Shown: in pieces, positions 1 to 64,000 of the stretch
How positions within the stretch are numbered: position 1 is the stretch's first letter
Layout of the letters: every line of letters starts with the position of its first letter
From: Escherichia phage 121Q
Sequence record: NC_025447.1
Direction: 5' to 3' (one strand)
Length of the DNA: 64,000 nucleotides
Made by a program: the position numbers and the translations under genes
The notes under the pieces: model-generated
What the model was told of the DNA's origin: nothing
The model's database searches: none
The model's input: the letters and a program-made list of their open reading frames with translations, nothing else

Positions 1-107
1 GAGGTTCAGATTTAAGAATGCTTCTCACCCTAGACACAGATTCCCAAGAGCGTTTTGTCAATGAGCACATTAGAGCACTTTTAATGGAAATTCAAAGTAA
101 ACTATGA
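1..107 (+). CDS. LGT-QE family small protein (5' partial, runs off window start)
   Basis: In-frame ORF to TGA at 105-107 overlapping next ATG; motif LTLDTDSQERFVNEHIRALL resembles the LGTxxQE core of downstream paralogs. Confidence 0.45.
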   Translation, partial: GSDLRMLLTLDTDSQERFVNEHIRALLMEIQSKL

Positions 108-319
108 AGGTAATATCAAACCAAGAGTACTTGGCACTATTCAGGAAGAATAATCACAAATATATGGCACTTGATTCAAGAACTGATATAAGTGAACTTG
201 AAAAAAATCTTTTGCGTTCAGAGATGATAGTACTGACACTCTTAGGAACACAGCATCAAGAAAGAACTGTTAATTCACACATAGAAATACTTAAGAAGCT
301 TATACAGGAAAAGTTATGA
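104..319 (+). CDS. LGT-QE family small protein
   Basis: 71 aa ORF; core LTLLGTQHQERTVNSHIEIL; ATGA coupling to both neighbours. Confidence 0.6.
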   Translation: MKVISNQEYLALFRKNNHKYMALDSRTDISELEKNLLRSEMIVLTLLGTQHQERTVNSHIEILKKLIQEKL

Positions 320-537
320 GAATCATAACACAACAAGATATTCTTAAGTTCACAAGGGTTCATGCATCTGAATTTGATGCTATATTATCAAAAAGTTACA
401 ACAACCCTTATACAGAAGATGTACACTACAATGAATTATGGGTGTATATACTTTTAGGTACAGATCATCAAGAGCAAGCCGTACAGAGGTATTTGAGTGC
501 TTTAAGTACTGCTACTGCTAATGGAGTATGTGTTTAA
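316..537 (+). CDS. LGT-QE family small protein
   Basis: 73 aa ORF; core YILLGTDHQEQAVQRYLSAL; start overlaps upstream stop. Confidence 0.6.
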   Translation: MRIITQQDILKFTRVHASEFDAILSKSYNNPYTEDVHYNELWVYILLGTDHQEQAVQRYLSALSTATANGVCV

Positions 538-781
538 TATGAAAGTACTATCTGAATTAGAAATGCATAATAGATTATACAAGTACTACCATTTACTTAA
601 ACCTATACAGAGGATTAAGTGTCCCTTTGAAGTGAAACAGGTTTTAATTTATGAGCATAAGTTCTTTGTATCATTAGGTACGAACCATCAAGAGTACTTT
701 TTGAAGTTGTACTTGATTACATTAATAGATTTAATTCACTATAAAACCAAACAAGCTAATAAAGAGAAATATGAAAACTAA
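521..781 (+). CDS. LGT-QE family small protein
   Basis: 86 aa ORF; core FVSLGTNHQEYFLKLY; alternative non-overlapping ATG at 539. Confidence 0.55.
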   Translation: MEYVFNMKVLSELEMHNRLYKYYHLLKPIQRIKCPFEVKQVLIYEHKFFVSLGTNHQEYFLKLYLITLIDLIHYKTKQANKEKYEN

Positions 782-1112
782 AATTCAACTCAGGGTATAC
801 ATATCGTATGAAAATATATACGTTAAAAGTAGTCTATGTAAAGATGTAATGGACTACAAAGGTAAACCATTCACAGTTACTTACAGTTTAACAGGAGGTT
901 TATATATCTCTTTTGCTAATTACGAAAATAATATGTACGAACACATTGACATTGAAGATTTAAGTACTTTATCACCAGAGGAATACTTTCAGGAATCATT
1001 AGTATGGGATTTAGAGTTTCCTATGCCATTAGTACATAAGATGATAGTACTAATGAAAGAATCTAAACAGGAGCCTAATGGTGATTATGAAGAACACATT
1101 ATTGAGTATTAA
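771..1112 (+). CDS. FQxS-core family protein
   Basis: 113 aa; C-terminal core SPEEYFQESLVWD shared with ~50 paralogs. Confidence 0.65.
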   Translation: MKTKIQLRVYISYENIYVKSSLCKDVMDYKGKPFTVTYSLTGGLYISFANYENNMYEHIDIEDLSTLSPEEYFQESLVWDLEFPMPLVHKMIVLMKESKQEPNGDYEEHIIEY

Positions 1113-1144
1113 GAGTTCTGATAGTACTGATAGTACAAATGTTC

Positions 1145-1173
1145 TTGACAGTACTTTTCATTACTGATATAGT
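1145..1173 (+). promoter_or_regulatory. sigma70-like promoter
   Basis: TTGACA, 17-nt spacer, TATAGT in intergenic gap upstream of 1203 ORF. Confidence 0.5.
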
Positions 1174-1202
1174 GCACCAACGTTAATCATAGGGTACAGA
1201 TT

Positions 1203-1448
1203 ATGTTAAAATTTTTAAATTTCCTTATCGTCTTGTGTATTGTTCTTGGAATTGCACCGTTTGTATTAGCGTATCTGGATTCAGATGAAATGCAGAAGAT
1301 GAATTGCACAAAGACAGGACAGAGTAGAGAAGAGACGGTTATGATGCCTGTAACGGTTATTGTGAATAACATACCAATTACGAACATGATTCCTACCCTA
1401 ACGACAACGTACCAGTACTCTTGTACAGATGGAGAGAGGTGGAGATGA
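1203..1448 (+). CDS. hypothetical small protein, hydrophobic N-terminus
   Basis: 81 aa ORF after promoter; N-terminal FLIVLCIVLGIAPFVLAYL looks like a TM helix; minus-strand ORF 1187-1387 judged a shadow. Confidence 0.4.
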   Translation: MLKFLNFLIVLCIVLGIAPFVLAYLDSDEMQKMNCTKTGQSREETVMMPVTVIVNNIPITNMIPTLTTTYQYSCTDGERWR

Positions 1449-1765
1449 AATTTAATATAGCAAAAACATCGAATGTATGTATATTTGGTTATGCAGATGA
1501 GTTAGGTGATATTGACATTCTTTTGTACAAAAAGGATGGTGTTATGCATTTCAAGTACCAGGATGAAGAGGCAGACAATTATCCTTTACCTAATTTAGTA
1601 CAAATGCAGGAAGAGGAATTATTCCAGTACAGCTTAGTATATGACATTGATATTTGCACGATGCCAGTACTAATTAATATTCAAAAAGTGATGCTCGATG
1701 TGTTTGATAGGCTAATACAAGGCACACAAGGAAGAACCATATATGTCAATGTACAAGACAATTAA
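1421..1765 (+). CDS. FQxS-core family protein
   Basis: core QEEELFQYSLVYD. Confidence 0.65.
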   Translation: MYRWREVEMKFNIAKTSNVCIFGYADELGDIDILLYKKDGVMHFKYQDEEADNYPLPNLVQMQEEELFQYSLVYDIDICTMPVLINIQKVMLDVFDRLIQGTQGRTIYVNVQDN

Positions 1766-1958
1766 TCAAGAATGGAAGACCCAAAAGTACAGGGAATTCA
1801 GTACTAGTTTAACAAAAGATGCATTGAATTTAAAAAGAACAGAGTTTGATATGTTTATTTTTCTTGGAACACGTTCACAGGAACAATACATTCATTATTA
1901 TATAAGTTCATTGCGAACGGAGATCGTATGCAAAACACAGGGTATTATAAAAAAGTAA
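1743..1958 (+). CDS. LGT-QE family small protein
   Basis: core FIFLGTRSQEQYIHYYISSL. Confidence 0.6.
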   Translation: MSMYKTINQEWKTQKYREFSTSLTKDALNLKRTEFDMFIFLGTRSQEQYIHYYISSLRTEIVCKTQGIIKK

Positions 1959-2194
1959 ACCAATATTTGTACGCTACAAAGTACAGGGATTTTTGTTTAA
2001 AGGGTGGTGATGAAGATTTTTCTTTGCGATTATCAGAATTTAATCTGTTATTTTATCTTGGTACATCGGAACAAGAAGAAATGGCACAGAAATTTATCAA
2101 GCACCTTGAACAAAAAATTCATATGCAAATTTTGATGCTTAAGGTACATAATGAGATAAACAAATATGAACCCAACAATAGTACAGGATCTTAA
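1928..2194 (+). CDS. LGT-QE family small protein
   Basis: core LFYLGTSEQEEMAQKFIKHL. Confidence 0.6.
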   Translation: MQNTGYYKKVNQYLYATKYRDFCLKGGDEDFSLRLSEFNLLFYLGTSEQEEMAQKFIKHLEQKIHMQILMLKVHNEINKYEPNNSTGS

Positions 2195-2552
2195 ACAAGT
2201 AATATTCCTTTTGAATACAAGAAGTGAATTGTATACAGAGTTAGAAGAGATTAATGCATTTTATCAGAATTTTGTAATTCAAGAGTTCAGTGATTTAATT
2301 ACAGATGCATTATTTGAATTCTCGGAGAAATACAAAGGAACAGAGTTCAGTGTTAAGAATGTTATTCGTCCAATTACAAGGAAAATTATATTATCACATT
2401 TTACATTTGACAATAAAGATTTATTCAGTCATAATCCAAGTACAGCTTTATATTTTATTCCTGATTCAGACAAAAATCATCCTATTCATTACGGATGGAT
2501 TTTGTCGTACATAGTACAAGGAAAGGAGTATCCTATTAAATGGAACGATTAG
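2166..2552 (+). CDS. hypothetical protein
   Basis: 128 aa ORF in gene-dense + strand array; no recognisable motif. Confidence 0.45.
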   Translation: MNPTIVQDLKQVIFLLNTRSELYTELEEINAFYQNFVIQEFSDLITDALFEFSEKYKGTEFSVKNVIRPITRKIILSHFTFDNKDLFSHNPSTALYFIPDSDKNHPIHYGWILSYIVQGKEYPIKWND

Positions 2553-2900
2553 GGCGATTAGATTATTACACAATTAATACAAATTATTTGTTGCGTAATA
2601 TAAAATCCGATTACAAAATATGGATAAAGAACAGAGATAGTATGTGTTATGAATTTTATTTAGATTATGCCATCAAACGCTTTTTAAGAGAAGAACATTA
2701 ATGCACACCACGCACACAGAGCACAAAAATACAAAAACGATAAATGTTTTAAATGATTCTTTATTGGTGAGTATAAATTTATATTATAAAATTCATTTAA
2801 ATGGTGGTATTGAAAATTTTAGTTATTATTTGAGTACAATATCGCAAGAGCATTTAATATACCAAGATCATTTATTGCACCCGAATCCATAAGGCAAATT

Positions 2901-3446
2901 ATGAATGATATAGAATTATTAGCACACAAGATTAGTACAATAATGCTTATCCTCAATAACAACCATCCTATATCGAAGATAGATGGAATCCTGAGTCAGA
3001 GGACAGGTGGTAGTTTATATTTGACATTAACAGAGGTTATCGCAAGGAATTACATTGATATTGAAATCGAGAACAGTGATGCATCAGGAAAGGTTGATGT
3101 AGGTGCATTAATCAGTTCAAATCCAGTATCAGCATCCCCATTGACCAAAGGTGTTAGTACAGGATTCGAAGGGTATTTGTGGTACAATACCAATGATGAT
3201 TATTTTATATATCAGCATTCCAATACAAATTATGATGAAGACAAATTTCAGTTCATAGACCCTTATGATGAAGCTGAAGTATTTCAAAAATCATTAATCA
3301 CAAAACCGCATGAGATGATGTATCTAATGTTATTCAGTACAATGCATTTGAATCCATTAATTAAAGGTTTAAAATTTTATATTCAATTGAATTTAGTCCA
3401 TGTAGTTTATGATTTATTAATGCAAGGATATAGTTATGAAGTATAA
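2901..3446 (+). CDS. FQxS-core family protein
   Basis: core DEAEVFQKSLITKP. Confidence 0.6.
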   Translation: MNDIELLAHKISTIMLILNNNHPISKIDGILSQRTGGSLYLTLTEVIARNYIDIEIENSDASGKVDVGALISSNPVSASPLTKGVSTGFEGYLWYNTNDDYFIYQHSNTNYDEDKFQFIDPYDEAEVFQKSLITKPHEMMYLMLFSTMHLNPLIKGLKFYIQLNLVHVVYDLLMQGYSYEV

Positions 3447-3753
3447 AATGCTTAATACAGTATCAGGGGTATATGTAGAATTAGAATCCGATTATTCAGA
3501 TGGATGGAATTTTATTAAACGACACGATAGAAATACATGGTACATGGCACATTTGGATAATGACGTAATAATAGATAATTTTGTCGATTTTAATACATTA
3601 TCAGAAGAAGAATTTTTCCAAATGCAATTTGTGCTTGATACAAATGGATTTGATTTGCTATTATTAAGGAATATTCAGAAAGCGGTTAATGAATTCATAA
3701 TCCAAAATAATTCAGGTAAAATGGGGATGTTCCATGATCTGGAAGTACAATGA
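3436..3753 (+). CDS. FQxS-core family protein
   Basis: core SEEEFFQMQFVLD. Confidence 0.6.
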   Translation: MKYKMLNTVSGVYVELESDYSDGWNFIKRHDRNTWYMAHLDNDVIIDNFVDFNTLSEEEFFQMQFVLDTNGFDLLLLRNIQKAVNEFIIQNNSGKMGMFHDLEVQ

Positions 3754-4291
3754 AATTCAGTACACCTACGCTAATGCAATCCTTATGGGACAAAAGTTAG
3801 CTTGTATTGTTGCAGCCTTATATAATGCCCAGAAATATCACAAGCGTCATTTCCACAAATGTATTGGTATTATTCCATCGAAGTACAATACATATATTGC
3901 GTGCACGAGTCATTTTGATAAACGATTCAATACACCTGATACCCCAAATGCCAGTAGTGTTATTGGTCTTTTGGATTTCGCACCTGGTGCTGTTATTGGA
4001 AAGAATGATTTAGAGTACACATGGTATAATAAAAATGCCCCGTTAGTAATGGTAAAATATGATACAGAAACGAATAAAACAATAGAGTACAATACATATA
4101 AATCAGAGGAAGAATTTTTCCAAGGTTCATTGCTTGTGCCAGTGCGTTTGTTGTTTTATAATGTCCTTATTAGTACAGTACACAATAGTCCATTACACAA
4201 GAATCACAAAATTAATTTCAATTTTTGTGCTTATGCGATTGATGGTGTGTATGAGTGTTTAATGGAGGTATTGAGTTATGAAGCTGAATAA
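3734..4291 (+). CDS. FQxS-core family protein
   Basis: core SEEEFFQGSLLVP. Confidence 0.6.
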   Translation: MIWKYNEIQYTYANAILMGQKLACIVAALYNAQKYHKRHFHKCIGIIPSKYNTYIACTSHFDKRFNTPDTPNASSVIGLLDFAPGAVIGKNDLEYTWYNKNAPLVMVKYDTETNKTIEYNTYKSEEEFFQGSLLVPVRLLFYNVLISTVHNSPLHKNHKINFNFCAYAIDGVYECLMEVLSYEAE

Positions 4292-4619
4292 TACATTTGA
4301 TATTAATAAGTTAAGAGAATGGTTTTATAGTATTGAAATTGAAGCCATCCCGTATCATAGATATGAACAATATAATTTAACCAGTATTGATATCAGTGAG
4401 TTGTACGCGTATTATCAAAGTGCATTAGAGATGCATAAGTTATTTTTGAGTACAGATTTTGTTCTAAATTACAATTTTGAGGAATTTAATAATTATAATT
4501 TAGTACAGAAATATGTAGTAGCAAAGTATATGTACCTTCAAGGAATTACAAGTAATTTGGAATTCAATACAGTCCTTGCTTTAGTTGAGGTAATTTTATG
4601 CAGTACATGTATGATTTAG
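4278..4619 (+). CDS. hypothetical protein
   Basis: 113 aa ORF, overlaps neighbours by a few nt; no family motif seen. Confidence 0.45.
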   Translation: MKLNNTFDINKLREWFYSIEIEAIPYHRYEQYNLTSIDISELYAYYQSALEMHKLFLSTDFVLNYNFEEFNNYNLVQKYVVAKYMYLQGITSNLEFNTVLALVEVILCSTCMI

Positions 4620-5104
4620 AGTTCAGCTTAGATGCTGCATTTAAATATGTTCACAAGATAGAAACAATATACAGTACATTATGTGCAATACAATCAGTAT
4701 CATCTGAGTTTGATGTTGGTGAAAAATATCAGGTATGGAATAATACATTTCTAAACAAAGAACGTTGCTCTACGGGGTTTAATATTTTAACATTTAATCC
4801 CAGCAATTGTTACCCAGAGAAGCATGAACGTTATCCGAATGACGACATGTGGTTTGATTACACAAAAGATGGTGATATGTCATCCCTTGTAGTTCCTGAT
4901 GATTTTAATGCCGAAGATTTAACGGAAGAGTGGTGGTTTCAACAGAATTTAGTACACGATGATATTGATTTATTTTTTTATGTAGTATTTAAAATGCTTT
5001 ACCACAACAATATATTAAAAGATAGTGTGTTTTTTTCATGTCTATATATTGATGATTTGTACAATGAAATCCAAATCAACATTCCCAGCACGCCTGTATC
5101 GTAA
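4598..5104 (+). CDS. FQxS-core family protein
   Basis: core TEEWWFQQNLVHDD. Confidence 0.6.
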   Translation: MQYMYDLEFSLDAAFKYVHKIETIYSTLCAIQSVSSEFDVGEKYQVWNNTFLNKERCSTGFNILTFNPSNCYPEKHERYPNDDMWFDYTKDGDMSSLVVPDDFNAEDLTEEWWFQQNLVHDDIDLFFYVVFKMLYHNNILKDSVFFSCLYIDDLYNEIQINIPSTPVS

Positions 5105-5129
5105 GATATGGGCTTTTTTCGTTTTGGTA

Positions 5130-5158
5130 TTGACAAAGAAGTGCAAAGCTGTTATCAT
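5130..5158 (+). promoter_or_regulatory. sigma70-like promoter
   Basis: TTGACA, 17 nt, TATCAT upstream of AAGGAG RBS. Confidence 0.5.
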
Positions 5159-5186
5159 GTGTAATCATTTTAAAGGAGAACATATA

Positions 5187-5687
5187 GTGAGTTTCATAAT
5201 CCCAAGTACATACGAAGATGCATCAAGTGCAGTTCATAAGATTCATTATATTTTTAATTTAATTATTAGATCTGCAAAAATTAAAATGTATGCACCTCTT
5301 GTGACAAATAATCGAAATGAAGAAATTTTTATTAGCACAGACAAAATTATTTTTCCATATTTCAATGAAGATAGATTGTGGTTCATACATTTAGCTGCAT
5401 TACAAAAATATAAGATGTCAATTCGTAATAATTTGGTTATACCGTTATATCATCCCGATATTGGAGAGGATGAGTATTTTCAGTACAGCACAGTACACCA
5501 CCATGAAGATATCTTTGCTGCTATGCTTATTGCTAAATTGAACACCGTTGATTTGGAGCAGTACAAATACAATAATAAATCATGTAAGATCATAATCCCT
5601 GCATTCATAGCTCTTTATGATTATGTGGTGCATAACAAAAAAGATGATACATATGCTTTCAATGAAGAGTATTTGAATTTTTTTTAA
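5187..5687 (+). CDS. FQxS-core family protein (GTG start)
   Basis: AAGGAG 8 nt upstream of in-frame GTG at 5187; core GEDEYFQYSTVHHH; ORF-track start at 5025 would run through the promoter. Confidence 0.55.
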   Translation: MSFIIPSTYEDASSAVHKIHYIFNLIIRSAKIKMYAPLVTNNRNEEIFISTDKIIFPYFNEDRLWFIHLAALQKYKMSIRNNLVIPLYHPDIGEDEYFQYSTVHHHEDIFAAMLIAKLNTVDLEQYKYNNKSCKIIIPAFIALYDYVVHNKKDDTYAFNEEYLNFF

Positions 5688-5696
5688 GGAGAACAT

Positions 5697-6224
5697 ATGA
5701 GCAGTGACGTGCAGAAATCAATGACATTCAATGAAATTGGTGCATTTAAAGATAAGATCATTGATTGTCTTGAATACATGATTTGTAGTAATATCGAAAG
5801 TATCGAGATATTTAACAAGACAAATCGCTCTTACCATATGATGTACATTGCAAACAATAATGGTATCATTCCATTTATTTCGGATAGTACAATATGGTAC
5901 GCATGTGATACGAAAAAAACCACAATAGGTTTACATTTATTTGAGACACATTATGATCTAATTATTCCTGAACATTGTATGCAAGAAGAAGAATATTTTC
6001 AAATGCAATGTATACATTCACCATTAGTGTTGTTTAGTTTATATATTATACCTTATATCACCAAATGTGTTCATGAGAATAAAGCTCCGTGGAATCATGA
6101 ATTTGTATCGTTGAAGTTATTGTATAATGTATTAGTAGAATATTATGATTACAGGCACAATGGTACAATCAGTGATGTATGGGATTTTGAATCGCTAAGG
6201 GTGAAAACATACACAGGTGAATGA
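5697..6224 (+). CDS. FQxS-core family protein
   Basis: AAGGAG RBS; core QEEEYFQMQCIHSP. Confidence 0.65.
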   Translation: MSSDVQKSMTFNEIGAFKDKIIDCLEYMICSNIESIEIFNKTNRSYHMMYIANNNGIIPFISDSTIWYACDTKKTTIGLHLFETHYDLIIPEHCMQEEEYFQMQCIHSPLVLFSLYIIPYITKCVHENKAPWNHEFVSLKLLYNVLVEYYDYRHNGTISDVWDFESLRVKTYTGE

Positions 6225-6840
6225 TATGACCAGAATTAAAATGTATGATTTGATGCAGTACAGTAAAATTGCCATTCCAGTGCTTAATAAAGTGCTGGAT
6301 GCATTCATTGCCAAATACCCTGAGAATTCAGTGTTATGTATTCCATTTAGTGTTCCAGATAAAGATGATATATTCCAAGTGAATGTCAGTACACGTGGTA
6401 TTACATTGCAGCAGAAATACATGGATACGGAATATTATGGAATAAAGTTGGATTCAGTACAGGGTTCAAAATCAGCCTATGATTTTTTTGTTCCTAATAA
6501 TATAGAGTCATGGGAAACAAACATTTCAAAGAAAGATGAAAATGATGTTCCTATTAGTGGTGTGTTCAACAATAAAGTTTTTTATTATTACGAAACCGAC
6601 AAATTCCCTGAAGAGTTATATTACAATTCAGAAATGAGTGAGGATATAGATGCATTCATGTTTCAATTATCTTTAGTACATGATATCATTGATGTTCAAG
6701 AGTTAAGAGCAGAAATCAATTTAGCTAAAGAGTTATCGGACATGCTGCCACCGTTTAGTATGCTTTTTTGTGAAGGAGGTTATTTTTCAAAAGAAGTGTT
6801 TGAACATTTCGTAGATGTTGTAAAAGGGTTGGATATATAG
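6217..6840 (+). CDS. FQxS-core family protein
   Basis: core DIDAFMFQLSLVHD. Confidence 0.6.
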   Translation: MNDMTRIKMYDLMQYSKIAIPVLNKVLDAFIAKYPENSVLCIPFSVPDKDDIFQVNVSTRGITLQQKYMDTEYYGIKLDSVQGSKSAYDFFVPNNIESWETNISKKDENDVPISGVFNNKVFYYYETDKFPEELYYNSEMSEDIDAFMFQLSLVHDIIDVQELRAEINLAKELSDMLPPFSMLFCEGGYFSKEVFEHFVDVVKGLDI

Positions 6841-6841
6841 T

Positions 6842-7036
6842 ATGCTTATAATTGATATTAAACAAAAATACCGTAAGTTTGATTGGTTCACCGATAGTTT
6901 CCAGCTTGAATTATTACATATGAATATCAGTGAAACATTATGTGCAGAAACACAAGATGAATTTGATGATAGAGTGATGAACATAGTAATGCTTTCTTGC
7001 TTTAAACATTTTGGTTATTTTTTCGGACAGAATTGA
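6842..7036 (+). CDS. hypothetical small protein
   Basis: 64 aa ORF tightly following upstream stop. Confidence 0.4.
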   Translation: MLIIDIKQKYRKFDWFTDSFQLELLHMNISETLCAETQDEFDDRVMNIVMLSCFKHFGYFFGQN

Positions 7037-7045
7037 GGTAAAAAA

Positions 7046-7561
7046 ATGCATCAACACAAGCATCATTCATATGATTTTGCAATTAACATTATGAAGTTCA
7101 TTCGAGCGTTGGAGGATGGGAAGCTTAGTCATAAGTACAGGAAAGAGGGTAACAATTGGTTCAGAAATGATTCCGAGTTCAGTTGTCATAAAATCGTGTA
7201 TAGTAATCAGTACAGTGCCAATTACCTACAAGATGTAGTGATGTGTTTTGAATACGTGTTGCAGTTCAGGGGTTCAATCCAAGATGAGTTGATGGAGAAC
7301 ATGTACATCCGATACCTTCCAATGCTCAAAGATGAAAATGTATTATTAAATTCAATATACCAACGAGTTCGTGAAATTGAGTGCAGGGATATATTAGATA
7401 CAGAAGAATCGTATTTCCAGCATTCCCTGATTTATTCACCTGATTTATTACAGGTACATAATTTGTTTAATACATTACGTCAGAACATCAGTACAGACAT
7501 ATTTTTGTCATTATCGGATTATGATACATTTGTCAAAGATTTAGAGGAAATAGGTTTATGA
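7046..7561 (+). CDS. FQxS-core family protein
   Basis: core TEESYFQHSLIYSP. Confidence 0.6.
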   Translation: MHQHKHHSYDFAINIMKFIRALEDGKLSHKYRKEGNNWFRNDSEFSCHKIVYSNQYSANYLQDVVMCFEYVLQFRGSIQDELMENMYIRYLPMLKDENVLLNSIYQRVREIECRDILDTEESYFQHSLIYSPDLLQVHNLFNTLRQNISTDIFLSLSDYDTFVKDLEEIGL

Positions 7562-7899
7562 GTCGATTTTCGGTTTGTGTGGTAAACATAAAAAGTGATG
7601 GTAGTTTAATTGAATTAGATGTATATGATGATGATAATGCATATGGTATTAAAGTACAGGACAATGATGTGCAGTTCAGTTCAAGAACAAATTTTGAAAA
7701 TCCAGTCCAAGTTCCTAATTTCATAGAAGATGAAGCAGCACGTTTCCAATACGAAACGGCATATGACAATGTACATATGCATATTATTATGCAACAAAGT
7801 TTAGTTCAATTAGTTCCTTTGTTCAGACAAAATATATATGTACATGAATTGTCGATCAATGACGTTCGCAGTTCCGTATTGTTCGATACAAATATGTAA
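7558..7899 (+). CDS. FQxS-core family protein (divergent)
   Basis: core DEAARFQYETAYD. Confidence 0.55.
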   Translation: MSRFSVCVVNIKSDGSLIELDVYDDDNAYGIKVQDNDVQFSSRTNFENPVQVPNFIEDEAARFQYETAYDNVHMHIIMQQSLVQLVPLFRQNIYVHELSINDVRSSVLFDTNM

Positions 7900-7909
7900 G
7901 GAAAGTACA

Positions 7910-8461
7910 ATGAGTTCAATGAGTTTATTAGATACATTAGAAAAAGACAGAAGTGCAATTAAGCGTTTAAAAGAGCAAGTACAAAAGATTGTATACAACG
8001 TTGATAAGTTTGAAGTCCCAGGAAGATTTGGTGATATTTCCCATACGGAGATCAAATCCCTTAAGTCAGATTTGTTGATTAAAAATAAAAATGGGTTGAT
8101 TTTAGTTTTGAGTTCAGATATGATGGGGGCAACACATAGTTATAATGCAGTATCGGTGCGTTCCGAGTGTGAAGGTATATATCTATCACAGGGTTTCAAT
8201 AGCGAGACACAGGTTTGTTTTTGTGATGCAGTACATGATCCTATGAAGTTCACGAGAAGTGAAGCCCAAGCGTTATTAGAGCTATCAGACGAGAGTTTGT
8301 TTCAGTACAGTACAATGTATGACAATGATAAGCTTCGTTGTATGTACGCTGTAAAGCATTATACACAGGAGTTTTCTGGATTTGCATACCTTTTAGTTAG
8401 AACCAATACCAGATATATTGATATGTTAGAAGATTACATCGATAAAGTTGTTAATGTATGA
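7910..8461 (+). CDS. FQxS-core family protein
   Basis: ATG at 7910 after AGGAAAG; core SDESLFQYSTMYD. Confidence 0.6.
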   Translation: MSSMSLLDTLEKDRSAIKRLKEQVQKIVYNVDKFEVPGRFGDISHTEIKSLKSDLLIKNKNGLILVLSSDMMGATHSYNAVSVRSECEGIYLSQGFNSETQVCFCDAVHDPMKFTRSEAQALLELSDESLFQYSTMYDNDKLRCMYAVKHYTQEFSGFAYLLVRTNTRYIDMLEDYIDKVVNV

Positions 8462-8615
8462 TTTTGTGATGGGATGATGCTAATGAAAGAGTTATTTGAA
8501 GATCAGTTCAATACATATGTGGATAATATTCTTTATTCCAGTCGTGCCAGTCAACGAGGAAATCGTGCTTACAATATTGATTACCTATTGGTGGTGCTGA
8601 GTTCACAGTACACCA

Positions 8616-8846
8616 ATGCGGTACAAAGGGTTTATTATGAAAAGTGCAAGTAATAGTGATATTGCAAAGGAGAAGTTTAAGTGCAGTTTAGATTACGGTT
8701 TAAATGATTTTCTTACATGCACAATGTACAGGAATGATGATTATGAGCAATCCGTAATTTCGTTGCACAGATATTTCGAAATAATTTACGCAAGATATCT
8801 TAGAAGGTTAGAGGGAATAGGGGATTGGAATTATGATTACGTTTGA
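8616..8846 (+). CDS. hypothetical small protein
   Basis: 76 aa ORF; start uncertain (alternative ATG at 8637). Confidence 0.4.
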   Translation: MRYKGFIMKSASNSDIAKEKFKCSLDYGLNDFLTCTMYRNDDYEQSVISLHRYFEIIYARYLRRLEGIGDWNYDYV

Positions 8847-9069
8847 AGAACCAGAAACAATGAGTCCATATACGATGAAAGGTTTTGAATTCATGATGGA
8901 TTCGATTTTGAAGAATTCGTGTTTAGTACACAATCCTGAGCGTGCAACAGTGAGGGAATATCAGGACAATGCATTACAGCGTGTAATGAATATGTACAGG
9001 AATACGAGTCGCAAGCTTTGTGCGTTGAAAAGGATTGAAGAAATCAAGGTTTCTAGGCTGAATAAATAG
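8833..9069 (+). CDS. hypothetical small protein
   Basis: 78 aa ORF overlapping upstream gene end. Confidence 0.4.
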   Translation: MITFEEPETMSPYTMKGFEFMMDSILKNSCLVHNPERATVREYQDNALQRVMNMYRNTSRKLCALKRIEEIKVSRLNK

Positions 9070-9268
9070 AGACGTTTCATTTTGACAGGCCGCAGGGGGG
9101 GTCAAAAAAATTTCCGCTGAAAAACATGCTAAGGTATATGTTTAATATAAAGTTTTATATTGTGTTTTTCAGAGTACAGTTCATGTTTCCTGAAACAAAA
9201 AAAATACCCCGCCACCGAACGTGCTCTTTATATTGGAGTTTACCTTATTAATTATAGTAGAGATTAAG

Positions 9269-9646
9269 ATGGAAATAAAATATAATGAATTTTGTGCAAG
9301 GACATGGATGTACACTGGTGAGTTAGTTACGCACTCTAACTTATACAAGGGTGATTTAAACTACGCCAGGGACAAGATTTTAAAGTACTGGAATGCTGAC
9401 TTTTATTTGATGGATTTTAGTACTGGGTTTAGGGGTAAAGCAACCGAGATGTTGGACTATACAGTACTTGATGATGCTGCACTGTTTCAGGAGGCATTAG
9501 TATTTGATAAGAAGTACATCTGTACATTAGAAGAGATGATTGAATTACAGCGTAGAATTAAATGTATTCACAGGGAATGTATAGATATCTGGTGCAGTAC
9601 TGGTGAAGATAATTTTTGTAATCATTTCAATCTAGGGGAAGTGTGA
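9269..9646 (+). CDS. FQxS-core family protein
   Basis: ATG at 9269 (ORF-track start 9221 is GTG with no RBS); core DDAALFQEALVFDKKYICT nearly identical to 10235 and 10588 genes. Confidence 0.55.
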   Translation: MEIKYNEFCARTWMYTGELVTHSNLYKGDLNYARDKILKYWNADFYLMDFSTGFRGKATEMLDYTVLDDAALFQEALVFDKKYICTLEEMIELQRRIKCIHRECIDIWCSTGEDNFCNHFNLGEV

Positions 9647-9870
9647 TGGAATTTGATTTTTTAATATCAGTACATACGGTCAAGGGTGCACCTCAGTACC
9701 TTTGTAATTTAAACAAAGGTGATTTGATTATGGATACAGATACAGAGGTTGTATACAGTTCTAATGTTCTGTGCAAGGAATTTCAGAATTCGAAAATGCT
9801 TGAGTTATTGTGCATTGCTGATTGTAATATTCTGTACAAATTCAGTACTAATCTGAAGGAGATTTTATGA
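9643..9870 (+). CDS. truncated FQxS-family paralog (N-terminal module only)
   Basis: N-terminus MEFDFLISVH...CNLNKGDL matches the 10235 gene but the ORF ends before the FQxS core. Confidence 0.45.
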   Translation: MMEFDFLISVHTVKGAPQYLCNLNKGDLIMDTDTEVVYSSNVLCKEFQNSKMLELLCIADCNILYKFSTNLKEIL

Positions 9871-10235
9871 AAAAAGAAATTAGAATCCAATTCGGTATGA
9901 GGAAAAAAGAGGTCATCTGTACACTGAATCATGCGGACGTGGAAATGGGTGGTGCATTACAAAAATTCTCACATTTTGTTCTTGTACTATATGAAAATGG
10001 GTCTTTTAAAATCTTCACATATGATGATTCAAAAAATTACCGTAATGATTTTGTAAATCTTACAGTACTGTCAGAAGAGGAATTCTTTCAGGAAAGTACT
10101 GTCTGGAATTTACAAGGAGCACCAATTGAATACGTCCGTGCTACACAGGTAGAGATGATCAAAACAATGCAGAACTATCCAGAAGATTATATGACTAAGT
10201 TTCATGAATCTTTTAATGTAGAGGTTGAGTACTGA
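9867..10235 (+). CDS. FQxS-core family protein
   Basis: core SEEEFFQESTVWN. Confidence 0.6.
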   Translation: MKKEIRIQFGMRKKEVICTLNHADVEMGGALQKFSHFVLVLYENGSFKIFTYDDSKNYRNDFVNLTVLSEEEFFQESTVWNLQGAPIEYVRATQVEMIKTMQNYPEDYMTKFHESFNVEVEY

Positions 10236-10591
10236 TGGAATTTGATTTTTTAATATCAGTACATTCTTTTAAGCACAGTTTTCAGTACTTTTGTAATTTA
10301 AACAAAGGTGATTTAATGCACAGTGCGAATGAGTATATTCATTTTACTGATGGTAAATTCTCATTTATTGATTACAGTTCATTAGATTTTCCATACACTG
10401 ATATGCCGGACTATACATTGATGGATGCTGGTGAACTATTTCAAGCTGCATTAGTATTTGACAAGAAGTACATCTGTACATTTGAAGAAGTAATTACTAT
10501 ACAAAATGAAATGAAGGTGTATGCATCGTTGAATAAACCTAATGAATGTATTAATCAAGAATACAAATTCAATATAGGAATTCCAAAATGA
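10235..10591 (+). CDS. FQxS-core family protein
   Basis: core DAGELFQAALVFDKKYICTFEE. Confidence 0.6.
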   Translation: MEFDFLISVHSFKHSFQYFCNLNKGDLMHSANEYIHFTDGKFSFIDYSSLDFPYTDMPDYTLMDAGELFQAALVFDKKYICTFEEVITIQNEMKVYASLNKPNECINQEYKFNIGIPK

Positions 10592-10947
10592 CATATGATT
10601 ATTCTATGTACTATTATAAGTTACCTAAAGGATGGGACTTGTGCTGTAATCTTATTAAGGGAGACTCGGAACATGAGTTGAGTTTATATATGCACTACAA
10701 AGATTCTTGTTTTAAATTTATTCATGTATTACATGATGGCTATGACTATGAATCTGAGAGTCTTATAGATTATACAGTACTGGACGATGGTGAACTATTT
10801 CAGGAAGCATTAGTGTTTGATAAGAATAAGTACTCCTGTACATTTGAAGAAATGGTTTCTTTGCAAAATGAAATGAAGAGATTTGAAAAAGAAAACGTAT
10901 TTAATCCATCCCCATCAAGAACGAATAATTATTATTTCAATATATGA
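10588..10947 (+). CDS. FQxS-core family protein
   Basis: core DDGELFQEALVFDKNKYSCTFEE. Confidence 0.6.
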   Translation: MTYDYSMYYYKLPKGWDLCCNLIKGDSEHELSLYMHYKDSCFKFIHVLHDGYDYESESLIDYTVLDDGELFQEALVFDKNKYSCTFEEMVSLQNEMKRFEKENVFNPSPSRTNNYYFNI

Positions 10948-10956
10948 GATTATAAA

Positions 10957-11451
10957 ATGACATTACAGAGTTCATTGGAAAAAGCAAAGAAGATTCATGA
11001 GTACATGAATATGGTAAAAGAAGGTTCAGTTTACGGTGTTTTCAAAGACACAAGTACTCAATATTATGTGCCAGATAACCTCCTTTATAATGACTGCTCA
11101 GATACAGAAACGTGCGTACTGGATACAGAAACGTGTGTACTGGATACCGACCCTAATGATTATGAATGTTTCATTGATATGCATAATGAGTACATGGTCT
11201 ATATTAATGATGCAGATATTACCATATACAGTACTGACTGCGATTCCGATGACATTATAATTCCGAGTGAAGTACTAGAAGGTCAGTGGGATAGTGAAGA
11301 GTATTACTTCCAACAAAGTACTGTTTACGATGATGAAGTACTTGATGTTATTATAATTATGTGGTACTTTAAAAGTATTGGTTCTGGGAACTTCTATTTC
11401 GATTACAAATACGTAAAGAAAACTGTAGATAACGGTATTAACAGGTGTTGA
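10957..11451 (+). CDS. FQxS-core family protein (tandem subfamily copy 1)
   Basis: N-terminus MTLQSSLEKAKKIHEYM and C-terminus SEEYYFQQSTVYDDEVLDVIIIMWYFKS; contains in-frame 21-bp tandem repeat. Confidence 0.65.
   Translation: MTLQSSLEKAKKIHEYMNMVKEGSVYGVFKDTSTQYYVPDNLLYNDCSDTETCVLDTETCVLDTDPNDYECFIDMHNEYMVYINDADITIYSTDCDSDDIIIPSEVLEGQWDSEEYYFQQSTVYDDEVLDVIIIMWYFKSIGSGNFYFDYKYVKKTVDNGINRC
11101..11142 (+). repeat. 2 x 21-bp tandem direct repeat inside a CDS
   Basis: gatacagaaacgtg[c/t]gtactg twice, encoding DTETCVL DTETCVL. Confidence 0.7.
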
Positions 11452-11452
11452 A

Positions 11453-11923
11453 ATGAGTTTAGAAAGAGCATTAGAGATTGCGAAGTTAATTGATTTATGC
11501 AGCAAAGAAATTGTATCAAATTGTCTCAATGGATATCTATTCAAGGAAGGTAAATCATATTGTCGAATGATATACGATGACAGTAGTGAATATATCCATA
11601 TGTATGAAGAAAACTTAGATTCTTCTGAAACAACACTCAATGGGTGTGATGTTAATTTGGAAGATAATTACATGTACTTCTGTCGTGATGCTGATATTTT
11701 AATACAAGATTCTGACATTCTAACTGGTGGTGAAGAGAAACATCTTCCGTATTCAGTACTGGATAATAACTGGGGTAGTGAAGATTACTATTTCCAGCAG
11801 AGTACTATATATAATGAAGATATACTTGACAAACTTGTTATTTCTTGGTACTTTCATAACACGGATTATAGTAGCTTCTACATAGACTTGGATCTACTAA
11901 GAGTACTTAAAGAGGATATATGA
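11453..11923 (+). CDS. FQxS-core family protein (tandem subfamily copy 2)
   Basis: core SEDYYFQQSTIYNEDILDKLVISWYF. Confidence 0.65.
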   Translation: MSLERALEIAKLIDLCSKEIVSNCLNGYLFKEGKSYCRMIYDDSSEYIHMYEENLDSSETTLNGCDVNLEDNYMYFCRDADILIQDSDILTGGEEKHLPYSVLDNNWGSEDYYFQQSTIYNEDILDKLVISWYFHNTDYSSFYIDLDLLRVLKEDI

Positions 11924-12360
11924 GTTTAGAAAAAGCACTAGAACTAGCCAACAAAATACATCAGTACCATGATAAAATAAAAAGTGGGTTCTATGCTGAT
12001 AAAGTACATGCATATGGGAATGAATATTACCTCACTGGAGTAAAGAGATACTCTAATGATATTTTACTTATGGGTCATGATAAAGACAATAATATACAGT
12101 ACTCTTCATGTAGTCAATATACTAGTTTTATGGTATATATTCCTGGTACTAAGATTACTTTTGACACATCAAATACACCTGTTGACTTCGAGGTACTTGA
12201 TGGCCCGTGGGGTACTGAAGAGTATTACTTCCAACAGAGTCTCATTTTTAACCAAGAAATGCTTGATTCCTTGGTTGTGTTGTGGTACTTTAAGGAATTG
12301 AATTTTGAACCATTCTTTCTTGACTGGGGATCATGTGAGTATTTAATTTCAGGGGAATAA
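11920..12360 (+). CDS. FQxS-core family protein (tandem subfamily copy 3)
   Basis: core TEEYYFQQSLIFNQEMLDSLVVLWYF. Confidence 0.65.
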   Translation: MSLEKALELANKIHQYHDKIKSGFYADKVHAYGNEYYLTGVKRYSNDILLMGHDKDNNIQYSSCSQYTSFMVYIPGTKITFDTSNTPVDFEVLDGPWGTEEYYFQQSLIFNQEMLDSLVVLWYFKELNFEPFFLDWGSCEYLISGE

Positions 12361-12362
12361 TA

Positions 12363-12851
12363 ATGTCATTACAAAGTGCGTTGAAAGAAGCAAAGAAGAT
12401 TCATGAGTACATGATTATGGTACAGGAAGGTTCAGTACCAGGTGTATACAAAACATCAGATACGGAATTCTTCGTTAAGGATAGAGATGATTATGACGAT
12501 TCAGAGGTATGTGCAGAAACATTAGTACTGCACACTGATACTGGTGACAGTGATAACTGTGAATATCATATGTACAATCAGTACATTAGTTATTGCCGTA
12601 ATGAAGATATTACCATCTACAACACAGATAGTGATGCTGATGACACTATCATTCCTTATTCAGTTCTGGAAGGTCAGTGGGATAGTGAAGAATATTACTT
12701 CCAGAATAGTACTATCTACAATGAAGAAGAACTGGATGTTATTGTGATTATGTGGTATTTCAAAAGTATTGACTCCAGTAGTTTCTATTTTGATTATGAA
12801 TATGTAGAGAATACAGTAGGAGAAGGTAATGTCATTACAAAGTGCTCTTGA
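12363..12851 (+). CDS. FQxS-core family protein (tandem subfamily copy 4)
   Basis: N-terminus MSLQSALKEAKKIHEYM; core SEEYYFQNSTIYNEEELDVIVIMWYFKS. Confidence 0.65.
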   Translation: MSLQSALKEAKKIHEYMIMVQEGSVPGVYKTSDTEFFVKDRDDYDDSEVCAETLVLHTDTGDSDNCEYHMYNQYISYCRNEDITIYNTDSDADDTIIPYSVLEGQWDSEEYYFQNSTIYNEEELDVIVIMWYFKSIDSSSFYFDYEYVENTVGEGNVITKCS

Positions 12852-13281
12852 AAAAGCAAAAGAACTACATGGATACTTTGAAGATATAAAGGCCGGAAAG
12901 TTCAAAGAAGTGTACAAAGCCGAGAACGGTAACTACTACAAAGATGAAATGTATAATAACTCCGTTGGTGTAAGGGTTATTCTTGGGTTGAATTCCAATA
13001 GCCCAGTGTCGTATTCGGAATACAATAGAGATGCAGAATTCATTAGTTATGTTGAAAATGGTAGCATTCGTTTTATTAATAGACAAAAACCATTAACATT
13101 GAATTGTGAAGTACTGAATGGTCCGTGGAATAGTGAAGAGTATTACTTCCAAAACAGTACTGTATATGATGATGAAGTACTTGAAGCATTAGTTATTATG
13201 TGGTACTTCAAGAGTGTTAGCTGTCCTCGATTTTATTTGGATTTCGAAGATCTTCGTAAAGTACCAGAAGGTATAGAATGA
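12829..13281 (+). CDS. FQxS-core family protein (tandem subfamily copy 5)
   Basis: core SEEYYFQNSTVYDDEVLEALVIMWYFKS. Confidence 0.65.
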   Translation: MSLQSALEKAKELHGYFEDIKAGKFKEVYKAENGNYYKDEMYNNSVGVRVILGLNSNSPVSYSEYNRDAEFISYVENGSIRFINRQKPLTLNCEVLNGPWNSEEYYFQNSTVYDDEVLEALVIMWYFKSVSCPRFYLDFEDLRKVPEGIE

Positions 13282-13592
13282 AAAACTTATTCAGTGTTCA
13301 GTACGTTCCTGGTGAAATTGGTTTATTGTATCTATTTGACCATGATAATTCATTATTACTAGTAGTGAAGAAATGCCAAGCTAGTTCGTTTGTTGAATAC
13401 ATTCACGATAGTGAATACATTCCTGATTTCCTAGAGTGTGATTATCACGATGAACATGAATCATTTATTTTTCAGGAATCACTCGTATGGGATAAATCGA
13501 TCAACTTCTTTACGTTAATTGAATTACAAAAGCAGGTGAAGTATTATTGGGATTACTTAATTACACAGGATTACATTGAGATTGAAACATAA
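13278..13592 (+). CDS. FQxS-core family protein
   Basis: core HESFIFQESLVWD. Confidence 0.6.
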   Translation: MKNLFSVQYVPGEIGLLYLFDHDNSLLLVVKKCQASSFVEYIHDSEYIPDFLECDYHDEHESFIFQESLVWDKSINFFTLIELQKQVKYYWDYLITQDYIEIET

Positions 13593-13900
13593 TGACAAAA
13601 AATGAATTTGATTCACTTTGTACGGTTTATAATTCATTGACAGAAATACCTGACTTTATTAATTACATTTCAGCTTTAAATCAAATTATGAATAGTTTTG
13701 AACAATCGTTTGAAGAGAAATATGCAGGTAGAAAAGTTCTATGTCATATGTCAATGTACTTGGGAGATGGTGAGCCTTACACTACCAGTACTACATGTGA
13801 AATAAAAAAATATAATATATTATTGGGCACAATAGAATTCACAGTATCCAATGGTGGTAGTTATATGTACTTTAGAGATGGAGTGGTTGAATTATTATGA
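13592..13900 (+). CDS. KYxG-V family small protein
   Basis: 102 aa; EEKYAGRKVLCH motif shared with small proteins at 45-49 kb. Confidence 0.5.
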   Translation: MTKNEFDSLCTVYNSLTEIPDFINYISALNQIMNSFEQSFEEKYAGRKVLCHMSMYLGDGEPYTTSTTCEIKKYNILLGTIEFTVSNGGSYMYFRDGVVELL

Positions 13901-14346
13901 GTTACGAAAGTGCAATCAAGAAAGCAAATGATATTCTAAAAGTTGTTCAGTTCTTCAAAGAAAATCCTGAATACTTAGCTGATGAAAACCATGATCACGA
14001 TGAGAGATTGAGACGAAAAATTGTCGCTTTATTTGACACTAATGCGGATAATTATAGTCTAATTGAGTTAGCATACGATTATATTTCATTGAACCGAAAC
14101 GGACATTTAGTTAATATAGAAAGACATGCGAGTGAAGAATCTTTTAAAATTTCAGACATTTTATCCCTGAGTACTGAAGAAGGGTACTTCCAGGGTAGTA
14201 CTGTTTATGAACAAGGAACACTTGACAATCTATGCACATTCAGTGTAATATATCAGAAATCAGTACTGGATGTATTTTATCTTGACACTGCTGAACTGGA
14301 TACACTAATCAATTTTGTTACTACTGAAGAGGCCACATTTGAGTGA
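13897..14346 (+). CDS. FQxS-core family protein
   Basis: core TEEGYFQGSTVYE. Confidence 0.6.
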   Translation: MSYESAIKKANDILKVVQFFKENPEYLADENHDHDERLRRKIVALFDTNADNYSLIELAYDYISLNRNGHLVNIERHASEESFKISDILSLSTEEGYFQGSTVYEQGTLDNLCTFSVIYQKSVLDVFYLDTAELDTLINFVTTEEATFE

Positions 14347-14879
14347 TGAAAGTTAACATCAATGACTTTGATGCATTACAAGATTTATCAAAAAAGATTC
14401 GCATAATCGTACCAGTACTCAAAAAATGCAGTACTGGTTTAATTGATCCTAGTACTGTTGTTAATGAGAAGTACAATTTTCATCGTGTATTACAGGGTAC
14501 AGGTGCATTTCAGAAGTGTGATGTACGTGAGAAACACGTAATTGATACATCATTGTTTTCTATTGGTGCACCTGTGTCGAATAATTCTATTTTCCTGGAT
14601 AACGCAGGAAATATTCAACAATTAACATTTAAGAAAAGGAAAAAGAACAATAACATTGGTGTGTACGCGATGAAGTGGGGTCAACCTGATTTGAAGCGTG
14701 AAATTCACATCCCTAAGTACAATTACAATGCATTTGACGAACAGTGTTTTCAACTATCGTGTACTGACCCTGACTATGCAATCATTCAGTTCTATATGGA
14801 ATTGCAGATAGCATTTAACAGTAATTTATATATTAACTTGTTGGCAATGAACATCGATGAAGTATTCAAAAACATTTAA
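14343..14879 (+). CDS. FQxS-core family protein (divergent)
   Basis: core DEQCFQLSCTDPD. Confidence 0.5.
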   Translation: MMKVNINDFDALQDLSKKIRIIVPVLKKCSTGLIDPSTVVNEKYNFHRVLQGTGAFQKCDVREKHVIDTSLFSIGAPVSNNSIFLDNAGNIQQLTFKKRKKNNNIGVYAMKWGQPDLKREIHIPKYNYNAFDEQCFQLSCTDPDYAIIQFYMELQIAFNSNLYINLLAMNIDEVFKNI

Positions 14880-15075
14880 TCGAATTGAATACATGAGAAC
14901 TGTGAGTGCAGTGTGGGACATATGGTTCACTACTAAACCAAAAATGGATTACCATGACTTTAAGCTCTTGTTCTTCGTTGGCTCTAACAAACAGGATGTT
15001 GCAATGAAGGGTTATATTCAGCACTTACAGGAACTAATACAGAAGAGGGTTAATGAAAATAATAGACCAAGATGA
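14857..15075 (+). CDS. LGT-QE family small protein
   Basis: core LFFVGSNKQDVAMKGYIQHL. Confidence 0.55.
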   Translation: MKYSKTFNRIEYMRTVSAVWDIWFTTKPKMDYHDFKLLFFVGSNKQDVAMKGYIQHLQELIQKRVNENNRPR

Positions 15076-15244
15076 TATTGCTAAACTATTCAATATATAT
15101 TCTACTAGAATGATGCAAACAGACTCATATAGTACTGAATTCAAAGAGTTGAAAGTACTGATGTACTTGGGAACCCAATATCAGGAACAAGTTATTTTGG
15201 AATATATTAATTCGTTGAAGAAGGATATCCGTTATGTACGATGA
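15053..15244 (+). CDS. LGT-QE family small protein
   Basis: core LMYLGTQYQEQVILEYINSL. Confidence 0.6.
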   Translation: MKIIDQDDIAKLFNIYSTRMMQTDSYSTEFKELKVLMYLGTQYQEQVILEYINSLKKDIRYVR

Positions 15245-15794
15245 TTTAGATCTTGCGTTTGAACGTATGGTAATTTTAATGCAATGTGCAGAAATGCATG
15301 AAACAATCCGTCGCACCAAAGGGATTGAATATACAAGTAAACTATTCTCATACGAAAGTCGTCGAGGGATGGATCATTTTTACTGCACTGATTGTTCAAA
15401 GTTTTCAGTACTGAAATATTATCATCCTACTGTTTCCAATAATAGTTTAATATCCACATATGACGGTGATCTGTTTAGTGTAATGTATGACACATTACAT
15501 CCATCAATTTCAATCTATAAAGATTGCGATAGTAGTTTATCGTATATAATTGAAGATTACTTATCTCCTAATACTGAAGAGAATATTTTTCAGAACAGTG
15601 TGTTGCATGATGAATTAAGTATAAAATGCATCTATATGTTCAATAAGTTAAAAGAGTACGCCGATAATAATTACTTCATTGATGATTTAGCGGTATTGTC
15701 TGTTTCCGTTTTTAATACAAATGATATTGATATGAAATACTATAATGAGATTTGTAAAGTACATCATATGTATAAGGAACTATTATGTCAATAA
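15234..15794 (+). CDS. FQxS-core family protein
   Basis: core TEENIFQNSVLHD. Confidence 0.6.
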   Translation: MYDDLDLAFERMVILMQCAEMHETIRRTKGIEYTSKLFSYESRRGMDHFYCTDCSKFSVLKYYHPTVSNNSLISTYDGDLFSVMYDTLHPSISIYKDCDSSLSYIIEDYLSPNTEENIFQNSVLHDELSIKCIYMFNKLKEYADNNYFIDDLAVLSVSVFNTNDIDMKYYNEICKVHHMYKELLCQ

Positions 15795-16387
15795 ATGCAA
15801 ATAAATGTTGTAGTGCAGATGTGCATTTGTTTTTTAAGAAATTAGCAAATGATATTATATATATGCAGGAAATGATTTATCACAAACGAGCGGATTTAGA
15901 AAAAGCATTAGTACAGTTCTCATTTATGCTTGATGGTGATATATTTCTAGAGAGTGATGCATTGCAAATAGTATTAGACAAAAATGCTAAAAGATTTTTA
16001 TTTCATATAGATAATAAATTATGTTCCTCCGTATGTCGTACTTTTTATAATCGTGATTCGGACTTATATCAATTCCTTTATTCTAAAGGTGCAGTAGAAG
16101 CATCATATGGTGATGGTTATGCCCTAGGAAAGAGTATTCCATTTATGAAATCATTTAAAATAGAACACATCAGTACTGATGAAGATGCAATGTTCACAAA
16201 TGATATAACTATGGGACGTGAAGATGCAATGCGATATATTACAAATTCTATGCATACATTCTTTCAACGAACAGAATTTGATAATGTATATATATCAAAT
16301 GTAAATATTTTCAATGACCTGTGTCAGTACTTGAGAAGTGTTTGTAATTTCGATGAAAGCTATTGTAAGCTATATACTGAGGTATAA
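15785..16387 (+). CDS. hypothetical protein (possible divergent FQxS member)
   Basis: 200 aa ORF; only a weak HTFFQRTEFD match to the family core. Confidence 0.45.
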   Translation: MSINANKCCSADVHLFFKKLANDIIYMQEMIYHKRADLEKALVQFSFMLDGDIFLESDALQIVLDKNAKRFLFHIDNKLCSSVCRTFYNRDSDLYQFLYSKGAVEASYGDGYALGKSIPFMKSFKIEHISTDEDAMFTNDITMGREDAMRYITNSMHTFFQRTEFDNVYISNVNIFNDLCQYLRSVCNFDESYCKLYTEV

Positions 16388-16392
16388 AACAA

Positions 16393-16755
16393 ATGAACAC
16401 ATTAAGTATTACATACTATACAACTAAAAAATTAGTTACTTGTTTAATATCTTTGAAGACAAACCATGATGATATGTTTGATATGGCTGCATATGAATTA
16501 GAATTATCAGAAGATGGCTTCAAGAGCTATGAAGTATATAGCTATGTCCGTGAAGATGTAATTGACACTACACTAATGCAAGAGGATGAGTTATTCCAAG
16601 AAAGTTTAGTATGGGATAATAAGTACGATTGTAACTTTGATTTCTTATGTTTAATCCAGAAAGAAATGAAAAGAATCTTTGATAATTATCCAATCAAACG
16701 TTTCAGTACTGCACCTGAGCAATATAAAAGGATTATATTCACCTATGAAGATTGA
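16393..16755 (+). CDS. FQxS-core family protein
   Basis: core QEDELFQESLVWD. Confidence 0.6.
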   Translation: MNTLSITYYTTKKLVTCLISLKTNHDDMFDMAAYELELSEDGFKSYEVYSYVREDVIDTTLMQEDELFQESLVWDNKYDCNFDFLCLIQKEMKRIFDNYPIKRFSTAPEQYKRIIFTYED

Positions 16756-17122
16756 ATTTGAAGTTATTACATATAGTATAGGTGATGGTATCCGTTGCTA
16801 TGTACAAGCAAGGCATATGGTTCCTGATGATAAACTGTCACCCAAAAGCTTCTGTATCACACAAGATCTCTTAGATATCAACGGAGAGTACAAGTACATA
16901 TATTATCTTACTAAGGGTTATTGTAGTACACGTGGTTTTAATATTGTAGCTGTTTCTAGAGATGAAATTGATGATTTAACTGAGTACGGGGAAGAAGAGA
17001 TGTTCCAGTACAGTACTGTTTTTAATGAACTGGATGTGTTTCTGTTACGAAAAATACAACACATTATGCAAGAATGTTTGCATCATAAGAGAGGTATGGT
17101 ATGCGACGTGAATCTGAATTAG
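16745..17122 (+). CDS. FQxS-core family protein
   Basis: ATG at 16745 overlapping upstream stop; core GEEEMFQYSTVFN. Confidence 0.6.
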   Translation: MKIEFEVITYSIGDGIRCYVQARHMVPDDKLSPKSFCITQDLLDINGEYKYIYYLTKGYCSTRGFNIVAVSRDEIDDLTEYGEEEMFQYSTVFNELDVFLLRKIQHIMQECLHHKRGMVCDVNLN

Positions 17123-17442
17123 TTAAAGTAATGTACGCTACTCATATTAAACTACTACTTGTTAAATTTGATTATAATAAAAAACATAATGATTTCTATA
17201 CTTTAATTCGTGATGAAAATACATTCTCCTTGCGATGCAACAATATACCCTTGAAGATAAATGATTTTACTTCACTTGACGAGGGGGAATTATTTCAAGA
17301 ATCATTAGTTTTTAATAGTAATATAAAAATTGATATAGAAGTTATTAAAAAATACCAGATTCTATTGAACAAAATTATGAATTGTTATCCATGTGAAATA
17401 GGTGGTCATATGCAGTTCAAATCAAAAATGTATGAATTATGA
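17101..17442 (+). CDS. FQxS-core family protein
   Basis: core DEGELFQESLVFN. Confidence 0.6.
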   Translation: MRRESELVKVMYATHIKLLLVKFDYNKKHNDFYTLIRDENTFSLRCNNIPLKINDFTSLDEGELFQESLVFNSNIKIDIEVIKKYQILLNKIMNCYPCEIGGHMQFKSKMYEL

Positions 17443-17449
17443 GGTTTAT

Positions 17450-17986
17450 ATGTTAGATAAAAAAATGAACTCTGGAACCCAATATAATCATCTTAAGTTG
17501 GATACATTCGAATCAGCTATCAGTACAGCACAAGATATAATTGATATTATCAAGTTCATTAAAGAAGATAAGTTCAAATGTTTGAAAATACTAAATCGTT
17601 CAATGTACCGTGATAAAAATATTCATGTATCAGTACGTAGACCGAAAGATCAAGAAAGTGGGAGAGATTTCTATAACAACAGTGAGCAGTTCGAATGTGA
17701 ATATGATCCAGAATTTAGAGGTGGTTTCATGTGTTACTGTATGAAGGATACCTCACACATTGAGATACGTTCATCGAAAGGTGGCATACGTACATTAGAG
17801 TTTATTGATATAGTTTTAAATCAGGAATACTACTTTCAACTATCATTATTGTTTCCTGCATACGATTTAGGAGTTCTATTCATGTATAAGTACTTTCATG
17901 AGCACTGGAATGAAGACTTCTATCTGGACTTAGAAGATTACCAATTAGTTTGGAAAGAAATGGTAGAACTTCGCAACCCATCTTGA
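17450..17986 (+). CDS. FQxS-core family protein
   Basis: ATG at 17450 after GAGG; core NQEYYFQLSLLFP. Confidence 0.6.
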   Translation: MLDKKMNSGTQYNHLKLDTFESAISTAQDIIDIIKFIKEDKFKCLKILNRSMYRDKNIHVSVRRPKDQESGRDFYNNSEQFECEYDPEFRGGFMCYCMKDTSHIEIRSSKGGIRTLEFIDIVLNQEYYFQLSLLFPAYDLGVLFMYKYFHEHWNEDFYLDLEDYQLVWKEMVELRNPS

Positions 17987-18012
17987 CACCCTCCGATTCT
18001 TTGTGATATAAT
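17983..18012 (+). promoter_or_regulatory. sigma70-like promoter with extended -10
   Basis: TTGACA, 18 nt, TGaTATAAT; sits in the gap before the 18046 gene. Confidence 0.55.
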
Positions 18013-18045
18013 CTCTTTATATTAATTGTAAAGGGTTATATCACA

Positions 18046-18522
18046 ATGTCCAAAGACCTATCATTTAGCAATGCACAAAAAATAGCAAAAGACATTATCA
18101 GGGTTTATAAATTCCTTACAAATGTTACTGAAGATTTTTCCGTGGGCAAACATACAGTCAAAAAACGAAATGGATACCTTTCCTTTATGGATGGGTTACT
18201 CTATAGTTCAGATGAATCAACTTGTAGTATTAGAGTGCTTGATGAAGTACCAAGTGGTGATTTTATTTCATACCATTTCCCAAGTTCAGATAATTTCAAA
18301 TACTACAATCATCATCTTATAAATGAAGGATTTGATACGGCTGAAATTAACACTGAAGAAGAGTTCTTCCAGTACAGTACTGTGTATCCAGAGAGGATTG
18401 TTTTCAGTTCAGTGATTTACACTGCCCTTAAAAATGAACTAAATTCAGATAGTGATCATTTCTACTTGGACCTGAACAATCTCGATTGTATTATTGAGTA
18501 CCTGGAGAAAAATGGTTTATGA
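18046..18522 (+). CDS. FQxS-core family protein
   Basis: core TEEEFFQYSTVYP. Confidence 0.65.
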   Translation: MSKDLSFSNAQKIAKDIIRVYKFLTNVTEDFSVGKHTVKKRNGYLSFMDGLLYSSDESTCSIRVLDEVPSGDFISYHFPSSDNFKYYNHHLINEGFDTAEINTEEEFFQYSTVYPERIVFSSVIYTALKNELNSDSDHFYLDLNNLDCIIEYLEKNGL

Positions 18523-19013
18523 TTACTACAGAATATGATTACGATGGTGTTTTAGAATTTGCAGACAATATCTATCGCATTGCAAAGGAGTTCAGAAGTC
18601 CTGACCCATTTGGTGGTATGTTCGAATACGATGAGTTTAGTTCATCCAAAGGAAGACTTGCGTTTACTAATGAAAGAGGTAATCAAATCTATGCCGAGTA
18701 CTTTGATGACAATGACTTTCATTACAAAGCCGGATACATTTCATATTGCCCTGGGTCTGATTTGAAGATTAATATTGACAATTATAGAGAAGCAGTATTT
18801 GTTAAGTATGATGATTTAGTGTTCATGTCAGAGGAAATGTACTTTCAGGGTTCTTGTATTCATGATGTAAAAGTACTTAATGCTATGTTATTTTATGGTG
18901 CACTACTTCATCATTACAAATACAAACAACGATTCTTTTTAGATTTAGTAGTATACTATAAATGCGTGGATTATTTGAATGCAAAATACGACAACAATTC
19001 AGTACATGACTGA
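18519..19013 (+). CDS. FQxS-core family protein
   Basis: core SEEMYFQGSCIHD. Confidence 0.6.
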   Translation: MITTEYDYDGVLEFADNIYRIAKEFRSPDPFGGMFEYDEFSSSKGRLAFTNERGNQIYAEYFDDNDFHYKAGYISYCPGSDLKINIDNYREAVFVKYDDLVFMSEEMYFQGSCIHDVKVLNAMLFYGALLHHYKYKQRFFLDLVVYYKCVDYLNAKYDNNSVHD

Positions 19014-19341
19014 TGGTACTGAATACTTTGTTTCAAGATATGTAATCAGACACAATCATTATGTAACCTATATTCCAGAATACAATCAATTTTATATCCA
19101 GATTTATCAAGACAATGGAAAGATAAATGATATATATTCAGAAATAAAAATCCCTGATTATAGTACTTTATCAGAAGAGGAATTGTTTCAGCAGAGCACT
19201 ATCAGTACTGAAGATGTGTACAAAATAATGGAATACCAGAAGGTACTTAAATATTTTCATGAAGTACAGGATATACAAATAGATATTCTTACTGCGTGGA
19301 GTTATATCACACACGAGGTAAATTATGTTCGAAATGATTAA
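19006..19341 (+). CDS. FQxS-core family protein
   Basis: ATG at 19006 overlapping upstream stop; core SEEELFQQSTIST. Confidence 0.55.
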   Translation: MTDGTEYFVSRYVIRHNHYVTYIPEYNQFYIQIYQDNGKINDIYSEIKIPDYSTLSEEELFQQSTISTEDVYKIMEYQKVLKYFHEVQDIQIDILTAWSYITHEVNYVRND

Positions 19342-19738
19342 AATTATGCAACGATGTGTTGTTGACCAACACGGGATATATGGATATCGTTTAAGTGCTC
19401 CTATTGACAAAAATAAAACAACCTATGTAAGCTATAATGCTGTACAAGGATTTGATATATTCATTAGTACTAATTATCAAATCAATCAAGCTAAAGATGT
19501 GTCTATAATGACCCCTGATGAGTTATTTCAGTACAGCTTAGTCTTTCCTTCATGTATCGATTTACAACGTCTAGGAGCGATACAGAAGGTTTTACGCGAA
19601 CATAAAGTACAACCCAATAAAGTCACACACATTCCAGAAACAATCTTCAAAACCATAGAAGTAGAAACTCCTGATTATATGTTAAGTGATGATGAGTACT
19701 ACGAGAAACACTTCCCTGGTAAAGTTTGGAGAGATTGA
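19325..19738 (+). CDS. FQxS-core family protein
   Basis: core TPDELFQYSLVFP. Confidence 0.6.
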   Translation: MFEMIKIMQRCVVDQHGIYGYRLSAPIDKNKTTYVSYNAVQGFDIFISTNYQINQAKDVSIMTPDELFQYSLVFPSCIDLQRLGAIQKVLREHKVQPNKVTHIPETIFKTIEVETPDYMLSDDEYYEKHFPGKVWRD

Positions 19739-20229
19739 TGAACCGAAAGTACAGAGAAACTATGAAGTTCGCTAGGGAGTGTTTAGAAGTGTTTGAGTTC
19801 ATCAATGCTCATAAAGATTTACTCCATAGATACATTGCAATCAGTGAGACAGATGACCATAGGTACATATGTTCTCGAATTCAAGATAAGATATATAAGA
19901 TTGTGTTCTCGGAAACATACACAGATACATCTAATTCACTATATGATTTTGCACGTACTGATTACGTTTCATACAAATCTTGGTCTGATAGTATTAAAAT
20001 TGTGCACAAGCAAAATACATTTTATTCTTTTCTTACGGACATTTCCGAAGAAAGTTACTTTCAAAACAGTTTAATTTATACAGAAAAAGAACTCAAAATG
20101 TTATATATTATGTCGTACTTTAAAAAGTACTGCAAATTTAATACATTATCTTTTGAGATTTCTGCAATGAAAGTATTCATTAAAAATGTAAAAGAACTAA
20201 AGAGGGCTTTTAATGTACATAGAAAATGA
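19738..20229 (+). CDS. FQxS-core family protein
   Basis: ATGA overlap start at 19738; core SEESYFQNSLIYT. Confidence 0.6.
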   Translation: MNRKYRETMKFARECLEVFEFINAHKDLLHRYIAISETDDHRYICSRIQDKIYKIVFSETYTDTSNSLYDFARTDYVSYKSWSDSIKIVHKQNTFYSFLTDISEESYFQNSLIYTEKELKMLYIMSYFKKYCKFNTLSFEISAMKVFIKNVKELKRAFNVHRK

Positions 20230-20755
20230 GAATGTAAAATGCATTACTGAAATTTGTATAAAATTAATGAAAATTTTCATTAACCCAAAATACAAAAAAC
20301 GTTCATTACATCATAATATTGATGAGCATTGTACCATTAATATACTAGGTAGTATTCTTGATGTAAAATATGATGGTAGAATGTTATTTGGCATAAGAGA
20401 AGAGAAAATAGATGATGCATTCTTTTCCTGTAAAGATAAATTTGAACCTTCTGATTATAAAGTAATTATTCGTGATGATAGCATCTACATTAGTAGTGAT
20501 TATTCAAATTACTTCGATAAAATATACAATGAAAACGTTGACTACCATTATGAAATGATAGATTTACCAGTAACAGACATTGATATGGAGAGAATCAAAT
20601 TTTCATTATCAGATAATGAGTACTTAGGTATACAAACATATTATTCACTACAAGGAAAGATTCCACCTGCTATGTATATAAGGATTGAGATTGGTAATGT
20701 ATTCAATGATAAGGTTATATCTATTGCTGATAAAATATTGAGGGTTGAATTATGA
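20213..20755 (+). CDS. hypothetical protein (possible divergent FQxS member)
   Basis: 180 aa ORF; degenerate core region ERIKFSLSDNEY. Confidence 0.45.
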   Translation: MYIENENVKCITEICIKLMKIFINPKYKKRSLHHNIDEHCTINILGSILDVKYDGRMLFGIREEKIDDAFFSCKDKFEPSDYKVIIRDDSIYISSDYSNYFDKIYNENVDYHYEMIDLPVTDIDMERIKFSLSDNEYLGIQTYYSLQGKIPPAMYIRIEIGNVFNDKVISIADKILRVEL

Positions 20756-21315
20756 ATATCAATGATTACCAATTTCATAGGCTTGAATTTCGTCATTGTG
20801 TTGCATTTGCAAAAACATTGATGTGCATCATTGACACTCTTTCATCCAAACAATTTCGTAAGGATAATGATTTATTTCTGAAAAAAGGTCGTGTAACATC
20901 AACCGATATCGGTATTGAACTATTTGTTGATATCAGTGTTGATACCGGAGACAGTACAAGGGTTGGTTGTATAGGTCATATTGGTACACATTGCTTCACA
21001 TGGAATCCAAATACAAGTCAAGTACGAGTTGATTATAGAAATTCACGTTGGGTTGATCTTAGTACTGAATCAGATTTAGAATCAGCTATGTTCCAGCTAA
21101 GTTTAATTCACAATCCTAATGAACTTCTTTACATTATTACTTTCAGTTATCTGTTACAAAACTACGATAATCCATCAGGATTTTTCATAGAATCAGATAT
21201 AGATGAAATTATGGAAGAGATTCCCAGTTTAAAGAATATTCTCGAAGAAAAAGATTTCTATGAAGACTTCAGAGATTTATACGACATGCACTTGGAGTTA
21301 TTTAAGAATGGATAA
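20752..21315 (+). CDS. FQxS-core family protein
   Basis: core LESAMFQLSLIHN. Confidence 0.6.
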   Translation: MNINDYQFHRLEFRHCVAFAKTLMCIIDTLSSKQFRKDNDLFLKKGRVTSTDIGIELFVDISVDTGDSTRVGCIGHIGTHCFTWNPNTSQVRVDYRNSRWVDLSTESDLESAMFQLSLIHNPNELLYIITFSYLLQNYDNPSGFFIESDIDEIMEEIPSLKNILEEKDFYEDFRDLYDMHLELFKNG

Positions 21316-21826
21316 AGATGATATTCTAATTAGACTAATTAATAGTTTAATAAAGTTCTCAAATAATGATGTCGATACATACAAAGTGGGGGATATTGAA
21401 TTTAAATCATTTGGTATGTACGGTGAGGATAAAACATATTATGCGTCAATGAAATTTCAAGATTTTCACGAGATGTTAATATCGTTATCATATGAAGATG
21501 TTGATCCAAGATGGAGTTCCAGTATTTCACTATCGAGAATGGTAATTCGTAGTAAGCATCGTTATATTTCGTCAAAGAATACTCCTAACTTGATTAATAT
21601 TGTGTTGAATGAAAATACAAATCCCCTATCTAAACATGATATCGTACCGTTAACCGATGAAGTTCTTTTTCAATTGAGTACCATTTGTGATGAAGATGTG
21701 ATATCATGTATGAAAATTTATGAGAAGGTTGGGAGTGATATTCCCATGAACTATTACCTAACTATAGATGGAACGTACCTTCGAGATGAGGTTCTAGCGT
21801 ACATTGACAGTGTTTTACCAAAATAA
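21308..21826 (+). CDS. FQxS-core family protein
   Basis: ATG at 21308; core TDEVLFQLSTICD. Confidence 0.6.
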   Translation: MDKDDILIRLINSLIKFSNNDVDTYKVGDIEFKSFGMYGEDKTYYASMKFQDFHEMLISLSYEDVDPRWSSSISLSRMVIRSKHRYISSKNTPNLINIVLNENTNPLSKHDIVPLTDEVLFQLSTICDEDVISCMKIYEKVGSDIPMNYYLTIDGTYLRDEVLAYIDSVLPK

Positions 21827-21847
21827 AGACCCGTATGGGTCTTTTTG
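21827..21847 (+). terminator. rho-independent terminator
   Basis: AGACCC-gtat-GGGTCT hairpin followed by TTTTT. Confidence 0.6.
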
Positions 21848-21913
21848 TGTTTATGGCTTTACAAGAGCATTCAGGTGTGTTATACTTGATTTTAACTAGA
21901 GTTGGAGGAATCT

Positions 21914-22480
21914 ATGAGTACTGAATTAATTAAAGAAGTCACATTACTTCTGAAGCATTGTTTTAAGTTCATTCCTGATACTGGCTCACGCCAGTACATT
22001 AAAGTTAATGAGAAATATAACATCAATATCCTTGTATCTGAAACTGCGAGCAGTTATGCTAACATTGAGTTGGATTCTGAAGAAAAATATACAGTATTAC
22101 AAATCATAGCAGATGTACAACGTAAACAAGATTATCGTTCTTCATTTTACAACGATTATCTGTGCGTTTGCTCAAACTTCAGTGAGAATAAAATTGTGTA
22201 TAAGAATTTATACACACATGAAGTGATTGATACATATAATTATAAAATTTCATCTGATGAATACAATGTTCTAATGTTCAACGCAAACCTTTTGTATGAT
22301 GCCAGTACTGTACGCTGTTTAGAGTTAGCATATAAAATTCCAAAGATCATGGAAAGAAAAGATTTGATTCACTTTAAAACAATTTTAAAATACAGTACAA
22401 AAGAATTAGAGGATTTAGTACAGGCTCTTAAGAATTTCATTAATGAACATGTACCTGTTAAATTCGAGGATGCACAATGA
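21914..22480 (+). CDS. hypothetical protein
   Basis: GGAGG RBS 5 nt upstream of ATG at 21914; no clear family core. Confidence 0.5.
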   Translation: MSTELIKEVTLLLKHCFKFIPDTGSRQYIKVNEKYNINILVSETASSYANIELDSEEKYTVLQIIADVQRKQDYRSSFYNDYLCVCSNFSENKIVYKNLYTHEVIDTYNYKISSDEYNVLMFNANLLYDASTVRCLELAYKIPKIMERKDLIHFKTILKYSTKELEDLVQALKNFINEHVPVKFEDAQ

Positions 22481-23061
22481 ACCATATCAGAACTAAAATT
22501 TTGAGACTCATGCATGACATTGCAGAACTTTCAGAGATTCATGACATTACGGAAATTGTTGAATTTGATAATTATCGACTGAAAATTGAAAACAAATCCA
22601 AACATCGTTTTGGTTCAGTTCAGTTGGATGTATATAAAACTTATGAATTTTCTAAAAAAATTAAAAGTTCATGGGATACGATTACTATGTACATTCGCAC
22701 ATCCAGAAATCGTGAACGTATTGGTTCTATTTCTTCTAATATGGTATTTGCGAATGCATTACATGAAAAAATGAATAAAATTGTAGAATCTGATTTCAGT
22801 GAAGATGATGGTTTTATTGGGTTGGATGTTCCACCAGAATTAGACCAAAGTGAAGATATTCGAGATGCATTCATTTTCCAGAAATCATTGTTGGACAATT
22901 ACAAAGAATTCGAGTACTTAATGCTTTGTTACGATACTGCAAAAATTCTTGATTGTGGTGAACTAGTTATGTACAATGATTTTATCAATTGCAAGACTGA
23001 TGTTCTGAATACACTACTTCAAAATATAGAATCTGTTAAGGAAAAATATGAACGCTTATAG
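22477..23061 (+). CDS. FQxS-core family protein
   Basis: core IRDAFIFQKSLLDN. Confidence 0.6.
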   Translation: MNHIRTKILRLMHDIAELSEIHDITEIVEFDNYRLKIENKSKHRFGSVQLDVYKTYEFSKKIKSSWDTITMYIRTSRNRERIGSISSNMVFANALHEKMNKIVESDFSEDDGFIGLDVPPELDQSEDIRDAFIFQKSLLDNYKEFEYLMLCYDTAKILDCGELVMYNDFINCKTDVLNTLLQNIESVKEKYERL

Positions 23062-23629
23062 TTATATGACAGAACGCCATCAGTTATTATATGATATCAG
23101 TAAAAAAATGCTATCAATTGTTGGTAGTGCGAAAGAAATTGAAAAACAATATCTCATCCGTGATGTAGCAATTTCATCTAAATGTTGGTCAAATGAATAT
23201 TACGACCACGGTATTCTTACTATTTCTGGGGCTAGAAATATTTGTATTGTAAAAAATAAAAGTAAAAGTAATGAAGAGTGTGAGATTAGAACCGATATAC
23301 AAATTAAGGATGATGGAAGTTTTTCACACCACCCATTCCATATTAGTACTATTGGTGTTTTATATAATATTAAAGTACTATTCGGTGATGAAGAGTATGT
23401 GTTAAAAGCTATCAATCCAGATTCAAGTACAGTTGAAGAAGAACTGTTCCAGATGAGCACTGTTATACCTGAAGAGGTTCTTAGTACTGTTGTTTTTTGT
23501 AGTTTAATTTATCATACATACAAAAAGAACCAATTCGATTTCCACATTTTAGGAACGTACATCTTCAATACTTTGAATGTTGATCGTTTAAAAGCATTAA
23601 ATGCAGCAATGGATAAGGTGCTACAATGA
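23048..23629 (+). CDS. FQxS-core family protein
   Basis: core VEEELFQMSTVIP. Confidence 0.6.
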   Translation: MNAYSYMTERHQLLYDISKKMLSIVGSAKEIEKQYLIRDVAISSKCWSNEYYDHGILTISGARNICIVKNKSKSNEECEIRTDIQIKDDGSFSHHPFHISTIGVLYNIKVLFGDEEYVLKAINPDSSTVEEELFQMSTVIPEEVLSTVVFCSLIYHTYKKNQFDFHILGTYIFNTLNVDRLKALNAAMDKVLQ

Positions 23630-24054
23630 CAAGAGATGATTGTTTGTACATATGGGATATAATTGAAACTACACTTTCAAATCCAGAAAATTATAAAACA
23701 AAAAAAAGACAACGACACAAAATATGGATAGATTTGTTCGTTGAGGGCATACACGCAGTGACTATTTGGGATTCACCGAGGGCATCAGCATCTACTCTAT
23801 TGGACAATGAATGCATTGATTGCATTAATTCCACTTTTCATCTCTACGGTACTACATTTTTCGGTACATTTCTGGATATTGAAAGTAAAGATGATATTGA
23901 TTCACTTGCGTTACAATACCAAGTACTGTATAATACTAAATTAATTTACGATTTAGTACTAGCTTCTTATGTGTATAAATTAATGATGAAATATAATCAT
24001 ATTTCTGTTTCAGTTTATACTAAGGATATTCTTTCATTAAGAGACAAAACATGA
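23626..24054 (+). CDS. hypothetical protein
   Basis: 142 aa ORF, ATGA-coupled; no family core. Confidence 0.45.
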   Translation: MTRDDCLYIWDIIETTLSNPENYKTKKRQRHKIWIDLFVEGIHAVTIWDSPRASASTLLDNECIDCINSTFHLYGTTFFGTFLDIESKDDIDSLALQYQVLYNTKLIYDLVLASYVYKLMMKYNHISVSVYTKDILSLRDKT

Positions 24055-24560
24055 GTTTATTAAATGCACGCGAATTAGTTGAGATGTATGAGATTTTGTC
24101 TTCATATAAAAATTCTCATGGAGATGTGATTCTCGACAAAAAGTTCCATGTCAGTGTTGAACATATATCAAATATAGATATGATTTCTTTGGTGGAAAGT
24201 AATAAGTCAGGTCTTGAACGCGATATCATGCGTTTGATTTATATTCCCAAACCATCATATACTAATGATAGTTCAATTAGTAATGAGACATTCATGTATA
24301 GTCCTGGTACGGATTCTACTATAGTATCGCTGTCCAATAAATCAATGGGTACTTTCCAATTCATCTATACCAGTACTGATAACATTGAAGAAATTGAATT
24401 TCAAAACAATACATTAAGTCCATGTAGTAGTGTTATAACCTTTATGTCATATCTATGGTCAACTAAAACAAGTGCTGTTGTATATAGTTCAAATTATACA
24501 CAAGATAGTATTGTTGAATCATATAAAGTTCTAAAGGAATACTATGAAAATAACAAATGA
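24051..24560 (+). CDS. FQxS-core family protein (weak)
   Basis: core IEEIEFQNNTLSP. Confidence 0.5.
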   Translation: MSLLNARELVEMYEILSSYKNSHGDVILDKKFHVSVEHISNIDMISLVESNKSGLERDIMRLIYIPKPSYTNDSSISNETFMYSPGTDSTIVSLSNKSMGTFQFIYTSTDNIEEIEFQNNTLSPCSSVITFMSYLWSTKTSAVVYSSNYTQDSIVESYKVLKEYYENNK

Positions 24561-25125
24561 TTTTATTAAAAGTGTAGTACACCCTATGCTTAGTATTATG
24601 AAAAAAATACAGAATCTACCGGAAGATAACGATTACAAGTTTAATCGTTTTGATTCAGATGTGTTTTGTATTGAAATTGAAATTAATAACAATCGCAATT
24701 TACATTTAAAATTCAAAGAATCGTCAAGTCCGTACTACAACTTTGATATGAATTTTAAAATAGATACTGACATTGAAGAAAACGTAATATCAAATCATAC
24801 TAGCAAAAATGGTTTTATGCATAGAACTACTATGTACAATAATAAAAATAGTATTATATCTAAATGGAATCATCAATTCACTAAAATTTGTGAAATTGAA
24901 TATAGTGATTTTGGTGAAGAGAATTACTTTCAGTTAAGTACAATTCATGAACTTCCACCGTATGATTATGTTAAAACATGGTTTGATATTCATAATATAA
25001 TTGATGATGCAATCAAACTTCCTTTTGGTGTGTCAATATCATATACTGCTCCTAAAACATTTGTTTTTACTGAAGATATGATTATGAAAAAGATATGGGC
25101 AATTATCCCACTTATGATGGATTAA
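24544..25125 (+). CDS. FQxS-core family protein
   Basis: core GEENYFQLSTIHE. Confidence 0.6.
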   Translation: MKITNDFIKSVVHPMLSIMKKIQNLPEDNDYKFNRFDSDVFCIEIEINNNRNLHLKFKESSSPYYNFDMNFKIDTDIEENVISNHTSKNGFMHRTTMYNNKNSIISKWNHQFTKICEIEYSDFGEENYFQLSTIHELPPYDYVKTWFDIHNIIDDAIKLPFGVSISYTAPKTFVFTEDMIMKKIWAIIPLMMD

Positions 25126-25130
25126 ATTCG

Positions 25131-25157
25131 TACCAGGGGTTGACTCTGGTATTTTTG
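25131..25157 (+). terminator. rho-independent terminator
   Basis: TACCAG-gggttgact-CTGGTA hairpin followed by TTTTTG. Confidence 0.55.
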
Positions 25158-25186
25158 TATGATACATTGTCCTAAAGGAGAATTTT

Positions 25187-25738
25187 ATGAACTACAATCA
25201 TGATCTTTTTACATTATGTGCATCCAAATGTGTTGATGGATGGACAGATAAAATCAATACCATAATTCATCGATATCTGGTCTTTAGTTCTCGTGCACGA
25301 AGTGAGGGGGCTATGGATTTCAAATATACACTATCTATTGATGGTGTAACTATCCATGCAGACGAAGAACGTCTGAGCATTAATTTGTATGATTCATGTG
25401 TATTTGCTATTCACCAAAAGATGGGGAAAGGATGGGGTTGTAATAACATTAACTCAAAAGCTATCTTTTGGGTTGGTCACCACCAGACAGTACTTGATCC
25501 TTCAATCAAATCTAATCTTTTATCCGATAATATGGTTTATGATTTATTGTACTCCGAAGAACAACATTTTCAGTTAAGTACATTACATGATCTGGCACAG
25601 TACGAGGATTGTTACAAAACATTAGAACTATGCCATTCCCTTGAACTTAAAGATAAATTGATACAAGTTTACCCTTCATTCTTTCATGAAGAAGTACAAA
25701 GTACACTAGATCATATTTTATATGGATACGATAAATGA
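25187..25738 (+). CDS. FQxS-core family protein
   Basis: AAAGGAG RBS; core SEEQHFQLSTLHD. Confidence 0.65.
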   Translation: MNYNHDLFTLCASKCVDGWTDKINTIIHRYLVFSSRARSEGAMDFKYTLSIDGVTIHADEERLSINLYDSCVFAIHQKMGKGWGCNNINSKAIFWVGHHQTVLDPSIKSNLLSDNMVYDLLYSEEQHFQLSTLHDLAQYEDCYKTLELCHSLELKDKLIQVYPSFFHEEVQSTLDHILYGYDK

Positions 25739-26337
25739 GAAAAAGTTATCAAGAAGCTATTGACTTAATTCGTGAAGTTATCAAGGTGGCTCCTGCTGCT
25801 ATTGAGTTCAAGAAGTCCATATACAAGAAGTATGGTTCAATGTCGAGTATGTGCTTTCAAAAGAAACGTAGAGCATTCACTACCCAGTACTGGAATGATT
25901 CTATCATCCTGAGCAATGAGACTCAGCGTATTTTAACACTAGAATCTGAACCTAATGAGTACGGGGAAGGGAACATTTGTGTACCTGATTATGATGAAAT
26001 TAACTTCAACTGCGGTGATTTTGAAACAACATTATTACTTCATGAGGGTTATCCAGAAGGTGATGTATTAGCTGAGTACAATCCAAAAACTAAAATTCTC
26101 AAAAGAGGAATCCAGTTCACTATTAATAACAAAGATGATGTTCAAGCAGCACTGATGCAACTGAGTACAAGTGAACCTATCACTATTAGTGTAGAAGAGT
26201 TATGGGGAATTATTTCAGTACTCAATGAGTGCTACAAAGTAAAATCATTGCGTAAACACAGCATTATATTACATACCAATATGGCAAATATAAAATGTAA
26301 GCACATTCAAGAAATGGTGGTTCCAGATGGACTTTAA
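25735..26337 (+). CDS. hypothetical protein (possible divergent FQxS member)
   Basis: 200 aa; degenerate core DDVQAALMQLSTSEP. Confidence 0.45.
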   Translation: MRKSYQEAIDLIREVIKVAPAAIEFKKSIYKKYGSMSSMCFQKKRRAFTTQYWNDSIILSNETQRILTLESEPNEYGEGNICVPDYDEINFNCGDFETTLLLHEGYPEGDVLAEYNPKTKILKRGIQFTINNKDDVQAALMQLSTSEPITISVEELWGIISVLNECYKVKSLRKHSIILHTNMANIKCKHIQEMVVPDGL

Positions 26338-26911
26338 AGAAATTGAAAGTAAATTAAAGTACTTCAAAGATATCAAACTTCTTTGGAAAAAGTATAAAGT
26401 TGATTACAATTTCAGTGATGATGAGACAATAAAATACATTGAGATTAATATCAAAATCAAGTTCAAGAATAATAATTATGGTGAAGTAACCTTAAATCAT
26501 ACTGGTATATCACTCAAGGACTATGATGGTACAACACTCGCATATTTTGACTTCACACCAGAACCAGGTGAAACACTACTTAGTGAGATAAATTCCTATG
26601 ACATGGAAGTGTTCGGCGGGAATCCGTTACTGTTCCGACTTTCTGAAGAGTGGAGTGAAGAGTACTACACTTACAAAGATGGTGTAGTACTTGACATTCA
26701 TGGAGAAGTTGTGAATGACTTGGAAGAACGTTTGTTCCAAGAATTGTGTGTTTCAAATACTTCATATGCATACAATCATATCCTTGACATGTTTGATTTA
26801 TATAGTAAAATAGATGCTGAAATGAAGGCACATGGTATTCATTACCTTACAATTAACGACTATGCTCAACTCGAAACCGCTGTGAAAGCATTGACTAAAG
26901 TACTGAAATAG
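26327..26911 (+). CDS. FQxS-core family protein
   Basis: core LEERLFQELCVSN. Confidence 0.55.
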   Translation: MDFKEIESKLKYFKDIKLLWKKYKVDYNFSDDETIKYIEINIKIKFKNNNYGEVTLNHTGISLKDYDGTTLAYFDFTPEPGETLLSEINSYDMEVFGGNPLLFRLSEEWSEEYYTYKDGVVLDIHGEVVNDLEERLFQELCVSNTSYAYNHILDMFDLYSKIDAEMKAHGIHYLTINDYAQLETAVKALTKVLK

Positions 26912-26920
26912 GAATGAAAT

Positions 26921-27334
26921 ATGAAACTGTATCATGCGAGTACTGTAAAAATTGATAACTTTTATATCCCGTATGGTGGTCTTCATATGGGAGGTAAACA
27001 CAGTGCTTTGGAAGCTGCATTACGCAAGCTGAGAAGCCCACTGAACGTAGTAGACGCATGTACAGTATACTTGCATACCTTAGAAGTTGATGTTGATAAC
27101 GTGCTTCTGTGTGAAGATTTAGGCAGTGATGATGAGTGGCGTTCACTTATTGAGAATTGCACTGCTCAAGGTTATGATGCTGTTCAGTACAAAAATGATT
27201 ACGAGCCAGACAATGTTCCTAGCTTTATGATTTGGGATGCATCTAAAGTTCGCATCATTGAAGTTGATGCTATGCATATGGATGAAGCTGAAATGATTAT
27301 CGAAGATTTTCTTGATGAATATGAAGGTGTATAA
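26921..27334 (+). CDS. hypothetical protein
   Basis: 137 aa ORF; overlapping minus-strand ORFs judged shadows. Confidence 0.45.
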   Translation: MKLYHASTVKIDNFYIPYGGLHMGGKHSALEAALRKLRSPLNVVDACTVYLHTLEVDVDNVLLCEDLGSDDEWRSLIENCTAQGYDAVQYKNDYEPDNVPSFMIWDASKVRIIEVDAMHMDEAEMIIEDFLDEYEGV

Positions 27335-27870
27335 TGTCTGACCCGATGGTAGCACTGGCACGTACAAAATTACTATTAAAGATTGGTGAGATTTTTACGG
27401 TTCTTCTGTCCAATAATATTGATATCACTGAGCTAGATATTAAGCAACCGTGGGAAGTGACTATGTTCTCGGCGTTCCACCGATTGTCATATAAAGGTGA
27501 AAGTGTTCTTGATTTTAACCCTAAAGCAAAATTCATAGATTATGCTGCGTTGTACAGAGAGTTGCACCGAAATATTTATTCCGGTTGTATAACCAATAAC
27601 TTCAAAGAAATTAAAGTTCAAACTGCATCACATGAGTTCAATGATTTACTTTATCCAGAATTTAATCTAACGGAAGAATTACTCTTTCAGTACTCGTTAA
27701 TTCTCACAAATCTCGAAACGCTAGAGTACTACAAAGAGTTAGTAGATATTTTTATGAATACACGACTTTCAAAAGATATTGTGATATTCTGGTATACAGA
27801 GCATGTTACGGAGGAATTGCTTACTGAATTTCTTCTAAATATGACAGCTATAAAGGAGAAGTTATGTTAG
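27334..27870 (+). CDS. FQxS-core family protein
   Basis: core TEELLFQYSLILT. Confidence 0.6.
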   Translation: MSDPMVALARTKLLLKIGEIFTVLLSNNIDITELDIKQPWEVTMFSAFHRLSYKGESVLDFNPKAKFIDYAALYRELHRNIYSGCITNNFKEIKVQTASHEFNDLLYPEFNLTEELLFQYSLILTNLETLEYYKELVDIFMNTRLSKDIVIFWYTEHVTEELLTEFLLNMTAIKEKLC

Positions 27871-28337
27871 ATATTTTAGGAAACATCGATACTGCAAATT
27901 ATTTTATCCAGGACGCACTGTTCAATACAGTTCAACAAGGATTAGAAGTTCGTCATAACGTTTACCAAGGTGATGGTTATTTCGTTGATATTGTTGAGGC
28001 ACGAAAGAATACGTTTAATGTTAACATTACAACACTGGGTAGACAGAACATTGCACGAATTTTAGTAAGTAAAGATGAAATTGTATTGAGATACAGTGCT
28101 AAGTTTATGTTGACTTATAAGAAAAAAACTGATATGTTCAGTACTAATTTATTTGATGAACCATTTGACCTTGAAGATATTGAAGCTACTTTCTTTACTC
28201 AAAGTACTATGGTAAAATACACTGATGTTCAATTTTCTGCTGATGTAATGTCAGAAACATTACAAATGATCAAGGTATTATTTTATGCATTTGAGCAATT
28301 TAGAGAAGAAAGAAACAAGGTTAACAACCACAGATGA
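27864..28337 (+). CDS. FQxS-core family protein (divergent)
   Basis: core IEATFFTQSTMVK. Confidence 0.5.
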   Translation: MLDILGNIDTANYFIQDALFNTVQQGLEVRHNVYQGDGYFVDIVEARKNTFNVNITTLGRQNIARILVSKDEIVLRYSAKFMLTYKKKTDMFSTNLFDEPFDLEDIEATFFTQSTMVKYTDVQFSADVMSETLQMIKVLFYAFEQFREERNKVNNHR

Positions 28338-28698
28338 ACTAATAGAGGCGATCACTAAGGAGTCAAAATACCACAAAGGGATTCGTCTATATTTTATAGA
28401 TATTGGTTCAATGGAAGGCATATACATTTATGGTTCACAATCTTTATCTTATGATGTAATGCCAAAAAAACATGTAAAAATCTTTTTAGGTTCAAATAAA
28501 AAAACTTTCTTGACAATTAATGATAAAAACGTTATTATGAATTCGTTGGGTCATGATAAGGTGGAAATTGATCTAAACACGCTTGAGGATATTGATTTTT
28601 TTCAATACGAGTGTTTAGGTGTTGACTTACATGGCATTAGTAGCGATAAGATAAAATCATTAATCAAATATTTCGAAGGTGTTCATAAATGTATCTAA
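28285..28698 (+). CDS. FQxS-core family protein
   Basis: core LEDIDFFQYECLG; start uncertain because of 53-nt overlap with upstream gene. Confidence 0.5.
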   Translation: MHLSNLEKKETRLTTTDELIEAITKESKYHKGIRLYFIDIGSMEGIYIYGSQSLSYDVMPKKHVKIFLGSNKKTFLTINDKNVIMNSLGHDKVEIDLNTLEDIDFFQYECLGVDLHGISSDKIKSLIKYFEGVHKCI

Positions 28699-29186
28699 CT
28701 AAATCAATGAAAAATTCATTTGATAAAATCAAGAGTTGTCTTGATGGGGAAAATATTACAAGTGTTACACAAACTGCTGACCAAATTCAAAGCAGTTCAA
28801 ATGATTGTACTGTTATTTTAGGTTTACATAGTCTACGTTTATCAATAGTAAATAATATTGACAACACTGCTATTGTAATCACACCATGCCATATTCAAAA
28901 TGAGAATGGTGTATATCTTCATCACATGGGAACAGTATTTCATATTTTCAATACAAACGAAAACATTGTTAAGGAATACAAATCTCTTAATATTGATTCA
29001 GGTGAATTATTTCAAATGAGTACTTTGTACTCATGTAATTTTACAGATACTTCATGTATTTTGCCATTTTTCTTGGAAATTATTAAGAAAATGGAAAATT
29101 TAAAACGTGAATACAATAAAGAAATGGTTCCTGAAGCTATATTAAATATTACTAATGCTATAGAGAAGTATAATGCAGTGACTTAA
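28689..29186 (+). CDS. FQxS-core family protein
   Basis: core DSGELFQMSTLYS. Confidence 0.6.
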   Translation: MYLTKSMKNSFDKIKSCLDGENITSVTQTADQIQSSSNDCTVILGLHSLRLSIVNNIDNTAIVITPCHIQNENGVYLHHMGTVFHIFNTNENIVKEYKSLNIDSGELFQMSTLYSCNFTDTSCILPFFLEIIKKMENLKREYNKEMVPEAILNITNAIEKYNAVT

Positions 29187-29228
29187 TAAAAACGCACATG
29201 GAGTGCATTAGAAGATCAAGGATAGATC

Positions 29229-29702
29229 ATGGAGATTAAAACTGTTGAAAATGGGAAAATTGATGACATTTTAGAGTTGGACGCATTCAAAGTTCATGAT
29301 ATAATGTTTAATGTGAAGGACATTATTCAATGTCTATTTTTGTGTAGCAAGACAATGCATGATTTTTTTCACAACCCAAATACTAACGTTTTTATACTAA
29401 CAATCAGTACTGAAAACTCGTTTATCATGGGTATGCCTATGAGTACAAATGAACAATATATTGATTGTGTTATTCGTAATAACGATAGTATTACGCCACA
29501 ATCTGAAGTACGTAAAAAGAAAAACACCTACACAATCAAAGATGATAAAATTATGATGTGCTGTAGTAAAGGGTTTATATTAGATAATTTTATCGTCAAA
29601 GACAGTTATCATGACTTTAAAGTGTCTGAAAATCAATCCAATGTAGTTCTTTATGCGAGTGACATAGAAAGTCTAACAGTTAAAGACCCCAGTTTGGAGT
29701 AA
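29229..29702 (+). CDS. hypothetical protein
   Basis: 157 aa ORF with AAGGAT RBS; no family core. Confidence 0.5.
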   Translation: MEIKTVENGKIDDILELDAFKVHDIMFNVKDIIQCLFLCSKTMHDFFHNPNTNVFILTISTENSFIMGMPMSTNEQYIDCVIRNNDSITPQSEVRKKKNTYTIKDDKIMMCCSKGFILDNFIVKDSYHDFKVSENQSNVVLYASDIESLTVKDPSLE

Positions 29703-29704
29703 GT

Positions 29705-29836
29705 ATGGCTAAGAAAGTAAACAATTTCGTACAGAAACACATGAATGAGTTTAACAAGCCTCAGACACATGTGGATCGTAAAAAAGAAATGAAAAATGGT
29801 AAAGTAAAACACAAGTCGAGATTTATTCTCGACTAA
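29705..29836 (+). CDS. small basic protein (43 aa)
   Basis: Below ORF-track size cutoff; GGAG 6 nt upstream of ATG; translation MAKKVNNFVQKHMNEFNKPQTHVDRKKEMKNGKVKHKSRFILD is Lys-rich. Confidence 0.35.
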   Translation: MAKKVNNFVQKHMNEFNKPQTHVDRKKEMKNGKVKHKSRFILD

Positions 29837-29865
29837 TTTTTTGTCTAAATTTATGAGGATTGTAT

Positions 29866-30714
29866 ATGTTAGACATTTCAGATTTTCTTAATTTTAAAAA
29901 ATATTCAGTACTTGAACATATCAACGAATTTCTGAATTCTACTACACCATTTGGTATCAGTACATCAGATGCATACGATGGATATACAATCTTCCCATAC
30001 AATGACTTTCAAATTTCCGTCAAAAAAGGTTTTACAAAAGAAGTTGCAATTCGTGATGTAGTAATGTATAGCGATTCTTCTATTTCTTACTGTCATGACG
30101 TGAACAAGTTTGAATCTCTTTCAACACCTAATTGTTCATACTACAAATCCCATGACACGATGATGTATAAAGAACAACATATTAATGGTGTTTCGTTCTA
30201 TAAAACTAGCAGTGATAAATCATATACATCTAGAGATGATTTTGGAAAATACACATGTACTATGCACACGGATAATGAAAAAACAAATTACACTCATTCA
30301 TTCGAGTCCAAATTCCAAGAGAGTGAAGTTTCAAATATCACTATACAAGAACAGGTTTCAGAAGGCATTGTATATCGTAGTACTGCATTCTTTCGCATGA
30401 AAGATATTGCCACAGGCAGACCAATGATGTACAATATTGACATATACATGAAAGGTGATATATCCGAAGTAGTGATTAGTACTGGTTATCGTGAAAAATA
30501 TACAGTTACAATGGAATCACCAGATGCATCATTAGTTCACCTCTTTAACAATTTATATACATTCCAATTCGAACTTAGTTTCGATCCAAATGAATATCAA
30601 ATATTTGATATATTAAAAAGTAATATTATTAATAAGTTAGAATATTACTACAAGTTAGGTGGTAAGATGTGCATAGTTAATACTATGTTACATAACATAA
30701 AAGAAACATTATAA
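29866..30714 (+). CDS. hypothetical protein
   Basis: ATG at 29866 after GAGGA (ORF-track 29860 is a TTG start); about 283 aa. Confidence 0.5.
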   Translation: MLDISDFLNFKKYSVLEHINEFLNSTTPFGISTSDAYDGYTIFPYNDFQISVKKGFTKEVAIRDVVMYSDSSISYCHDVNKFESLSTPNCSYYKSHDTMMYKEQHINGVSFYKTSSDKSYTSRDDFGKYTCTMHTDNEKTNYTHSFESKFQESEVSNITIQEQVSEGIVYRSTAFFRMKDIATGRPMMYNIDIYMKGDISEVVISTGYREKYTVTMESPDASLVHLFNNLYTFQFELSFDPNEYQIFDILKSNIINKLEYYYKLGGKMCIVNTMLHNIKETL

Positions 30715-30730
30715 ATCTGGAGGATTTGGT

Positions 30731-31027
30731 ATGGATACTAAATTCAAAATTATTTTTAAAACTAAGCCGTATATTCCACATACAGCAGAACGTTTTATAC
30801 CACATGGTGCTGAGGAAATTATTCACCAAGATGGTACTAAGTTATACCTTGTTCCTTGTTCTTATGAACGTGCAGTAGAAATGTTACTAATGAATGCTAG
30901 ACTATGCAAAAACAAGTACATTAGTTACCTATACAATGAACATATTTTAGATTTCAATGATGAAAATATGTTCATTCTAGCAATTGAGGATTTTGATAAC
31001 TGGTACAATATTATTAAAATCCAATGA
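30731..31027 (+). CDS. hypothetical small protein
   Basis: 98 aa; GGAGGA RBS. Confidence 0.5.
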   Translation: MDTKFKIIFKTKPYIPHTAERFIPHGAEEIIHQDGTKLYLVPCSYERAVEMLLMNARLCKNKYISYLYNEHILDFNDENMFILAIEDFDNWYNIIKIQ

Positions 31028-31032
31028 AAATA

Positions 31033-31071
31033 ATGTGAACATATTAGATTCTTGTGATATAATGTTCACAT
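31033..31071 (+). promoter_or_regulatory. promoter with extended -10 inside a 10-bp inverted repeat
   Basis: ATGTGAACAT ... TGTGATATAAT ... ATGTTCACAT; perfect 10-bp arms flank the -10 element. Confidence 0.45.
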
Positions 31072-31096
31072 CTTTTTTTTGATAACGGAGATATAG

Positions 31097-31483
31097 ATGA
31101 ATACAAGTTCAGTCCTAAAAGCAATTGGTGGTGTTTTACTCATTGAAGTAAAAGGTGAGCCAAAGCTATGCTGTTTAGAAGATATGAAGAATACAAAACA
31201 CTTCAGTACTGGTCAGATTTTCAATGCCATTCGTATTCTAAATGACAAATCCATTGCTGATTATGGAAAAGTTTGGCCTGTATATCAAAATGCTGATGGT
31301 GATATCAGTACTGATTGGAAAACAATTGAGGCGGTACGACAAAGTTGTGAGAGTGATTGGGACTTCATTGTTGAAGTTTGTGATCAACTACAAGAAGATG
31401 TTCCAGAAATTGTTGAACGAAAAGAAGTTCTAGCACGACTTGAAAAATTCCGTCACGGAACACTACAGTATGACACAATCTAA
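31097..31483 (+). CDS. hypothetical protein
   Basis: 128 aa ORF downstream of promoter; RBS ACGGAGA. Confidence 0.5.
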   Translation: MNTSSVLKAIGGVLLIEVKGEPKLCCLEDMKNTKHFSTGQIFNAIRILNDKSIADYGKVWPVYQNADGDISTDWKTIEAVRQSCESDWDFIVEVCDQLQEDVPEIVERKEVLARLEKFRHGTLQYDTI

Positions 31484-31532
31484 TCTGCTTATTAAAAATA
31501 TCTAATTAACATTATATAAAAGGAATTTAAAA

Positions 31533-31838
31533 ATGGAAGACAATGGAATGAAATTTGATATGTTTGAAGGTGTACCAGAGTTCGATTTCAACAAACTTGA
31601 AGAAGGTGAGGAATCAGAACTAGTTAGTGTTACGCTTAAAGCAGATTCTAAAAAGAAATATTCATCATCAGTACGTTCACGTTCACAAGAAGAATACGAA
31701 ACATTTATTGAAAGTATTCATTATGAAACATTCCATCACGCAGATGGAACTCCATATGAAGTACGTGTAACAGTACTGAAGCCTGAAGTAAATCCAATGG
31801 AAAATCTACGTCCTGTTTACTGCTGGGCAAGTCACTAA
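31533..31838 (+). CDS. hypothetical protein
   Basis: 101 aa ORF; AAGGAA RBS. Confidence 0.5.
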   Translation: MEDNGMKFDMFEGVPEFDFNKLEEGEESELVSVTLKADSKKKYSSSVRSRSQEEYETFIESIHYETFHHADGTPYEVRVTVLKPEVNPMENLRPVYCWASH

Positions 31839-31846
31839 TAAACCAA

Positions 31847-31877
31847 AGGACGGGATTTGTTATCTCGTCCTTTTTTT
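31847..31877 (+). terminator. rho-independent terminator
   Basis: GGACG...CGTCC hairpin followed by TTTTTTT. Confidence 0.6.
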
Positions 31878-31889
31878 GTCTGGAGATGT

Positions 31890-32744
31890 ATGAAACTTTA
31901 TCTAATCGTTGACTACAATAAGGATTATGCTGGTAACTTCACCGAAGATTCGGATGGATATTGCACATCGACTAATGTCAATGTACGTAGCAGTAGTGCT
32001 CATGAACATGAATCTTGTAAAAATCTAAAAGATTTTATCGCATACCGAGCATTTGAAAAGAACTTCTGCCGCAGTAGATATTCGAAGTTTGAGTACCCGT
32101 TAATTGATGTTCCTGATGATTTAATGTTCCAGTTAATGCTGACCGGAGTTCAAGATTATGATTACATAGCGTATAATCATATTACTAAGAAAATTTATAT
32201 TGGTACATCATCACATGACACTTCTATGTATGCATCATGCCCAGATGATCGAATGAATGATAGAAAATCATACTATAGTGGGTCAGTTGGTTTAAATGAT
32301 TCATTAAATAAAAATTCATTCTTTGAGTATGTTTATGATTACCATCATGAGAAAAAAGAACGTGAAGATTACTGTATAGCAATTGATAGTACTAATGGTT
32401 ATGAAGACGTGAAAGAAGCACTTATGCCGTACATTATTGAAAAGTACTACAAAGATTTTCAGTACTGTAGTAATTTTCTAATCAGAAATTCTATTATAAT
32501 CGGTCGCCAATCTAGTGCATACTCTCAGTACTATAATGATTCACCAGTAGCATCGGCAAATGAAATGTGTGATATTTTACAAATTCCACGTGAAGATATG
32601 GCATTCATTTTTACATCTTTTATTGAAGATGATGAGTTGTATATTAAAAATAAACACCGTTTCATGCCAAGCAAGATTGAGGTTATTCGAAGTTTTAGTG
32701 TTGATATACTAACAAATTTCACAGAAAAAACCGAATATAACTGA
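31890..32744 (+). CDS. FQxS-core-containing protein (large member)
   Basis: ATG at 31890 downstream of terminator; core PDDLMFQLMLTGV within a 284-aa product. Confidence 0.5.
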   Translation: MKLYLIVDYNKDYAGNFTEDSDGYCTSTNVNVRSSSAHEHESCKNLKDFIAYRAFEKNFCRSRYSKFEYPLIDVPDDLMFQLMLTGVQDYDYIAYNHITKKIYIGTSSHDTSMYASCPDDRMNDRKSYYSGSVGLNDSLNKNSFFEYVYDYHHEKKEREDYCIAIDSTNGYEDVKEALMPYIIEKYYKDFQYCSNFLIRNSIIIGRQSSAYSQYYNDSPVASANEMCDILQIPREDMAFIFTSFIEDDELYIKNKHRFMPSKIEVIRSFSVDILTNFTEKTEYN

Positions 32745-32774
32745 GACAAATGATAAGTTAATGATATAATATAA

Positions 32775-32807
32775 GGTGACAACATAATATGTTAGTCACC
32801 TTTTTTT
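32775..32807 (+). terminator. rho-independent terminator
   Basis: GGTGAC-aacataatatgtta-GTCACC hairpin followed by TTTTTTT. Confidence 0.65.
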
Positions 32808-32809
32808 AA

Positions 32810-33347
32810 TCCTGAAAGGTTCCCATAAGGAAATGATTAAAAGCCTAATCCACTCGAAAATGTAGAGGGTAGATGAGTAGTCCTTTCAGTACGAACAGCA
32901 GATGAAACCCGTTAGATGATGGCATAGTTTGAACCACTCACGGCAATGCGGCTGTATAAAGAACTCCAATAGGATAAAGAGAGTTCCTCGATAGACATAT
33001 AAGGATCGCACCTTACCAATTATCTAAGGGAGATTTCATAAGAAATATGCGGTCGGAATTATACAATATAGTTGCGTCCAAATTTTGTGAAATCAAATAC
33101 AAGTACTGGTCATATGGTATTTGTATTATGTGTCGGGATGTTTAAGACCGACGACCGTTGCTACAAGAACCGCGATAGAGAGAAACAGAGCAACCCGCTT
33201 TCGTCTCGTAAGAGAATTCGTGATATGAACTATGTGAAGGCCACCAGCGTCAAATTTTTTTGTTCTTTCCCCTGCGGGGGGATGAAATATGCTCAAGCAA
33301 ACCCCGTCAATATTAATTAAAAGAAAATAGTACTTGTAGAATTAGAC
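32810..33347. other. ORF-free, hairpin-rich island (candidate structured RNA or control region)
   Basis: No convincing ORF on either strand; locally higher GC by eye; complementary segments CTGAAAGG/CCTTTCAG, GAACTC/GAGTTC, GTCGG/CCGAC, TTGCT/AGCAA, CCCC-tgcg-GGGG. Confidence 0.35.
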
Positions 33348-33422
33348 ATGCGTAGCATGATAATTCTACTGATGTTGATGCAATCAACGTCACGTATATT
33401 CATTGATGTTTCCATAGGAATA

Positions 33423-33968
33423 ATGATGGCATTTATTAGAAAAGAAAAAACTGTTACTTATAAAACTTTGAATTTTGATGATTGCATTAATCAATCACAA
33501 GACGAAGATATCTTTACTGGATATGTGGTTATTAAAGAAAAAGGATGCATTTCTTATATAAAGGAATTACAAAATGGAATTGAAGTGACTTCAGTTAAAT
33601 TACTTCCTACTCAAAAACCAACAATATCAAAAGCCCAGTATGGTAATTATTTTGAAGAAAGATATAGTAATAATTCAATAAGTGTTAAGGCTCATATTAT
33701 TAAAGGAGAACTAGAAGGAGAATATAGAAAATACAACCCACAAGGAAAATGTGTTTGGGTTAAATACTTCAATTCAGGATATGATGTAACATCTGAAATT
33801 ATAGAGTTCTTGGGTTTAAAATGTACCCCTGAGACTATTCATGATTACAAGTTCAATACTGAAGAAGAGTTTAATCTGATGATGCGTTACGGTTCACATT
33901 TTAAATTTTTATATGAATATAACATTGACAGTAGTACTTTTGATAAGATAGTACACAACTGTCTCTAA
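33423..33968 (+). CDS. hypothetical protein
   Basis: ORF 33348-33968; first plausible ATG after RBS-like AGGAA at 33423; start uncertain. Confidence 0.4.
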   Translation: MMAFIRKEKTVTYKTLNFDDCINQSQDEDIFTGYVVIKEKGCISYIKELQNGIEVTSVKLLPTQKPTISKAQYGNYFEERYSNNSISVKAHIIKGELEGEYRKYNPQGKCVWVKYFNSGYDVTSEIIEFLGLKCTPETIHDYKFNTEEEFNLMMRYGSHFKFLYEYNIDSSTFDKIVHNCL

Positions 33969-33984
33969 CAAAAGGAATTATATA

Positions 33985-34506
33985 ATGTCGAAGAAGGATG
34001 CTTCGAAAAAACATTCAGTACATTTCAGTACTGGAAAAGATAACTGGACAACTCCCAAAGATTTCTTTGAAGATTTGGATGAGTTATGGGGATTTACACT
34101 TGATGCTGCTTGTGTAGATGAGACTGCATTGTGTGATAATTTTTTCACTCCAGAAGATGATTCACTATCACAGGATTGGGGAAATAATATAGTTTGGTTG
34201 AATCCACCATACAGTGACTTGAAAACTTGGTTATCTAAAGCAGTAGATGCATATAATAACGGGGCAACTGTAGTTATTCTTGTACCCTCAAGAACCGACA
34301 CAATTGCTTTTCAGGATTATGCTGCTAAAATATGTGATTGTATTTGTTTTATTAAGGGAAGATTACGATTTGGTATACCAGAAGAACCCGATAAGAAAAC
34401 AGATTCAGCACCATTTCCTTCGTGTCTGATAGTACTGGATAAGTACTTAACCACTGCTAAAATCAATTATCTTAAATCTCTTGGGTTGGTGATGAAGAAT
34501 TTATGA
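33985..34506 (+). CDS. DNA N6-adenine methyltransferase (phage Dam-like family)
   Basis: WTTPKDFFEDLDELWGFTLDAAC and catalytic NPPYS motif (WLNPPYSD) typical of phage N6-adenine MTases. Confidence 0.8.
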   Translation: MSKKDASKKHSVHFSTGKDNWTTPKDFFEDLDELWGFTLDAACVDETALCDNFFTPEDDSLSQDWGNNIVWLNPPYSDLKTWLSKAVDAYNNGATVVILVPSRTDTIAFQDYAAKICDCICFIKGRLRFGIPEEPDKKTDSAPFPSCLIVLDKYLTTAKINYLKSLGLVMKNL

Positions 34507-35036
34507 AAGAAACATGTGTATTAACGTTTGGTCGTATTAATCCTGTACATCGTGGACATGGTTTAGTTTTTGAAAAGGCCAAAACATTACAAGAACAGTA
34601 CAATGCTGATTTAAAAATATATCTAAGCACCAGTACTGACAATATAAAAAACCCACTCCCACCTGAACTAAAAATGTATTATACAGAGGGATTCTATCCT
34701 TCAGTGCAAGAGAACATCTACACAGAAGACAATCTATTTGATATAATGAGAGAACTGGATGGAAAGTACTTAGATGTTCTTTTCATTTGTGGTTCTGACC
34801 GTATTGATTCTTTTCAAAAAACTCTTGACATGTACAATGGTAAGTTGTATAATTTTTGTAGTATAAAAGCAATTCAGGCAGGTATTGACCGTAATGTAAG
34901 TCAATATAGCTCAACACAAATGCGTAACTTCGCAAAAAATGAAGATTTTGATAGTTTTCGTGAGTTTTTACCTGGAAATGACGAGGACTTAAAAATACAA
35001 TTATTTGAAGACGTTATAAAATACATGAGGAAATAA
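34503..35036 (+). CDS. HxGH nucleotidyltransferase (NMN adenylyltransferase-like)
   Basis: N-terminal TFGRINPVHRGH matches the G-R-F-x-P-x-H-x-G-H signature of NadM/cytidylyltransferase-fold enzymes. Confidence 0.5.
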   Translation: MKETCVLTFGRINPVHRGHGLVFEKAKTLQEQYNADLKIYLSTSTDNIKNPLPPELKMYYTEGFYPSVQENIYTEDNLFDIMRELDGKYLDVLFICGSDRIDSFQKTLDMYNGKLYNFCSIKAIQAGIDRNVSQYSSTQMRNFAKNEDFDSFREFLPGNDEDLKIQLFEDVIKYMRK

Positions 35037-35038
35037 TT

Positions 35039-35332
35039 ATGTCAGTACTGTTCAAAACCAATCCAGTACTTTGGGATCAAAATGAGCAATCAGGATTTCG
35101 TTCCATCCATGTTGAATACAAAGGTAATACTGTAGTTGCAATTATTGCTAACAAAACTCTAGGAAACTGGACTGCACAGGTTGTTCCTATGGGATATTCT
35201 TACACATCTGATGAGGTACAATTCCTGGCTGAACTATATCGCCAAGTGCCGTTTATCATTAATGTACTAGAAGGTAATGATACATTATCACATGCAGATG
35301 TGATTAATTTTCTTGGAAACTTGCATGTGTGA
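35039..35332 (+). CDS. hypothetical protein
   Basis: 97 aa ORF, tightly coupled. Confidence 0.45.
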   Translation: MSVLFKTNPVLWDQNEQSGFRSIHVEYKGNTVVAIIANKTLGNWTAQVVPMGYSYTSDEVQFLAELYRQVPFIINVLEGNDTLSHADVINFLGNLHV

Positions 35333-35612
35333 TGAAATAAATCTTACAGGATATTTTTTACAAGAATCAATGATTAAATTTAGTGAAAAATTTTCAGTAC
35401 TGGATGGTATCGAAATGTGGCATGTCAAACCACTGTTCCACACTTTCAGTAAAGAGCACAAAATGTTATTGACTGAAGCGAGTAAATCAAATAACATATG
35501 TGAAATCAAAATTGGTGTAAATGTCTATAAAGGGATGGTTATCTTTTTTGACAATAACAGCAACTACTTTTATATTGTTAAGGAGCATTACGTTGACAAA
35601 TACAAATACTAA
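35325..35612 (+). CDS. hypothetical protein
   Basis: ATG at 35325 overlapping upstream TGA. Confidence 0.45.
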   Translation: MCDEINLTGYFLQESMIKFSEKFSVLDGIEMWHVKPLFHTFSKEHKMLLTEASKSNNICEIKIGVNVYKGMVIFFDNNSNYFYIVKEHYVDKYKY

Positions 35613-36207
35613 TACATACTTCCGTTATCTTCGCTTAGGTCTTTCCCTACGTCCGATCCGTGGAAAGTGCGATTCACTCGCTGACCTTGACTATGCATAT
35701 GCATTACATCATGAAGGTGTACAGTATGTATTGGGTGATTATGGTGAATTTGAAGAAACAAATGACAGTACTGGAATTAATGCTGGTGTAGAAAATCTTA
35801 ACAACATTGCTAACAGTTCTCGCCATGACATTGTGTTACAGATTCAAAACTTTATTGAGCAGCACACAGGTAAACGTGTTTGGTGCTATGTCGGTACTGA
35901 TGCACAAATGTCAATTTCATTCGGTAACGATGAAGGATATGTTGCACAGCTTATTATGGATTTTGAATCTGAAGAGAAGTTTTTAGAATTCAAAGAAAAG
36001 ATTATTCAGTCACTTGTTGATATGGGTATCCCCGAAGATAAAATGCCAGAAGTTCAAAACATTGATGAATTTGTTTTGATTCCATCTGATGAGAAATATG
36101 ATGCAATGTTTACTGCCCTTAATATTCCAGGAGTTATTGTGGAGTACTTTGATGATGGTGATGATAGTATCTATATCGATCTAGATGACGATGACGACGA
36201 TGAATAA
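35521..36207 (+). CDS. hypothetical protein with acidic C-terminus
   Basis: ORF ends in DLDDDDDDE; start uncertain (alternative TTG at 35593 after AAGGAG); TNTNTNT low-complexity near N-terminus. Confidence 0.45.
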   Translation: MSIKGWLSFLTITATTFILLRSITLTNTNTNTYFRYLRLGLSLRPIRGKCDSLADLDYAYALHHEGVQYVLGDYGEFEETNDSTGINAGVENLNNIANSSRHDIVLQIQNFIEQHTGKRVWCYVGTDAQMSISFGNDEGYVAQLIMDFESEEKFLEFKEKIIQSLVDMGIPEDKMPEVQNIDEFVLIPSDEKYDAMFTALNIPGVIVEYFDDGDDSIYIDLDDDDDDE

Positions 36208-36214
36208 TGTACAT

Positions 36215-36245
36215 AGCCCGACATAAGTTCGGGCTATTTTTGTAA
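36215..36245 (+). terminator. rho-independent terminator
   Basis: AGCCCGA-cataag-TTCGGGCT hairpin followed by ATTTTTG. Confidence 0.65.
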
Positions 36246-36253
36246 GGGGATAT

Positions 36254-36529
36254 ATGAATTATAAAGTTCTACAATATACATACAGTGTTTTGTTTGATTT
36301 ACATCACAATGGAAGATATCTCAATACAATACGAGAAAACACATTCACTCATACTATCTGGATTAATCACTTAATAATGATACGTGAATATTTTGTTAAT
36401 AGTGAGATAATCATTCGTGGTAAAAAACATAAGATAGAACAAGTTAATAGTTTTGGTGGTAAATTAGTACTATCATTTATAGATAGTAATACTAATGAAA
36501 GATATAGTATAGATTTGGTGGACATATGA
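36254..36529 (+). CDS. TYK-LYDL family small protein (tandem array 1/7)
   Basis: N-terminus MNYKVLQYTYSVLFDL; ~90 aa like its six neighbours. Confidence 0.55.
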   Translation: MNYKVLQYTYSVLFDLHHNGRYLNTIRENTFTHTIWINHLIMIREYFVNSEIIIRGKKHKIEQVNSFGGKLVLSFIDSNTNERYSIDLVDI

Positions 36530-36792
36530 ATTATAAAGATTTCCTACTAACATACAAGATTATTCGAGATTTAGCACACGACAATGATAGCCCTAGTCTA
36601 GAAGACACATGCACTGAAATGATTCATACGATTCGTGGTAAGATTAAAAAAAAATTCAGTACTGTTATTATTGGTGATGACCATGCAGAATTTTCTGATA
36701 TAATCATTAGACGTGATGGTAAAGTTGAGGTTCAGTACTACACTGATTTTGGATTTACCAGTATTCCGTTGGAGATATTCCCTTGGGATTAA
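36526..36792 (+). CDS. TYK-LYDL family small protein (2/7)
   Basis: N-terminus MNYKDFLLTYKIIRDL. Confidence 0.55.
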   Translation: MNYKDFLLTYKIIRDLAHDNDSPSLEDTCTEMIHTIRGKIKKKFSTVIIGDDHAEFSDIIIRRDGKVEVQYYTDFGFTSIPLEIFPWD

Positions 36793-37094
36793 ATTTAAAT
36801 GATATACAATTCACTTATAAGATCCTATATGATTTGTATGATGTATACCTTGTTAGTAACAAAATAGGTTCACATAACCCATACAAAGAACAACCATTTA
36901 TTGATTTATATATTGAGTACTTAGATTCAGTAGGTGAATATATAAAAAAGAATTACAGTACTTTTATCGACGGAAATGATATATTCGAGTTCTCTGGAGT
37001 TAAATCATACAATGGGATTATCCATGTTGAATTTCTTGAAATAACCGATAGGGGATTTATCGAGATTAAAGTTGTGAAGTTGGTGAATTTATAA
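36783..37094 (+). CDS. TYK-LYDL family small protein (3/7)
   Basis: LNDIQFTYKILYDLYD. Confidence 0.55.
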   Translation: MGLNLNDIQFTYKILYDLYDVYLVSNKIGSHNPYKEQPFIDLYIEYLDSVGEYIKKNYSTFIDGNDIFEFSGVKSYNGIIHVEFLEITDRGFIEIKVVKLVNL

Positions 37095-37104
37095 GAGGTT
37101 ACAT

Positions 37105-37416
37105 ATGTTATTAAATGATATACAATTCACATACAAATTTTTGTATATCCAATACGCTACGGTTGATGCTGGAGAATATCTCTACGGTGAAATCTATCGT
37201 TCGGTATGGATAAAGTTTTTGGATGAATTACATGAATATTACCATGATTTGTGTATAGTTCGTGATAATAAAATATACAAATTCCGCGATATTGTTAGTC
37301 ATAGCGGTAAGCTACGATTGGAATTAAGTACTGATAGTGATGTTGATTGGATTGGTGTAAATTTACTGGAGTTGGAGAATGAAAAACAACTTAAAGGAAA
37401 TACAAGTATTTTATAA
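37105..37416 (+). CDS. TYK-LYDL family small protein (4/7)
   Basis: MLLNDIQFTYKFLYIQY. Confidence 0.55.
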   Translation: MLLNDIQFTYKFLYIQYATVDAGEYLYGEIYRSVWIKFLDELHEYYHDLCIVRDNKIYKFRDIVSHSGKLRLELSTDSDVDWIGVNLLELENEKQLKGNTSIL

Positions 37417-37663
37417 ATTCTTATACTTGTCATATGTAAAAGATGAGTACTATGAAAGTGTGTATTATTTTTTATGGCAACATTACCGTACTATAGTAAG
37501 AGATTTATATATAGGAAAATCTATCATATCCAATGGTGAAAAATGTATATGTACTGATGTTGTTAGTTTTAATGGTTCTTTAACACTGTGTTTCAGATGC
37601 GATAATAATAGTGGGTCATTTTCATTAAACGTATATCAGTTAGAAGGAATAAATTTTGAATAA
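37379..37663 (+). CDS. TYK-LYDL family small protein (5/7)
   Basis: LKEIQVFYKFLYLSY; DLYIGKSIIS motif. Confidence 0.55.
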   Translation: MKNNLKEIQVFYKFLYLSYVKDEYYESVYYFLWQHYRTIVRDLYIGKSIISNGEKCICTDVVSFNGSLTLCFRCDNNSGSFSLNVYQLEGINFE

Positions 37664-37856
37664 ATGTCCATATTGTAACAGTACTCAATTAGCTCGTTTC
37701 CGTTTAGATTCAGACTGGGCGACTGGTGCTGGTGATTTCTTCCCTATCAATGATGATGCAGAATACACCGAAGAACAGCACAAAGATTTTGATAAATCAT
37801 GGCGACCTGACATTGAGTGCATTTATTGCCTTAATTGTGAGCGTGTTCATGACTAA
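37656..37856 (+). CDS. C4 zinc-ribbon small protein
   Basis: CPYC near N-terminus and CIYCLNC near C-terminus. Confidence 0.5.
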   Translation: MNKCPYCNSTQLARFRLDSDWATGAGDFFPINDDAEYTEEQHKDFDKSWRPDIECIYCLNCERVHD

Positions 37857-38112
37857 AGCTGAACTAATAGTTCATACATATAAAATGATATCAAGTACTG
37901 AGTTATCATATAGTGCAGATAATCCAGTACTGGATTATTTTGTTGAATTATTGAAAGAGCATTATATTGGTAAATCACTGATTCTTAATAATATTAATTT
38001 CACGGTAAAGGATGTAGCACCTGGAAAAAACGTACTAATAGTATGTGTTACTTCATCTGATAACCCAGTATACCCAATATCAATAATTTTTGAGATATTA
38101 GGAGATTTATGA
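37850..38112 (+). CDS. TYK-LYDL / KYxG-V family small protein (6/7)
   Basis: ATG at 37850 overlapping upstream stop; MTKAELIVHTYKMIS and EHYIGKSLIL. Confidence 0.5.
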
Positions 38113-38399
38113 ATATCATTTTAATGCAGAAAACATATGCTATATTGGTGAAAGATTATTCCATTACTTTCGATTCACAAGAAAGTGCTCTACATAACCT
38201 ATACAAAAACGTAACACAAGAATACAGAAATATGTTTTCTGACTTAGTAGTAGGAAGGTATTTCAGTACTAGAAAATACCCAAAACTTCAAATAGTTGAT
38301 GTTTCTTTTTATTTCAATGGTCATATTACTATTCATAGTTTAGACCAAGATTCAACAACGTACTTAAACTTTTCATTTGATGAGGTAACATTTTTATGA
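38109..38399 (+). CDS. TYK-LYDL family small protein (7/7)
   Basis: MNIILMQKTYAILVKDY. Confidence 0.5.
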   Translation: MNIILMQKTYAILVKDYSITFDSQESALHNLYKNVTQEYRNMFSDLVVGRYFSTRKYPKLQIVDVSFYFNGHITIHSLDQDSTTYLNFSFDEVTFL

Positions 38400-38572
38400 G
38401 AACAGTATTTTTTATCTGGAGTCTTTTTTCATTGGCAGTACTGACAGTATGTGGGATTTGTTTCCTTTCATCAATTAATACTTGGTATATCAATTTACTA
38501 TTTCCATTTGTCGGTGTTGGATTAGGATTTACTTTACATAGTGTATGTAAGGATTACAATGAGAACAAATGA
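38396..38572 (+). CDS. small hydrophobic (membrane) protein, 58 aa
   Basis: Below ORF-track cutoff; ATGA overlap start; translation MRTVFFIWSLFSLAVLTVCGICFLSS... is largely hydrophobic. Confidence 0.35.
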   Translation: MRTVFFIWSLFSLAVLTVCGICFLSSINTWYINLLFPFVGVGLGFTLHSVCKDYNENK

Positions 38573-38837
38573 AGTACTTGTTGCTGAAACAATGAAGATG
38601 ATTTACGATATCACGTCAGCACAGAATATGCCATATCCAACTAAGTCTTTATTGAGGACTGTGTATCTGGGGATAGTACAGGAGTACTACAAATCCAAGC
38701 ACAGAAGCATTATTAGTGTTTATCGTGATTATGAAAGGATTCGTATTTTATTCTGGAACAAGAATCGAGTACGTTCTGAATGTGATCTAGTAGATTTTAA
38801 ATTAGAGAATCTTTATTGCTATAAACAGGGACAATAG
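38559..38837 (+). CDS. hypothetical small protein
   Basis: ATG at 38559 (MRTNEVLV...) in frame with ORF 38541-38837. Confidence 0.45.
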   Translation: MRTNEVLVAETMKMIYDITSAQNMPYPTKSLLRTVYLGIVQEYYKSKHRSIISVYRDYERIRILFWNKNRVRSECDLVDFKLENLYCYKQGQ

Positions 38838-38895
38838 TCTAATTCATGATATAATAATGGGTAAGGAACAATAATTAACACAAGGAGTGTGTGAA

Positions 38896-39624
38896 ATGCT
38901 TGACCGTATCCGTTTCGCTACAGAGATGGCGAATGAATTAAACATGGCAAATTTCCAAATGTTAACATCAGTAATGGCTGAACATGCATGTGCTTATTCT
39001 GTAAGTGGTGTGCAGTGTGGTCAGGAGAATATGTTAGCAGATGTTTATAGTGAAGTACAAAGTAAGCAATATAGTGTAAAGACATATAAGGATAAGTTTG
39101 TTAGTCTTTATATGAACGAAGATATTGCCGAAGACCGCAAATTCACTGATTTTATTATTGAACGCCGAGTATCAGGTGTATCTAATCCTAATGCATCAAG
39201 CGATGAAGTTTTTGCAGAAGTACTGAAAGATATATACGAAAATGAATTAAAAAGTAAGAATCATTACAATGTACGTGAAACTAACACAGTGCTCTTGGGA
39301 TATGATGAAGACGAAGAATACTATTATTTTCGTATGACTGAAGTTCCTTTTGAATACAAATCTCCATATACAACTACAGTGAAAGAATTTACTGAAAAAA
39401 GTAAAAACTTTATGAAGCATGAAGGAAATCGTTGTAGTATAAATGGTTATGACGAAAATGGCATTCACATTTATGAATGGGTTCACCCAAATTGTCAGAC
39501 ATACACTCGTTGCTTGAAAAAACGTTATAATTTAGAAGAGCATGAATCATTCTATTTTAAAGTTAAGAAGCAAGGTTATACTCGCCCCGCCGATTCTGAA
39601 TTGATGGGTATGATATATTTCTAA
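38896..39624 (+). CDS. hypothetical protein
   Basis: AAGGAG 7 nt upstream of ATG at 38896; 242 aa. Confidence 0.55.
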   Translation: MLDRIRFATEMANELNMANFQMLTSVMAEHACAYSVSGVQCGQENMLADVYSEVQSKQYSVKTYKDKFVSLYMNEDIAEDRKFTDFIIERRVSGVSNPNASSDEVFAEVLKDIYENELKSKNHYNVRETNTVLLGYDEDEEYYYFRMTEVPFEYKSPYTTTVKEFTEKSKNFMKHEGNRCSINGYDENGIHIYEWVHPNCQTYTRCLKKRYNLEEHESFYFKVKKQGYTRPADSELMGMIYF

Positions 39625-39634
39625 GGAAACTGCT

Positions 39635-39916
39635 ATGGATTTTTATCTACACACATGGACATACGAACAATATATTACATTATATCTTGAAATTATTAAC
39701 ACAGAACCTAGGTGTGGTTGTTGGTTCGCAGATATCATAAAAGAGTATGCGGACGAATTTGAGTTCGTGTATCTTGGTACTGATATATTTGTAAAAAGTG
39801 TAGGTAAAACCGGACGAATCACTGATATAGATTACGACACTGTTAGTGTGAATTTCTATGTTGATTTTCCTGATGCTGGCGTTGATGGTGTATATTGTCT
39901 TTATGAAATAATTTAA
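39635..39916 (+). CDS. hypothetical small protein
   Basis: 93 aa ORF; minus-strand ORF 39680-39958 judged a shadow. Confidence 0.45.
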   Translation: MDFYLHTWTYEQYITLYLEIINTEPRCGCWFADIIKEYADEFEFVYLGTDIFVKSVGKTGRITDIDYDTVSVNFYVDFPDAGVDGVYCLYEII

Positions 39917-39923
39917 ATTTTTA

Positions 39924-39947
39924 GGCCAGCGTTTGCTGGTCTTTTTT
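39924..39947 (+). terminator. rho-independent terminator
   Basis: CCAGC-gttt-GCTGG hairpin followed by TCTTTTTT. Confidence 0.55.
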
Positions 39948-39960
39948 CGCAGGTACAAAG

Positions 39961-40263
39961 ATGTTCAGTATAGATTTAATTAACAGTACTATCAAAATGT
40001 TGGCAGATTTGGTGAGACAATCCAATGGAACTTTATATTCTGCAATGTATAAAATGTTTGACCGATATATCAAGGATTGTAACATATCATTATATGGACT
40101 TGCTGTTGATATAGACGATTACTATGGAATTAATACTTCATATAAAACAGGAATTTTAATTGGTATTAATATAAAGATGGGGTATCTCCCTTATTACTGT
40201 ATAGGATTACCAGATAATACTTTGGTAGAATATCCAGCCAGTACTATTAAATTAAGAGGATAA
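39961..40263 (+). CDS. hypothetical small protein
   Basis: 100 aa ORF after terminator. Confidence 0.45.
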   Translation: MFSIDLINSTIKMLADLVRQSNGTLYSAMYKMFDRYIKDCNISLYGLAVDIDDYYGINTSYKTGILIGINIKMGYLPYYCIGLPDNTLVEYPASTIKLRG

Positions 40264-40270
40264 AACTAAA

Positions 40271-40849
40271 ATGAATGTATTAGAATTAAGTACTAAGCTG
40301 ATTACTATGCGTAACGAGTGGTACGATTGGTTTTATAATGGTACTGATATGGATTTTTCAAAATATCCATTTATGGAATCAGGATGTGATGCAAGATACC
40401 GCTGGTTGAGCAAAGATTGTTCTGGTTTACATATTCTAGTTGACGATAGTGGTCAGGGAATTATAAAAGATTTACTTCAAGTTGAACAACTCGTCCATGA
40501 TAATTGGTGTGATAACGATCCATACCTTGGAAATATGATTTATGTAAGTGAAGATGATTGCATATTCGTTATCCAGCGTCATGGTAATTCTATGTTTTAT
40601 GTAGCAGACAGCAGTACTCCAGAAGGTGCAGCAGCCGATGGTCTTATGCCTAAGATTGATATATTGGAATTTGGATTACCTGAGCACTTCCAGATTAGTA
40701 CTTTATACGATATTCCACCACTTGAGTTCTTTGAAGAATTTAAATTGTACTACAATGATCTTCAAAAATTGAGTACTGAGAGTCGCCTTGAAATAACCGT
40801 CAAGTACATGGACGGAACGAAATTAACCGATACGGGGATAGAATTTTGA
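40271..40849 (+). CDS. FQxS-core family protein
   Basis: core LPEHFQISTLYD. Confidence 0.55.
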   Translation: MNVLELSTKLITMRNEWYDWFYNGTDMDFSKYPFMESGCDARYRWLSKDCSGLHILVDDSGQGIIKDLLQVEQLVHDNWCDNDPYLGNMIYVSEDDCIFVIQRHGNSMFYVADSSTPEGAAADGLMPKIDILEFGLPEHFQISTLYDIPPLEFFEEFKLYYNDLQKLSTESRLEITVKYMDGTKLTDTGIEF

Positions 40850-41535
40850 TTAAAGATTTAGATAGAATTTTATATGTACTAAGGGGTGTAATTACATTAC
40901 ATCCACAAATCAATCGAATTGAAAGTACATTTCAGTTGGAGTCAAGAGAAACTCCATATTCACATATATCAAATGTAGTTGGTTCACTCAGTACTGAAGA
41001 CTCGTCTTACGATATTTGTGTATGTGAAGTACAACCAAGTTCGGATCTTGGATTTGCTATTTTTGATAAAGAACAAAATCTCATTAGTATGTTTCAGTGC
41101 AATAATCCTTTTTGGAAAACATGCCTGTATCCAGAGTGGGCTATGCTTGATCCAACCAAGAGTACCATTAAAGTTTATGACTCTAAAAATGATGAAGTCG
41201 TTATTGATTTGGATGAGTCAATGTCAGAGGAAGAACACTTTCAGCTAATGATGATGCGTGCTATGCCTGAGTACAATGCAATGATTAACACTGTGCAATA
41301 CATTAAGGATACTATGCCATCATTGCGTACACATGAGTTTTGTCATCCTGTATTGTATGAACATTTGGATTTAGATTTCAGTACTATTAAATTCAAAGAT
41401 AGTATTATAAAATATATTCAAGAAAATGTTAAATTTAATTTCATTAGTACTATGAACAATAATCCAAAAACGAATTTTAGGCATCAGTACAATGAATCTT
41501 TTTCTAATGGTCGTGATACCAGTTGGTGGAAATAA
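40846..41535 (+). CDS. FQxS-core family protein
   Basis: core SEEEHFQLMMMRA. Confidence 0.55.
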   Translation: MIKDLDRILYVLRGVITLHPQINRIESTFQLESRETPYSHISNVVGSLSTEDSSYDICVCEVQPSSDLGFAIFDKEQNLISMFQCNNPFWKTCLYPEWAMLDPTKSTIKVYDSKNDEVVIDLDESMSEEEHFQLMMMRAMPEYNAMINTVQYIKDTMPSLRTHEFCHPVLYEHLDLDFSTIKFKDSIIKYIQENVKFNFISTMNNNPKTNFRHQYNESFSNGRDTSWWK

Positions 41536-41536
41536 T

Positions 41537-41800
41537 ATGAATATCCAAGATAGATTACAATTACTGTACACTATTGAACAGGCTGCTTTTGAACTTGTTC
41601 GAAAAATATCAGATGAACTACCTAAAGGAACTAAAGTTCGTGTACGTGAGATGAATTATTTTTCTGGAGTAATTGAAGAACAAGTACTAACAGTGAATAA
41701 AGTAACATACTATGAATCTGAGTTGTCTATTCAGTGTGAATCGGATGATGGATTAATATCATATTATGGAACTGATGTAGATATAGAGGTAATAAAATGA
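41537..41800 (+). CDS. KYxG-V family small protein
   Basis: ATG at 41537; ELPKGTKVRVRE motif. Confidence 0.45.
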   Translation: MNIQDRLQLLYTIEQAAFELVRKISDELPKGTKVRVREMNYFSGVIEEQVLTVNKVTYYESELSIQCESDDGLISYYGTDVDIEVIK

Positions 41801-42939
41801 CCCTTTTACAAATATATGAAGATTTAATGCACTTATGTAATACAAACGATGCGTTTTTTTATGTGGATCATAAAAGTCCTGCTGGTGGTACGTATCGTGT
41901 ATTCAGTTATCGTCTAGCATCATACACTGATTTCATGCAACCAAATGCGTTGGAAACCCGTGGCTCTATGTGGGAAATTGATGAAGAAGGTGACATGATA
42001 CGTTGTGCAGCACGTACAATGAAAAAGTTCTTCAATGCTTACGAGAATCCTGCTACAATGTTCCCTGCTAACACCACATGCGATGACATTGCGGTAGTTA
42101 TGCCTAAGTTGGATGGTTCGATCATCAGTACTTATCGTGATAATGATGGTGAGATTCGTTGTAAATCACATACTGCATTGTATTCTGACCATGCGATTAA
42201 CAGTACTCGACTTATTAACGAGAACCAGAATTTGTATCAGTACATCGACGAAGCGGAACGTTTAGGTTACACAGTTAATATGGAGTATACAAGCCCAGAG
42301 TACCGAATTGTATTACCATATCAGGTAGAACAACTGTTTGTACTGAACGTTCGACATCGTGTGAGTGGTGAGTTGCTATGTGGTAAAGCACTACGTGATA
42401 AGTTTCCATGCCTTGCACAGTACAGTACTAATATGACCGGAAAAGATATTCATCACACTTTTCCGGTACGAAATACCTTCCGTGAAAGCGTGGAGGAAGT
42501 TCATAAAATGCTTGATATTGAGGGTTTTGTGTGCATCCTAAATAATGGGACAATGTGTAAAATAAAGACTGACTGGTACAGTTCATTACATCTTACAAAA
42601 GATAGTATTATTATTGATTCTCATTTATATGAAGCCGTATTAAATGGTTCAAGTGATGATTTAAAACAATTGTTCAGTACTGATGAATATGCTATGCAAA
42701 AGATATTAAGAATGGAACAATTGGTATTTTCGTGCTATAATGCATTACAAGATGAAGTAGAAAGCTTCGTCAAGGAACACAAGCACTTGGAGCGAAAGGA
42801 ATTCGCAATGAAGGTTCAGGAGTGTTTAACTAATGAACTGAATCGTCAGGGCTTGGCCTTTGCAATGTATAACAATAAGAAAGTTGATTACAAAGAGACT
42901 CTTATAAAATACATGAAAATTGTACTAAAGGATTTTTAG
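41797..42939 (+). CDS. rnlA: RNA ligase 1 (T4 Rnl1-type tRNA repair ligase)
   Basis: N-terminal FFY.D....GGTYRVFSY..ASY, ALE.RG, KFFN..ENP and nucleotidyltransferase KxDGS motif (PKLDGS), all as in T4 Rnl1. Confidence 0.85.
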   Translation: MTLLQIYEDLMHLCNTNDAFFYVDHKSPAGGTYRVFSYRLASYTDFMQPNALETRGSMWEIDEEGDMIRCAARTMKKFFNAYENPATMFPANTTCDDIAVVMPKLDGSIISTYRDNDGEIRCKSHTALYSDHAINSTRLINENQNLYQYIDEAERLGYTVNMEYTSPEYRIVLPYQVEQLFVLNVRHRVSGELLCGKALRDKFPCLAQYSTNMTGKDIHHTFPVRNTFRESVEEVHKMLDIEGFVCILNNGTMCKIKTDWYSSLHLTKDSIIIDSHLYEAVLNGSSDDLKQLFSTDEYAMQKILRMEQLVFSCYNALQDEVESFVKEHKHLERKEFAMKVQECLTNELNRQGLAFAMYNNKKVDYKETLIKYMKIVLKDF

Positions 42940-42966
42940 TACTATCTAGCCTAAGCACAAGGAGAA

Positions 42967-43224
42967 GTGATGGCTAAACCTAAGTATAAAAATGACGGTT
43001 CCCTTTCTCCGACTGAGTTCAGGAAAATACAAGAAGAAATCGATGAATTACAGCACAAACGCTCAATGAAAGGTGTGAAGATAAGTAAGAAACGAATCGA
43101 GAATACCTTCGGATGTAGTAGTACTGAATACAAGAAGAAAAGGAAACCAAAAGGTGTTAAGCCGAGAATACATGATGTAACTCGCTATACATCGAAACGT
43201 GAAAATAAATTTGATCCACTATAA
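42967..43224 (+). CDS. small highly basic protein
   Basis: 85 aa rich in K/R (KKKRKPKGVKPR); minus-strand ORF 42951-43133 judged a shadow. Confidence 0.45.
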   Translation: MMAKPKYKNDGSLSPTEFRKIQEEIDELQHKRSMKGVKISKKRIENTFGCSSTEYKKKRKPKGVKPRIHDVTRYTSKRENKFDPL

Positions 43225-43233
43225 GGAGTTCAT

Positions 43234-43464
43234 ATGAAAGTTGAAGTTCAGCATAGTATTGTTCAGGATATGTCAGTAGTTAAATTTCTTTCTCTGAAAG
43301 ATTACTTCAGATGTATCAAGTTCCTAGAAGAATCTCAATTACAGTGGACCCCATTAAAGTACAGTTCATCCAATGATACAGCTAGTATTCGTTGTGATGA
43401 ATCTGTACTTGTGAAAATCTCCAAACGATTTGGAGTAGGAAAAGTTAATGAGCACAGTAAGTGA
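43234..43464 (+). CDS. hypothetical small protein
   Basis: 76 aa ORF; GGAG RBS. Confidence 0.45.
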   Translation: MKVEVQHSIVQDMSVVKFLSLKDYFRCIKFLEESQLQWTPLKYSSSNDTASIRCDESVLVKISKRFGVGKVNEHSK

Positions 43465-43702
43465 CCTAAAATACTACAACAAAACTGCGGATACGTTTAT
43501 TACTCATTTATATGAAGAATTTAGTCGTATCCGTAAGGAATATACAGGTAAATGTATTTTATATAGTTCTTATCATAGTGGTGGAATTGAAAGTGCTTAC
43601 ATTACTAAAGTGAAGTTTTCTGATGACTATCAATTACTCTTTGAATTAGATGATTGTTTCGTTATTGAAGCTTGTTTGATAGTGGATGTTCTAGATAATT
43701 GA
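43448..43702 (+). CDS. hypothetical small protein
   Basis: 84 aa ORF. Confidence 0.4.
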   Translation: MSTVSDLKYYNKTADTFITHLYEEFSRIRKEYTGKCILYSSYHSGGIESAYITKVKFSDDYQLLFELDDCFVIEACLIVDVLDN

Positions 43703-43708
43703 GGACAT

Positions 43709-44023
43709 ATGAATAAAGAACTTGCATTTGAGAGGATCGAAAAGTTAAAGTACATTGAAAAGGAACTAATAGAATCTGTCGAATCAATGGTCGAAGATTA
43801 CGTTTTCGATTTTAAGAAAACATTGATTGGATGTAAAGTTAAATGCTGGGATCATACAATCAGAGAATGGTTCAGTACTATAATTCTTGATGTTAAAGTA
43901 TCGCGTACTGCTATTGGTAATTTAGTAAATGGTGAATGCTTTGTATACACTGAATACAATAACGGAACAAGAAACCTTTCAAGAGGATGGCACAAACTCG
44001 AAGATGTAGAATTCATTGAGTAA
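43709..44023 (+). CDS. KYxG-V family small protein
   Basis: KKTLIGCKVKCWD motif. Confidence 0.45.
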   Translation: MNKELAFERIEKLKYIEKELIESVESMVEDYVFDFKKTLIGCKVKCWDHTIREWFSTIILDVKVSRTAIGNLVNGECFVYTEYNNGTRNLSRGWHKLEDVEFIE

Positions 44024-44035
44024 CAAGGAGTAATA

Positions 44036-44968
44036 ATGCCAACTATTACACTGACAGTTGGATTACCTGGGTGTGGCAAAACCACATGGGCAGTTCAAGA
44101 AATTAAAAATGCCAAATCGAAGACTATCAACATTAACCGTGATGACATTCGAGAATCAATGGCAGGGTCACATGATGCATACAAATTCAACGACGCTAAT
44201 GAGCAGTACGTAACTAAAATGCAGTTCAGTGCAGCAAATTCAGCAGCAGAGAATGGTTGGAACATCATTGTGTCCGATACGAACCTTAAACAACATTTCC
44301 GTGATGAATGGAAACGTTGGGCTAAAGATAATGAATACGACTACAAAGAAAAGAACTTCTACGAAGATTTCGTACCTAATGAAGATCGTGGTGCAGATGT
44401 TCATGTTTTCTTTAAGATTAAAGAGTTCGTAAAACTTTGTAAGAAACGTAACCTCATGCGTGAGCGTTCAGTACAAGATAATATCATCGACACTATGGCA
44501 GATACGTACTATTATAGTAAGGCCATGCACATTGGTTACTATGGTAATTCACGAGAAGCTGCTGTTATCGTTGATATTGACGGTACTCTTGCTCATAAAT
44601 GGGGTCGCAATCCTTACGATGAAAGTACTGTTCTTCAGGATACACCAGATGAAGAAGTTATTTTGTCTATTATCGCTGAAGCAGTTTTTCATAAACGCAA
44701 GATTATCGTCATGAGTGGGCGTACTGAAGGGTGTCGTGCTGATACCGAACAGTGGCTTAAGAATTGGGGTATTCCTTACGATGCATTGTTTATGCGAGAC
44801 ATAGATGATAAACGTCCCGATGATGTTGTAAAATTCGACCTGTACATGAAAAATGTGGTTGATCATTACGATGTTAAAAAGGTTTATGATGACCGCGATC
44901 AAGTTGTATTCATGTGGCGTAAGCTACTTGGCTTGAAAGTAATGCAAGTTGCAGAAGGAAATTTCTAA
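44036..44968 (+). CDS. pseT: polynucleotide 5'-kinase / 3'-phosphatase
   Basis: N-terminal Walker A GLPGCGKTTW plus NINRDD; C-terminal HAD phosphatase motif VIVDIDGTLA and DDRDQVV; T4 Pnk-like. Confidence 0.85.
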   Translation: MPTITLTVGLPGCGKTTWAVQEIKNAKSKTININRDDIRESMAGSHDAYKFNDANEQYVTKMQFSAANSAAENGWNIIVSDTNLKQHFRDEWKRWAKDNEYDYKEKNFYEDFVPNEDRGADVHVFFKIKEFVKLCKKRNLMRERSVQDNIIDTMADTYYYSKAMHIGYYGNSREAAVIVDIDGTLAHKWGRNPYDESTVLQDTPDEEVILSIIAEAVFHKRKIIVMSGRTEGCRADTEQWLKNWGIPYDALFMRDIDDKRPDDVVKFDLYMKNVVDHYDVKKVYDDRDQVVFMWRKLLGLKVMQVAEGNF

Positions 44969-44972
44969 TACA

Positions 44973-44999
44973 AAAGGGATCATATGTTGGTCCCTTTTT
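44973..44999 (+). terminator. rho-independent terminator (weak stem)
   Basis: AGGGA...TCCCT hairpin followed by TTTTTC. Confidence 0.45.
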
Positions 45000-45017
45000 C
45001 TTTTAAGGTATATTATA

Positions 45018-45194
45018 ATGAATGTAAAAACACAGATGTTGTTACAAAAAGAATACTTAGAAAATATAGAAATGTTCTATAGATTGTCTTTATACGAAAA
45101 TAAAGATAAAAAATATAACTTTTCTAAACAACTAAACACAAGTACTAATGATTATCTATTTTCATCAATGTTTTATGTGAGAGGTTTATTATAA
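45018..45194 (+). CDS. hypothetical small protein
   Basis: Internal ATG at 45018 of ORF 44949-45194, downstream of terminator; weak RBS. Confidence 0.3.
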   Translation: MNVKTQMLLQKEYLENIEMFYRLSLYENKDKKYNFSKQLNTSTNDYLFSSMFYVRGLL

Positions 45195-45454
45195 TGGATA
45201 AATTTCACACAGATATAACACAGATAGGTAATCTTATCAATAGTCTAATTACTGATTTAGAAGAAAAGTATTTAGGTCGAAATGTATACGTAGAAATGTA
45301 TGAAACATATGGTGTTATTGATATGATTTATTACAGTGCATTGAAGTGTGAAATACGTTTAACAGTATGTTTGTTTGAAAAAAATACATTCAACAGAAGT
45401 ACTGCAATTCGCCAAGTTGGAGTTGATGATATAGAATTATACGAGGAACAATGA
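45194..45454 (+). CDS. KYxG-V family small protein
   Basis: LEEKYLGRNVYVEMYETYG. Confidence 0.5.
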   Translation: MDKFHTDITQIGNLINSLITDLEEKYLGRNVYVEMYETYGVIDMIYYSALKCEIRLTVCLFEKNTFNRSTAIRQVGVDDIELYEEQ

Positions 45455-45705
45455 TGTTTGAGCAAGACTTAGAGATATTCAAAAGTCATATTGATTACTT
45501 GACTATATTAGAAAATGATTTAACTACAAAGTACAAAGGTATTCGTGTTCTGTGCTGGTATGATGATTGGGATTATAAACGTGAACTCACTATTGATCGA
45601 ATTTATTTCAGTGACGGTGTACTAAATGTACATGGTGTAAATGATTTTGGTCATTCATATACATATTCTAATAATGCTAAATTTAAAAGGATCTACAATG
45701 AATGA
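45451..45705 (+). CDS. KYxG-V family small protein
   Basis: LTTKYKGIRVLCWYD. Confidence 0.5.
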   Translation: MMFEQDLEIFKSHIDYLTILENDLTTKYKGIRVLCWYDDWDYKRELTIDRIYFSDGVLNVHGVNDFGHSYTYSNNAKFKRIYNE

Positions 45706-46000
45706 ATATTATCATAATTTATTCGATTACATAAAACTAATAGATGATCTTTCTTTCGAATTTCTTAGTACTGAAAAAGTTCTTGAACCTCTCTATTATG
45801 ATTGTATTAGTTCACTATCTTTAGATGAAAAAGAGATATTATCAAATAATTTACCGTCAACCGTCTGTGTAATCAATGGTTCCAAGGCTGTGGTGTCTGA
45901 GGTTAATTTTCATAAATCACTTAATACAATTGTTTACAAGTTCGATAACACTTGGATCAATCATGTAACCAGTAATATTAAATCTGTGAGATTTTTATGA
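45698..46000 (+). CDS. hypothetical small protein
   Basis: ATG at 45698 (MNEYYHN...) overlapping upstream stop. Confidence 0.45.
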   Translation: MNEYYHNLFDYIKLIDDLSFEFLSTEKVLEPLYYDCISSLSLDEKEILSNNLPSTVCVINGSKAVVSEVNFHKSLNTIVYKFDNTWINHVTSNIKSVRFL

Positions 46001-46293
46001 ATATAAAAAAATTATTTGAACAAGTAAATTTATTGTACTGGTGTTCAGACGGTTCAGATAAGGAATATAGTGAAGTTTATTTAGAACTGTTTAGAACTGA
46101 AATTCATTATATTCGAAGATACTTAATTGATAACAAAACTAAAGTACAAGTAAGATACCATAATGGTACTTTAAAGGATGGTATAATTATTGGATTGATA
46201 GTTGCACGATGGTCTAGTAATATTAAAGTTGCAGTAAGATTAATGACTGATGATGGTGTCTACACAATAGAAGCTAGTGAGATTATATATTAA
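45997..46293 (+). CDS. KYxG-V family small protein
   Basis: ATGA overlap start; DNKTKVQVRYHNG. Confidence 0.45.
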   Translation: MNIKKLFEQVNLLYWCSDGSDKEYSEVYLELFRTEIHYIRRYLIDNKTKVQVRYHNGTLKDGIIIGLIVARWSSNIKVAVRLMTDDGVYTIEASEIIY

Positions 46294-46599
46294 ATGGATA
46301 TACAAACATTCAATAAGCTAAAGTACTATGATAATGGTTTTGCATTAATAATTAACGAACTTGATGGGATACCATACGAATATCATAATCAATTAATGAA
46401 GATAGTAAAATGTATATGTGAAGAATTAAAAAGTATGTTTAAAAATGAATATGTTTATGATTTAGGTAATAGTAGCAAAAAACTATACATAAAAAAATTC
46501 TGGGGAACGCATTGTGGTTTAATGGTCGATTTAGGTTTAAGTTTAGACGATAATTCTGAATCATGTTCATTATATATAGATGAAATGCGAATATCATGA
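46294..46599 (+). CDS. hypothetical small protein
   Basis: 101 aa ORF starting immediately after upstream stop. Confidence 0.45.
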   Translation: MDIQTFNKLKYYDNGFALIINELDGIPYEYHNQLMKIVKCICEELKSMFKNEYVYDLGNSSKKLYIKKFWGTHCGLMVDLGLSLDDNSESCSLYIDEMRIS

Positions 46600-46656
46600 G
46601 ACGTATCAGAATTCGGTGATATAATTTGATTACATCACCAATGTGGAGAAGTTGAA

Positions 46657-46983
46657 GTGAATGGTTCGTTTTTAACAATTTTAGAAAAGACATCCGAGAT
46701 GCTTTCTAGTTCGTTAATGCACATTTTCAGTACTAATAATTTATACAATACCCAGGTGTTAGATTCAATTAGTAATAACTATGTGGTAAGTATATCTGAT
46801 GAAATATGTCCATTTAATGCGTATACGAATTATAGTGTAGAAGAGTTTCATATATCCGAGATTCGATGTGGTTTTGGTGCTTGGTTAGTTCTAAATGAAC
46901 GTTCAGGGACGTCTTTATACATCGAAGAAATTGATAAATTTATATACAAAGGAGTAGAATATGTTAACCCCAATCATTCTTAG
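46657..46983 (+). CDS. hypothetical protein
   Basis: 108 aa ORF downstream of GTGATATAAT -10 element near 46614; start codon uncertain. Confidence 0.4.
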   Translation: MNGSFLTILEKTSEMLSSSLMHIFSTNNLYNTQVLDSISNNYVVSISDEICPFNAYTNYSVEEFHISEIRCGFGAWLVLNERSGTSLYIEEIDKFIYKGVEYVNPNHS

Positions 46984-47590
46984 CAGTGCATATGTAATCG
47001 GTATTATTATTTCTGGTATGCTTGCATATAACTATAACAGAAGTGTTATAGGTTATGTAGTACTTGGTACAGTACTAAGTCCAGTGATTGCTATTGGTCT
47101 TCTTGTTATGCTAGGTGAGAAAAATACAAACTTCTTTATTACTAAAGAACTTGATAAAATCACCCCAGCACCAGAAACAGTTATTCCAGAAGTTAAAGAA
47201 GAAGTTAAAGAAGTTGAAGTGCAAATGCAAGTTAAAGTGTATAATACACTTGAAGAAACTGACCCTAAAGTTGTAGTGAATGTAGTTCCAGTCGTTGAAG
47301 ATGTGAAACCAAAAGCTCCTAAAGCACAGAAAAATACTAAAACTGCAAAGAAAGCTCGTTACACTAAAGGTAAGAACAAAGGTAAATCTAAGGATGAACC
47401 ACAACTAGGTGTTCATGACCATACTGCACAAATTGCAACGGCAGCGACCGCAGCAGCAATCGTAACATCACCAATCTACAACAATGATGATTACAGTGAT
47501 TATAGCCGTCACAGCAGTTCTTCCTCTGATTCTTGTTCCTATGATAGCTCTAGTTCTGATTCAAGTTCATCTTCTGGAAGTTGTGATTAA
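46961..47590 (+). CDS. membrane protein with Ser-rich low-complexity C-terminus
   Basis: AAAGGAG RBS; two hydrophobic segments near N-terminus; C-terminal SSSSSDSCSYDSSSSDSSSSSGSCD. Confidence 0.55.
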   Translation: MLTPIILSSAYVIGIIISGMLAYNYNRSVIGYVVLGTVLSPVIAIGLLVMLGEKNTNFFITKELDKITPAPETVIPEVKEEVKEVEVQMQVKVYNTLEETDPKVVVNVVPVVEDVKPKAPKAQKNTKTAKKARYTKGKNKGKSKDEPQLGVHDHTAQIATAATAAAIVTSPIYNNDDYSDYSRHSSSSSDSCSYDSSSSDSSSSSGSCD

Positions 47591-47919
47591 TGTCAATGAA
47601 ACCACTAATTCAACATAATATTTTTTATAGGTCATTATTCAAAATTCAAGATGATTTTTATCAGACGTTGAGTAATGATCTTATAGGTAAAACTGTACGA
47701 TATTCGGAACAATACATCAAACGTATGACAAGTCAGTATATTGACCCTGAATACGAATACGACATTGAACACATTAATCCCAATACTAGAATGAAAATCA
47801 TTGAGATATTTAAGAATGGGAGAACTATAGGTGCTGAAATTGAGTACTTGAATTGTGATTGTTACATAGATACAGAGTTGAGTTTGGATTATCTTGTTTT
47901 AGTGGATGATGAGGAATAA
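47590..47919 (+). CDS. KYxG-V family small protein
   Basis: NDLIGKTVRYSEQY. Confidence 0.5.
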   Translation: MSMKPLIQHNIFYRSLFKIQDDFYQTLSNDLIGKTVRYSEQYIKRMTSQYIDPEYEYDIEHINPNTRMKIIEIFKNGRTIGAEIEYLNCDCYIDTELSLDYLVLVDDEE

Positions 47920-47921
47920 TT

Positions 47922-48137
47922 ATGATAACATTTTTCGCAATATATGGATTTGTAGCATTTGTTACATTTATAACCAACTTTCTAGTACTTAATTGGGGTT
48001 GTTTTAAAGATGAAATCATGATTATCATGAATCTCCAAACAGCAGCACTGATGGCTATTATTTGGCCTGTAACGTTAGTATATATTTTTATTTCACTTAC
48101 CCAAGATATTATTAACAAATATAAGAGAAAGAAATAA
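47922..48137 (+). CDS. small membrane protein
   Basis: 71 aa with two hydrophobic stretches; C-terminal KYKRKK. Confidence 0.5.
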   Translation: MITFFAIYGFVAFVTFITNFLVLNWGCFKDEIMIIMNLQTAALMAIIWPVTLVYIFISLTQDIINKYKRKK

Positions 48138-48388
48138 TGTTCAACAACGACTTATCACATTTGCGATATCTTATGTCTTTGGCTGATGATTTTATAAATG
48201 ATCTGAAGCCAAAATATATTGGTCAAGAAGTACGATTAATAAACTCCAGAGGGTATGGAAAATATATTATTACTGATATGTATATTAGTGGTGGTGAATG
48301 GCGTTTTAAAATTAATACTTATCTTAAAGATGGTTCTTTTGCTGGAACACAAGTTACTAAACACACTAATATTATATGGTTGGAGTAA
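48137..48388 (+). CDS. KYxG-V family small protein
   Basis: LKPKYIGQEVRLIN. Confidence 0.5.
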   Translation: MFNNDLSHLRYLMSLADDFINDLKPKYIGQEVRLINSRGYGKYIITDMYISGGEWRFKINTYLKDGSFAGTQVTKHTNIIWLE

Positions 48389-48390
48389 TA

Positions 48391-49134
48391 ATGAAACATT
48401 TCTTAGAAGTAACCGTACCTGATGATAAAGATTTATACATTGTAGGTGATTTGCATGGTAATGGTAAACTATGGGATGCTACAGTGAAAGAATTTGGTAT
48501 TACACACAATGATTATGTTTTCAGTGTAGGTGATATTATCGACCGTGGAGAACAAAATTCAAAGCTCCTTTTTGAATTTTTGTTCGGAGAAAATCGTTAC
48601 ATGATTGCAGGTAATCATGAGATGATGTGCGTTGATTCGGAAACACTTCGAGATTGGTATCATTGTTGGATAAGTAATGGTGGTGATAAATTCCTTGATG
48701 AAGTTGGAGGAACAGGCATTCAATTCTTTCGTCAGTACTTAAAAGATCTCCCTATGATTATCCAAATCAATCACCGAGGCTTGAAGATTGGGTTAGTTCA
48801 TGCTGGAGTTCCGTTGGAATATACAACATGGGAACGATTTGTTAATGGGACAAAATCACTTAGTGCTGATATAATTGATAAGTGCTTGTGGGATAGGAAA
48901 ACATTCGATTATTGTAGAACGAATAATACCTATTATGCACCTAAGTTAGATGGAGTGCATTGTGTCTTTAGTGGACATACAGCAGTTACTGATCCACTCA
49001 TTTATGGTAATCGCATTTGGATTGATAGTCAGTTCTTGACGGGTGACTTAACTCTCGCTACTCCACAAAGTGGTGGGATGAGATACTTACGTAAAGAAAA
49101 AGATGAATACTCATTCAATCGTTTCAAAAGGTAA
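48391..49134 (+). CDS. Ser/Thr protein phosphatase (PPP family, lambda-phosphatase-like)
   Basis: GDLHGN, GDIIDRGEQN and AGNHE metallophosphatase motifs; GGAG RBS 5 nt upstream. Confidence 0.8.
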   Translation: MKHFLEVTVPDDKDLYIVGDLHGNGKLWDATVKEFGITHNDYVFSVGDIIDRGEQNSKLLFEFLFGENRYMIAGNHEMMCVDSETLRDWYHCWISNGGDKFLDEVGGTGIQFFRQYLKDLPMIIQINHRGLKIGLVHAGVPLEYTTWERFVNGTKSLSADIIDKCLWDRKTFDYCRTNNTYYAPKLDGVHCVFSGHTAVTDPLIYGNRIWIDSQFLTGDLTLATPQSGGMRYLRKEKDEYSFNRFKR

Positions 49135-49139
49135 TAATT

Positions 49140-49409
49140 ATGCATGATGTAGTTAAAAAATATTTGAATGATAGATATATTATGAAAAAATCTATTAATT
49201 CTATCCTAAAAGATCATGCTAATCAAATACGTGAGATTCTATCAAATAAACTTATTGGTTGTTCAGTTGAGTTCAATTACAAAAAGAATGTAGTGAAGAT
49301 TGGAGTTATTAAACGTGTAGTTGCTGTTTATGACCAAAATGTATATGTTGAAATTGAATATGATGGTAAATTATCACAATTAAGTACTGAAGATTTAACA
49401 TTTTTATAA
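49140..49409 (+). CDS. KYxG-V family small protein
   Basis: SNKLIGCSVEFNY. Confidence 0.5.
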   Translation: MHDVVKKYLNDRYIMKKSINSILKDHANQIREILSNKLIGCSVEFNYKKNVVKIGVIKRVVAVYDQNVYVEIEYDGKLSQLSTEDLTFL

Positions 49410-49419
49410 GGAAATAGAA

Positions 49420-49647
49420 ATGAAAGTAATTCAAGTTATGGTAGAAAAATACCAAACTGAAGATGGTCGTATTTTTGATTCAGCTAAACAAGCTGAACAC
49501 CATGAACGTATTATTTCGGGTGCACGTAAAGTGTGTCCTACATGTAGTGGAACACAACAAGTACCGTCAGAAGATTACCGCAGCTTTTATGCTTGTCCAC
49601 ACTGTGATGGGAAAGGCTATGTAGAAAAACAAGAGGTATGGAAATGA
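49420..49647 (+). CDS. small zinc-finger protein (DnaJ-type CxxCxGxG)
   Basis: CPTCSGTQ and CPHCDGKG motifs. Confidence 0.55.
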   Translation: MKVIQVMVEKYQTEDGRIFDSAKQAEHHERIISGARKVCPTCSGTQQVPSEDYRSFYACPHCDGKGYVEKQEVWK

Positions 49648-50057
49648 AATTGTATTGCTTAACTAATATGTACTGTCAAGGTGTCCAAGCTGGTATTCAA
49701 GCATTCCATGCTGGTGTTAAACTAATTAAAGAATATGAAGGTACTGCTTTCAGTACTATTATTGATGAATGGTACTATGAACACGAAACTATTGTAGTTC
49801 TAAATGCTGGTGGACATGATAAATTAAATTCTTATTATAACAACCTTAGCAAACAGGGGAAAGTTCCGTTTGCCAAGTTCAATGAAGCTGGATTGAATGA
49901 TGCTATTACCTGTGTAGCAGTACTGTGTACGTCTGAAATGATTGAAGACATGGCTGTTATGCGTATGAATCTTCCTGCTGGTGATCAACTAATGCAAGTA
50001 AAATATGGTGCATTGTTTGACACACTAAAAGCAATCAGTACAATGAGGACTATTTGA
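49638..50057 (+). CDS. hypothetical protein
   Basis: 139 aa ORF. Confidence 0.5.
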   Translation: MEMKLYCLTNMYCQGVQAGIQAFHAGVKLIKEYEGTAFSTIIDEWYYEHETIVVLNAGGHDKLNSYYNNLSKQGKVPFAKFNEAGLNDAITCVAVLCTSEMIEDMAVMRMNLPAGDQLMQVKYGALFDTLKAISTMRTI

Positions 50058-51256
50058 TGGATTTTCCAGAGAAGTTATTTGTTGCACGTTCCTATGTAAA
50101 CCACAACCAAGTTGATGGTTTTATTATCGATGCAACAAAATCACATACAAAAGCGTTTGAAACAAAGAAAGAGAGAGCAGAGTACTGGGCAAAGAAGAAC
50201 AATCTTCCATCGTTATATATTGACAACGTTCCAACTACTGGATTTTGTGTAGTTGATAAATTAACAATTCATGCACGAGAAACATATTTCACAATCCGTC
50301 ACCCAGAAGGATTTGAATTTATGATTAGTGCCAAAAACATGAATGATTTAATTATCAATAACGATATAATCAAAGGTGTTTTTGTAGACCCAATGTTTTT
50401 CAACAATAACTTAGAATTAATTAATGGTAAAACAAAAACATTTGCTAAGTTAGTTGAAAAAGAAAATAAAAAAGAACAACAAAAAGAAACTGTAGCAGGT
50501 CTTAAAGTTGGTGATGGTTTCACGTATCTCAAAGAAGATTACTATTACTGCGGTAAAGTACATGCAATTTGTATAAAGAAAACTAAAGAATTTGCATACC
50601 CCGACAAAAGTTCTGTTTATCATTTACTTTTTAACAGTACTCGTGGAACTTATGCATTGAATCAACGTTTGGATAATTACAATCTGGAACCTCGTGCACT
50701 CTTGAATAAGAAAACTACGGCAGATGAAGAAATTAAACTTGCTAATGAATTTTGGCAAAGCTATAGAACAAACAGACATAATCCATTAGGTGAATCTAAC
50801 ATTCCAGTACTGGTACACAATAAATCATTTAAAGCAAAAGACCTAAAAATTAAATATGAAGAAATAAATGTTGATGATCTTATGAATAATGGACGTTTCA
50901 ACGAGAACGTACCATTTATGACTAAAGATAATGAACAATCTTATCGCGTATTTTTTGGTGTAAGTAATAATACAACACGTAGTTATTATGGACGTAGCGG
51001 GGATTATAATATTCATTATAATGATAAATTTGAACGCTTTAGTGCATACCCAGTTCAAATTGATGATAATGGAATTATGTCAATGGATGTTGATATTAAT
51101 GAGCACACATCATTTAGTACATGGAACGGTTATCGTTCACCATTCTTCCCACCAAATGAACGCAAAACATCAAGTTCTCGTTACTACCAAGATAAGCCGT
51201 GTCACGTTCAACTATCAATTAGTAATCCACTTTATATTGGAAAGTATTATCTATAA
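50054..51256 (+). CDS. hypothetical protein (400 aa)
   Basis: Long ORF with ATGA coupling; internal opposite-strand ORFs judged shadows. Confidence 0.55.
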   Translation: MMDFPEKLFVARSYVNHNQVDGFIIDATKSHTKAFETKKERAEYWAKKNNLPSLYIDNVPTTGFCVVDKLTIHARETYFTIRHPEGFEFMISAKNMNDLIINNDIIKGVFVDPMFFNNNLELINGKTKTFAKLVEKENKKEQQKETVAGLKVGDGFTYLKEDYYYCGKVHAICIKKTKEFAYPDKSSVYHLLFNSTRGTYALNQRLDNYNLEPRALLNKKTTADEEIKLANEFWQSYRTNRHNPLGESNIPVLVHNKSFKAKDLKIKYEEINVDDLMNNGRFNENVPFMTKDNEQSYRVFFGVSNNTTRSYYGRSGDYNIHYNDKFERFSAYPVQIDDNGIMSMDVDINEHTSFSTWNGYRSPFFPPNERKTSSSRYYQDKPCHVQLSISNPLYIGKYYL

Positions 51257-51267
51257 AGGAATATACA

Positions 51268-52686
51268 ATGAGCATTTTAGCAATTCTTGAAAGCATTAAA
51301 AATACTAGCAGTACTCTGGGCAAAAAGGCTATTCTTGAACAAAATAAAGATAATGTAACTTTGCAAAAAGTTCTGAAATATACACTCGATCCTAGTATTG
51401 TAAGTGGGTATAAAAAGCTACCAGACGCTGATAACGTGTATCAACATATGACATTGGATGAAGCTATTGATAAACTAGAATGCATCTATAAGCGTGCATT
51501 GACGGGACATACAGGGCGTGATTTCATTGCTTCAGTACTAGGTAGTGTGAGTCCAGATGATGCTGAAGTTCTTCGTAAGATGCTTACAAAGAACTTAGAT
51601 TGTGGTATTCAAGAAAAGAACTGCAATGATGTATTTGGTAAAGGATTTATTAAAGATGAACCATATATGCGTTGTTCTTTGCTTGATAAAAAGACTGTTA
51701 AGAACATCAACTTCAAAGGTCATGGTTATGCTGTCTCCGAGGTCAAGATGGATGGTCAGTACTTAAACCATGTAGTCATTAATGGTGCTCTTACCTCTTC
51801 CTCCCGTAATGGTAAACTATATGACTTCTTAGGTTGTCGTGATGGTGAGATGGCAGGTCTTGCACATCAAATTCAAATGAATGATGAACGTTTTAGTAGT
51901 GGTGTCGTCTTTATGGGTGAAGGTCTAGTACTTGATAATGACGGTGAAACTATTCTTCCACGAACAACTGGTAATGGTATCATTCAGAAGGCTGGTAAAG
52001 ATAGTATTAGTCAGAATGAAGCAATGCGTACTGTATTTGTACTATGGGATGTTGTTCCGTATGATGCATTCTGTGAAGGTACATGGAATGTAAAACGTAA
52101 AGAACGTCGCGAACTTCTTGAATCTGCCATCAATGTATTGGGTAGTGATTTTGTACGTATGGTGAAATACCGTAAGGTTCAAAACATTAAAGAAGCATTT
52201 GAGTACAATAACGAACTCATGGATCAGGGTGAAGAAGGATCAGTACTGAAATGTGAAGATGGTATCTGGAAATCACATACATCTCCTAAGCAGTTGAAAG
52301 TAAAACTAAAAATGCAATTGGATTTGCGTATTGTTGGTTTCAACGAAGGTGAAGGTAAGCGTAAAGGTTCACTTGGTTCTTTACAACTTGAAAGTGCATG
52401 TGGCACACTGAAGGTAAATGTAGGAACAGGTATCCGTGAAAAAGATGCAGAGTGGACATTCAAAACCATTTGGGAACGAATGCAAGAACTAATTGGTAAA
52501 GTCGTTACCGTTGAGTGCAATGAGATTGTAATCGACAAGCGTACAGGTGAACCATCACTATTTTTACCAGTGTTTATTGAATTTAGATTTGACAAAAACA
52601 CTTGTGACGATTATACTCGTATCTTAGAAATTCGTGATAGTGCTGTTGAGGTGTTCTCTAACAGTATTATTGAAGCACTTAGCTAA
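51268..52686 (+). CDS. ATP-dependent DNA ligase (T4 gp30-like)
   Basis: N-terminus ILAILESIKNTSSTLGKKAILEQNKDN parallels T4 ligase; adenylation KxDG motif EVKMDGQ. Confidence 0.85.
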   Translation: MSILAILESIKNTSSTLGKKAILEQNKDNVTLQKVLKYTLDPSIVSGYKKLPDADNVYQHMTLDEAIDKLECIYKRALTGHTGRDFIASVLGSVSPDDAEVLRKMLTKNLDCGIQEKNCNDVFGKGFIKDEPYMRCSLLDKKTVKNINFKGHGYAVSEVKMDGQYLNHVVINGALTSSSRNGKLYDFLGCRDGEMAGLAHQIQMNDERFSSGVVFMGEGLVLDNDGETILPRTTGNGIIQKAGKDSISQNEAMRTVFVLWDVVPYDAFCEGTWNVKRKERRELLESAINVLGSDFVRMVKYRKVQNIKEAFEYNNELMDQGEEGSVLKCEDGIWKSHTSPKQLKVKLKMQLDLRIVGFNEGEGKRKGSLGSLQLESACGTLKVNVGTGIREKDAEWTFKTIWERMQELIGKVVTVECNEIVIDKRTGEPSLFLPVFIEFRFDKNTCDDYTRILEIRDSAVEVFSNSIIEALS

Positions 52687-52705
52687 TCATTTATTGGAGG
52701 TAATT

Positions 52706-53497
52706 ATGAAATTTGTTGTAACATCTGACGTACACGGTGGAACTGATTACCTCCATAGCGGTGATTACAGTGATGTAGTACTGATCATTGCTGGGGACTT
52801 CGATGAAGTTAAACGCAGTCGTTACCGTACTGGTATCGAATCACTGTGTAAGCAGTTCAAAAATGTAGTACTGGTTCCAGGTAATCACGAATATTATGGT
52901 TCCAATATCATCAAAACGCATAAAGTACTATCCAATATGCAGGATGAGATTCCTAATTTTATCTTTTTGCAAAACAAATTTGTATGGCTGGATGGAGTAC
53001 TGCTTGTTGGTAGTACTCTGTGGACAGACTTCGATAAAGGTAATTCTTTGACGAAGTTTGATGCTCGTCAGAAGATGAACGATTACAAACATATCCGTCA
53101 TGGAACAACATCAGAGCCTTGGCGTAAAAAACTGACACCTGATGATACTGAGTTTATGCATCACAAAGATAAACAATTTATCAAAAATTCTATTGACACA
53201 GTTCGCTTTATGCATGATAATGATTTCAAGGTCATCGTGATTACTCATCACGCACCAAGTTATCAAAGTGTTTCACCAAAATATAAAAATGATTCACTGA
53301 ATGGTTGTTACTGTTCCGATATGGATCAGTACATTGAAGATTTGGGTGCTGATGTTTGGATTCATGGTCATGTTCATAGTAGCTTTGACTACCACATTGG
53401 TAAGACACGTATCATTTGTAATCCACGAGGCTATGAATCGTATAGTGGATCTTGTGAGAATTTTGATTACAATCCTAAATTTGTATTTGAAATTTAA
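52706..53497 (+). CDS. calcineurin-like metallophosphoesterase
   Basis: GGAGG RBS; DVHGG, GDF and PGNHEYY motifs. Confidence 0.7.
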   Translation: MKFVVTSDVHGGTDYLHSGDYSDVVLIIAGDFDEVKRSRYRTGIESLCKQFKNVVLVPGNHEYYGSNIIKTHKVLSNMQDEIPNFIFLQNKFVWLDGVLLVGSTLWTDFDKGNSLTKFDARQKMNDYKHIRHGTTSEPWRKKLTPDDTEFMHHKDKQFIKNSIDTVRFMHDNDFKVIVITHHAPSYQSVSPKYKNDSLNGCYCSDMDQYIEDLGADVWIHGHVHSSFDYHIGKTRIICNPRGYESYSGSCENFDYNPKFVFEI

Positions 53498-53509
53498 TGT
53501 GAGGATACA

Positions 53510-53893
53510 GTGTCATTGATTTATTTTGAACTACCAGAATATACCAATTATCCAAGCCGAGTTATTTGCTCAGTTTATAGTAATGCATATCATCACTTGT
53601 TAGTGAATAGTAATAAAGCTGTGCATTATTATCGAAATAAAGAACCACGTACATTAAAGAATCGTTATGGTTTTGACCCAACTAACACTGAAGTTGAACT
53701 CTGTGATCTGTTTGGGGAAGTAATGGTGGTGTTGAAACGAGATATTCATCTTTTCCATACATACAAACTTAATCAGTACTTTATGGAAACACTGTCTATA
53801 CGTTCCCATGCTCCGATGATTAAAGTTGATTTGAATTATGTTGATGATAAATTGAAATATGATTTCATAAATTCACTTGTTTATTTGGAGTAA
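53510..53893 (+). CDS. hypothetical protein
   Basis: 127 aa ORF. Confidence 0.45.
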   Translation: MSLIYFELPEYTNYPSRVICSVYSNAYHHLLVNSNKAVHYYRNKEPRTLKNRYGFDPTNTEVELCDLFGEVMVVLKRDIHLFHTYKLNQYFMETLSIRSHAPMIKVDLNYVDDKLKYDFINSLVYLE

Positions 53894-53894
53894 T

Positions 53895-54299
53895 ATGAAT
53901 ATACGTTCAGTACGAATATTTTCATTTGTTGATATGAATGAAAAACACTCTTATGTGTTTGAAACTGTCAATAAGTTAAATCCTCATACGGCAAAAATGA
54001 TTGAAACCATGAAGATCTTGAGTTTTCATATAGAAGTTTACTATCTTCATGACGATTCTGTTTTTGTATATGATGATGGATGGTATGACGGTGTGTTTTA
54101 TGATGACATTAGCACTACTGCTGATTACTACTTTCTAGTGAGTAACCCACTATTCAGTACTAAAACTTTGTTTGACATTACCGATACAAGCGTGTATGAT
54201 ACAAGTCATGTTGAGTTACTTAAGTTTGATCCAGTATTATTCAACAAAGAAACGGCGTATTGGATGACTGATTTCTTTTCAAATATTCCAGTAAAATAG
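53895..54299 (+). CDS. hypothetical protein
   Basis: ATG at 53895 after GGAG. Confidence 0.45.
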   Translation: MNIRSVRIFSFVDMNEKHSYVFETVNKLNPHTAKMIETMKILSFHIEVYYLHDDSVFVYDDGWYDGVFYDDISTTADYYFLVSNPLFSTKTLFDITDTSVYDTSHVELLKFDPVLFNKETAYWMTDFFSNIPVK

Positions 54300-54301
54300 T
54301 T

Positions 54302-54329
54302 TGGACATTTTAAATCTTAGTGATATAAT
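54302..54329 (+). promoter_or_regulatory. sigma70-like promoter with extended -10
   Basis: TTGGACA, 16 nt, gTGaTATAAT upstream of clpP RBS. Confidence 0.5.
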
Positions 54330-54363
54330 ACTCACTACAACGAAATAATAGAGGAAATTAACA

Positions 54364-55059
54364 ATGGTTGAACAATTCATGTTTGGTGGTTATGCTAATG
54401 GCGAAGTACGTAACATTTCTATTCCTTACGTAGTTGAGAAAGTTAATGGTTCAGAACGTACATATGATCTAGCATCTCGTATGATGCAAGACCGTATCAT
54501 TTTCCTTGATACTGATTTCAATGATCAAATGGCACATATCATCAAACAACAATTGGTGTGGTTAGACTCACAAGGTGATTCCCCTATTACATTCTACATT
54601 AGTTCACCAGGTGGTTCAGTACACGCAGGTTTGGGTATTGCAGACGTTGCTAAGTCTTGTATTTCCCCAATCCGCACTGTAGTTATGGGTTATGCGGCAT
54701 CAATGGGTTGCTATACACAATCTGTTATTGGAACTAAAGGTTTCCGTTTAGGTGGTAAACGTTCATACTTCATGTGTCACCAAGTAAGTTCTGGTACACA
54801 AGGTCTAATTACAGACCAGAAGATTTCCCTACAACATTCTGATGCACTGAATACATTGTTGACCAAAGAAATTGCAGAAGCAGTAGGCGTATCACATGAA
54901 CAATTACTAAAAGATGCTGACCGCGATTTGTGGTTAAATGCAGAAGAAGCACTTGAATATGGTGAACATGGTTTCATTGATGGTATTATTCTTGGACCAC
55001 GTAACGAAGAAGGCAAGTACTTAGTTAAGCGTCGCGGCGGTGTGGAAGAGTGGGTGTAA
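54364..55059 (+). CDS. clpP: ClpP-family serine protease subunit
   Basis: DRIIFLD, ISSPGGSV and MGYAASMG (active-site Ser context); His in FMCHQ. Confidence 0.8.
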   Translation: MVEQFMFGGYANGEVRNISIPYVVEKVNGSERTYDLASRMMQDRIIFLDTDFNDQMAHIIKQQLVWLDSQGDSPITFYISSPGGSVHAGLGIADVAKSCISPIRTVVMGYAASMGCYTQSVIGTKGFRLGGKRSYFMCHQVSSGTQGLITDQKISLQHSDALNTLLTKEIAEAVGVSHEQLLKDADRDLWLNAEEALEYGEHGFIDGIILGPRNEEGKYLVKRRGGVEEWV

Positions 55060-55107
55060 GATAGATTTTGATGCCTCAATATGGGGCATCATCTTTGTGG
55101 AGATTAT

Positions 55108-55398
55108 ATGAAAGTACTAGTACGTAATAATACGGAAGTAGCAAATGTATTAGAAGATTCCGATTTTATTAATGTTGCGTTCGATCAAATTAGTGCAGTA
55201 GCACTTGAGTTAAAAAATGTGGATGAATCTGAGCGTGTACTAAATGGTTTTGCAATTGTACTTGAATTAATGAAAGAAGTACTAATTAAAAAGAACATTA
55301 ATCCAGTTGATGCGGTTCAACATGCAGAAGCTGTGCGTAAAGAACACGGTACATTCTCTGACAAAAAATACATTCAAACTGATGAGGTAAAAGAATAA
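55108..55398 (+). CDS. hypothetical small protein
   Basis: ATG at 55108 after GGAG; alternative upstream start at 55081. Confidence 0.45.
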   Translation: MKVLVRNNTEVANVLEDSDFINVAFDQISAVALELKNVDESERVLNGFAIVLELMKEVLIKKNINPVDAVQHAEAVRKEHGTFSDKKYIQTDEVKE

Positions 55399-55399
55399 T

Positions 55400-55846
55400 A
55401 TGTCCAATGCACAATATAAAGATGGTTATGACGCATACAAAGCAAAAGTAGTTCTAAGTGCTGAACAGCTAAAAATGCAGCATCCATTATATCGTCAGGG
55501 CTATCGTGCAGCACAAGCAGAAGCAATGAAGAAAAATAATGTAACTTTCCCTACTACGCTATATGATATTCCTAAACGTCCACACATTTTTAAAGCTGAA
55601 TGGACTGATATTATGGCAGCGACAAAGCGTCCACGTTTTGCTAAATTACACACCGATGAAGGTCGCTGGTTGCTAATGGGGATTATGAAAGCAGTTGAGA
55701 ATCAATCTCATAAGATTGTTCGTTATAAAGATGTTGTTGCTATGGTTGATAAAGCATTTGACCTTGTACTTCAATATGGTTATGATGAAGGTGTACTAAC
55801 TGTTTCTGATTGTGAAAAATATCAGTACACCCCATATCAAAAATAA
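55400..55846 (+). CDS. hypothetical protein
   Basis: 148 aa ORF. Confidence 0.5.
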   Translation: MSNAQYKDGYDAYKAKVVLSAEQLKMQHPLYRQGYRAAQAEAMKKNNVTFPTTLYDIPKRPHIFKAEWTDIMAATKRPRFAKLHTDEGRWLLMGIMKAVENQSHKIVRYKDVVAMVDKAFDLVLQYGYDEGVLTVSDCEKYQYTPYQK

Positions 55847-55856
55847 TATTACAAAT

Positions 55857-55884
55857 AGGAATCCAGTACTGGATTCCTCTTTTT
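55857..55884 (+). terminator. rho-independent terminator
   Basis: Perfect 22-bp palindrome AGGAATCCAGTACTGGATTCCT followed by CTTTTT. Confidence 0.65.
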
Positions 55885-55964
55885 ATTGCTGTATATCAAT
55901 TTTCATCGATCAAAAAATGATCTATATAAGCTAAATACCCAAGGAATCATTGTTACTAGGGTAG

Positions 55965-56519
55965 GTGAATATGCAGCAATATAATTTAACTGAAGAACAA
56001 AGTGATATTTTTTATCATCATATGTTTTTAATTGATGAGTTTGCTTTGAAAATTAATTCTGAAGCAATTGATATATTGAAGAAATGGTATTCATGTTATA
56101 ATAAAAACAAAAAGTGGTATTGGTTTAATAGAAATTTAAAGTCATTTTTAAAAACAATAACACAAGTTGATAGTGTAGAAATGATACATAGTTCAATTGG
56201 ATATAGTTATTTGACTAAACACAATAATACTATGATGTTATCCGGTTTTAAAGTTGAAAGAATTTCAAAGCTTACAGGTTTATCATTAAAAACAATTTTA
56301 TATGATATAGAAAAGATTTGGAAAACTATAGAATTCATGCACAAAAATATGTCATTCATATATAGAAATTATGATATATTCACTGAGGTACGTCAATATC
56401 ATAATAAACCTTATGTATTGAATGAAAAGTACTATAATCATATGGAAGTTTGTTCTAAACTCGTTGATGATTGGAATCTAGAGGGACATAATGAAATACA
56501 CACACCTAAGTATAGATGA
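55965..56519 (+). CDS. hypothetical protein
   Basis: 184 aa ORF, very AT-rich. Confidence 0.45.
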   Translation: MNMQQYNLTEEQSDIFYHHMFLIDEFALKINSEAIDILKKWYSCYNKNKKWYWFNRNLKSFLKTITQVDSVEMIHSSIGYSYLTKHNNTMMLSGFKVERISKLTGLSLKTILYDIEKIWKTIEFMHKNMSFIYRNYDIFTEVRQYHNKPYVLNEKYYNHMEVCSKLVDDWNLEGHNEIHTPKYR

Positions 56520-57015
56520 TACTAATATCTGGTTAGATAACATAATCAAGACATTAGAATTAATTAAACTTACATTACAAAAAACTACTGATATTGAAAT
56601 TAATATTAAACAAGAAATATTAAACTATTATCATAGAAACAAATATAGCACGTTTATCTCTAAATTAATTTATGGATTATATGATATTGAAGATATTTGC
56701 ATCGGTTACAGTACTGGTATTTGCTTCACTGTTAATGGTTTAAAAAATGATTTAAATTTCAGACTTTCCGATGAAGAGCAAGATTTTCGTAGATTTTGTG
56801 ATAATATTATGGATACAGACAAAATTACATTTGTGATTGAATTAAATCAAACATGGTCTACATATGCAGATAAACCATTTGAAATTAATGAAACAGATGT
56901 GTTAAACTATATTCGAGTTATGAAAATTCATGATTTGTGTAAAAACGCATTGTTAAGTATTGGAGCTTATAATGAAACATACGACTTGGTTGAAGATAGC
57001 AGAAGTAGTTGCTGA
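56491..57015 (+). CDS. hypothetical protein
   Basis: 174 aa ORF. Confidence 0.45.
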   Translation: MKYTHLSIDDTNIWLDNIIKTLELIKLTLQKTTDIEINIKQEILNYYHRNKYSTFISKLIYGLYDIEDICIGYSTGICFTVNGLKNDLNFRLSDEEQDFRRFCDNIMDTDKITFVIELNQTWSTYADKPFEINETDVLNYIRVMKIHDLCKNALLSIGAYNETYDLVEDSRSSC

Positions 57016-57451
57016 GGAAAGTAAATGTATTTCACAAAAAGTTGGTTGTGTTATTGTTAAAAATAATAGAGTATTGAGTACTGGATACAATGGAACGCCA
57101 TCTAAGCAGCCAAACTGTTGTGATGTAAATCAACATTTAGTGAACGATGGTCGTTTTCAAGACTGGGTTGATGATGCAGCAAAACATGAACATCATGAGT
57201 GGAGTAATATTCATGAGATCCATGCAGAGATGAACGCTTTACTGTATAGTTCTCCTACTGAACGCCAAGGAGCAACTCTTTACACAACTCTACAACCATG
57301 CTATACTTGTTCTAAGTTAATCGCAGGTAGTGGGATTACCCGTGTAATTTATCACAAAAGTTATCCACGAACACCACCTGAAGCGATTAAAGTACTGGAA
57401 GATGCTGGGATTATTGTTAACTGCATTTATGACAAGGGTATGAATCAATGA
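56972..57451 (+). CDS. cd: dCMP deaminase
   Basis: Zinc-binding HAEMNAL and PCYTCSKLI motifs; GGAG RBS before ATG at 56972. Confidence 0.85.
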   Translation: MKHTTWLKIAEVVAEESKCISQKVGCVIVKNNRVLSTGYNGTPSKQPNCCDVNQHLVNDGRFQDWVDDAAKHEHHEWSNIHEIHAEMNALLYSSPTERQGATLYTTLQPCYTCSKLIAGSGITRVIYHKSYPRTPPEAIKVLEDAGIIVNCIYDKGMNQ

Positions 57452-57702
57452 CATTTATGATTGTTGGATTTCTATCAATATTAGTATTATTTTTTATAAC
57501 AGTAATGTTTGTTATTGATGATAATGACATTTCTCAACGAAACTATGAAGTGCGTTTTTCTGCACAAAACAACAAGTACTACATTGTAAACTGTATACAC
57601 CGTAGTGAGAAAAGGGTAACAAGTAGATTTGGATTTACCATTTATTATAAAGACCGAGTAGAAGCTGACATGATTTGTCAGAAGCTTAATACTGTAGAAT
57701 AA
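57448..57702 (+). CDS. small membrane protein
   Basis: 84 aa; N-terminal hydrophobic stretch MIVGFLSILVLFFITVMFVI. Confidence 0.5.
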   Translation: MTFMIVGFLSILVLFFITVMFVIDDNDISQRNYEVRFSAQNNKYYIVNCIHRSEKRVTSRFGFTIYYKDRVEADMICQKLNTVE

Positions 57703-57731
57703 AAAAAAAGGAGCCACAAGGCTCCTTTTTT
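57701..57731. terminator. bidirectional rho-independent terminator
   Basis: A9-GGAGCC-acaa-GGCTCC-T6 between convergent genes. Confidence 0.7.
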
Positions 57732-57732
57732 G

Positions 57733-58110
57733 TTAACCAGGGATGTTACAATAATACAAATCCCAAGGGTGATATTTCATTTCTCCAGTACTCAATTTAA
57801 TTTTATGAAACTGGAATGATTCGGCAAATGCACTATCATCAATCTTAATACAAAAAGTATTTTTTGCTAAAGTTGGTGCAATCTCTAGTGCAGTTTTAGT
57901 TGCATCTAATCTGATTTTATCTTTATCAAAACTTGTTATAGTTACAAAACGATAAACATTAAAATCAGTGTCGATAAGATCGTAAACACAACTAGAACGT
58001 TGATTAAAGATGTTCAAGTTATATTTCAATTCACCGTTTATATTAGCGGCGGTTACACAAAAGCCGCCGATATTGAATGGTAATTTACCTTGTGCTGCTA
58101 TAGCTTTCAT
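57733..58110 (-). CDS. hypothetical protein (antisense island, gene 2)
   Basis: 125 aa minus-strand ORF with AGAGGAAA RBS; N-terminus QGKLPFNIGGFCVTAANINGE is paralogous to the upstream small ORF. Confidence 0.55.
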   Translation of the reverse strand: MKAIAAQGKLPFNIGGFCVTAANINGELKYNLNIFNQRSSCVYDLIDTDFNVYRFVTITSFDKDKIRLDATKTALEIAPTLAKNTFCIKIDDSAFAESFQFHKIKLSTGEMKYHPWDLYYCNIPG

Positions 58111-58238
58111 ATTTTATTTCCTCTTATTAATAAACAACTACTTTTACAGATTGTTGTACCTTTTATATTTACACCGTCAACTAAATATCCACCTAAAGTG
58201 AATGGAAATTGGTCTTGTCCTGCGATTGGTTCCCCCAT
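58107..58238 (-). CDS. small protein (43 aa), paralog of the N-terminus of the downstream gene
   Basis: Hand translation MGEPIAGQDQFPFTLGGYLVDGVNIKGTT...; AAGGAG RBS 8 nt upstream; stop overlaps next ATG. Confidence 0.4.
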   Translation of the reverse strand: MGEPIAGQDQFPFTLGGYLVDGVNIKGTTICKSSCLLIRGNKI

Positions 58239-58357
58239 TAAGGGCACTCCTTATAAAAAAGCTTTACATTTGGTATGGGTTTGTGATAGAATCTTCACAG
58301 TGATTGTACTAAGGGGATTATCAGATGAGGGAAATTTGAGTTAAGTACAGAAAAAGT

Positions 58358-58386
58358 TTGACTTAAGTGTTTAAGTACTATATTAT
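58358..58386 (+). promoter_or_regulatory. sigma70-like promoter
   Basis: TTGACT, 17 nt, TATTAT upstream of the 58420 gene. Confidence 0.5.
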
Positions 58387-58419
58387 TTATATCTTCCTAA
58401 CCAAAATTAAGGATTTGTT

Positions 58420-59028
58420 ATGAAAAGACTATGGCTTGAGGTAGTACAAGCAGTAATGCTTCTGATGTTGATAAATTTTCCAGCCAGTGCTGGTGTTGAA
58501 AGTAAAAATGTGATAAAGTACAATCCTGAAACACGTAATGTATATTTCATCTCAGATATTACGGATGGGTCACTAAAGCGTATGATGGAGTTGTATGATA
58601 AAGAACACTATGATACCATTACCATCACATCGCCAGGTGGTGATTTTGATGCTGGGATTAAAATGGCAAACTTCGTTAGAGACAATGGTATAAATTTAAT
58701 TGTTTCTAGGTATTGCAACTCAGCATGTACTGTGGTATTCTTCAGTGTAGCTTTTGAAAAGCGATACATGATAAATCGCTCAGTACTGGGACTTCATAAC
58801 ATTTCTATTAAAAGTAATGTTAAAGACGGTGATAATTCTTTTGTATCAGTTAGGCAGCTATCAACTTTTACTGAAGAAATGGCAACTAAAGTAGGTTTTC
58901 TATTTACACTATATTCTGCAAATGGAATTCCACCAGACGTTCTATATAAAGTTAGCCGTTCGCGTGGTGAAGATGTTGTAATATTAACAAAACCAGAACT
59001 GGTTTTTTACGGTTCAGTCAAACAATAA
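58420..59028 (+). CDS. secreted ClpP/crotonase-fold-like protein (putative periplasmic protease-like)
   Basis: N-terminal signal-peptide-like LLMLINFPASAG; TITSPGGDFDAG resembles the ClpP-fold S-P-G-G loop. Confidence 0.4.
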   Translation: MKRLWLEVVQAVMLLMLINFPASAGVESKNVIKYNPETRNVYFISDITDGSLKRMMELYDKEHYDTITITSPGGDFDAGIKMANFVRDNGINLIVSRYCNSACTVVFFSVAFEKRYMINRSVLGLHNISIKSNVKDGDNSFVSVRQLSTFTEEMATKVGFLFTLYSANGIPPDVLYKVSRSRGEDVVILTKPELVFYGSVKQ

Positions 59029-59098
59029 AAATAATTAAAATAACAGGATGATTATGATGTACTTCCTTTGTTATTAATTATATTGAGATTATATAACT

Positions 59099-59359
59099 AT
59101 GACAAACATCCAAAATTTGACATCTATTATTTTTTATGCTACAGTAGTGATGTATATTACTGTACTTTTCCTAACAGTTTTCATTTACAAAGATTACAAA
59201 AATGGCTTTATTGATAACACAACAATGAAGTTCAATTCAAAGTTTGAAGCAATAATTTATTATGTTCTGGCAACATCATATTTGGTGTGTCTAATGTTAT
59301 TAGGTACATTGATTTATATTTTATATACAACTTTATTTGCAATTGGAGCTATTTTATGA
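59099..59359 (+). CDS. small membrane protein
   Basis: 86 aa with two long hydrophobic segments. Confidence 0.5.
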   Translation: MTNIQNLTSIIFYATVVMYITVLFLTVFIYKDYKNGFIDNTTMKFNSKFEAIIYYVLATSYLVCLMLLGTLIYILYTTLFAIGAIL

Positions 59360-59952
59360 CATGTATCATTGCACACACTGATGGTGTAACTTCTTTTATT
59401 GCAGGGGACAAACTGGGAAGTAACGGGTTCACAAAGTCCGTTCAAACTGAGCCTAAAGTATTTGAGAAAGAATTCATTAAAATCAATGATGATGCTGGTT
59501 TGACCCGTACAAAAGAAATTATGGCGATTGGTTACACCACATCATTCCGTATGGGTCAACTTCTTACTTACAGTTTGAATCTACCACAGCAAGATGCAAA
59601 TGAGACGTTTCCACAGTACTTAGTACTGAAAGTTATTCCTATTATTCGTCAAATGTTCAAAGAGGAATGGGGTTCTCGTGATCCTTCACAAGAAGTAGGT
59701 GGTGGACAGTTCATCATTCTTCACAATCATACAATTTATGAAGTTCAAGAAGATTTTTCAGTTCTTCAACCGAAAACACGAATCACCGCCGTAGGTAGCG
59801 GAACATATCATGCTATTGCAGCAATGCAAGCATATATTGAAGTTGAAAATGAATCAAAAGTGCCACTACATGAACGCATCAAATCAATTTTTAAAATTGT
59901 CAGTGATAATGTAACTAGTGTAAGTGCCGAGTTTGATGTTTTAAAGTATTAA
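59356..59952 (+). CDS. putative Ntn-hydrolase / HslV-like protein
   Basis: GGAG RBS; N-terminus MTCIIAHTDGVTSFIAGDKLGSNG resembles the HslV/proteasome-beta N-terminal Thr plus AGD pattern; weak. Confidence 0.35.
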   Translation: MTCIIAHTDGVTSFIAGDKLGSNGFTKSVQTEPKVFEKEFIKINDDAGLTRTKEIMAIGYTTSFRMGQLLTYSLNLPQQDANETFPQYLVLKVIPIIRQMFKEEWGSRDPSQEVGGGQFIILHNHTIYEVQEDFSVLQPKTRITAVGSGTYHAIAAMQAYIEVENESKVPLHERIKSIFKIVSDNVTSVSAEFDVLKY

Positions 59953-59970
59953 AATTATAAGAGAGAATAG

Positions 59971-60165
59971 ATGATGGCATACACAATTTATGAATGGGTT
60001 TTGAGTTTTTTTATAGTTTTTTCTATTGTTGTAATTTATAACAATGCTAAATGCTTATACAGGGACTTGAAATCCAATGGTTATCACAAAGATAATAATT
60101 TTATGTATGCCTATCATATTGGAATAATTCTGTTATTATCAATATATTTAATTGGTTTTTCATAA
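59971..60165 (+). CDS. small membrane protein
   Basis: 64 aa, two hydrophobic helices. Confidence 0.45.
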   Translation: MMAYTIYEWVLSFFIVFSIVVIYNNAKCLYRDLKSNGYHKDNNFMYAYHIGIILLLSIYLIGFS

Positions 60166-60174
60166 GGATCGAAT

Positions 60175-60927
60175 ATGATATCAGAAAAATTTATAAGTAA
60201 TGAAGGTAAAAAAAGATTACTGATTATATCTGGTGCAGGACTTTCAGTCGAAAGTGGGATGGAACCTTTTCGATTTGATGATGGTTTGTGGGATACATTT
60301 AAAATTAATGATGTATGTAACATTGCTAGTTTAACTACAAAATATCATGTTGTTCATTCTTTCTATAATACATTGCGTGTAAAATTGGGACAATGCGAAC
60401 CAAATGCAATGCATTATTTTATAAAATCGTTAGAAGAACAATATGGTGATTGCTTCCTTCATATGACTTCTAACATGGACGATCTTTATACTCGTATTGG
60501 TGGTCATGAGCTTAAACTTCATGGAAACTTGTGCGAAGTTATTGAAAATTATAGTATCAATTCTGATGATTATAATGTTATTAACTGCGGATACGAACCA
60601 TACATACCAAAACATGATGTTTTTGCTAAACCAAATGTGGTAATGATTGGAGAATATCATCGTTATGTTGATGGTATACGCTTACCAATTTACGAAGAAC
60701 GAAATAATGTGTTGAAATCTCTTAATGAAAATGATACAGTTATTGTAATTGGTAGTAGCGATACAGTACTAGTATGGTCGAGATTAGCAGCAGCATTACC
60801 ATGTTATAGTGTTAATGTTAACATTCGTAAAAATGATAATGATTTTTTGTTTAATGAAAAAGTTATCAAGCCAGCAACCAAAGCAATACCACATCTAGAG
60901 ACTATAATTAAGGAACGTATGAAATGA
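60175..60927 (+). CDS. Sir2-family protein (NAD-dependent deacylase / ADP-ribosyltransferase fold)
   Basis: GAGLSVESGMEPFR, TSNMDDLY, catalytic HG (KLHGNL), KPNVVMIGE and VIGSS motifs in sirtuin order. Confidence 0.8.
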   Translation: MISEKFISNEGKKRLLIISGAGLSVESGMEPFRFDDGLWDTFKINDVCNIASLTTKYHVVHSFYNTLRVKLGQCEPNAMHYFIKSLEEQYGDCFLHMTSNMDDLYTRIGGHELKLHGNLCEVIENYSINSDDYNVINCGYEPYIPKHDVFAKPNVVMIGEYHRYVDGIRLPIYEERNNVLKSLNENDTVIVIGSSDTVLVWSRLAAALPCYSVNVNIRKNDNDFLFNEKVIKPATKAIPHLETIIKERMK

Positions 60928-61475
60928 GTGTTAAAGAAGTTCCCTTTGGTGAATATGGCTCACGTGCAAATTTTGTATTTTGTTATTTCTTTGCAAGAAA
61001 ATGTAACCCTTACAAAAACTATGAGTTGAATGATATACCAGAAGTAAATTTAGTTTTACTACAATTACGATGGGATGGTCTTCTTGGTGGATGTGGTGGA
61101 ACCGTAGAAAGTACTGATATCTCACTAGAAGATGCGTTGCGTCGTGAAGTTCAAGAAGAAATGGATTACAATATTTTTGTTTCCCATCTTCGACCACTCA
61201 AAACTTTTGAAATTTACCCAGGTGCAAACAGTCATAGTTTTAGCTATGAAGTAAGCTATGACGAGTTGAAACACATTAGAGATGGATACACTAATGCTAA
61301 ACATGCGAGTGCTGAAGTTGCTGGTGTAAATTTATGTCATATTTCTCGTTATTCTAAGGGACAAAATCGAGAAGCGGGATATAATAATCTTATGACACAG
61401 AACTTCATCGGTACAGCAAAACAAGAATTGGAGTATCTGGTTCAAAAAGAAAACTTACTAATTAGTTATCTATAG
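60924..61475 (+). CDS. Nudix hydrolase-like protein
   Basis: GGTVESTDISLEDALRREVQEEMD approximates the Nudix box (compare MutT GGKIEMGETPEQAVVRELQEEVG) with a one-residue insertion. Confidence 0.55.
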   Translation: MSVKEVPFGEYGSRANFVFCYFFARKCNPYKNYELNDIPEVNLVLLQLRWDGLLGGCGGTVESTDISLEDALRREVQEEMDYNIFVSHLRPLKTFEIYPGANSHSFSYEVSYDELKHIRDGYTNAKHASAEVAGVNLCHISRYSKGQNREAGYNNLMTQNFIGTAKQELEYLVQKENLLISYL

Positions 61476-61484
61476 GAGTTTAAC

Positions 61485-61805
61485 ATGTCTTACGCAATGT
61501 TTTTGGATGATATTCGTGATGCAAATCTATATTATCCAAACCAAGATATGGTGGTATGTCGTGACTTTAAAAGTGCATGTGAATATGTTATTGAAAATGG
61601 AATTCCAGCATTTGTATCATTCGACCATGACTTGGGTGATGTGAGCGAAGACGAAAAGACTGGATATTCTTTTGCTAAGTTTCTTATTGATTATATGTTT
61701 GATAATAATATTAAAGAACCGTTTGAGTACTTTGTTCACAGTAGTAATCCTGTTGGTAAAATTAATATTGAAACATACTTAAACAATGGATTTAACGCAT
61801 TATGA
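61485..61805 (+). CDS. hypothetical protein with acidic FLDDIRD / SFDHDLGD motifs
   Basis: 106 aa; GGAG RBS; motif spacing reminiscent of receiver-like domains, unverified. Confidence 0.45.
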   Translation: MSYAMFLDDIRDANLYYPNQDMVVCRDFKSACEYVIENGIPAFVSFDHDLGDVSEDEKTGYSFAKFLIDYMFDNNIKEPFEYFVHSSNPVGKINIETYLNNGFNAL

Positions 61806-62104
61806 TTCAAACACACATCAAAAGTCTTATTTGTACTGTTCTGTTAGGTGCAGGAGTTCTTTGGTTCGGACAGTATCACGAGAACACTAAGCGTACCAAC
61901 ATTCACTACAATACCGCAGAAGTTGTTAGTTTAGGACAATGTAGCGAGTCCAAATGTTCATTCATGTATAAAACCCAAAGTGGTGAAGTACGTAATGGAC
62001 TATCAAGAGAACCAGTTTCAATTGGTCAACTTGTTTACCAGGAGTGCTGGGAAGAAAAGGTTCGAGGTTCACGTTGCTATGTTGAATACGAACCAAATAT
62101 GTAA
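61802..62104 (+). CDS. hypothetical protein with N-terminal TM segment
   Basis: 100 aa; hydrophobic LICTVLLGAGVLWF. Confidence 0.45.
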   Translation: MIQTHIKSLICTVLLGAGVLWFGQYHENTKRTNIHYNTAEVVSLGQCSESKCSFMYKTQSGEVRNGLSREPVSIGQLVYQECWEEKVRGSRCYVEYEPNM

Positions 62105-62164
62105 TAATCCGAGTCAATAACATTAGTCGAGTACAAGGATGTACTCATAACTCAAGGATGTTTT

Positions 62165-63604
62165 ATGAAAAAATATACAATTGACACAAACGTACTACTA
62201 TCTGACCCTAATGCATCTATTGCTTTTGATGGTGCTGCAATCATTCTACCATTTACAGTACTGGAAGAATTAGATTCGATTAAGAGTCGTAATGTAGATG
62301 TTTCACGCGATGCTCGTGTTGCTATTCGTAACATTGAAGCAATTATTGCAGATGCATCACATGACGAGATTAGTAGTACTGGTGTTAATATTGCTGATGT
62401 TCATACCAATATGAATCCTGATAGCAAATTGTTTGTTATTACAAACGAAGAAGCTGAGGCACTAATTCGTACTAAAGGTACAGAAGAGAAAGTTCAAACC
62501 CTTCTCAAAAGTACTGTACCTGATGATAAAATCATTCTGGTAGCTTTAGCAACAGAATCAGTACTGGTAACTCGTGATATCAACATGCGTATCAAAGCAC
62601 TAAGTTATGGTGTCGAGGTACAAGATTATCGCCATGATATTGTTATTGGTGATAGTGATTTGATTCACATTGGTCAACACCATCTGGAAATCAATTTTTG
62701 GGAAGTATACAGCAACTTAACCAATACTAATATTCAATCCGAACAAGTTGGTCGTCGTTTGTATCATTACATTTCTAAAAGCTTGATTGAACATCTGCTT
62801 CCACAAAATCTATGCATCGGTGATTATCTATATGATGATGCTGACGTATTATTTGTGTACGAAGGACAATCAGCAATTGAGGAAGATGATGGAACACTAA
62901 CACCAGAAGATATTTTGGTATTCCAAGACATTGGACAATCAGTGTCTTTACGTGCTAAAGTATGGGATATTAAAGCAAAGAATATCCAACAAGCACTCGC
63001 CATCAACAGTATTCTCGATCCTGATGTACATCTAACAGTACTGCTAGGTTCTGCTGGTACTGGTAAAACACTAATTACAATTGCTACTGCATTAGAATTA
63101 GTACTGGAAAAACGTAAATACGACCGAATCATCTTCTCTAAAACTCAAGACTCACAGTTTGAAGATATTGGTTTCTTGCCAGGTTCAGAAGCAGAAAAAG
63201 TGATTCCATTCTGTGGAGCCGCGATTGATGCGTTAGAGTTTCTTCATAAAGATGATGCCAATCCACAAGGTAGTATTGAAGAGATTATGAAACGTAATGT
63301 TATTCAATTTAAAGCACTAAACTTTGTACGTGGACGTTCATTCACCAACACTATTCTAGTAGTTGATGAATTCCAAAACATTACACCTGCACAAGCAAAA
63401 ACCATCTTGACACGAGCAGGGTTAAACTGTAAAGTAGTAATTATGGGTAACTTGAGTCAGATTGACAGTAAGTTTATTAGTCCTGTTAACAGTGGTTTGA
63501 CATATGTAACTGAGAAGTTTAAAGACTGGGCAGGTTGTCGTGTCATCGAACTAGAAGGTGTTGTTCGTTCACCACTGGCTGAATTTGCTGAAGAAAATAT
63601 GTAA
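62165..63604 (+). CDS. phoH: PhoH-like ATPase with N-terminal PIN domain
   Basis: PIN-like YTIDTNVLLSDPNA; Walker A LGSAGTGKT; Walker B VVDEFQN. Confidence 0.8.
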   Translation: MKKYTIDTNVLLSDPNASIAFDGAAIILPFTVLEELDSIKSRNVDVSRDARVAIRNIEAIIADASHDEISSTGVNIADVHTNMNPDSKLFVITNEEAEALIRTKGTEEKVQTLLKSTVPDDKIILVALATESVLVTRDINMRIKALSYGVEVQDYRHDIVIGDSDLIHIGQHHLEINFWEVYSNLTNTNIQSEQVGRRLYHYISKSLIEHLLPQNLCIGDYLYDDADVLFVYEGQSAIEEDDGTLTPEDILVFQDIGQSVSLRAKVWDIKAKNIQQALAINSILDPDVHLTVLLGSAGTGKTLITIATALELVLEKRKYDRIIFSKTQDSQFEDIGFLPGSEAEKVIPFCGAAIDALEFLHKDDANPQGSIEEIMKRNVIQFKALNFVRGRSFTNTILVVDEFQNITPAQAKTILTRAGLNCKVVIMGNLSQIDSKFISPVNSGLTYVTEKFKDWAGCRVIELEGVVRSPLAEFAEENM

Positions 63605-63605
63605 T

Positions 63606-63628
63606 ATTGTATGGGACATAATGTCCCA
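63606..63628. promoter_or_regulatory. 23-bp near-perfect palindrome (terminator hairpin or operator)
   Basis: GTATGGGACAT-a-ATGTCCCATAC just after phoH stop, followed by TGATATAAT -10-like element. Confidence 0.4.
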
Positions 63629-63672
63629 TACATGATATAATGTTGTTATCATAATACAGAAGGAGATATAAA

Positions 63673-63861
63673 ATGGCTAAACAACCTAAGAAACAAGAAC
63701 CAGTAGCAAAAGTTAAGAAAGAGAAAGTTATTCAATCCAAAGAACAACGTATGTACGAACAACGTAAGAGTGAAACCCTATCCGGTCTACAAGCTCTACG
63801 CAAGCAAGGTGTACTAACTCGTGCACAGTACCGTGAACTAGTAGCTCAGAAAGGTTTTTGA
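63673..63861 (+). CDS. small basic protein
   Basis: 62 aa, K/R/Q-rich; AGGAGA RBS 8 nt upstream. Confidence 0.55.
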   Translation: MAKQPKKQEPVAKVKKEKVIQSKEQRMYEQRKSETLSGLQALRKQGVLTRAQYRELVAQKGF

Positions 63862-63965
63862 TTCATTTGAAGCAATATTGTGGAGTTCTTAATAAATACT
63901 TTTATAAGAATAATAATACTTTTTATTAAATTAAAAAGAACTCCATGTGTTATTTCAGTTTTTCG

Positions 63966-63991
63966 TCCCTGTCTTTTGGCAGGGATTTTTT
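63966..63991 (+). terminator. rho-independent terminator
   Basis: TCCCTG-tcttttgg-CAGGGA hairpin followed by TTTTTT. Confidence 0.6.
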
Positions 63992-64000
63992 ATATCTATA

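Follow-up and report, generated by a model that had tools for sequence, protein, structure and literature searches.

Two GC-rich strings stand out in the 64,000-nucleotide stretch of the Escherichia phage 121Q genome analysed here (NC_025447.1; hereafter the window), and the question they raise is whether they are two copies of one element. The window matches the Asteriusvirus jumbo coliphages 121Q, PBECO4, G17, phAPEC6 and CRJP21, whose genomes are about 350 kb. Its G+C content is 32.7%, and its ORFs are nearly all small and on the + strand. A preliminary description had reported GGCCGCAGGGGGGGTCAAAAAAA at 9088-9110 (site 1) and, in the opposite orientation, TTTTTTTGTTCTTTCCCCTGCGGGGGG at 33255-33281 (site 2), and it had proposed a repeated protein-binding or processing site. 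Both strings are present with the positions and sequence given there. The long C and G runs are conspicuous, as had been remarked; the two sites hold the sole G or C runs of at least 6 nt in the window. The two sites also lie in its two largest ORF-free gaps, at about 32745-33427 (site 2) and at 9070-9269 (site 1), again in agreement with that account. With the Asteriusvirus relatives, the coding sequence near site 1 shares 86-98% identity, and the surroundings of site 2 share up to 100%.

The resemblance between the two sites is non-random. The shared core CCCCTGCGG occurs exactly twice in the window, at 9090-9098 (- strand) and 33269-33277 (+ strand), and 0.01 occurrences are expected from dinucleotide shuffles. 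The gapped pattern TTTTTTTG-N(1-12)-CCCCTGCGG matches sites 1 and 2 only, with 0.00 matches expected; it was defined post hoc, after the data had been seen, and its statistical strength is moderate once this is allowed for. When site 1 (- strand) was aligned locally with the site-2 region, the score was 29, compared with 16 ± 2.5 for shuffles (p ~3e-4 to 1e-3). Site 1 was also the top non-self match of the site-2 region in a scan of the whole window, where the next best score was 26. When the alignment was extended through the AT-rich flanks, it did not rise above the window background. In a complete relative of 352 kb, CCCCTGCGG occurs four times, namely at site 1 and in three copies of the RNA element described below.

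We consider it likely that site 2 is a stem-loop in a structured RNA gene, that site 1 belongs to a separate single-copy spacer, and that the two are not copies of one element. The proposal of a repeated site therefore stands in part: the motif is non-random, recurring and conserved, but it is not one short protein-binding site common to the two spacers. The features of the site-2 gap are as follows.

32762-32770, + strand: extended -10 promoter element TGATATAAT upstream of RNA copy A, with TATAAT ending at 32770 and TG before it (promoter scan)
32775-32807, + strand: terminator hairpin GGTGAC..GTCACC followed by U7, which ends the upstream gene and lies between the promoter and the RNA core
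32809-33310, + strand: predicted structured ncRNA gene, copy A, about 500 nt, ORF-free and unannotated
33157-33161 with 33190-33194, + strand: pseudoknot helix GUUGC/GCAAC (helix 11), which crosses helices 12 and 13
33248-33252, + strand: CGUCA box 1, invariant, immediately 5' of the U tract
33255-33262, + strand: U7-G tract, 3' of CGUCA box 1, which is the TTTTTTTG of the preliminary description and is not conserved in the family
33268-33281, + strand: stem-loop UCCCC-UGCG-GGGGG (helix 15) in the 3' domain of the RNA, which is the site-2 motif of the preliminary description
33305-33309, + strand: CGUCA box 2, whose predicted partner is the UGA of an invariant GAUGAG (32872-32877), closing the molecule

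The comparative data indicate that site 2 lies in a predicted stand-alone structured RNA gene on the + strand. A profile of the RNA family matched the window at 32809-33360 (nhmmer, E = 9e-146). The ends of the gene are approximate, the 5' end being the start of the HMM match and the 3' end the second CGUCA box. In phage G17, the hairpin at 32775-32807 is annotated as the transcriptional terminator of the upstream gene, and the next CDS begins at window position 33428, leaving about 680 bp without annotation. The same order of promoter, hairpin and RNA core is found in Munch-type copies. At the place of the extended -10 element, TGnTAnnAT (of the TGnTATAAT type) is present in 62 of 68 distinct regions upstream of RNA family members. 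The site-2 gap is 99-100% identical in the closest Asteriusvirus relatives and about 87% identical in the most distant Asteriusvirus records, and this stretch is better conserved than the coding sequence around site 1.

No conserved ORF was found in the RNA gene, and G17 has no CDS there. A coding gene at site 2 was considered and rejected; the only ORF of some length is an 82-aa TTG ORF at 33072-33320, and its frame is broken by indels in the paralogues. The short ORFs that have been called across the RNA gene in several GenBank records are probably spurious. The genes downstream of paralogous copies are unrelated, and only orthologous copies have a common neighbour; therefore, the element is not the leader of one gene family. 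A cis-regulatory leader or riboswitch was likewise rejected because the ORFs 3' of paralogous copies differ. The conserved fold, the promoter and the unrelated downstream genes together argue for a stand-alone RNA gene rather than a leader or a DNA repeat. As a consequence for annotation, the largest "intergenic gap" of the window would itself be a gene.

The fold was derived from a structure alignment of 27 non-redundant copies of the RNA family. The RNAalifold consensus contains 53 pairs, 31 of which show compensatory double changes. Three helices, one of them a pseudoknot, were added by eye, giving a structure of 68 pairs in 15 helices. In this structure, 94.3% of the cells are paired, compared with 37-44% in controls whose 3' partners were shifted by 1-3 columns. 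Compensatory changes on both sides are seen in 39 of the 68 pairs (6-17 in the controls), and the covariation score is 0.459 (≤0.10 in the controls). None of 500 shuffles equalled the observed pairing and covariation values. The pseudoknot is 100% paired in the 27 sequences and has compensatory changes in three of its five pairs, with GUUGU/ACAAC and GUCAU/AUGAC among its variants. Copy A of the window forms the covariation-supported core helices and the pseudoknot at the mapped coordinates. With 39 compensatory pairs, a pseudoknot and a conserved promoter, the comparative support is unusually strong.

The C run (33269-33272) and the G run (33276-33281) of the site-2 motif fall in helix 15, where 33268-33272 pair with 33277-33281 around a UGCG loop. 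This helix is 100% paired in the 27 sequences, and its sole changes are from C to U opposite an invariant G. Such changes give wobble U-G pairs in a + strand RNA, whereas they would give C-A mismatches on the - strand. The G side is invariant; therefore, the evidence for pairing rests on one-sided C/U changes. The site-2 hairpin has a folding energy of -12.9 kcal/mol, with z = -2.0 on the + strand and z = -0.9 on the - strand. The hairpin reaches 10 bp in copies B and C (UUCAUUCCCC/GGGGGGAUGAA), and these longer hairpins fold together with an adjacent hairpin at z = -5.2 and -5.6. Alternatively, the G run could serve for recognition or take part in a tertiary contact. Its invariance and the two CGUCA boxes point to a further contact, and the closing pairing with GAUGAG is one candidate for it. 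RNAalifold pairs 32874-32876 with 33307-33309 in this modelled helix. All three pairs are invariant; therefore, covariation gives no evidence either way.

The preliminary description had proposed a search of the complete genome for the motif and a look at orthologous intergenic sites of its relatives. Every copy of an element that occurs four to five times per genome contains the core, which is found in 61 distinct versions of the 3' module drawn from phages, metagenomes and bacteria. What is constant in these 61 modules is a pyrimidine strand, a loop of 2-5 nt, a G5-6 run, AUG(A/G)AA and a CGUCA box on each side. Copy A has all of these parts in the order CGUCA, pyrimidine strand, loop, G run, AUGAAA and CGUCA at 33248-33309. 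The G run is G6 in 46 modules and G5 in 11, and the loop of helix 15 is UGC, UGU, AGU or UUU across the family. Fifteen of the 61 modules have the exact CCCCTGCGG, and two have the full pattern of the preliminary description. Moreover, the T run of site 2 reads C followed by T6, not T7, in most of the close relatives. The shared "T7G...C4TGCGG" is thus specific to a few isolates and is not a feature of the family. A divergent subfamily from metagenomes has kept the 3' half and the G hairpin only, and CGAAG replaces CGUCA in both of its boxes.

In having a GC-rich stem-loop near a U tract where an RNA gene ends, site 2 resembles an intrinsic terminator. The resemblance is closer in the paralogous copies B and C, which have a complete terminator-like hairpin of canonical type with a U run at the position of the U tract of copy A, just upstream of the G hairpin. 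At site 2, however, the U tract lies 5' of the GC hairpin and AUGAAA lies 3' of it, and at site 1 it is an A run that follows on the + strand. An intrinsic terminator at either motif was rejected, as the terminator scan gave no report at 33255-33281 or at site 1. The terminator-like hairpin of copies B and C, if efficient, would leave the G hairpin outside the main transcript.

The RNA is repeated within phage genomes. Profile HMM searches found four full-length copies, all on the + strand, in the complete Asteriusvirus relative EC22.5-2, at about 90, 143, 223 and 333 kb of its 352 kb; the first corresponds to copy A of the window. By BLAST, there are four places per record in Asteriusvirus and five in other genera of jumbo phages. 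Sequences with 66-77% DNA identity occur in jumbo phages of Salmonella, Klebsiella, Erwinia and Serratia, and likewise in those of Yersinia, Cronobacter, Pectobacterium and Xanthomonas. A search of IMG/VR with a conserved 23-nt pattern returned 28 loci, all on contigs of jumbo-phage size or on fragments thereof. With a relaxed 28-nt pattern, 63 metagenome loci and eight bacterial assemblies were found, all with near-full-length matches.

Site 1 is of a different nature. Its features are as follows.

9070-9269, no strand assigned: single-copy intergenic block of about 190-200 nt with site 1 near its start
9082-9111, + strand: site 1, reading TTGACA, GGCCGCA, G7, TC, A7 and T, that is, a -35-like hexamer, a GC-rich spacer and an A run
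9207-9220, no strand assigned: second variable GC-rich tract ACCCCGCCACCG in the same block, with a partial inverted match to the first tract

The block is conserved in eight of nine Asteriusvirus relatives and is absent as a whole from UE-S1, which shows the block to be dispensable. The orthologues of site 1 were taken from GenBank phage records; a protein-anchored search found none in IMG/VR. The block has no second copy in the complete 352-kb relative, and a repeated intergenic element at site 1 was therefore rejected. Across nine close relatives, the G run of site 1 has 4, 5, 7, 8 or 9 residues; this tract changes its length by slippage. The hexamer reads TT(G/T/C)ACA, occurring as TTGACA, TTTACA and TTCACA, and CCGCAGG is changed to CCGCTGG in SP27, Turkey3 and CMSTMSU. 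Among the relatives, the second tract reads ACCCCGCC(A/C/G)CCG with indels.

The fold of site 1 is weak, at -9.6 kcal/mol (z = -1.3) on the + strand and -6.5 kcal/mol (z = -0.8) on the - strand. Its sole inner pairing is CC/GG, and a stable hairpin between a C run and a G run is absent. The changes of G to C or T in TTTTGAC are uncompensated in GTCAAAA; therefore, the only sizeable stem at site 1 is not conserved. On these grounds, an RNA hairpin at site 1 was rejected for either strand. An HMM of the 3' module, run with nhmmer --max, gave no hit at site 1 at E ≤100 in the window, and in a relative it gave E = 80. A covariance model of the 3' module was built from 14 copies without the inserted terminator hairpin, and the window was searched with the filters off. 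It recovered copy A at 33237-33314 (76.4 bits, E = 2.7e-14). At E ≤10, it reported 39 places in the window, copy A and 38 others, and none at 9050-9150. The view of site 1 as a second copy of the site-2 feature thus fails, since site 1 has neither an HMM or covariance-model match nor a hairpin, and its G run is hypervariable. Its resemblance to site 2, in the 9-mer and the T run, is treated as a coincidence, or at most as an old degraded fragment.

Several other relationships between the two sites were weighed against this reading. If both were copies of a single short recognition site in DNA or RNA, bound by a protein or used in processing, and set in opposite orientations in two spacers, this would account for the exact 9-mer and T7G that they alone have in the window (0.01 and 0.00 expected). 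It would also agree with the rank of site 1 as the best non-self alignment to the site-2 region, at a pairwise p of ~3e-4 to 1e-3, and with the restriction of CCCCTGCGG in the 352-kb relative to four places, site 1 and three RNA copies. However, the shared features (T7 and the loop UGC) are not the conserved ones, as shown by the two of 61 modules that fit the pattern, and site 1 lacks, or has in variable form, G6, the hairpin, the AUGAAA that immediately follows the G run in the family, and the CGUCA box. Both the HMM and the covariance model miss site 1, and the window-wide score is just 3 points above the background maximum; we therefore give a common recognition site little chance. Shared descent with no remaining function, site 1 being the decayed and inverted 3'-end fragment of a lost copy of the RNA gene, is unlikely but somewhat more in keeping with the collinear order of CAGCG, AAATTTTTTTG, CCCCTGCGG, ATGAAA and CGTC in site 1 (- strand) and copy A. 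The four BLAST places per Asteriusvirus record, against five in other genera, would also fit the loss of a copy. Against it, the extended alignment stays at the window background (37 versus 33.5 and 44.5 versus 42), no other part of the RNA is detectable beside site 1, and the good conservation of the block in relatives would not be expected of junk. In GAP32, moreover, the 35 kb upstream of copy A holds no extra copy, although the synteny of site 1 is not established there. An antisense relationship was also considered, in which the + strand mRNA across site 1 would pair with the 3' tail of copy A over about 23-28 bp in blocks, so that the RNA would regulate this mRNA or be titrated by it. 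The inverted orientation and the location of both loci in + strand units make the two RNAs complementary, with the blocks CCGCAGGGG(GGG), CAAAAAAAUUU and CGCUG. However, copy A is invariant in relatives in which site 1 changes, by CCGCAGG to CCGCTGG and in its variable G run, which argues against both gene conversion and an antisense relationship. UE-S1 has copy A while lacking the whole site-1 block, and the RNA in other genera has different tails. The antisense-target model was rejected for the absence of co-variation between site 1 and copy A, and we regard such pairing as very improbable.

Two further proposals concern what each locus does by itself. Site 1 might be a weak sigma-70-type promoter for the downstream + strand genes, in which slippage of the poly-G tract would alter the spacer length and the strength. 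It has a perfect TTGACA, an 18-bp spacer and AAAAAT (10/12 matches in the promoter scan), its hexamer varies at the third base only, and the G run gives spacers of about 15-20. It also stands where a 200-bp gap begins, immediately after a stop codon, and all genes are on the + strand. In Neisseria, poly-G and poly-C tracts in the promoter spacers of porA and opc are an established device of phase variation, and site 1 is like these promoters in having a poly-G of 4-9 between a -35-like hexamer and an A/T-rich -10-like stretch. It differs from them in its poor -10 and in belonging to a virulent phage genome instead of a bacterial contingency locus, and it is a candidate promoter. GAP32 likewise has promoters with TTGACA followed by a C5 run, an A run and a -10; the GAP32-type promoter stem-loops (G5-TTGACA-C5) were rejected as a model for site 1, being absent from Asteriusvirus. 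On the other hand, the -10 is merely AAAAAT, the strong TGnTATAAT usual in the clade is absent at site 1, the region has 9 promoter-like hits compared with 8.5 in shuffles, and differences in homopolymer length between records can be sequencing errors. A weak promoter is the best positive reading of site 1, yet a rather unlikely one; its evidence is thin, and we place it well below a spacer with no specific function shown. For the 500-nt element, the competing proposal is a DNA-level replication origin, whose transcript would serve as an R-loop primer and whose G and C runs and AT-rich flank would aid hybrid formation or unwinding. Transcript-primed origins are established in T4 (oriF and oriG) and in ColE1 (RNA II). 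The four dispersed copies on the same strand in EC22.5-2, the five BLAST places in other genera, the promoter and the AT-rich sequence 3' of the hairpin in each copy, and the copy in small integrative islands all suit an origin. However, compensatory covariation is dense over 15 helices, including a pseudoknot, which points to a free RNA under selection for its fold, and neither iterons nor replication genes are consistently adjacent. An origin transcript is therefore kept as a minority alternative of low probability.

We return to the reading of site 2 as part of a stand-alone RNA gene. Transcription of the RNA would run along the + strand from an extended -10 promoter of its own, of the sigma-70 type, and the host RNA polymerase would probably make it early and in quantity from four promoters. 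The C run and the G run of site 2 would pair as the strands of a short, GC-rich stem-loop within the 3' domain, and the T run before them would be a U tract of the RNA. In an abundant RNA, the hairpin may have a structural role, stabilise the 3' end or serve in processing. The 3' end is probably protected or defined by it; the paralogues, too, have a terminator-type hairpin at its position. A putative role of helix 15 in RNA processing or stability is thus possible, judged from sequence conservation and pairing.

Searches for known families gave no identity for this RNA. Rfam 15 covariance models were run over the element in the window, five phage loci, eight bacterial loci and six metagenome loci, and none matched at the gathering score or at E <=1-5. 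The families without a match include GOLLD, ROOL, RNase P, tmRNA, and group I and group II introns. ARAGORN found no tRNA or tmRNA in the element. Literature searches found no account of the RNA in papers on RaK2-like phages, phAPEC6, fEgEco12, CBB, PA5oct or GOLLD and ROOL. It is apparently a large structured RNA family that is unannotated and undescribed.

GOLLD and ROOL are large ornate RNAs of phages and prophages, which are in Rfam and have cryo-EM structures (PMC12286853). The present RNA is like them in its length of several hundred nucleotides, its many helices and its pseudoknots. As they are, it is carried by phages and other mobile elements, and it would likewise be transcribed as a stand-alone unit, with no known biochemical function. 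It differs from them in that no covariance model matches it, in its hosts, which are Enterobacterales and their jumbo myoviruses, and in its 4-5 copies per phage genome. Adjacency to tRNA genes, as in ROOL and GOLLD, was rejected for this RNA; the tRNA cluster lies about 12 kb from the nearest copy.

In PA5oct, a jumbo phage related to RaK2, RNA-seq has defined the ORF-free RNAs ncRNA001-004, which are 236-619 nt long and on the + strand (PMC7318152). Two of them are very abundant, at about 5% of the phage reads (PMC7318152). Copy A is likewise an ORF-free region on the + strand of a RaK2-related jumbo phage. Its structure is conserved, whereas no conserved structure has been reported for the PA5oct RNAs (PMC7318152). 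Homology to ncRNA001 and ncRNA002 was rejected because nhmmer found no similarity.

We favour, with modest confidence, the view that these sequences form an undescribed class of pseudoknotted RNA of about 480-600 nt with its own promoter, present in 4-5 copies per RaK2-like genome and in one copy in integrase-linked islands of Enterobacterales, which may be phage-interacting satellites or defence islands. The RNA would be a major and abundant player in infection, such as a scaffold, a decoy or a ribozyme, with a standing like that of GOLLD and ROOL. Large, highly structured ncRNAs are rare, and each so far has opened new biology, as with ribozymes, riboswitches and the GOLLD, ROOL and OLE assemblies. 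The carriers 121Q, PBECO4, phAPEC6, G17, GAP32, CBB and Munch grow in ordinary laboratory hosts; therefore, the RNA is directly testable.

The RNA is common to the RaK2-like clade of jumbo myoviruses and to small integrase-linked islands of Enterobacterales. It thereby links virulent jumbo phages that infect nine genera with small integrative islands carried by the chromosomes of their hosts. This suggests either exchange between the two or islands by which these phages are exploited or sensed. The bacterial loci are from Serratia, Enterobacter, Silvania, Buttiauxella and unnamed Enterobacteriaceae. At most of them, the RNA lies directly 3' of a tyrosine integrase or a large serine recombinase. 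Four loci have a convergent CI-like HTH and S24 repressor, and one further locus has a repressor and no adjacent integrase. On the Serratia fonticola chromosome, two ParB-like genes lie between the recombinase and the RNA, and there is no repressor. Among 5,426 complete E. coli genomes, two have a blastn match, which is partial and spans 74% of the query. In E. coli EEC_W5, the match belongs to an island of about 10 kb next to ffs, and the RefSeq record has no annotation at the RNA.

In the window, the RNA gene (copy A, + strand) is accompanied on its two sides by the following elements:

32762-32807, extended -10 promoter for the RNA, TGATATAAT, together with the downstream hairpin that terminates the preceding gene
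33336-33393, two extra hairpins in the stretch that separates the RNA from the next gene

The promoter is followed by the terminator of the preceding gene; therefore, a transcript made from this promoter is predicted to start with a terminator-like hairpin and U7. The same order of promoter and terminator hairpin was also observed in the Munch-type copies of Salmonella phages. At the 3' side, the first hairpin is formed by GUAGAAUUA and UAAUUCUAC, with CAUGC/GCAUG inside, and the second is GUUGAU-GCA-AUCAAC. The pairing of both hairpins survives substitutions in the related phages EcMJ, Turkey3, and UE-S1. They may be part of the 3' tail of the RNA or of the leader of the next gene.

Five to six short hypothetical proteins are annotated over the RNA gene in several GenBank records, and the window itself contains an 82-aa TTG ORF at 33072-33320. 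These protein calls over a non-coding RNA are probably spurious. Separately, ORFs that follow some RNA copies on jumbo-phage contigs from IMG/VR (L034, L035, and L043) start with ...AIGALVGLAVGDALG..., which we take to resemble a putative ADP-ribosylglycohydrolase signature.

In phage UE-S1 (L054, copy A, and L049), the RNA has an internal tandem duplication of approximately 55 nt, involving the segment CAGAAGAAACCCGU...GCGGCU, and the whole 190-nt block that contains site 1 (the GC-rich motif at window 9082-9111) is missing. The record of phage CMSTMSU (L048 and L052) carries the flag UNVERIFIED, and deletions affect its two homopolymer-rich motifs, namely the G run of site 1 and CCCCTGCGG of copy A. 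The deletions were probably caused by an assembly or homopolymer error; therefore, the lengths of G runs taken from single records need caution.

A divergent subfamily of the RNA was found on metagenome contigs (L080, L086, L104-L107, L114, and L125). Its similarity to the main family is confined to the 3' half plus the G hairpin, and the 5' half is different and more GC-rich. CGUCA is replaced by CGAAG in both boxes flanking the hairpin, and this joint change in sequence suggests that the two boxes have one partner in common.

Single RNA copies are also present in integrated elements of bacterial chromosomes (L056-L063, including L061:3692-4242, and L127:9001-9377), where an integrase or large serine recombinase gene is followed by the RNA and a convergent gene for a CI-like S24 repressor. 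The neighborhood of the RNA in Serratia fonticola includes two ParB-like genes as well as a duplicated rof. In E. coli EEC_W5, the RNA is located within an island of approximately 10 kb at ffs, which contains DUF4326, DUF488, and dual-OB genes.

Other promoters and repeats were observed in these phages. In EC22.5-2 (L002:35140-50180, upstream of the window-equivalent region), a promoter-plus-leader motif, GTATAATGT-TTTACATAGAGnGGGGGAAATGGTTCTCCC, occurs in seven copies; its G5 run is part of a hairpin in the 5' leader, directly after a -10 element. Phage GAP32 (L128:5278-23600) has promoter stem-loops, GGGGG-TTGACA-N4-CCCCC-G-AAAAATGCAATAAT, in which the loop of the G5/C5 stem holds the -35 hexamer; stem-loops of this type were not found in Asteriusvirus. 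Within the window, an intergenic promoter cassette, ...TG(A/G)ACAT(A/T)TTA(G/A)AT(T)CTT(G/A)GTGATATAAT..TCAC, is present at 31016-31069 and 54282-54335. Numerous small paralogous genes are arranged in tandem at 900-25600 (e.g., 11267-13248) as repeat families D1-D12, and their common conserved block translates to approximately EEYFQxSTVY.

Follow-up and report, generated by a model that had tools for sequence, protein, structure and literature searches.

We consider it probable that host RNA polymerase carrying sigma-70 uses promoters whose extended -10 (TGnTATAAT) is a recurrent element of this phage, (G/A)TGATATAAT, and that the palindromes lying over some of these promoters act in RNA and are not operators. 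We measured motif statistics and conservation, the energies of hairpins, and substitutions that preserve pairing; from these we infer which polymerase and sigma factor are at work, where transcripts start, and how termination and translation are affected. Asteriusvirus jumbo coliphages (G17, 121Q, PBECO4) match the stretch analysed (the window, 64,000 nt) at ~99% identity, with values of 99.4% for G17 and 96% for PBECO4. In our best explanation, the window represents the early-gene region of a Rak2-like jumbo coliphage (Asteriusvirus); copies of the T4-type late motif TATAAATA are far fewer than expected (1 vs. 14.2 ± 3.4), which argues that the window is not a late region. Footprinting comprised only four diverged lineages at 78-86% identity, including Turkey5, fEgEco12, and ph0011.

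An Extended -10 Element on One Strand

An earlier note on this DNA had claimed that a -10 element recurs in front of genes, and the recurrence is real. The window holds 11 exact matches to TGATATAAT, all on the + (coding) strand, against 3.44 ± 1.67 in 100 dinucleotide-preserving shuffles, none of which reached 11. TATAAT alone is strand-symmetric (68 on + vs. 73 on -); TGNTATAAT occurs 15 times on + and once on -, GAC-N14-16-TGNTANNNT 21 times on + and never on -, and the bias is also present in four relatives (+/-: 9/0, 9/1, 9/0, 9/1). A generic TTGACA/TATAAT consensus scan of the window found no enrichment over shuffles in this AT-rich DNA, so the signal is specific to the extended form. 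Copies of GTGATATAAT lie at 18003-18012, 31054-31063, 46616-46625, and 54320-54329, those of ATGATATAAT at 32761-32770, 38846-38855, and 63632-63641; the coordinates given earlier were correct to 1-3 nt. That list contained these seven sites, yet missed four intragenic copies of TGATATAAT (29297, 34739, 36696, and 48867) and several promoters with one mismatch (1165, TGATATAGT; 21878, TGTTATACT; 25160, TGATACATT).

The position of the copies agrees with a promoter function. Seven of the 11 are intergenic, in gaps that sum to 2,546 nt (4% of the window), and six of these seven stand 32-41 nt 5' of a start codon and have, 16-18 bp further upstream, an nnGACA -35 element. The exception, 32762, precedes a noncoding RNA and no gene. 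At 18004, 31055, 32762, 38847, 46617, 54321, and 63633, the -35 and -10 blocks are kept in the four lineages while the spacers drift. Strand exclusivity, intergenic enrichment, distance to start codons, -35 spacing, and retention of both blocks together bear out the claim of extended -10 promoters before genes (table 1). Individual sites vary in detail: the -35 of P18004 contains the stop codon of the preceding gene, and both its blocks are kept in three other lineages, with a Turkey5 ortholog also found; the -35 of P31055 is TGAACA in the window and TGGACA in relatives, that of P54321 TGGACA and TAGACA, respectively; P38847 has GTG for ATG in three relatives; and a 50-bp module at 25130..25168 is entirely missing from fEgEco12 and ph0011.

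Could the recurrence be a functionless by-product of AT-richness and codon usage, GAT-ATA-AT encoding Asp-Ile-Ile/Met? The four intragenic copies are in this very frame, those at 34739 and 36696 are without promoter-like conservation and are probably chance occurrences, and generic sigma-70 matches are no commoner than in shuffles. Yet the excess and the empty - strand already contradict such a reading, as do the concentration in noncoding DNA, at a constant spacing from start codons, and the conservation of blocks against diverging spacers; for the set as a whole, it is hardly credible. The other two intragenic copies are tentatively regarded as internal promoters; at 29297 the 9-mer is identical in four lineages, while its -35 drifts synonymously.

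Table 1. Candidate promoters, hairpins, and noncoding RNA of the window
Feature	Coordinates	Strand	Description
P1165	1145..1173	+	TTGACA-17-TATAGT with TG (TGATATAGT); gap before gene 1203
P18004	17983..18012	+	TTGACA-18-TATAAT with GTG; predicted start ~18019
RNA hairpin	18001..18046	+	~20 bp, 5-nt loop, one internal mismatch
Terminator hairpin	21825-21844 + T run	+	5' of promoter 21858-21886
Promoter 21878	21858-21886	+	TTTACA-17-TATACT with TGTG; after terminator hairpin
Terminator hairpin	25130-25152	+	z -3.1; T run after; encloses -35 of TGATACATT promoter
Promoter TGATACATT	25160-25168	+	-35 TTGACT, in hairpin loop and 3' arm
Possible internal promoter	29278..29305	+	TGGACG-16-TATAAT with TG; inside gene 29229-29702
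Hairpin	31033..31080	+	10-bp arms, then C + T8 (31073-31080)
P31055	31036..31063	+	TGAACA-16-TATAAT with GTG; predicted start ~31070
P32762	32743..32770	+	GAGACA-16-TATAAT with ATG/GTG; stop codon within -35
Hairpin AAGGTGAC...GTCACCTT + T7	32773..32807	+	Immediately 3' of P32762 -10; z -4.0
Structured ncRNA	32776..33317	+	~540 nt; conserved core ~32811-33317
Intragenic TGATATAAT	34739..34747	+	Codons D-I-M; without conserved -35
Intragenic TGATATAAT	36696..36704	+	TG and -35 gone in fEgEco12
P38847	38828..38855	+	GGGACA-16-TATAAT with ATG; before gene start 38896
P46617	46598..46625	+	GAGACG-16-TATAAT with GTG; stop codon within -35; before gene 46657
Weak imperfect hairpin GGTGATATAAT-TTG-ATTACATCACC	46615..46639	+	z -2.0
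Possible internal promoter	48847..48875	+	GGGACA-17-TATAAT with TG; inside gene 48376-49134
P54321	54302..54329	+	TGGACA-16-TATAAT with GTG; before ClpP-like gene 54364-55059
Hairpin	63608..63632	+	12-bp arms, 1-nt centre; -35 in 5' arm; without T run
P63633	63613..63641	+	GGGACA-17-TATAAT with ATG; before gene 63673

Host or Phage Sigma Factor

In extended -10 promoters, a single base separates a TG from the consensus -10, which weakens the requirement for a -35; unmodified host polymerase uses them for strong immediate-early transcription of phages. At the level of sequence, the window promoters share the TGn-TATAAT form with Escherichia coli sigma-70 extended -10 promoters and phage T4 early promoters. 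Buttimer et al. (2017, PMC5259590) had already predicted this class in two related phages, CBB and GAP32, and CBB has 18 predicted RpoD-like promoters, many with TGn, clustered in an early region of short ORFs (PMC5259590). The phages form one clade, the promoters lie in a one-strand region of short hypothetical ORFs, the -35 is TTGACA-like and the -10 TATAAT-like with TGn very common (e.g., TTGATATAAT, GTGGTATACT), and some promoters sit within terminator-like hairpins, such as Porf_41. In the window, however, position -13 is almost always A, the -35 (nnGACA, spaced by 16 bp) shows more degeneracy, and the UP-like stretch, rich in A, has less regularity. We found no promoter analysis of an Asteriusvirus in the literature searched. 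The promoters of PA5oct, a phage that depends on host RNA polymerase, are of the form TTGAC/TATAATA. T4 early promoters, whose strength is documented (PMC3014915), differ from those of the window in their -35 region (GTTTAC) and UP elements.

These promoters might be real but read by a phage-encoded sigma-70-family factor, as a middle class, instead of host sigma-70. Asteriusviruses and CBB do encode a sigma-70-like factor, the -35 forms (GGGACA, GAGACA, TGGACA) depart from TTGACA, often with lineage-specific G/A for T, and A is strongly preferred at -13 (11 of 16 TGNTATAAT), also a lineage-specific feature. On the other hand, the -10 with TG is a perfect host consensus, with a perfect TTGACA at two sites; an incoming genome without virion RNA polymerase requires host-recognised promoters in such a region; and the RNA element described below has a copy on a Serratia chromosome that retains a TGCTATACT promoter. 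Moreover, the second promoter class of the CBB authors is another motif (TGAAACG -35), which is absent from the + strand of the window. We thus regard a phage factor as quite unlikely.

Palindromes at the Promoters

The 10-bp inverted arms noticed earlier at 31033-31071 are exact (ATGTGAACAT, 31033-31042; ATGTTCACAT, 31062-31071); the palindrome placed at 63606-63628 is present, but its true extent is 63608-63632 (TGTATGGGACAT-A-ATGTCCCATACA). The earlier note saw operator geometry in such palindromes and suggested that a dimeric repressor may control the promoters; on this view, a repressor of phage or host would switch them off. Perfect 10-12-bp inverted repeats indeed overlap the core promoter at 31033-31071 and 63608-63632, the arms at 63608 are unchanged in three lineages with the centre alone variable, just as an operator would show, and TGTGA-N8-TCACA around the -10 at 31053-31070, also found at the 54321 ortholog in fEgEco12 and ph0011, loosely resembles CRP half-sites. 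That symmetry, however, is gone in Turkey5 at both sites. The palindromes share neither half-site nor geometry: they differ in sequence and in placement relative to -35/-10, having only promoter sequence in common; the arms of 31033 lie 19 nt apart and those of 63608 1 nt, while 18001 has ~20 paired positions around a 5-nt loop. Most of the set (38847, 32762, 1165, and 21878) has no palindrome over the core, and a T8 run follows 31071. Substitutions in relatives turn A-U into G·U or U-A into U·G on the + strand, being wobble-compatible on the sense strand only; such changes keep an RNA helix and break DNA symmetry, which argues against operators. At the 63608 position, Turkey5 carries an unrelated hairpin and other genera plain or canonical terminators. 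A scan of 10 window proteins turned up neither a helix-turn-helix nor any other DNA-binding domain, a weak negative. Operators are thus very improbable.

We favor hairpins that act in RNA. Folding z-scores are -8.5 (18001), -4.0 (32773), -4.0 (63608), -3.1 (25130), and -2.9 (31033). The 31033 hairpin (dG -12.1) keeps eight of nine pairs across all four lineages, with three wobble changes, and is read as the intrinsic terminator of the upstream unit, enclosing a promoter; its AT-rich stem and 19-nt loop region make it weak by the usual rules. That at 32773, with a compensatory change of GAC/GTC to GAT/ATC in Turkey5, is read as terminating the upstream gene, as forming the 5'-terminal stem of the RNA, or as both; it and 25130 were annotated as terminators by the G17 depositors. 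The 63608 hairpin (dG -17.1) begins directly after the stop of a PhoH-like gene, and its stem is kept with a variable loop in three lineages; we read it as a 3'-end or terminator hairpin. Like Rho-independent terminators, these hairpins follow stop codons, show U runs (25130, 31033, 32773) and compensatory changes, and correspond in position to canonical terminators of other genera; they differ in the long loop at 31033, which holds promoter spacer and -10, and in the missing U run at 63608. The 46615 hairpin is not conserved in fEgEco12 or ph0011 and is thus probably fortuitous. Covariation evidence is thin for the promoter-overlapping hairpins, since their arms overlap already-conserved promoter elements and the lineages are only four; full compensatory pairs number one at 18004 and one at 32773, the other changes being wobble.

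At 18001..18046 (dG -21.2 kcal/mol), the -10 region pairs with the Shine-Dalgarno and with what follows it as far as the AUG of gene 18046-18522, and the helix is kept in four lineages with one compensatory and three wobble changes. RNase III processing is known from T7 early mRNA. The promoter-overlapping hairpins, especially 18001-18046 and the U-less 63608, could likewise be RNase III, processing or stability sites in read-through RNA: the 18001 stem, which spans some two helical turns and contains a single internal mismatch, has the size of an RNase III substrate, and neither the 63608 hairpin nor its Turkey5 substitute has a U run. Against this stand the T runs after 25130, 31033, and 32773, the canonical terminators at the 63608-equivalent position in 12 distant relatives (other genera), and the 18001 stem, which covers the Shine-Dalgarno exactly like T4 cases. 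Processing and masking can coexist; still, we judge processing sites unlikely.

A Structured RNA Downstream of P32762

P32762 would drive a noncoding RNA, not a protein gene. This RNA has an invariant block (CACGGCAATGCGGC at 32939) and strong covariation, with many covarying helices interspersed with invariant stretches; it occurs in jumbo phages of the Rak2-like group and also in a small number of enterobacterial islands. No Rfam 15 family matched it in sequence or structure, including GOLLD, ROOL, OLE, and raiA, which are large structured ncRNAs of bacteria and phages, and it is apparently undescribed. It resembles these four in its size (~0.5 kb), covarying helices, phage-borne occurrence, and own promoter, yet differs from them in having 4-5 diverged copies per genome. 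A perfect TGNTATAAT stands upstream in 29 of 29 IMG/VR copies from other jumbo phages, 142-200 nt from the invariant block, and likewise in 26 of 33 distinct copies from genome and metagenome scans. We counted this association as independent support for the promoters.

Implications for Early Transcription

Overall, we suggest that at least eight such promoters would start transcription anew along an array of small genes that share one strand, with an nnGACA -35 placed 16-18 bp upstream and often overlapping the stop codon of the previous gene. The palindromes would work on transcripts coming from upstream, without an operator role: terminator hairpins (25130, 31033 with U8, 32773 with U7, and the U-less 63608) appear to crowd against the promoter that follows. 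Transcripts of the new promoter at 25130 and 31033 would start inside or beyond the hairpin and thus lack it; at 32773, the hairpin would be largely inside P32762 transcripts, and this escape logic is therefore not clean there. The hairpin at 18001..18046 would mask the ribosome site in read-through RNA, while P18004 transcripts would miss its 5' arm. Its geometry matches that of T4 e, soc, 49, and I-TevI, where the Shine-Dalgarno or AUG is held in a helix of the read-through RNA (PMC3014915, section 29) and the DNA for the 5' strand contains the gene's own promoter, whose transcripts lack that strand (PMC3014915). As in those genes, good translation of gene 18046-18522 would be expected only from own-promoter transcripts. 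The internal promoter of T4 is late (TATAAATA, gp55) and provides a temporal switch, whereas P18004 is of sigma-70 type and may uncouple the gene from upstream read-through.

Predicted Promoters of the Early Region

An extended -10 element had been reported to recur in front of genes on this DNA, and every site listed in the earlier note was found, with coordinates correct to a few bases (see table; promoters are named here by the position of the -10, hairpins by their start). The window holds 11 exact matches to TGATATAAT, all on the + strand, against an expectation of 3.44 +/- 1.67 from 100 dinucleotide-preserving shuffles, none of which reached 11. Each of the 11 has a perfect TATAAT hexamer with TG one base upstream of the -10, at -15/-14 (TGA-TATAAT at every site), and the same 9-mer is similarly biased in relatives (9+/0-, 9+/1-, 9+/0-, and 9+/1-). 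TGnTATAAT is the textbook extended -10 element recognized by sigma-70. Generic sigma-70 consensus scans of the whole window gave 110, 119, 106, and 38 matches versus 125, 122, 109, and 30 in shuffled sequence; they are uninformative because the DNA is 32% G+C, and we therefore relied on strand asymmetry and on the extended -10 form. The asymmetry is a clean internal control: TATAAT alone occurs 68 times on the + strand and 73 times on the - strand, whereas the counts are 15 and 1 for TGNTATAAT and 21 and 0 for GAC-N14-16-TGNTANNNT. Seven of the 11 copies are intergenic, in gaps that total 2,546 nt, or 4% of the window. At six of these the -10 ends 32-41 nt before the next start codon, in keeping with a position in front of genes; the seventh, 32762, heads a conserved RNA and not a gene. 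Four intragenic copies and three near-matches in further gaps had been overlooked.

Each intergenic site is also preceded, at 16-18 bp, by a -35-like element built on a GAC(A) core, which agrees with TTGACA at four to six of the six positions. In three cases the TGA stop of the upstream gene lies inside the -35 (17984-17986, 32742-32744, and 46597-46599; TTGACA or TGAGAC), so that the TGAGAC variants, part of the departure from TTGACA, reflect the embedded stop codon.

Conservation was followed among close relatives. The window shares 99.4% identity with Escherichia phage vB_EcoM_G17 over 22 kb and 96-99% with phAPEC6, Sharanji, and PBECO4, which belong to the genus Asteriusvirus (jumbo myoviruses, Rak2-like clade). 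Public records give hypothetical proteins nearly throughout, the recognizable functions being a Dam methylase, an RNA ligase, a polynucleotide kinase, a DNA ligase, ClpP-like proteases, a dCMP deaminase, and a PhoH-like protein; the records compared hold no promoter annotation for the region, and a literature search returned no promoter or transcript analysis, transcriptome, or biochemistry for Asteriusvirus. The 128-aa protein downstream of 31055 has no relatives in IMG/VR, and since Asteriusvirus appears to be absent from that database, close relatives were drawn from GenBank phage records. The footprinting set comprised the window and three further lineages, fEgEco12 (84% identity), ph0011 (86%), and Turkey5 (78%). 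Blocks formed by the -35 and TGATATAAT are kept in relatives at 18004, 31055, 32762, 38847, 46617, 54321, and 63633, amid diverged spacers and upstream coding sequence. The 38847 ortholog reads GTGATATAAT in fEgEco12, ph0011, and Turkey5, which makes the GTG form ancestral at this site. Two intragenic copies, 29297 and 48867, have GAC at the correct distance within well-conserved blocks and may be internal promoters. For the other two, 34739 and 36696, relatives lack either the TG or the -35; these copies are best put down to chance, which predicts about as many.

Overall, strand exclusivity, a -35 at 16-18 bp, the distance to the start codon, and the conserved blocks uphold the reading of the intergenic elements as promoters, here predicted to be of the sigma-70 extended -10 type. 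In the related phage PA5oct, host RNA polymerase is required and TTGAC/TATAATA promoters lie at mapped transcript starts; in the supplementary promoter table of CBB, many entries contain TGn (PMC5259590). Both fit a sigma-70 reading, as does the scarcity of the T4-type late promoter motif TATAAATA, found once in the window versus 14.2 +/- 3.4 expected, the pattern expected of a live late promoter avoided by an early region. That sole copy lies at 58384-58391 on the - strand, just upstream of the window's only - strand genes, all others being on the + strand. This small cluster (57733-58247), closed by a bidirectional terminator, looks like a late-expressed antisense insert. It is lineage-specific: fEgEco12 has no counterpart to 57703-58420, the matching interval of ph0011 contains a - strand gene of 2.7 kb, and in Turkey5 a - strand gene of 0.9 kb lies somewhat downstream of it. 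This stretch between + strand early genes is a hotspot of variable insertion. A separate 151-bp non-coding gap (9070-9220), with a G7 run, A and T runs, and a CCCCGCC block (TTGACAGGCCGCAGGGGGGGTCAAAAAAA ... AAAAAAAATACCCCGCCACC), contains no extended -10 promoter.

Features of the window (the last line gives comparison loci)
Feature	Position	Strand	Detail
Extended -10 element, GTG form	18003, 31054, 46616, 54320	+	
Extended -10 element, ATG form	32761, 38846, 63632	+	
Extended -10 element, intragenic copies	29297, 34739, 36696, 48867	+	
Near-matches in further gaps	1165, 21878, 25160		TGATATAGT, TGTTATACT, TGATACATT, respectively
-35-like element	17983 and 1145	+	TTGACA
-35-like element	54302	+	TGGACA
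-35-like element	38828 and 63613	+	GGGACA
-35-like element	32743 and 46598	+	GAGACA or GAGACG
-35-like element	31036	+	TGAACA
Hairpin	18001-18046	+	dG -21.2 kcal/mol, z -8.5
Hairpin	63608-63632	+	dG -17.1 kcal/mol, z -4.0
Hairpin	32773-32802	+	dG -13.9 kcal/mol, z -4.0
Hairpin	25130-25152	+	dG -12.9 kcal/mol, z -3.1
Hairpin	31033-31071	+	dG -12.1 kcal/mol, z -2.9
Genes on the - strand	58247-58107 and 58110-57733	-	
Bidirectional terminator at their end	57704-57731		
Candidate structured ncRNA	32776-33317 (core 32811-33317)	+	~540 nt
Further copies of the RNA	L018, L021-L028, L031-L061, L063-L099		

Hairpins at the Promoters

When the + strand was folded, five sites associated with promoters showed significant hairpins; a further one, at 46615-46639, is weak (z -2.0) and unconserved and was not counted. 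Four of the five begin 2-29 nt after a stop codon (25130, 31033, 32773, and 63608). A T run directly follows the stem at three of them (T5 at 25130, C+T8 at 31033, and T7 at 32773), and none follows that of 63608; 25130 and 32773 had already been called terminators by the depositors of G17 (ARNold). Pairing has been maintained in evolution. Of the nine pairs at 31033, eight persist in all four lineages, with three changes from A-U to G·U or from U-A to U·G, and at 32773 Turkey5 shows a double change from GGTGAC/GTCACC to GGTGAT/ATCACC. At 63608 the loop alone is altered in fEgEco12 and ph0011, and Turkey5 has another palindrome there, GCGTCCAT-GCTATA-ATGGACGC, bracketing the -10. Further afield, a stem-loop follows the PhoH-like gene in 12 distant relatives (RaK2, CBB, GAP32, BF, fHe-Yen9-04, and IMG/VR contigs), mostly as a GC-rich stem and then a T run; in two of them (loci L004 and L005) the hairpin is followed by GTGATATAAT, and the -35 falls within its 3' arm. 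What stays constant here is thus a gene-end hairpin and not a sequence. The 25130 terminator and its promoter form a discrete 50-bp indel (25126-25175), present in the window and G17 and cleanly missing from fEgEco12 and ph0011, a distribution suggesting gain and loss of such regulatory modules as whole units. In ph0011 (locus L015, ~35440-35520, orthologous to window 38800-38855) an extra 1.5-kb gene lies upstream of the 38847-type promoter and ends in a canonical terminator, AAAAAATGAACATAT-AAAA-ATATGTTCATTTTTT, immediately before the -35; the junction is another case of a terminator followed by a promoter.

Two of these structures had been noticed as palindromes and read as possible operators of a dimeric repressor. 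Both exist: the arms of the first (31033-31042 and 31062-31071) are exact, and the second, TGTATGGGACAT-A-ATGTCCCATACA, is slightly offset from where it had been placed, at 63608-63632. The operator interpretation was not supported, for we found no recurring half-site, no fixed geometry, and no conservation at the DNA level. The arms ATGTGAACAT, TGTATGGGACAT, and TTGTGATATAATC share promoter bases alone, just as promoter elements in the arms are the only sequence common to the five hairpins, and most promoters of the set have no palindrome. The geometry differs each time: at 31033 the arms stand 19 nt apart on either side of the -10, at 63608 a gap of 1 nt separates arms that overlie the -35 and spacer, and at 18001 the stem has a 5-nt loop and pairs the -10 with the ribosome-binding site. 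Moreover, substitutions in relatives yield G·U pairs on the + strand, keeping the RNA helix while breaking the DNA symmetry. A CRP-like TGTGA-N8-TCACA (31053 and 54321 orthologs) was likewise set aside, its spacing being 8 and not 6, its symmetry lost in Turkey5, and the motif missing from the remaining promoters. That an individual palindrome additionally binds a protein seems very improbable; one of the 10 window proteins scanned against Pfam is named "transcriptional regulator" in another record, and a DNA-binding domain was detected in none of the 10, a weak negative as ~130 others fell outside the scan. Thus, judged from sequence comparison, the palindromes are best read as signals in RNA, not as operators.

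The strongest hairpin, 18001-18046, had been overlooked. The -10 (18007-18012) lies within its 5' arm and, with the next bases (UUGUGAUAUAAUC-U-CUUUAUA), pairs with UGUAAAG-GGUUAUAUCACAA, in a helix that takes in the Shine-Dalgarno AAAGGG and extends up to the A of the AUG of gene 18046; across four lineages it shows one double change from C-G to U-A and three wobble changes. Because the stop of the previous gene lies inside the -35 there is no upstream terminator, so that incoming polymerase would transcribe the entire hairpin. A transcript from promoter 18004, starting at about 18019 (~7 nt past the -10), would lack most of the 5' arm. The ribosome-binding site of gene 18046 is thus predicted to be masked in transcripts that read through from upstream and accessible in those from the gene's own promoter. 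The T4 genes e, soc, 49, and I-TevI have a like arrangement of helix, ribosome-binding site, and promoter: read-through transcripts mask the site, and those begun at a promoter within the 5' strand of the helix leave it free (PMC3014915). The T4 masks, however, involve a late promoter, whereas the promoter here is of the sigma-70 type and the purpose of a mask is less obvious. With a stem of ~20 bp, processing by RNase III is a reasonable role, either instead of translational masking or in addition to it.

A Predicted Structured RNA Downstream of 32762

No gene follows 32762, and the next ~620 nt are unannotated in G17; yet nowhere else is the window so well conserved in distant genera. By blastn, 60 jumbo-phage records match it at 66-76% identity over ~470 nt, usually without an annotated feature, at four to five places per genome, among them Salmonella phages 7t3 and Munch, Klebsiella phage fENko-Kae01, Erwinia phages, Serratia phage BF, Yersinia phage fHe-Yen9, Xanthomonas phage XaC1, GAP32, and CBB. 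Each of the Rak2-like jumbo phages surveyed (Asteriusvirus, Mimasvirus, Eneladusvirus, and relatives from Salmonella, Klebsiella, Erwinia, and Xanthomonas) has the RNA, in four to five diverged copies that are mostly unannotated bar a few spurious small ORFs. A search pattern made of two invariant blocks retrieved 30 copies from ~12 jumbo contigs in IMG/VR, 35 metagenome contigs, and, in genomes, three true matches (an Enterobacteriaceae MAG and two Serratia assemblies) and one chance match. In Serratia sp. 2723 (locus L064, ~5310-5950) a full copy lies in low-GC DNA just downstream of a large serine recombinase (568 aa; Resolvase, Recombinase, and Zn-ribbon domains), and in the chromosome of Serratia sp. 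L9 (locus L063, ~3450-3900) a partial copy has a truncated resolvase-domain ORF in place of its 5' part. The two stretches have a GC content of 43-44%; these copies suggest that the RNA is carried by an integrative element, which may be a satellite of jumbo phages of Serratia.

The consensus structure derived from 28 aligned sequences (A3) has 62 pairs, and compensatory double changes are seen at 33 of them. Standard pairs fill 97.6% of cells in this structure versus 36-46% when the 3' partners are slid by one to three columns, and cells changed on both sides number 312 versus 19-63; the observed covariation was reached by none of 500 shuffles. A conserved ORF is excluded by frameshifting indels. 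Rfam 15 returned no family at gathering thresholds and, for the window copy and eight others at permissive E-values, nothing consistent, only scattered chance matches (E > 0.1). The invariant words of the RNA retrieved no paper in a full-text literature search, the RNA-seq-supported ncRNA001 and ncRNA002 of PA5oct show no similarity to it, and, among the proteins encoded beside the RNA and after the promoters, ClpP was the sole Pfam match.

A perfect TGNTATAAT stands 142-200 nt before the invariant block in all 29 IMG/VR copies with enough upstream sequence; of the 33 distinct copies retrieved from genomes and metagenomes, 26 likewise have it upstream, and three more have TGCTATACT. This recurrence is the best independent evidence of a working extended -10 promoter in the clade. 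Most copies have a hairpin at the very start, the predicted 5' end, and at the orthologous locus this hairpin bears a T run and is predicted to terminate the upstream gene. On balance, we lean toward ATGATATAAT at 32762 being the promoter of an undescribed family of ~0.5-kb, highly structured, multi-copy non-coding RNAs.

Conclusions

The promoters, terminators, and predicted mask are of known kinds, and we found no published analysis of them in Asteriusvirus; their practical value lies in providing the genus with a first map of promoters and terminators for its early region. The layout is compact, with stops inside -35 elements, terminators wrapped round the next promoter, and what is predicted to be a T4-style ribosome-site mask coupled to a promoter of the sigma-70 type. 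The map also corrects an inviting misinterpretation, as palindromes lying over a promoter would here be RNA signals and not operators. Following one listed site, 32762, led to a large structured RNA family that is apparently undescribed, for which a ribozyme, an RNA scaffold, and a host-takeover or anti-defence RNA are candidate functions. Large structured RNAs without an assigned function are rare, and new classes have tended to bring new biochemistry. Conserved across jumbo-phage genera whose proteins barely align, this RNA is a more consequential result than the promoter set itself.

Follow-up and report, generated by a model that had tools for sequence, protein, structure and literature searches.

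Covariation and copy distribution indicate a large structured non-coding RNA family in jumbo phages and bacterial islands

The segment from 32742 to 33392 of the stretch analysed here (64,000 nucleotides of Escherichia phage 121Q, sequence record NC_025447.1; hereafter the window) is very probably a stand-alone gene encoding a large, structured non-coding RNA, read from the + strand under its own sigma-70-type promoter. It is one of four paralogs in phAPEC6 (Asteriusvirus) and represents a hitherto undescribed family; we found no prior description of the RNA in the literature. The original prediction of a structured non-coding RNA at this place now has strong support, as 69 phage records contain the element, it is present in four to five copies per genome, it has a promoter, its base pairs covary and include pseudoknots, and there is no coding signal. 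The RNA has a core of about 500 nt and a 3′ extension of about 80 nt (Table 1), and we infer its expression from the promoters and the covariation.

Boundaries, promoter and coding potential

The non-coding gap was initially placed at 32775–33347. That span is indeed non-coding, but it is too short, because the promoter begins at 32742 and conserved hairpins continue to 33392. As anticipated, the gap holds no convincing ORF (there is no conserved ORF throughout 32745–33422), and its GC content is raised, at 0.40–0.45 between 32800 and 33300 versus 0.27–0.33 in the flanks and about 33% genome-wide.

The −35-like box of the promoter overlaps the stop codon of the upstream ORF. The extended −10 pattern TGnTAYAMT is found ahead of 69 of 83 distinct RNA copies, with a box TG(A/G)(A/G)AC placed 14 nt ahead of the TG in the RNA-copy promoters; this box may be just a variant of the sigma-70 −35 element. 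The complete motif, TGRRAC-N14-TGnTATAAT, is present at 16 sites in the phAPEC6 genome, on one strand only, where 0.15 sites are expected. Apart from the RNA copies, the motif lies ahead of ssb, DnaB/primase-helicase, the late sigma factor, the nrd cluster and other genes of this kind, and it is also seen at 42713 and 46597 of the window. The promoter class defined here is common to the RNA and phage replication genes. A promoter scanner ranked the true −10 only among generic matches.

Transcription would start at about 32775–32777, and the hairpin that follows, the terminator of the upstream gene, would double as a 5′ stem-loop or attenuator of the RNA. The hairpin was read by eye (GGTGAC...GTCACC followed by seven T residues); a terminator scanner did not flag it. 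Hairpins of different sequence, also followed by a T-run, are located at the same place in the orthologues upstream of Dam (Munch, GAP32, Kaldavass, CBB and L013–L030), and are absent between the promoter and the RNA body of the other paralogs. At the other end, the GenBank start of the downstream gene at 33348 is probably mis-called, since this position falls inside helix H12 and conserved hairpins reach 33392; the starts of gp395c orthologues (174–177 aa) lie 3′ of these hairpins.

We saw no sign of a decayed protein-coding gene, which the original prediction had named as a contrary outcome. The sole sizeable ORF of the region (33072–33320) is interrupted by stops in every frame in 40 of 40 homologues, homologue lengths differ by non-multiples of three, and the substitutions follow a compensatory base-pairing pattern. 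A mini-ORF starting at GGGGGGAUG is likewise ruled out by 1-nt indels between copies, its frame being unconserved. Several GenBank records annotate small hypothetical proteins at RNA copies. These annotations, and the 82-aa ORF in the window, are what speaks for a decayed or unrecognised gene, a reading that we consider refuted for practical purposes.

The Rfam and group I intron scan proposed alongside the prediction was negative, from which we conclude that this is not a known RNA family. There were no matches at gathering score in the full window (4227 families), just chance matches to the terminator hairpin at E≤10 on 32650–33450, and nothing at E≤1 on one island copy (L057:2100–3950). No Rfam 15 family, GOLLD, ROOL, OLE, HEARO, raiA, 6S, RNase P and group I/II introns included, gave a gathering-score match, and ARAGORN reported no tRNA or tmRNA genes in the window. 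Likenesses seen by eye to the RNase P CR-V motif (ACAG..ACCCG.CUU), to group I P/Q/R/S elements, to the 16S 3′ end (GGAUC.CACCUUA), to a CsrA-type GGA sponge, and to an SD-like UAAGGGAG with a start codon were each set aside, being without covariation or model support.

Covariation and architecture of the fold

Homologues were collected with nhmmer profiles, and the structure was scored on 41 sequences with 87 base pairs in 19 helices, including the pseudoknots. The structure is 92.7% paired, compared with 37–44% for slid partners; compensatory cells number 603 versus 69–118, and none of 500 shuffles matched the observed structure. Double (compensatory) changes are present in 66 of the 87 pairs, and RNAalifold finds 37 of 69 pairs compensatory. 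Eight island copies outside the structure derivation keep 85–88% of the pairs and all 14 pseudoknot pairs, with 16–25 compensatory differences from the window copy. The secondary structure is thus conserved in related phages, and the five complementary pairs that had been picked out from the letters correspond to real helices: CTGAAAGG/CCTTTCAG is P1, GAACTC/GAGTTC is P3, GTCGG/CCGAC is P6, TTGCT/AGCAA is P7 (as GTTGC/GCAAC), and CCCC-tgcg-GGGG is P11. P1, P3, P6 and P7 covary; P11 shows only G-C to G-U changes.

Table 1. Features of the RNA element and its surroundings in the window.
Feature	Position	Strand	Basis
Promoter: −35-like box TGAGAC (32742–47) and extended −10 TGATATAAT (32762–70)	32742–32770	+	conserved across copies
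Upstream-gene terminator hairpin, GGUGACAACAU-AAU-AUGUUAGUCACC, then U7	32775–32807	+	read from sequence
Domain 1: P1 32812–19/32882–89; P1a 32820–23/32829–32	32812–32892	+	P1 7/8 and P1a 4/4 pairs compensatory
Domain 1, P1b, conserved loop GAAAAUGUA	32845–47/32870–72 and 32850–55/32865–69	+	covariation analysis
Domain 1, T1 (3 bp)	32877–79/32890–92	+	100% paired; middle pair UA:19, AU:13, CG:9
Domain 2: P2 32895–99/32951–55; P2a 32909–12/32940–43; P2b 32920–22/32934–36	32895–32955	+	covariation
P3 hairpin, GAACUC/GAGUUC	32961–32986	+	compensatory changes in 6/6 pairs
Conserved junction GAUAGACAUAU, P4 hairpin (33000–04/33011–15), single-stranded UAAGGGAG (33025–32)	32990–33032	+	alignment, covariation
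Variable peripheral module: hairpin with loop AUACAAUAUAG, then GCGUCCAAAUUUUG	33033–33097	+	alignment
Spurious 82-aa ORF, TTG start, inside the RNA	33072–33320	+	open solely in the window copy
P5 hairpin (33098–106/33117–25)	33098–33125	+	8/9 pairs covary
PK1: P5 loop with core	33110–15/33223–28	+	100% paired; 5/6 pairs covary
P6 hairpin, GUCGG/CCGAC	33132–33152	+	outer pairs covary; inner blurred by indel alignment
Pseudoknotted core, invariant GACCGU first, PK1 3′ strand last	33153–33229	+	covariation
P7; P8	33157–61/33190–94; 33171–75/33218–22	+	
P9; P10	33178–82/33198–202; 33204–07/33212–15	+	
Conserved single-stranded CCACCAGCGUCAAA, then U7 (33255–61)	33241–33261	+	alignments
P11, CCCC-UGCG-GGGG (33269–72/33277–80), flanks UUC.../...AUGAA; tail AUGAAA...CAAACCCCGUCAA	33266–33310	+	99% paired
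AT-rich linker, length (~20–60 nt) and sequence vary between copies	33311–33335	+	
3′ extension: H12 33336–69, apical CAUGCGUAGCAUG; H13 33370–92	33336–33392	+	MFE fold recovers both hairpins
Probable true start of gp395c, in-frame ATG ATG after AGGA (33416–19)	33423–33428	+	sequence; orthologues 174–177 aa

The fold comprises about 20 helices and three pseudoknots, and about 90 of the nucleotides are invariant. T1 clamps the 3′ strand of P1, which results in a pseudoknot topology. P2 is paired in every sequence with four of five pairs covarying, and Domain 2 has conserved joiners (GAAACCCGUUAG and CACGGCAAUGCGGCU) and an apical part that is swapped for a different insert in some paralogs. P4 stays intact in Munch/GAP32-type copies through a paired A/U deletion. 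The peripheral module is found at its 33033–33097 site, in the loop of P10, or at both, depending on the paralog, and is missing from the former site in some copies. Within the core P7 crosses P8 and P9, each of these three helices being 100% paired in the 41 sequences with three to four covarying pairs, and GAAAC.G and ACCCGC form further invariant blocks. The nearly invariant UAAGGGAG belongs with GAAACCCG, GACCGU and ACCCGC to a series of long invariant single-stranded joiners; a covariation scan found no pairing partner for CCACCAGCGUCAAA or for two conserved UCGUCAG motifs. Many other copies have an intrinsic-terminator-like hairpin and U-run inserted in the segment that corresponds to 33241–33261. 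The core ends with its conserved tail at 33310, and beyond the linker CAUGCGUAGCAUG is the window version of a family loop, GAACGWAGUGA, which caps a hairpin in most phage and island copies even though the stem sequences differ.

Multi-domain folds with a core pseudoknot are also a feature of the group I introns that are common in large phages, including T4-like phages. Such introns are recognised by insertion in a host gene, flanking exons, a P3-P7 pseudoknot and the canonical P4-P6/P8 order, and group II introns by the domain V catalytic hairpin, a 5′ GUGYG and often an RT ORF. The phage RNA differs in that it is intergenic rather than inserted in a gene, has its own conserved promoter, gives no match to RF00028, and has the core order P7-5′, P8-5′, P9-5′, P7-3′, P9-3′, P10, P8-3′, such that P7 sits in the loop of P9, with P8 enclosing it. 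We therefore rejected a group I intron, and also a group II or HYER-like element, for which there is no Rfam group II match and no RT nearby.

Folding of one DNA strand is also compatible with the covariation, and the element could in principle act solely as DNA, either as a terminase pac site or as a single-stranded structure (an ssi or primosome site), with transcription being irrelevant. Satellites typically copy the packaging or replication signals of their helpers, which fits the sharing of this element alone between phage and islands. Several observations nevertheless make this reading very unlikely. A conserved promoter upstream and terminators downstream have the orientation of the structured strand; G-U pairs but no A-C pairs occur in the 100%-paired helices (160 G-U versus 92 A-C cells overall); folding is stronger for the + strand (z = −2.64) than for the − strand (z = −1.42); DNA sites seldom have pseudoknotted tertiary folds; and it would be strange for a genome to have four to five pac sites.

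Copies in jumbo phages and bacterial islands

The four phAPEC6 paralogs share 70–76% identity, lie on the same strand, at record positions 40.4, 151.0, 229.8 and 285.5 kb, and each have their own promoter. Jumbo phages of the RaK2/PBECO4/GAP32 type (PBECO4, GAP32, CBB, Munch, fHe-Yen9, RaK2 and others) have the element four to five times in each genome, in syntenic positions, and across the 69 records, from at least nine host genera, identity is 66–76%. For example, Munch, Kaldavass, GAP32 and RaK2 have a copy upstream of their Dam/cytidyltransferase block, and fHe-Yen9-04 has one downstream of an rpoD-like gene.

Presence in multiple copies and in unrelated mobile elements, together with a ribozyme-like architecture, is what might be seen with a selfish mobile RNA, an ORF-less intron-like element or retro-ribozyme that has spread to intergenic sites and to other mobile elements. 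We think this highly improbable: the copies are syntenic across genera and 57–80% diverged, which indicates that the duplications are old and do not reflect ongoing mobility, each copy has a promoter of its own rather than flanking exons, and we find no group I/II hallmarks, Rfam match, target-site duplications, or associated RT or endonuclease.

Because the RNA precedes the gp395c-Dam-cytidyltransferase block in several genera, and the window copy has a terminator-like hairpin between the −10 and the RNA body, it might be supposed that each copy is a cis-regulatory leader (a riboswitch, attenuator or antiterminator) for the genes downstream. This is very unlikely, since the four paralogs have unrelated genes beside them, which do not constitute one downstream family, the c2-type copy, flanked on both sides by opposite-strand genes and ending in a bidirectional terminator, has no co-oriented gene downstream, and a length of 500–600 nt with three pseudoknots far exceeds that of known leaders. 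In cI-type islands the RNA and a cI-like repressor gene are convergent, which is also at odds with a leader.

Full-length copies are also present in small integrase-bearing islands of Enterobacterales, one per island. The 10.7 kb island of E. coli LR-29-1 is inserted at ffs, with a 24-bp direct repeat at the ffs 3′ end and again 10.7 kb away, and contains a Tyr integrase and the defence candidate PDC-M45 but no replication or transfer genes. Similar architectures are seen at eight genome loci and ten metagenome loci. The RNA-bearing islands have att repeats and defence cargo, and the stretches examined hold no recognisable genes for replication or transfer; with an integrase, att direct repeats and no autonomous transfer genes they have the makeup of satellites. 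The RNA accompanies different recombinases (Tyr and large Ser) and is represented by at least two subtypes. The RNA unit is the sole similarity between islands and phage at the DNA or protein level; no protein is common to both that might be a candidate RNA partner, and no RNA copies were found in PLSDB plasmids.

Possible modes of action

A jumbo phage specifically transduces islands that have an integrase and defence genes but lack transfer genes, which raises the question of how it recognises them (PMC12595487, PMC12772148); a 2025 commentary describes as "mysterious" how jumbo phages recognise and package non-autonomous islands. The I55-type islands (phage JPTI55) resemble those described here in being small and integrative, with an integrase, defence cargo, no transfer genes and a link to a jumbo phage, but they have a Pseudomonas host, a PA5oct-like phage of a different jumbo-phage lineage and a tmRNA integration site, and no shared non-coding element is reported (PMC12595487). 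The distribution of the RNA across phages and islands bears on this recognition. As unrelated bacterial islands and the phage share just this element, a cis-acting replication or packaging element, already suggested in the original prediction, is now the leading mechanistic hypothesis.

We tentatively favour, as the single most likely mechanism, that the element is a transcribed origin of replication, acting mainly on its encoding DNA. Transcription by host RNA polymerase would start at a promoter of the class driving the phage replication genes, and the folded transcript would remain bound to its template, forming an R-loop or pre-primer in the way of ColE1 RNA II or T4 ori(uvsY)/ori(34). It would then be used by the T4-type replisome of the phage (gp43-like polymerase, primase-helicase, RNase H and UvsW), and four to five units would serve the 350-kb genome. 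UvsW-like, RNase H, UvsX and gp43-like functions are encoded by the phage. Islands bearing the unit would be amplified upon infection and headful-packaged as concatemers, such that the RNA unit would be a "replicate/package me" tag for jumbo-phage satellites. Possibly the islands copied the RNA so that jumbo phages replicate and carry them. That a structured, possibly catalytic origin RNA, used four to five times per 350-kb genome, was captured at least twice by minimal integrase and defence islands for amplification and transduction as a portable tag is a possibility that we put forward with more reserve.

The dispersed and co-oriented disposition of the four to five copies per genome counts in favour of an origin, and a dedicated promoter reading into the element, as at an R-loop origin, is present at most copies and of a class that also precedes replication genes. 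Against an origin, cumulative GC skew follows gene orientation, with no origin-like inflection at the four loci. The AT-rich linker that follows the core lies in a genome that is itself AT-rich.

Comparison with characterised origins gives likenesses and differences. ColE1 RNA II is likewise structured and about 550 nt long, is transcribed by the host RNA polymerase from a promoter of its own and can act in cis at the origin by virtue of its fold; G-run/C-run elements and the availability of RNase H are further points in common; the phage RNA fold is far more complex and is pseudoknotted, and we identified no partner resembling the antisense RNA I. T4 ori(uvsY) and ori(34) share a T4-type replisome, several origins per genome and a promoter class in common with replication genes, but they are short (a promoter and unwinding element), lie in or beside genes, are mutually non-homologous and have no conserved RNA structure. 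T4 replicates and packages plasmids that bear one of its origins, reportedly as concatemers in the work of Kreuzer and Alberts (1985/86). The phi29 pRNA is another phage-encoded structured RNA for genome handling, and is multimeric, as the paralogs here could in principle be through co-assembly; it differs in being about 170 nt and single-copy and in acting in trans on the portal, and has no similarity to the phage RNA.

Further features count against the origin model. To our knowledge, R-loop origins need nothing near a fold with some 20 helices, three pseudoknots and invariant nucleotides numbering about 90, complexity that is typical of ribozymes or ornate RNAs acting in trans, and the terminator-like hairpins in many copies suggest discrete released RNAs. 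It is quite possible, if short of probable, that the RNA acts in trans as a folded particle, whether as a ribozyme, as the scaffold of an RNP, as a sponge or decoy, or as an ornate RNA that self-assembles in the manner of GOLLD, ROOL or OLE. In that case it would benefit any Enterobacterales mobile element, for example in counter-defence or host takeover, and would have spread as anti-defence genes do. The very elaborate architecture, with peripheral modules shifting between paralogs and long invariant joiners, the delimitation of a discrete RNA by its own promoter and, in several copies, terminators, and the high dosage that multiple gene copies would provide are all consistent with this. There are precedents for large RNAs without a known function in phages and prophages, among them GOLLD and ROOL. 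These two, with OLE, HEARO and raiA, are likewise 500–800 nt with many helices and pseudoknots, and members of this group are found on phages, prophages and mobile elements, are transcribed autonomously (as we predict here) and were discovered by comparative genomics. The phage RNA differs from them in having no sequence or structure match, with the Rfam models silent at E≤10, in not being tRNA-associated, and in its distribution, as four to five diverged paralogs in virulent Enterobacterales jumbo phages and in integrase islands. The related jumbo phage PA5oct expresses abundant lncRNAs, supported by RNA-seq (PMC7318152); nhmmer found no match to our RNA in its first 30 kb, which covers ncRNA001 and ncRNA002. 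Weighing against action in trans, we see no indication of any particular biochemical activity or partner, and no protein accompanies the RNA in both phages and islands. It also leaves unexplained why diverged paralogs are held at fixed, dispersed and co-oriented sites for as long as the genera exist, and why this element alone is carried by minimal islands that lack transfer genes, differ in their recombinases and represent at least two RNA subtypes.

If the family is real, as the covariation says, it is a new class among the few large complex RNAs of bacteria and phages, and has an unusual distribution: virulent jumbo phages each have four to five paralogs of old origin, and small defence islands that are otherwise unrelated to these phages have one copy apiece. 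The hosts (E. coli, Salmonella, Klebsiella and Erwinia) are well studied and genetically tractable. Spurious small ORFs and a probably mis-called start codon can be corrected in dozens of GenBank records. If the RNA is indeed a tag for replication and packaging, it would be the first molecular answer to how jumbo phages recognise their satellites, and no earlier origin would have been defined by the fold of a pseudoknotted RNA.

The RNA unit, its limits and its transcription signals

The window is 100% identical to vB_EcoM_phAPEC6 (phAPEC6; MK817115.1), an Asteriusvirus of 352,598 bp and a RaK2/PBECO4-type jumbo myovirus, with the + strand of the window corresponding to the - strand of that record. 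The segment 32742-33392 is the gene for a large, intricately folded RNA that has its own promoter, is represented by several old jumbo-phage paralogs and has been copied by small islands. The original prediction described 32775-33347 as lacking any convincing ORF and as richer in GC than its surroundings, and both descriptions hold: from the stop codon of the upstream ORF at 32744 to the start of the downstream gene, most plausibly at 33423/33426, the sole sizeable ORF is an 82-aa frame (33072-33320) starting with TTG, and GC is 0.40-0.45 in the gap versus 0.27-0.33 in the flanks. The ORF-free gap is thus real, but the non-coding unit extends somewhat beyond those coordinates, to 32742-33392; we infer the 5' and 3' ends of the RNA. 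The GenBank start of gp395c, the gene directly downstream, falls at 33348 within the conserved hairpin H12, and the in-frame ATGs at 33423/33426, preceded by AGGA at 33416-19, match the 174-177-aa orthologues of Munch and GAP32; the annotated product (206 aa) is probably about 25 aa too long.

A coding gene could point to the 82-aa ORF, already distrusted in the original prediction, and to an apparent RBS-ATG at GGGGGGAUG, right after which there are 1-nt indels between copies. In all 40 other full-length copies the stretch homologous to the ORF is interrupted by one or more stops in every one of the three frames, its length differs between copies by non-multiples of three, and the longest ORFs of individual copies lie in differing places and on differing strands. 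On these grounds we rejected a protein-coding gene, which we regard as very improbable. The phAPEC6 annotation "gp307" (MK817115.1 229513-229770; L006:33513-33770 in our extract of that record) overlies RNA copy 4 on the opposite strand, and three to six "hypothetical proteins" are annotated under the RNA in SHEFM2K, JP4, WPEC3/5, E9.1, SD-x_Sxx phages and others; these are probably spurious ORF calls.

Of 83 distinct copies, 69 are preceded by the motif TGnTAYAMT, and a box TG(A/G)(A/G)AC stands 14 nt before its TG. The phAPEC6 genome has this composite promoter at 16 sites against 0.15 expected, always on the strand that carries the RNA copies; four of the sites belong to RNA copies, and others precede ssb, DnaB/primase-helicase genes, the late sigma factor, the nrd cluster and nudix/glutaredoxin genes. 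It may represent a "middle-like" promoter class of the RaK2/PBECO4-type phage group. Two further sites of the form TG(A/G)(A/G)AC-N14-TGnTATAAT are present on the + strand of the window, at 42713-42741 and 46597-46625.

The phAPEC6 copy at 151 kb has opposite-strand genes on both sides and a bidirectional terminator at the unit end, and the genes beside the four phAPEC6 paralogs are unrelated, so that the units are autonomous and not leaders of a common gene; both observations weigh against a cis-regulatory leader, which has very little probability. In window-type orthologues a hairpin with a U-run lies between the -10 element and the RNA body, and the Dam-upstream transcript would therefore open with a terminator, making attenuation or antitermination control possible. 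In the window this hairpin, followed by T7 (32775-32807), was found by eye; a simple scanner made no call there. Hairpins of this type could be the terminator of the upstream gene, a 5' stem-loop or an attenuator. They are limited to the Dam-upstream paralog (the window and sequences L009-L011, L013, L017, L019, L020, L024 and L030).

A conserved and apparently new RNA structure

RNAalifold predicted 69 pairs from 19 copies, 37 of them with compensatory changes, and the same helices emerged when 40 copies were scanned all-against-all for covariation, together with three additional, crossing interactions. We scored a structure of 19 helices and 87 pairs on an alignment of 41 sequences, RaK2 among them, made with MAFFT; in such MAFFT-based alignments the variable helices P2b and P6 are blurred by indels. 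Standard pairs fill 92.7% of cells, compared with 37-44% after sliding the 3' partners by 1-3 columns; compensatory cells number 603 versus 69-118, the covariation score is 0.48 versus 0.07-0.11, and 66 of the 87 pairs have changed on both sides. No shuffle of 500 reached any structure measure, in a control that ignores phylogeny. That concern is addressed by the slid partners and by an independent set of eight bacterial-island copies, found after the structure was derived, which keep 85-88% of pairs and all 14 pseudoknot pairs with 16-25 compensatory double changes relative to the window copy. Covariation folding across related phages thus bears out the structured non-coding RNA proposed originally, and all five complementary pairs picked out by eye are helices in the final structure.

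For seven helices, pairing is 100% throughout the 41 sequences: T1, P2, P7, P8, P9 and PK1 (the pseudoknot of the P5 loop) with several covarying positions each, and P2a, which is nearly invariant. G-U pairs occur in these perfectly paired helices and A-C does not, the whole structure has 160 G-U cells versus 92 A-C cells, and the fold z-score is -2.64 for the + strand versus -1.42 for the - strand; these lines all point to the + strand as the structured one. We give scant weight to a site that acts as DNA only. Across the family, in phage and island copies alike, H12 carries the loop GAACGWAGUGA on stems unrelated in sequence, and a peripheral module of about 35 nt changes position between paralogs, behaviour typical of large folded RNAs. 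The module (window 33050-33087) consists of a hairpin with GUACAAUAUAG as its loop and, after it, CCGUCCAAAAUUUG; some paralogs have it in the P4-P5 linker and others in the P10 loop, and phAPEC6 copy 4 has it in both places.

Features of the RNA unit and locations of related copies
Feature	Location	Strand	Remarks
Promoter elements of window copy	32742-32770	+	
Domain 1	32812-32892	+	P1, P1a, P1b and clamp helix T1
Domain 2	32895-32955	+	P2, P2a, P2b
P3	32961-86	+	
Conserved junction, P4	32990-33032	+	junction GAUAGACAUAU; invariant UAAGGGAG
Variable module	33033-97	+	
P5	33098-125	+	loop paired with 33223-28
P6	33132-52	+	
Pseudoknotted core	33153-33229	+	P7-P10
Conserved segment and U7	33241-61	+	CCACCAGCGUCAAA
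P11 and conserved tail	33266-33310	+	CGUCAA at end
H12 and H13	33336-92	+	after an AT-rich linker
Other sequences with ~35-nt module	L006, L054, L045, L027, L028, L040, L032, L052		P10 loop
phAPEC6 RNA copies	285.5 kb (= window), 151.0, 40.4, 229.8 kb of record	same strand	
E. coli LR-29-1 island, 10.7 kb	NZ_AP027515.1, L138:9842-20543		bounded by 24-bp direct repeat; ffs (4.5S RNA) 3' end

Rfam returned no family at the gathering score or at E<=10 for the window or for an island copy, group I introns being covered, so that the RNA belongs to no known family there; no tRNA or tmRNA was found. The order of core helices is unlike that of group I introns and domain V of group II introns is absent; a mobile ribozyme is a distant prospect. 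Resemblances to RNase P CR-V and rRNA seen by eye found no support. Full-text literature searches yielded no account of the RNA, and a large screen of viral structured RNAs, whose motifs average 67 nt, does not mention the family. RNA-seq has defined four lncRNAs in PA5oct, a related jumbo phage (PMC7318152), and the region with two of these shows no similarity to the family. The PA5oct lncRNAs (L055; MK797984.1 8263-8498 and 21951-22401) are highly expressed and lie in the terminal repeat (PMC7318152). No relative of the family is detectable among the RNA families described so far, and judged by sequence and structure it is a new class.

Jumbo-phage paralogs and bacterial islands

Blastn of 50,697 phage records found the segment in 69, all jumbo phages of the RaK2/PBECO4-type lineage, including the Asteriusvirus group, Munch/7t3, fENko-Kae01, GAP32, CBB, Serratia BF, pEa_SNUABM phages, fHe-Yen9-03/04, XbC2/XaC1, Kaldavass and, weakly, RaK2/K64-1. 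Identity beyond the genus is 66-76%, with matches at 4-5 separate places per genome; for phAPEC6 the count is exactly four, with every copy on the same strand and pairwise identities of 70-76%. The window-type copy lies upstream of a hypothetical/Dam/cytidyltransferase block in Munch, Kaldavass, GAP32 and RaK2 (where it has diverged; nhmmer E = 5e-46), and another type lies downstream of an rpoD-like sigma gene in phAPEC6 and fHe-Yen9-04; because copies are syntenic across genera, the paralogs are older than the divergence of these genera. With pattern scans of IMG/VR (two), GTDB genomes (one) and metagenomes (one), the collection holds about 100 copies in 53 clusters at 95% identity.

A genome scan gave eight full-length copies in genome assemblies, seven from Enterobacterales (Serratia fonticola, as a complete genome, a second Serratia, Enterobacter chinensis, Silvania, Buttiauxella and further Enterobacteriaceae); the eighth comes from a MAG labelled Clostridium, where it sits on a contig of 2.8 kb, and matches the Enterobacterales copies at 95% identity or more. 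Two of 5,426 complete E. coli genomes carry the RNA, and it is absent from all PLSDB plasmids. In these bacterial genomes the RNA adjoins a recombinase gene, for either a tyrosine integrase or a large serine recombinase, and the genes that usually come after the RNA encode a divergent cI-like S24 repressor, a Cro-like protein (HTH_35), a membrane/coiled-coil protein of 286 aa and an LprI-like protein; ten metagenomic loci share this architecture with either recombinase type. The E. coli LR-29-1 island (RNA copy at nhmmer E = 1.7e-121) carries a tyrosine integrase split by IS3, an invertase and PDC-M45 (DuOB/DUF488/mSLOG-DUF4326), a candidate defence system of PADLOC; neither replication nor transfer genes were found in it. 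The RNA unit is the sole similarity between islands and phage at the DNA and protein levels. Island copies form two or more subtypes that differ in their nearest phage paralog (phAPEC6 copy 4, at 76%, for the E. coli copy; a fifth paralog type of 349-kb metagenomic jumbo phages, at 80%, for the Buttiauxella type), which argues that the element was captured more than once.

Upstream of the RNA promoter in island copies, at a distance of about 40 nt, stands the perfect palindrome CCCTATAAATATC-GGTA-GATATTTATAGGG (island sequences L057:2700-2735, L060, L064 and L059), and ATCGATCG iteron clusters lie downstream of the RNA (L060:7230-7320; L138:15000-15110); both could serve as operators or as cis sites that belong to the islands themselves. 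In Serratia fonticola two tandem rof (Rho-modulator) paralogs adjoin the RNA-bearing element (L062:4775-5490), in which a large serine recombinase and two ParB/RepB-like genes replace the cI/Cro module.

Possible functions of the RNA

The single mechanism covering most of these observations is that the RNA unit serves as a transcribed replication origin of the phage, a reading that we find plausible yet somewhat short of probable. The best-understood origins of T4 are promoter-driven R-loops, plasmids with T4 origins are replicated and packaged by T4 as concatemers, and ColE1 RNA II is a folded pre-primer of about 550 nt. Were the RNA units origins, this would account for the several dispersed, co-oriented units per 350-kb genome, the promoter class common to RNA copies and replication genes, the T4-type replisome with UvsW and RNase H in the phage, and islands lacking transfer genes that have only the RNA unit in common with the phage. 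Islands with integrase and defence genes and without transfer genes were recently shown to be specifically transduced by a jumbo phage, and their recognition has been called mysterious (PMC12595487, PMC12772148). Our hypothesis is that the Enterobacterales islands are mobilised by RaK2/PBECO4-type phages.

Against an origin, we know of no R-loop origin that needs so elaborate, ribozyme-like a fold, GC skew gave no origin signal, and the terminator-like hairpins suggest released RNAs. The main rival is an RNA acting in trans as a particle useful to any mobile element, which we rate as high as the origin, likewise plausible yet somewhat short of probable; that estimate is an aggregate over a ribozyme, an RNP, a decoy and a GOLLD/ROOL-like assembly. 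If the trans-acting explanation is true, the family joins the small set of large ornate RNAs without assigned function. If the units are transcribed origins, they would be origins of a new kind and, for jumbo-phage satellites, the first candidate for a recognition element.
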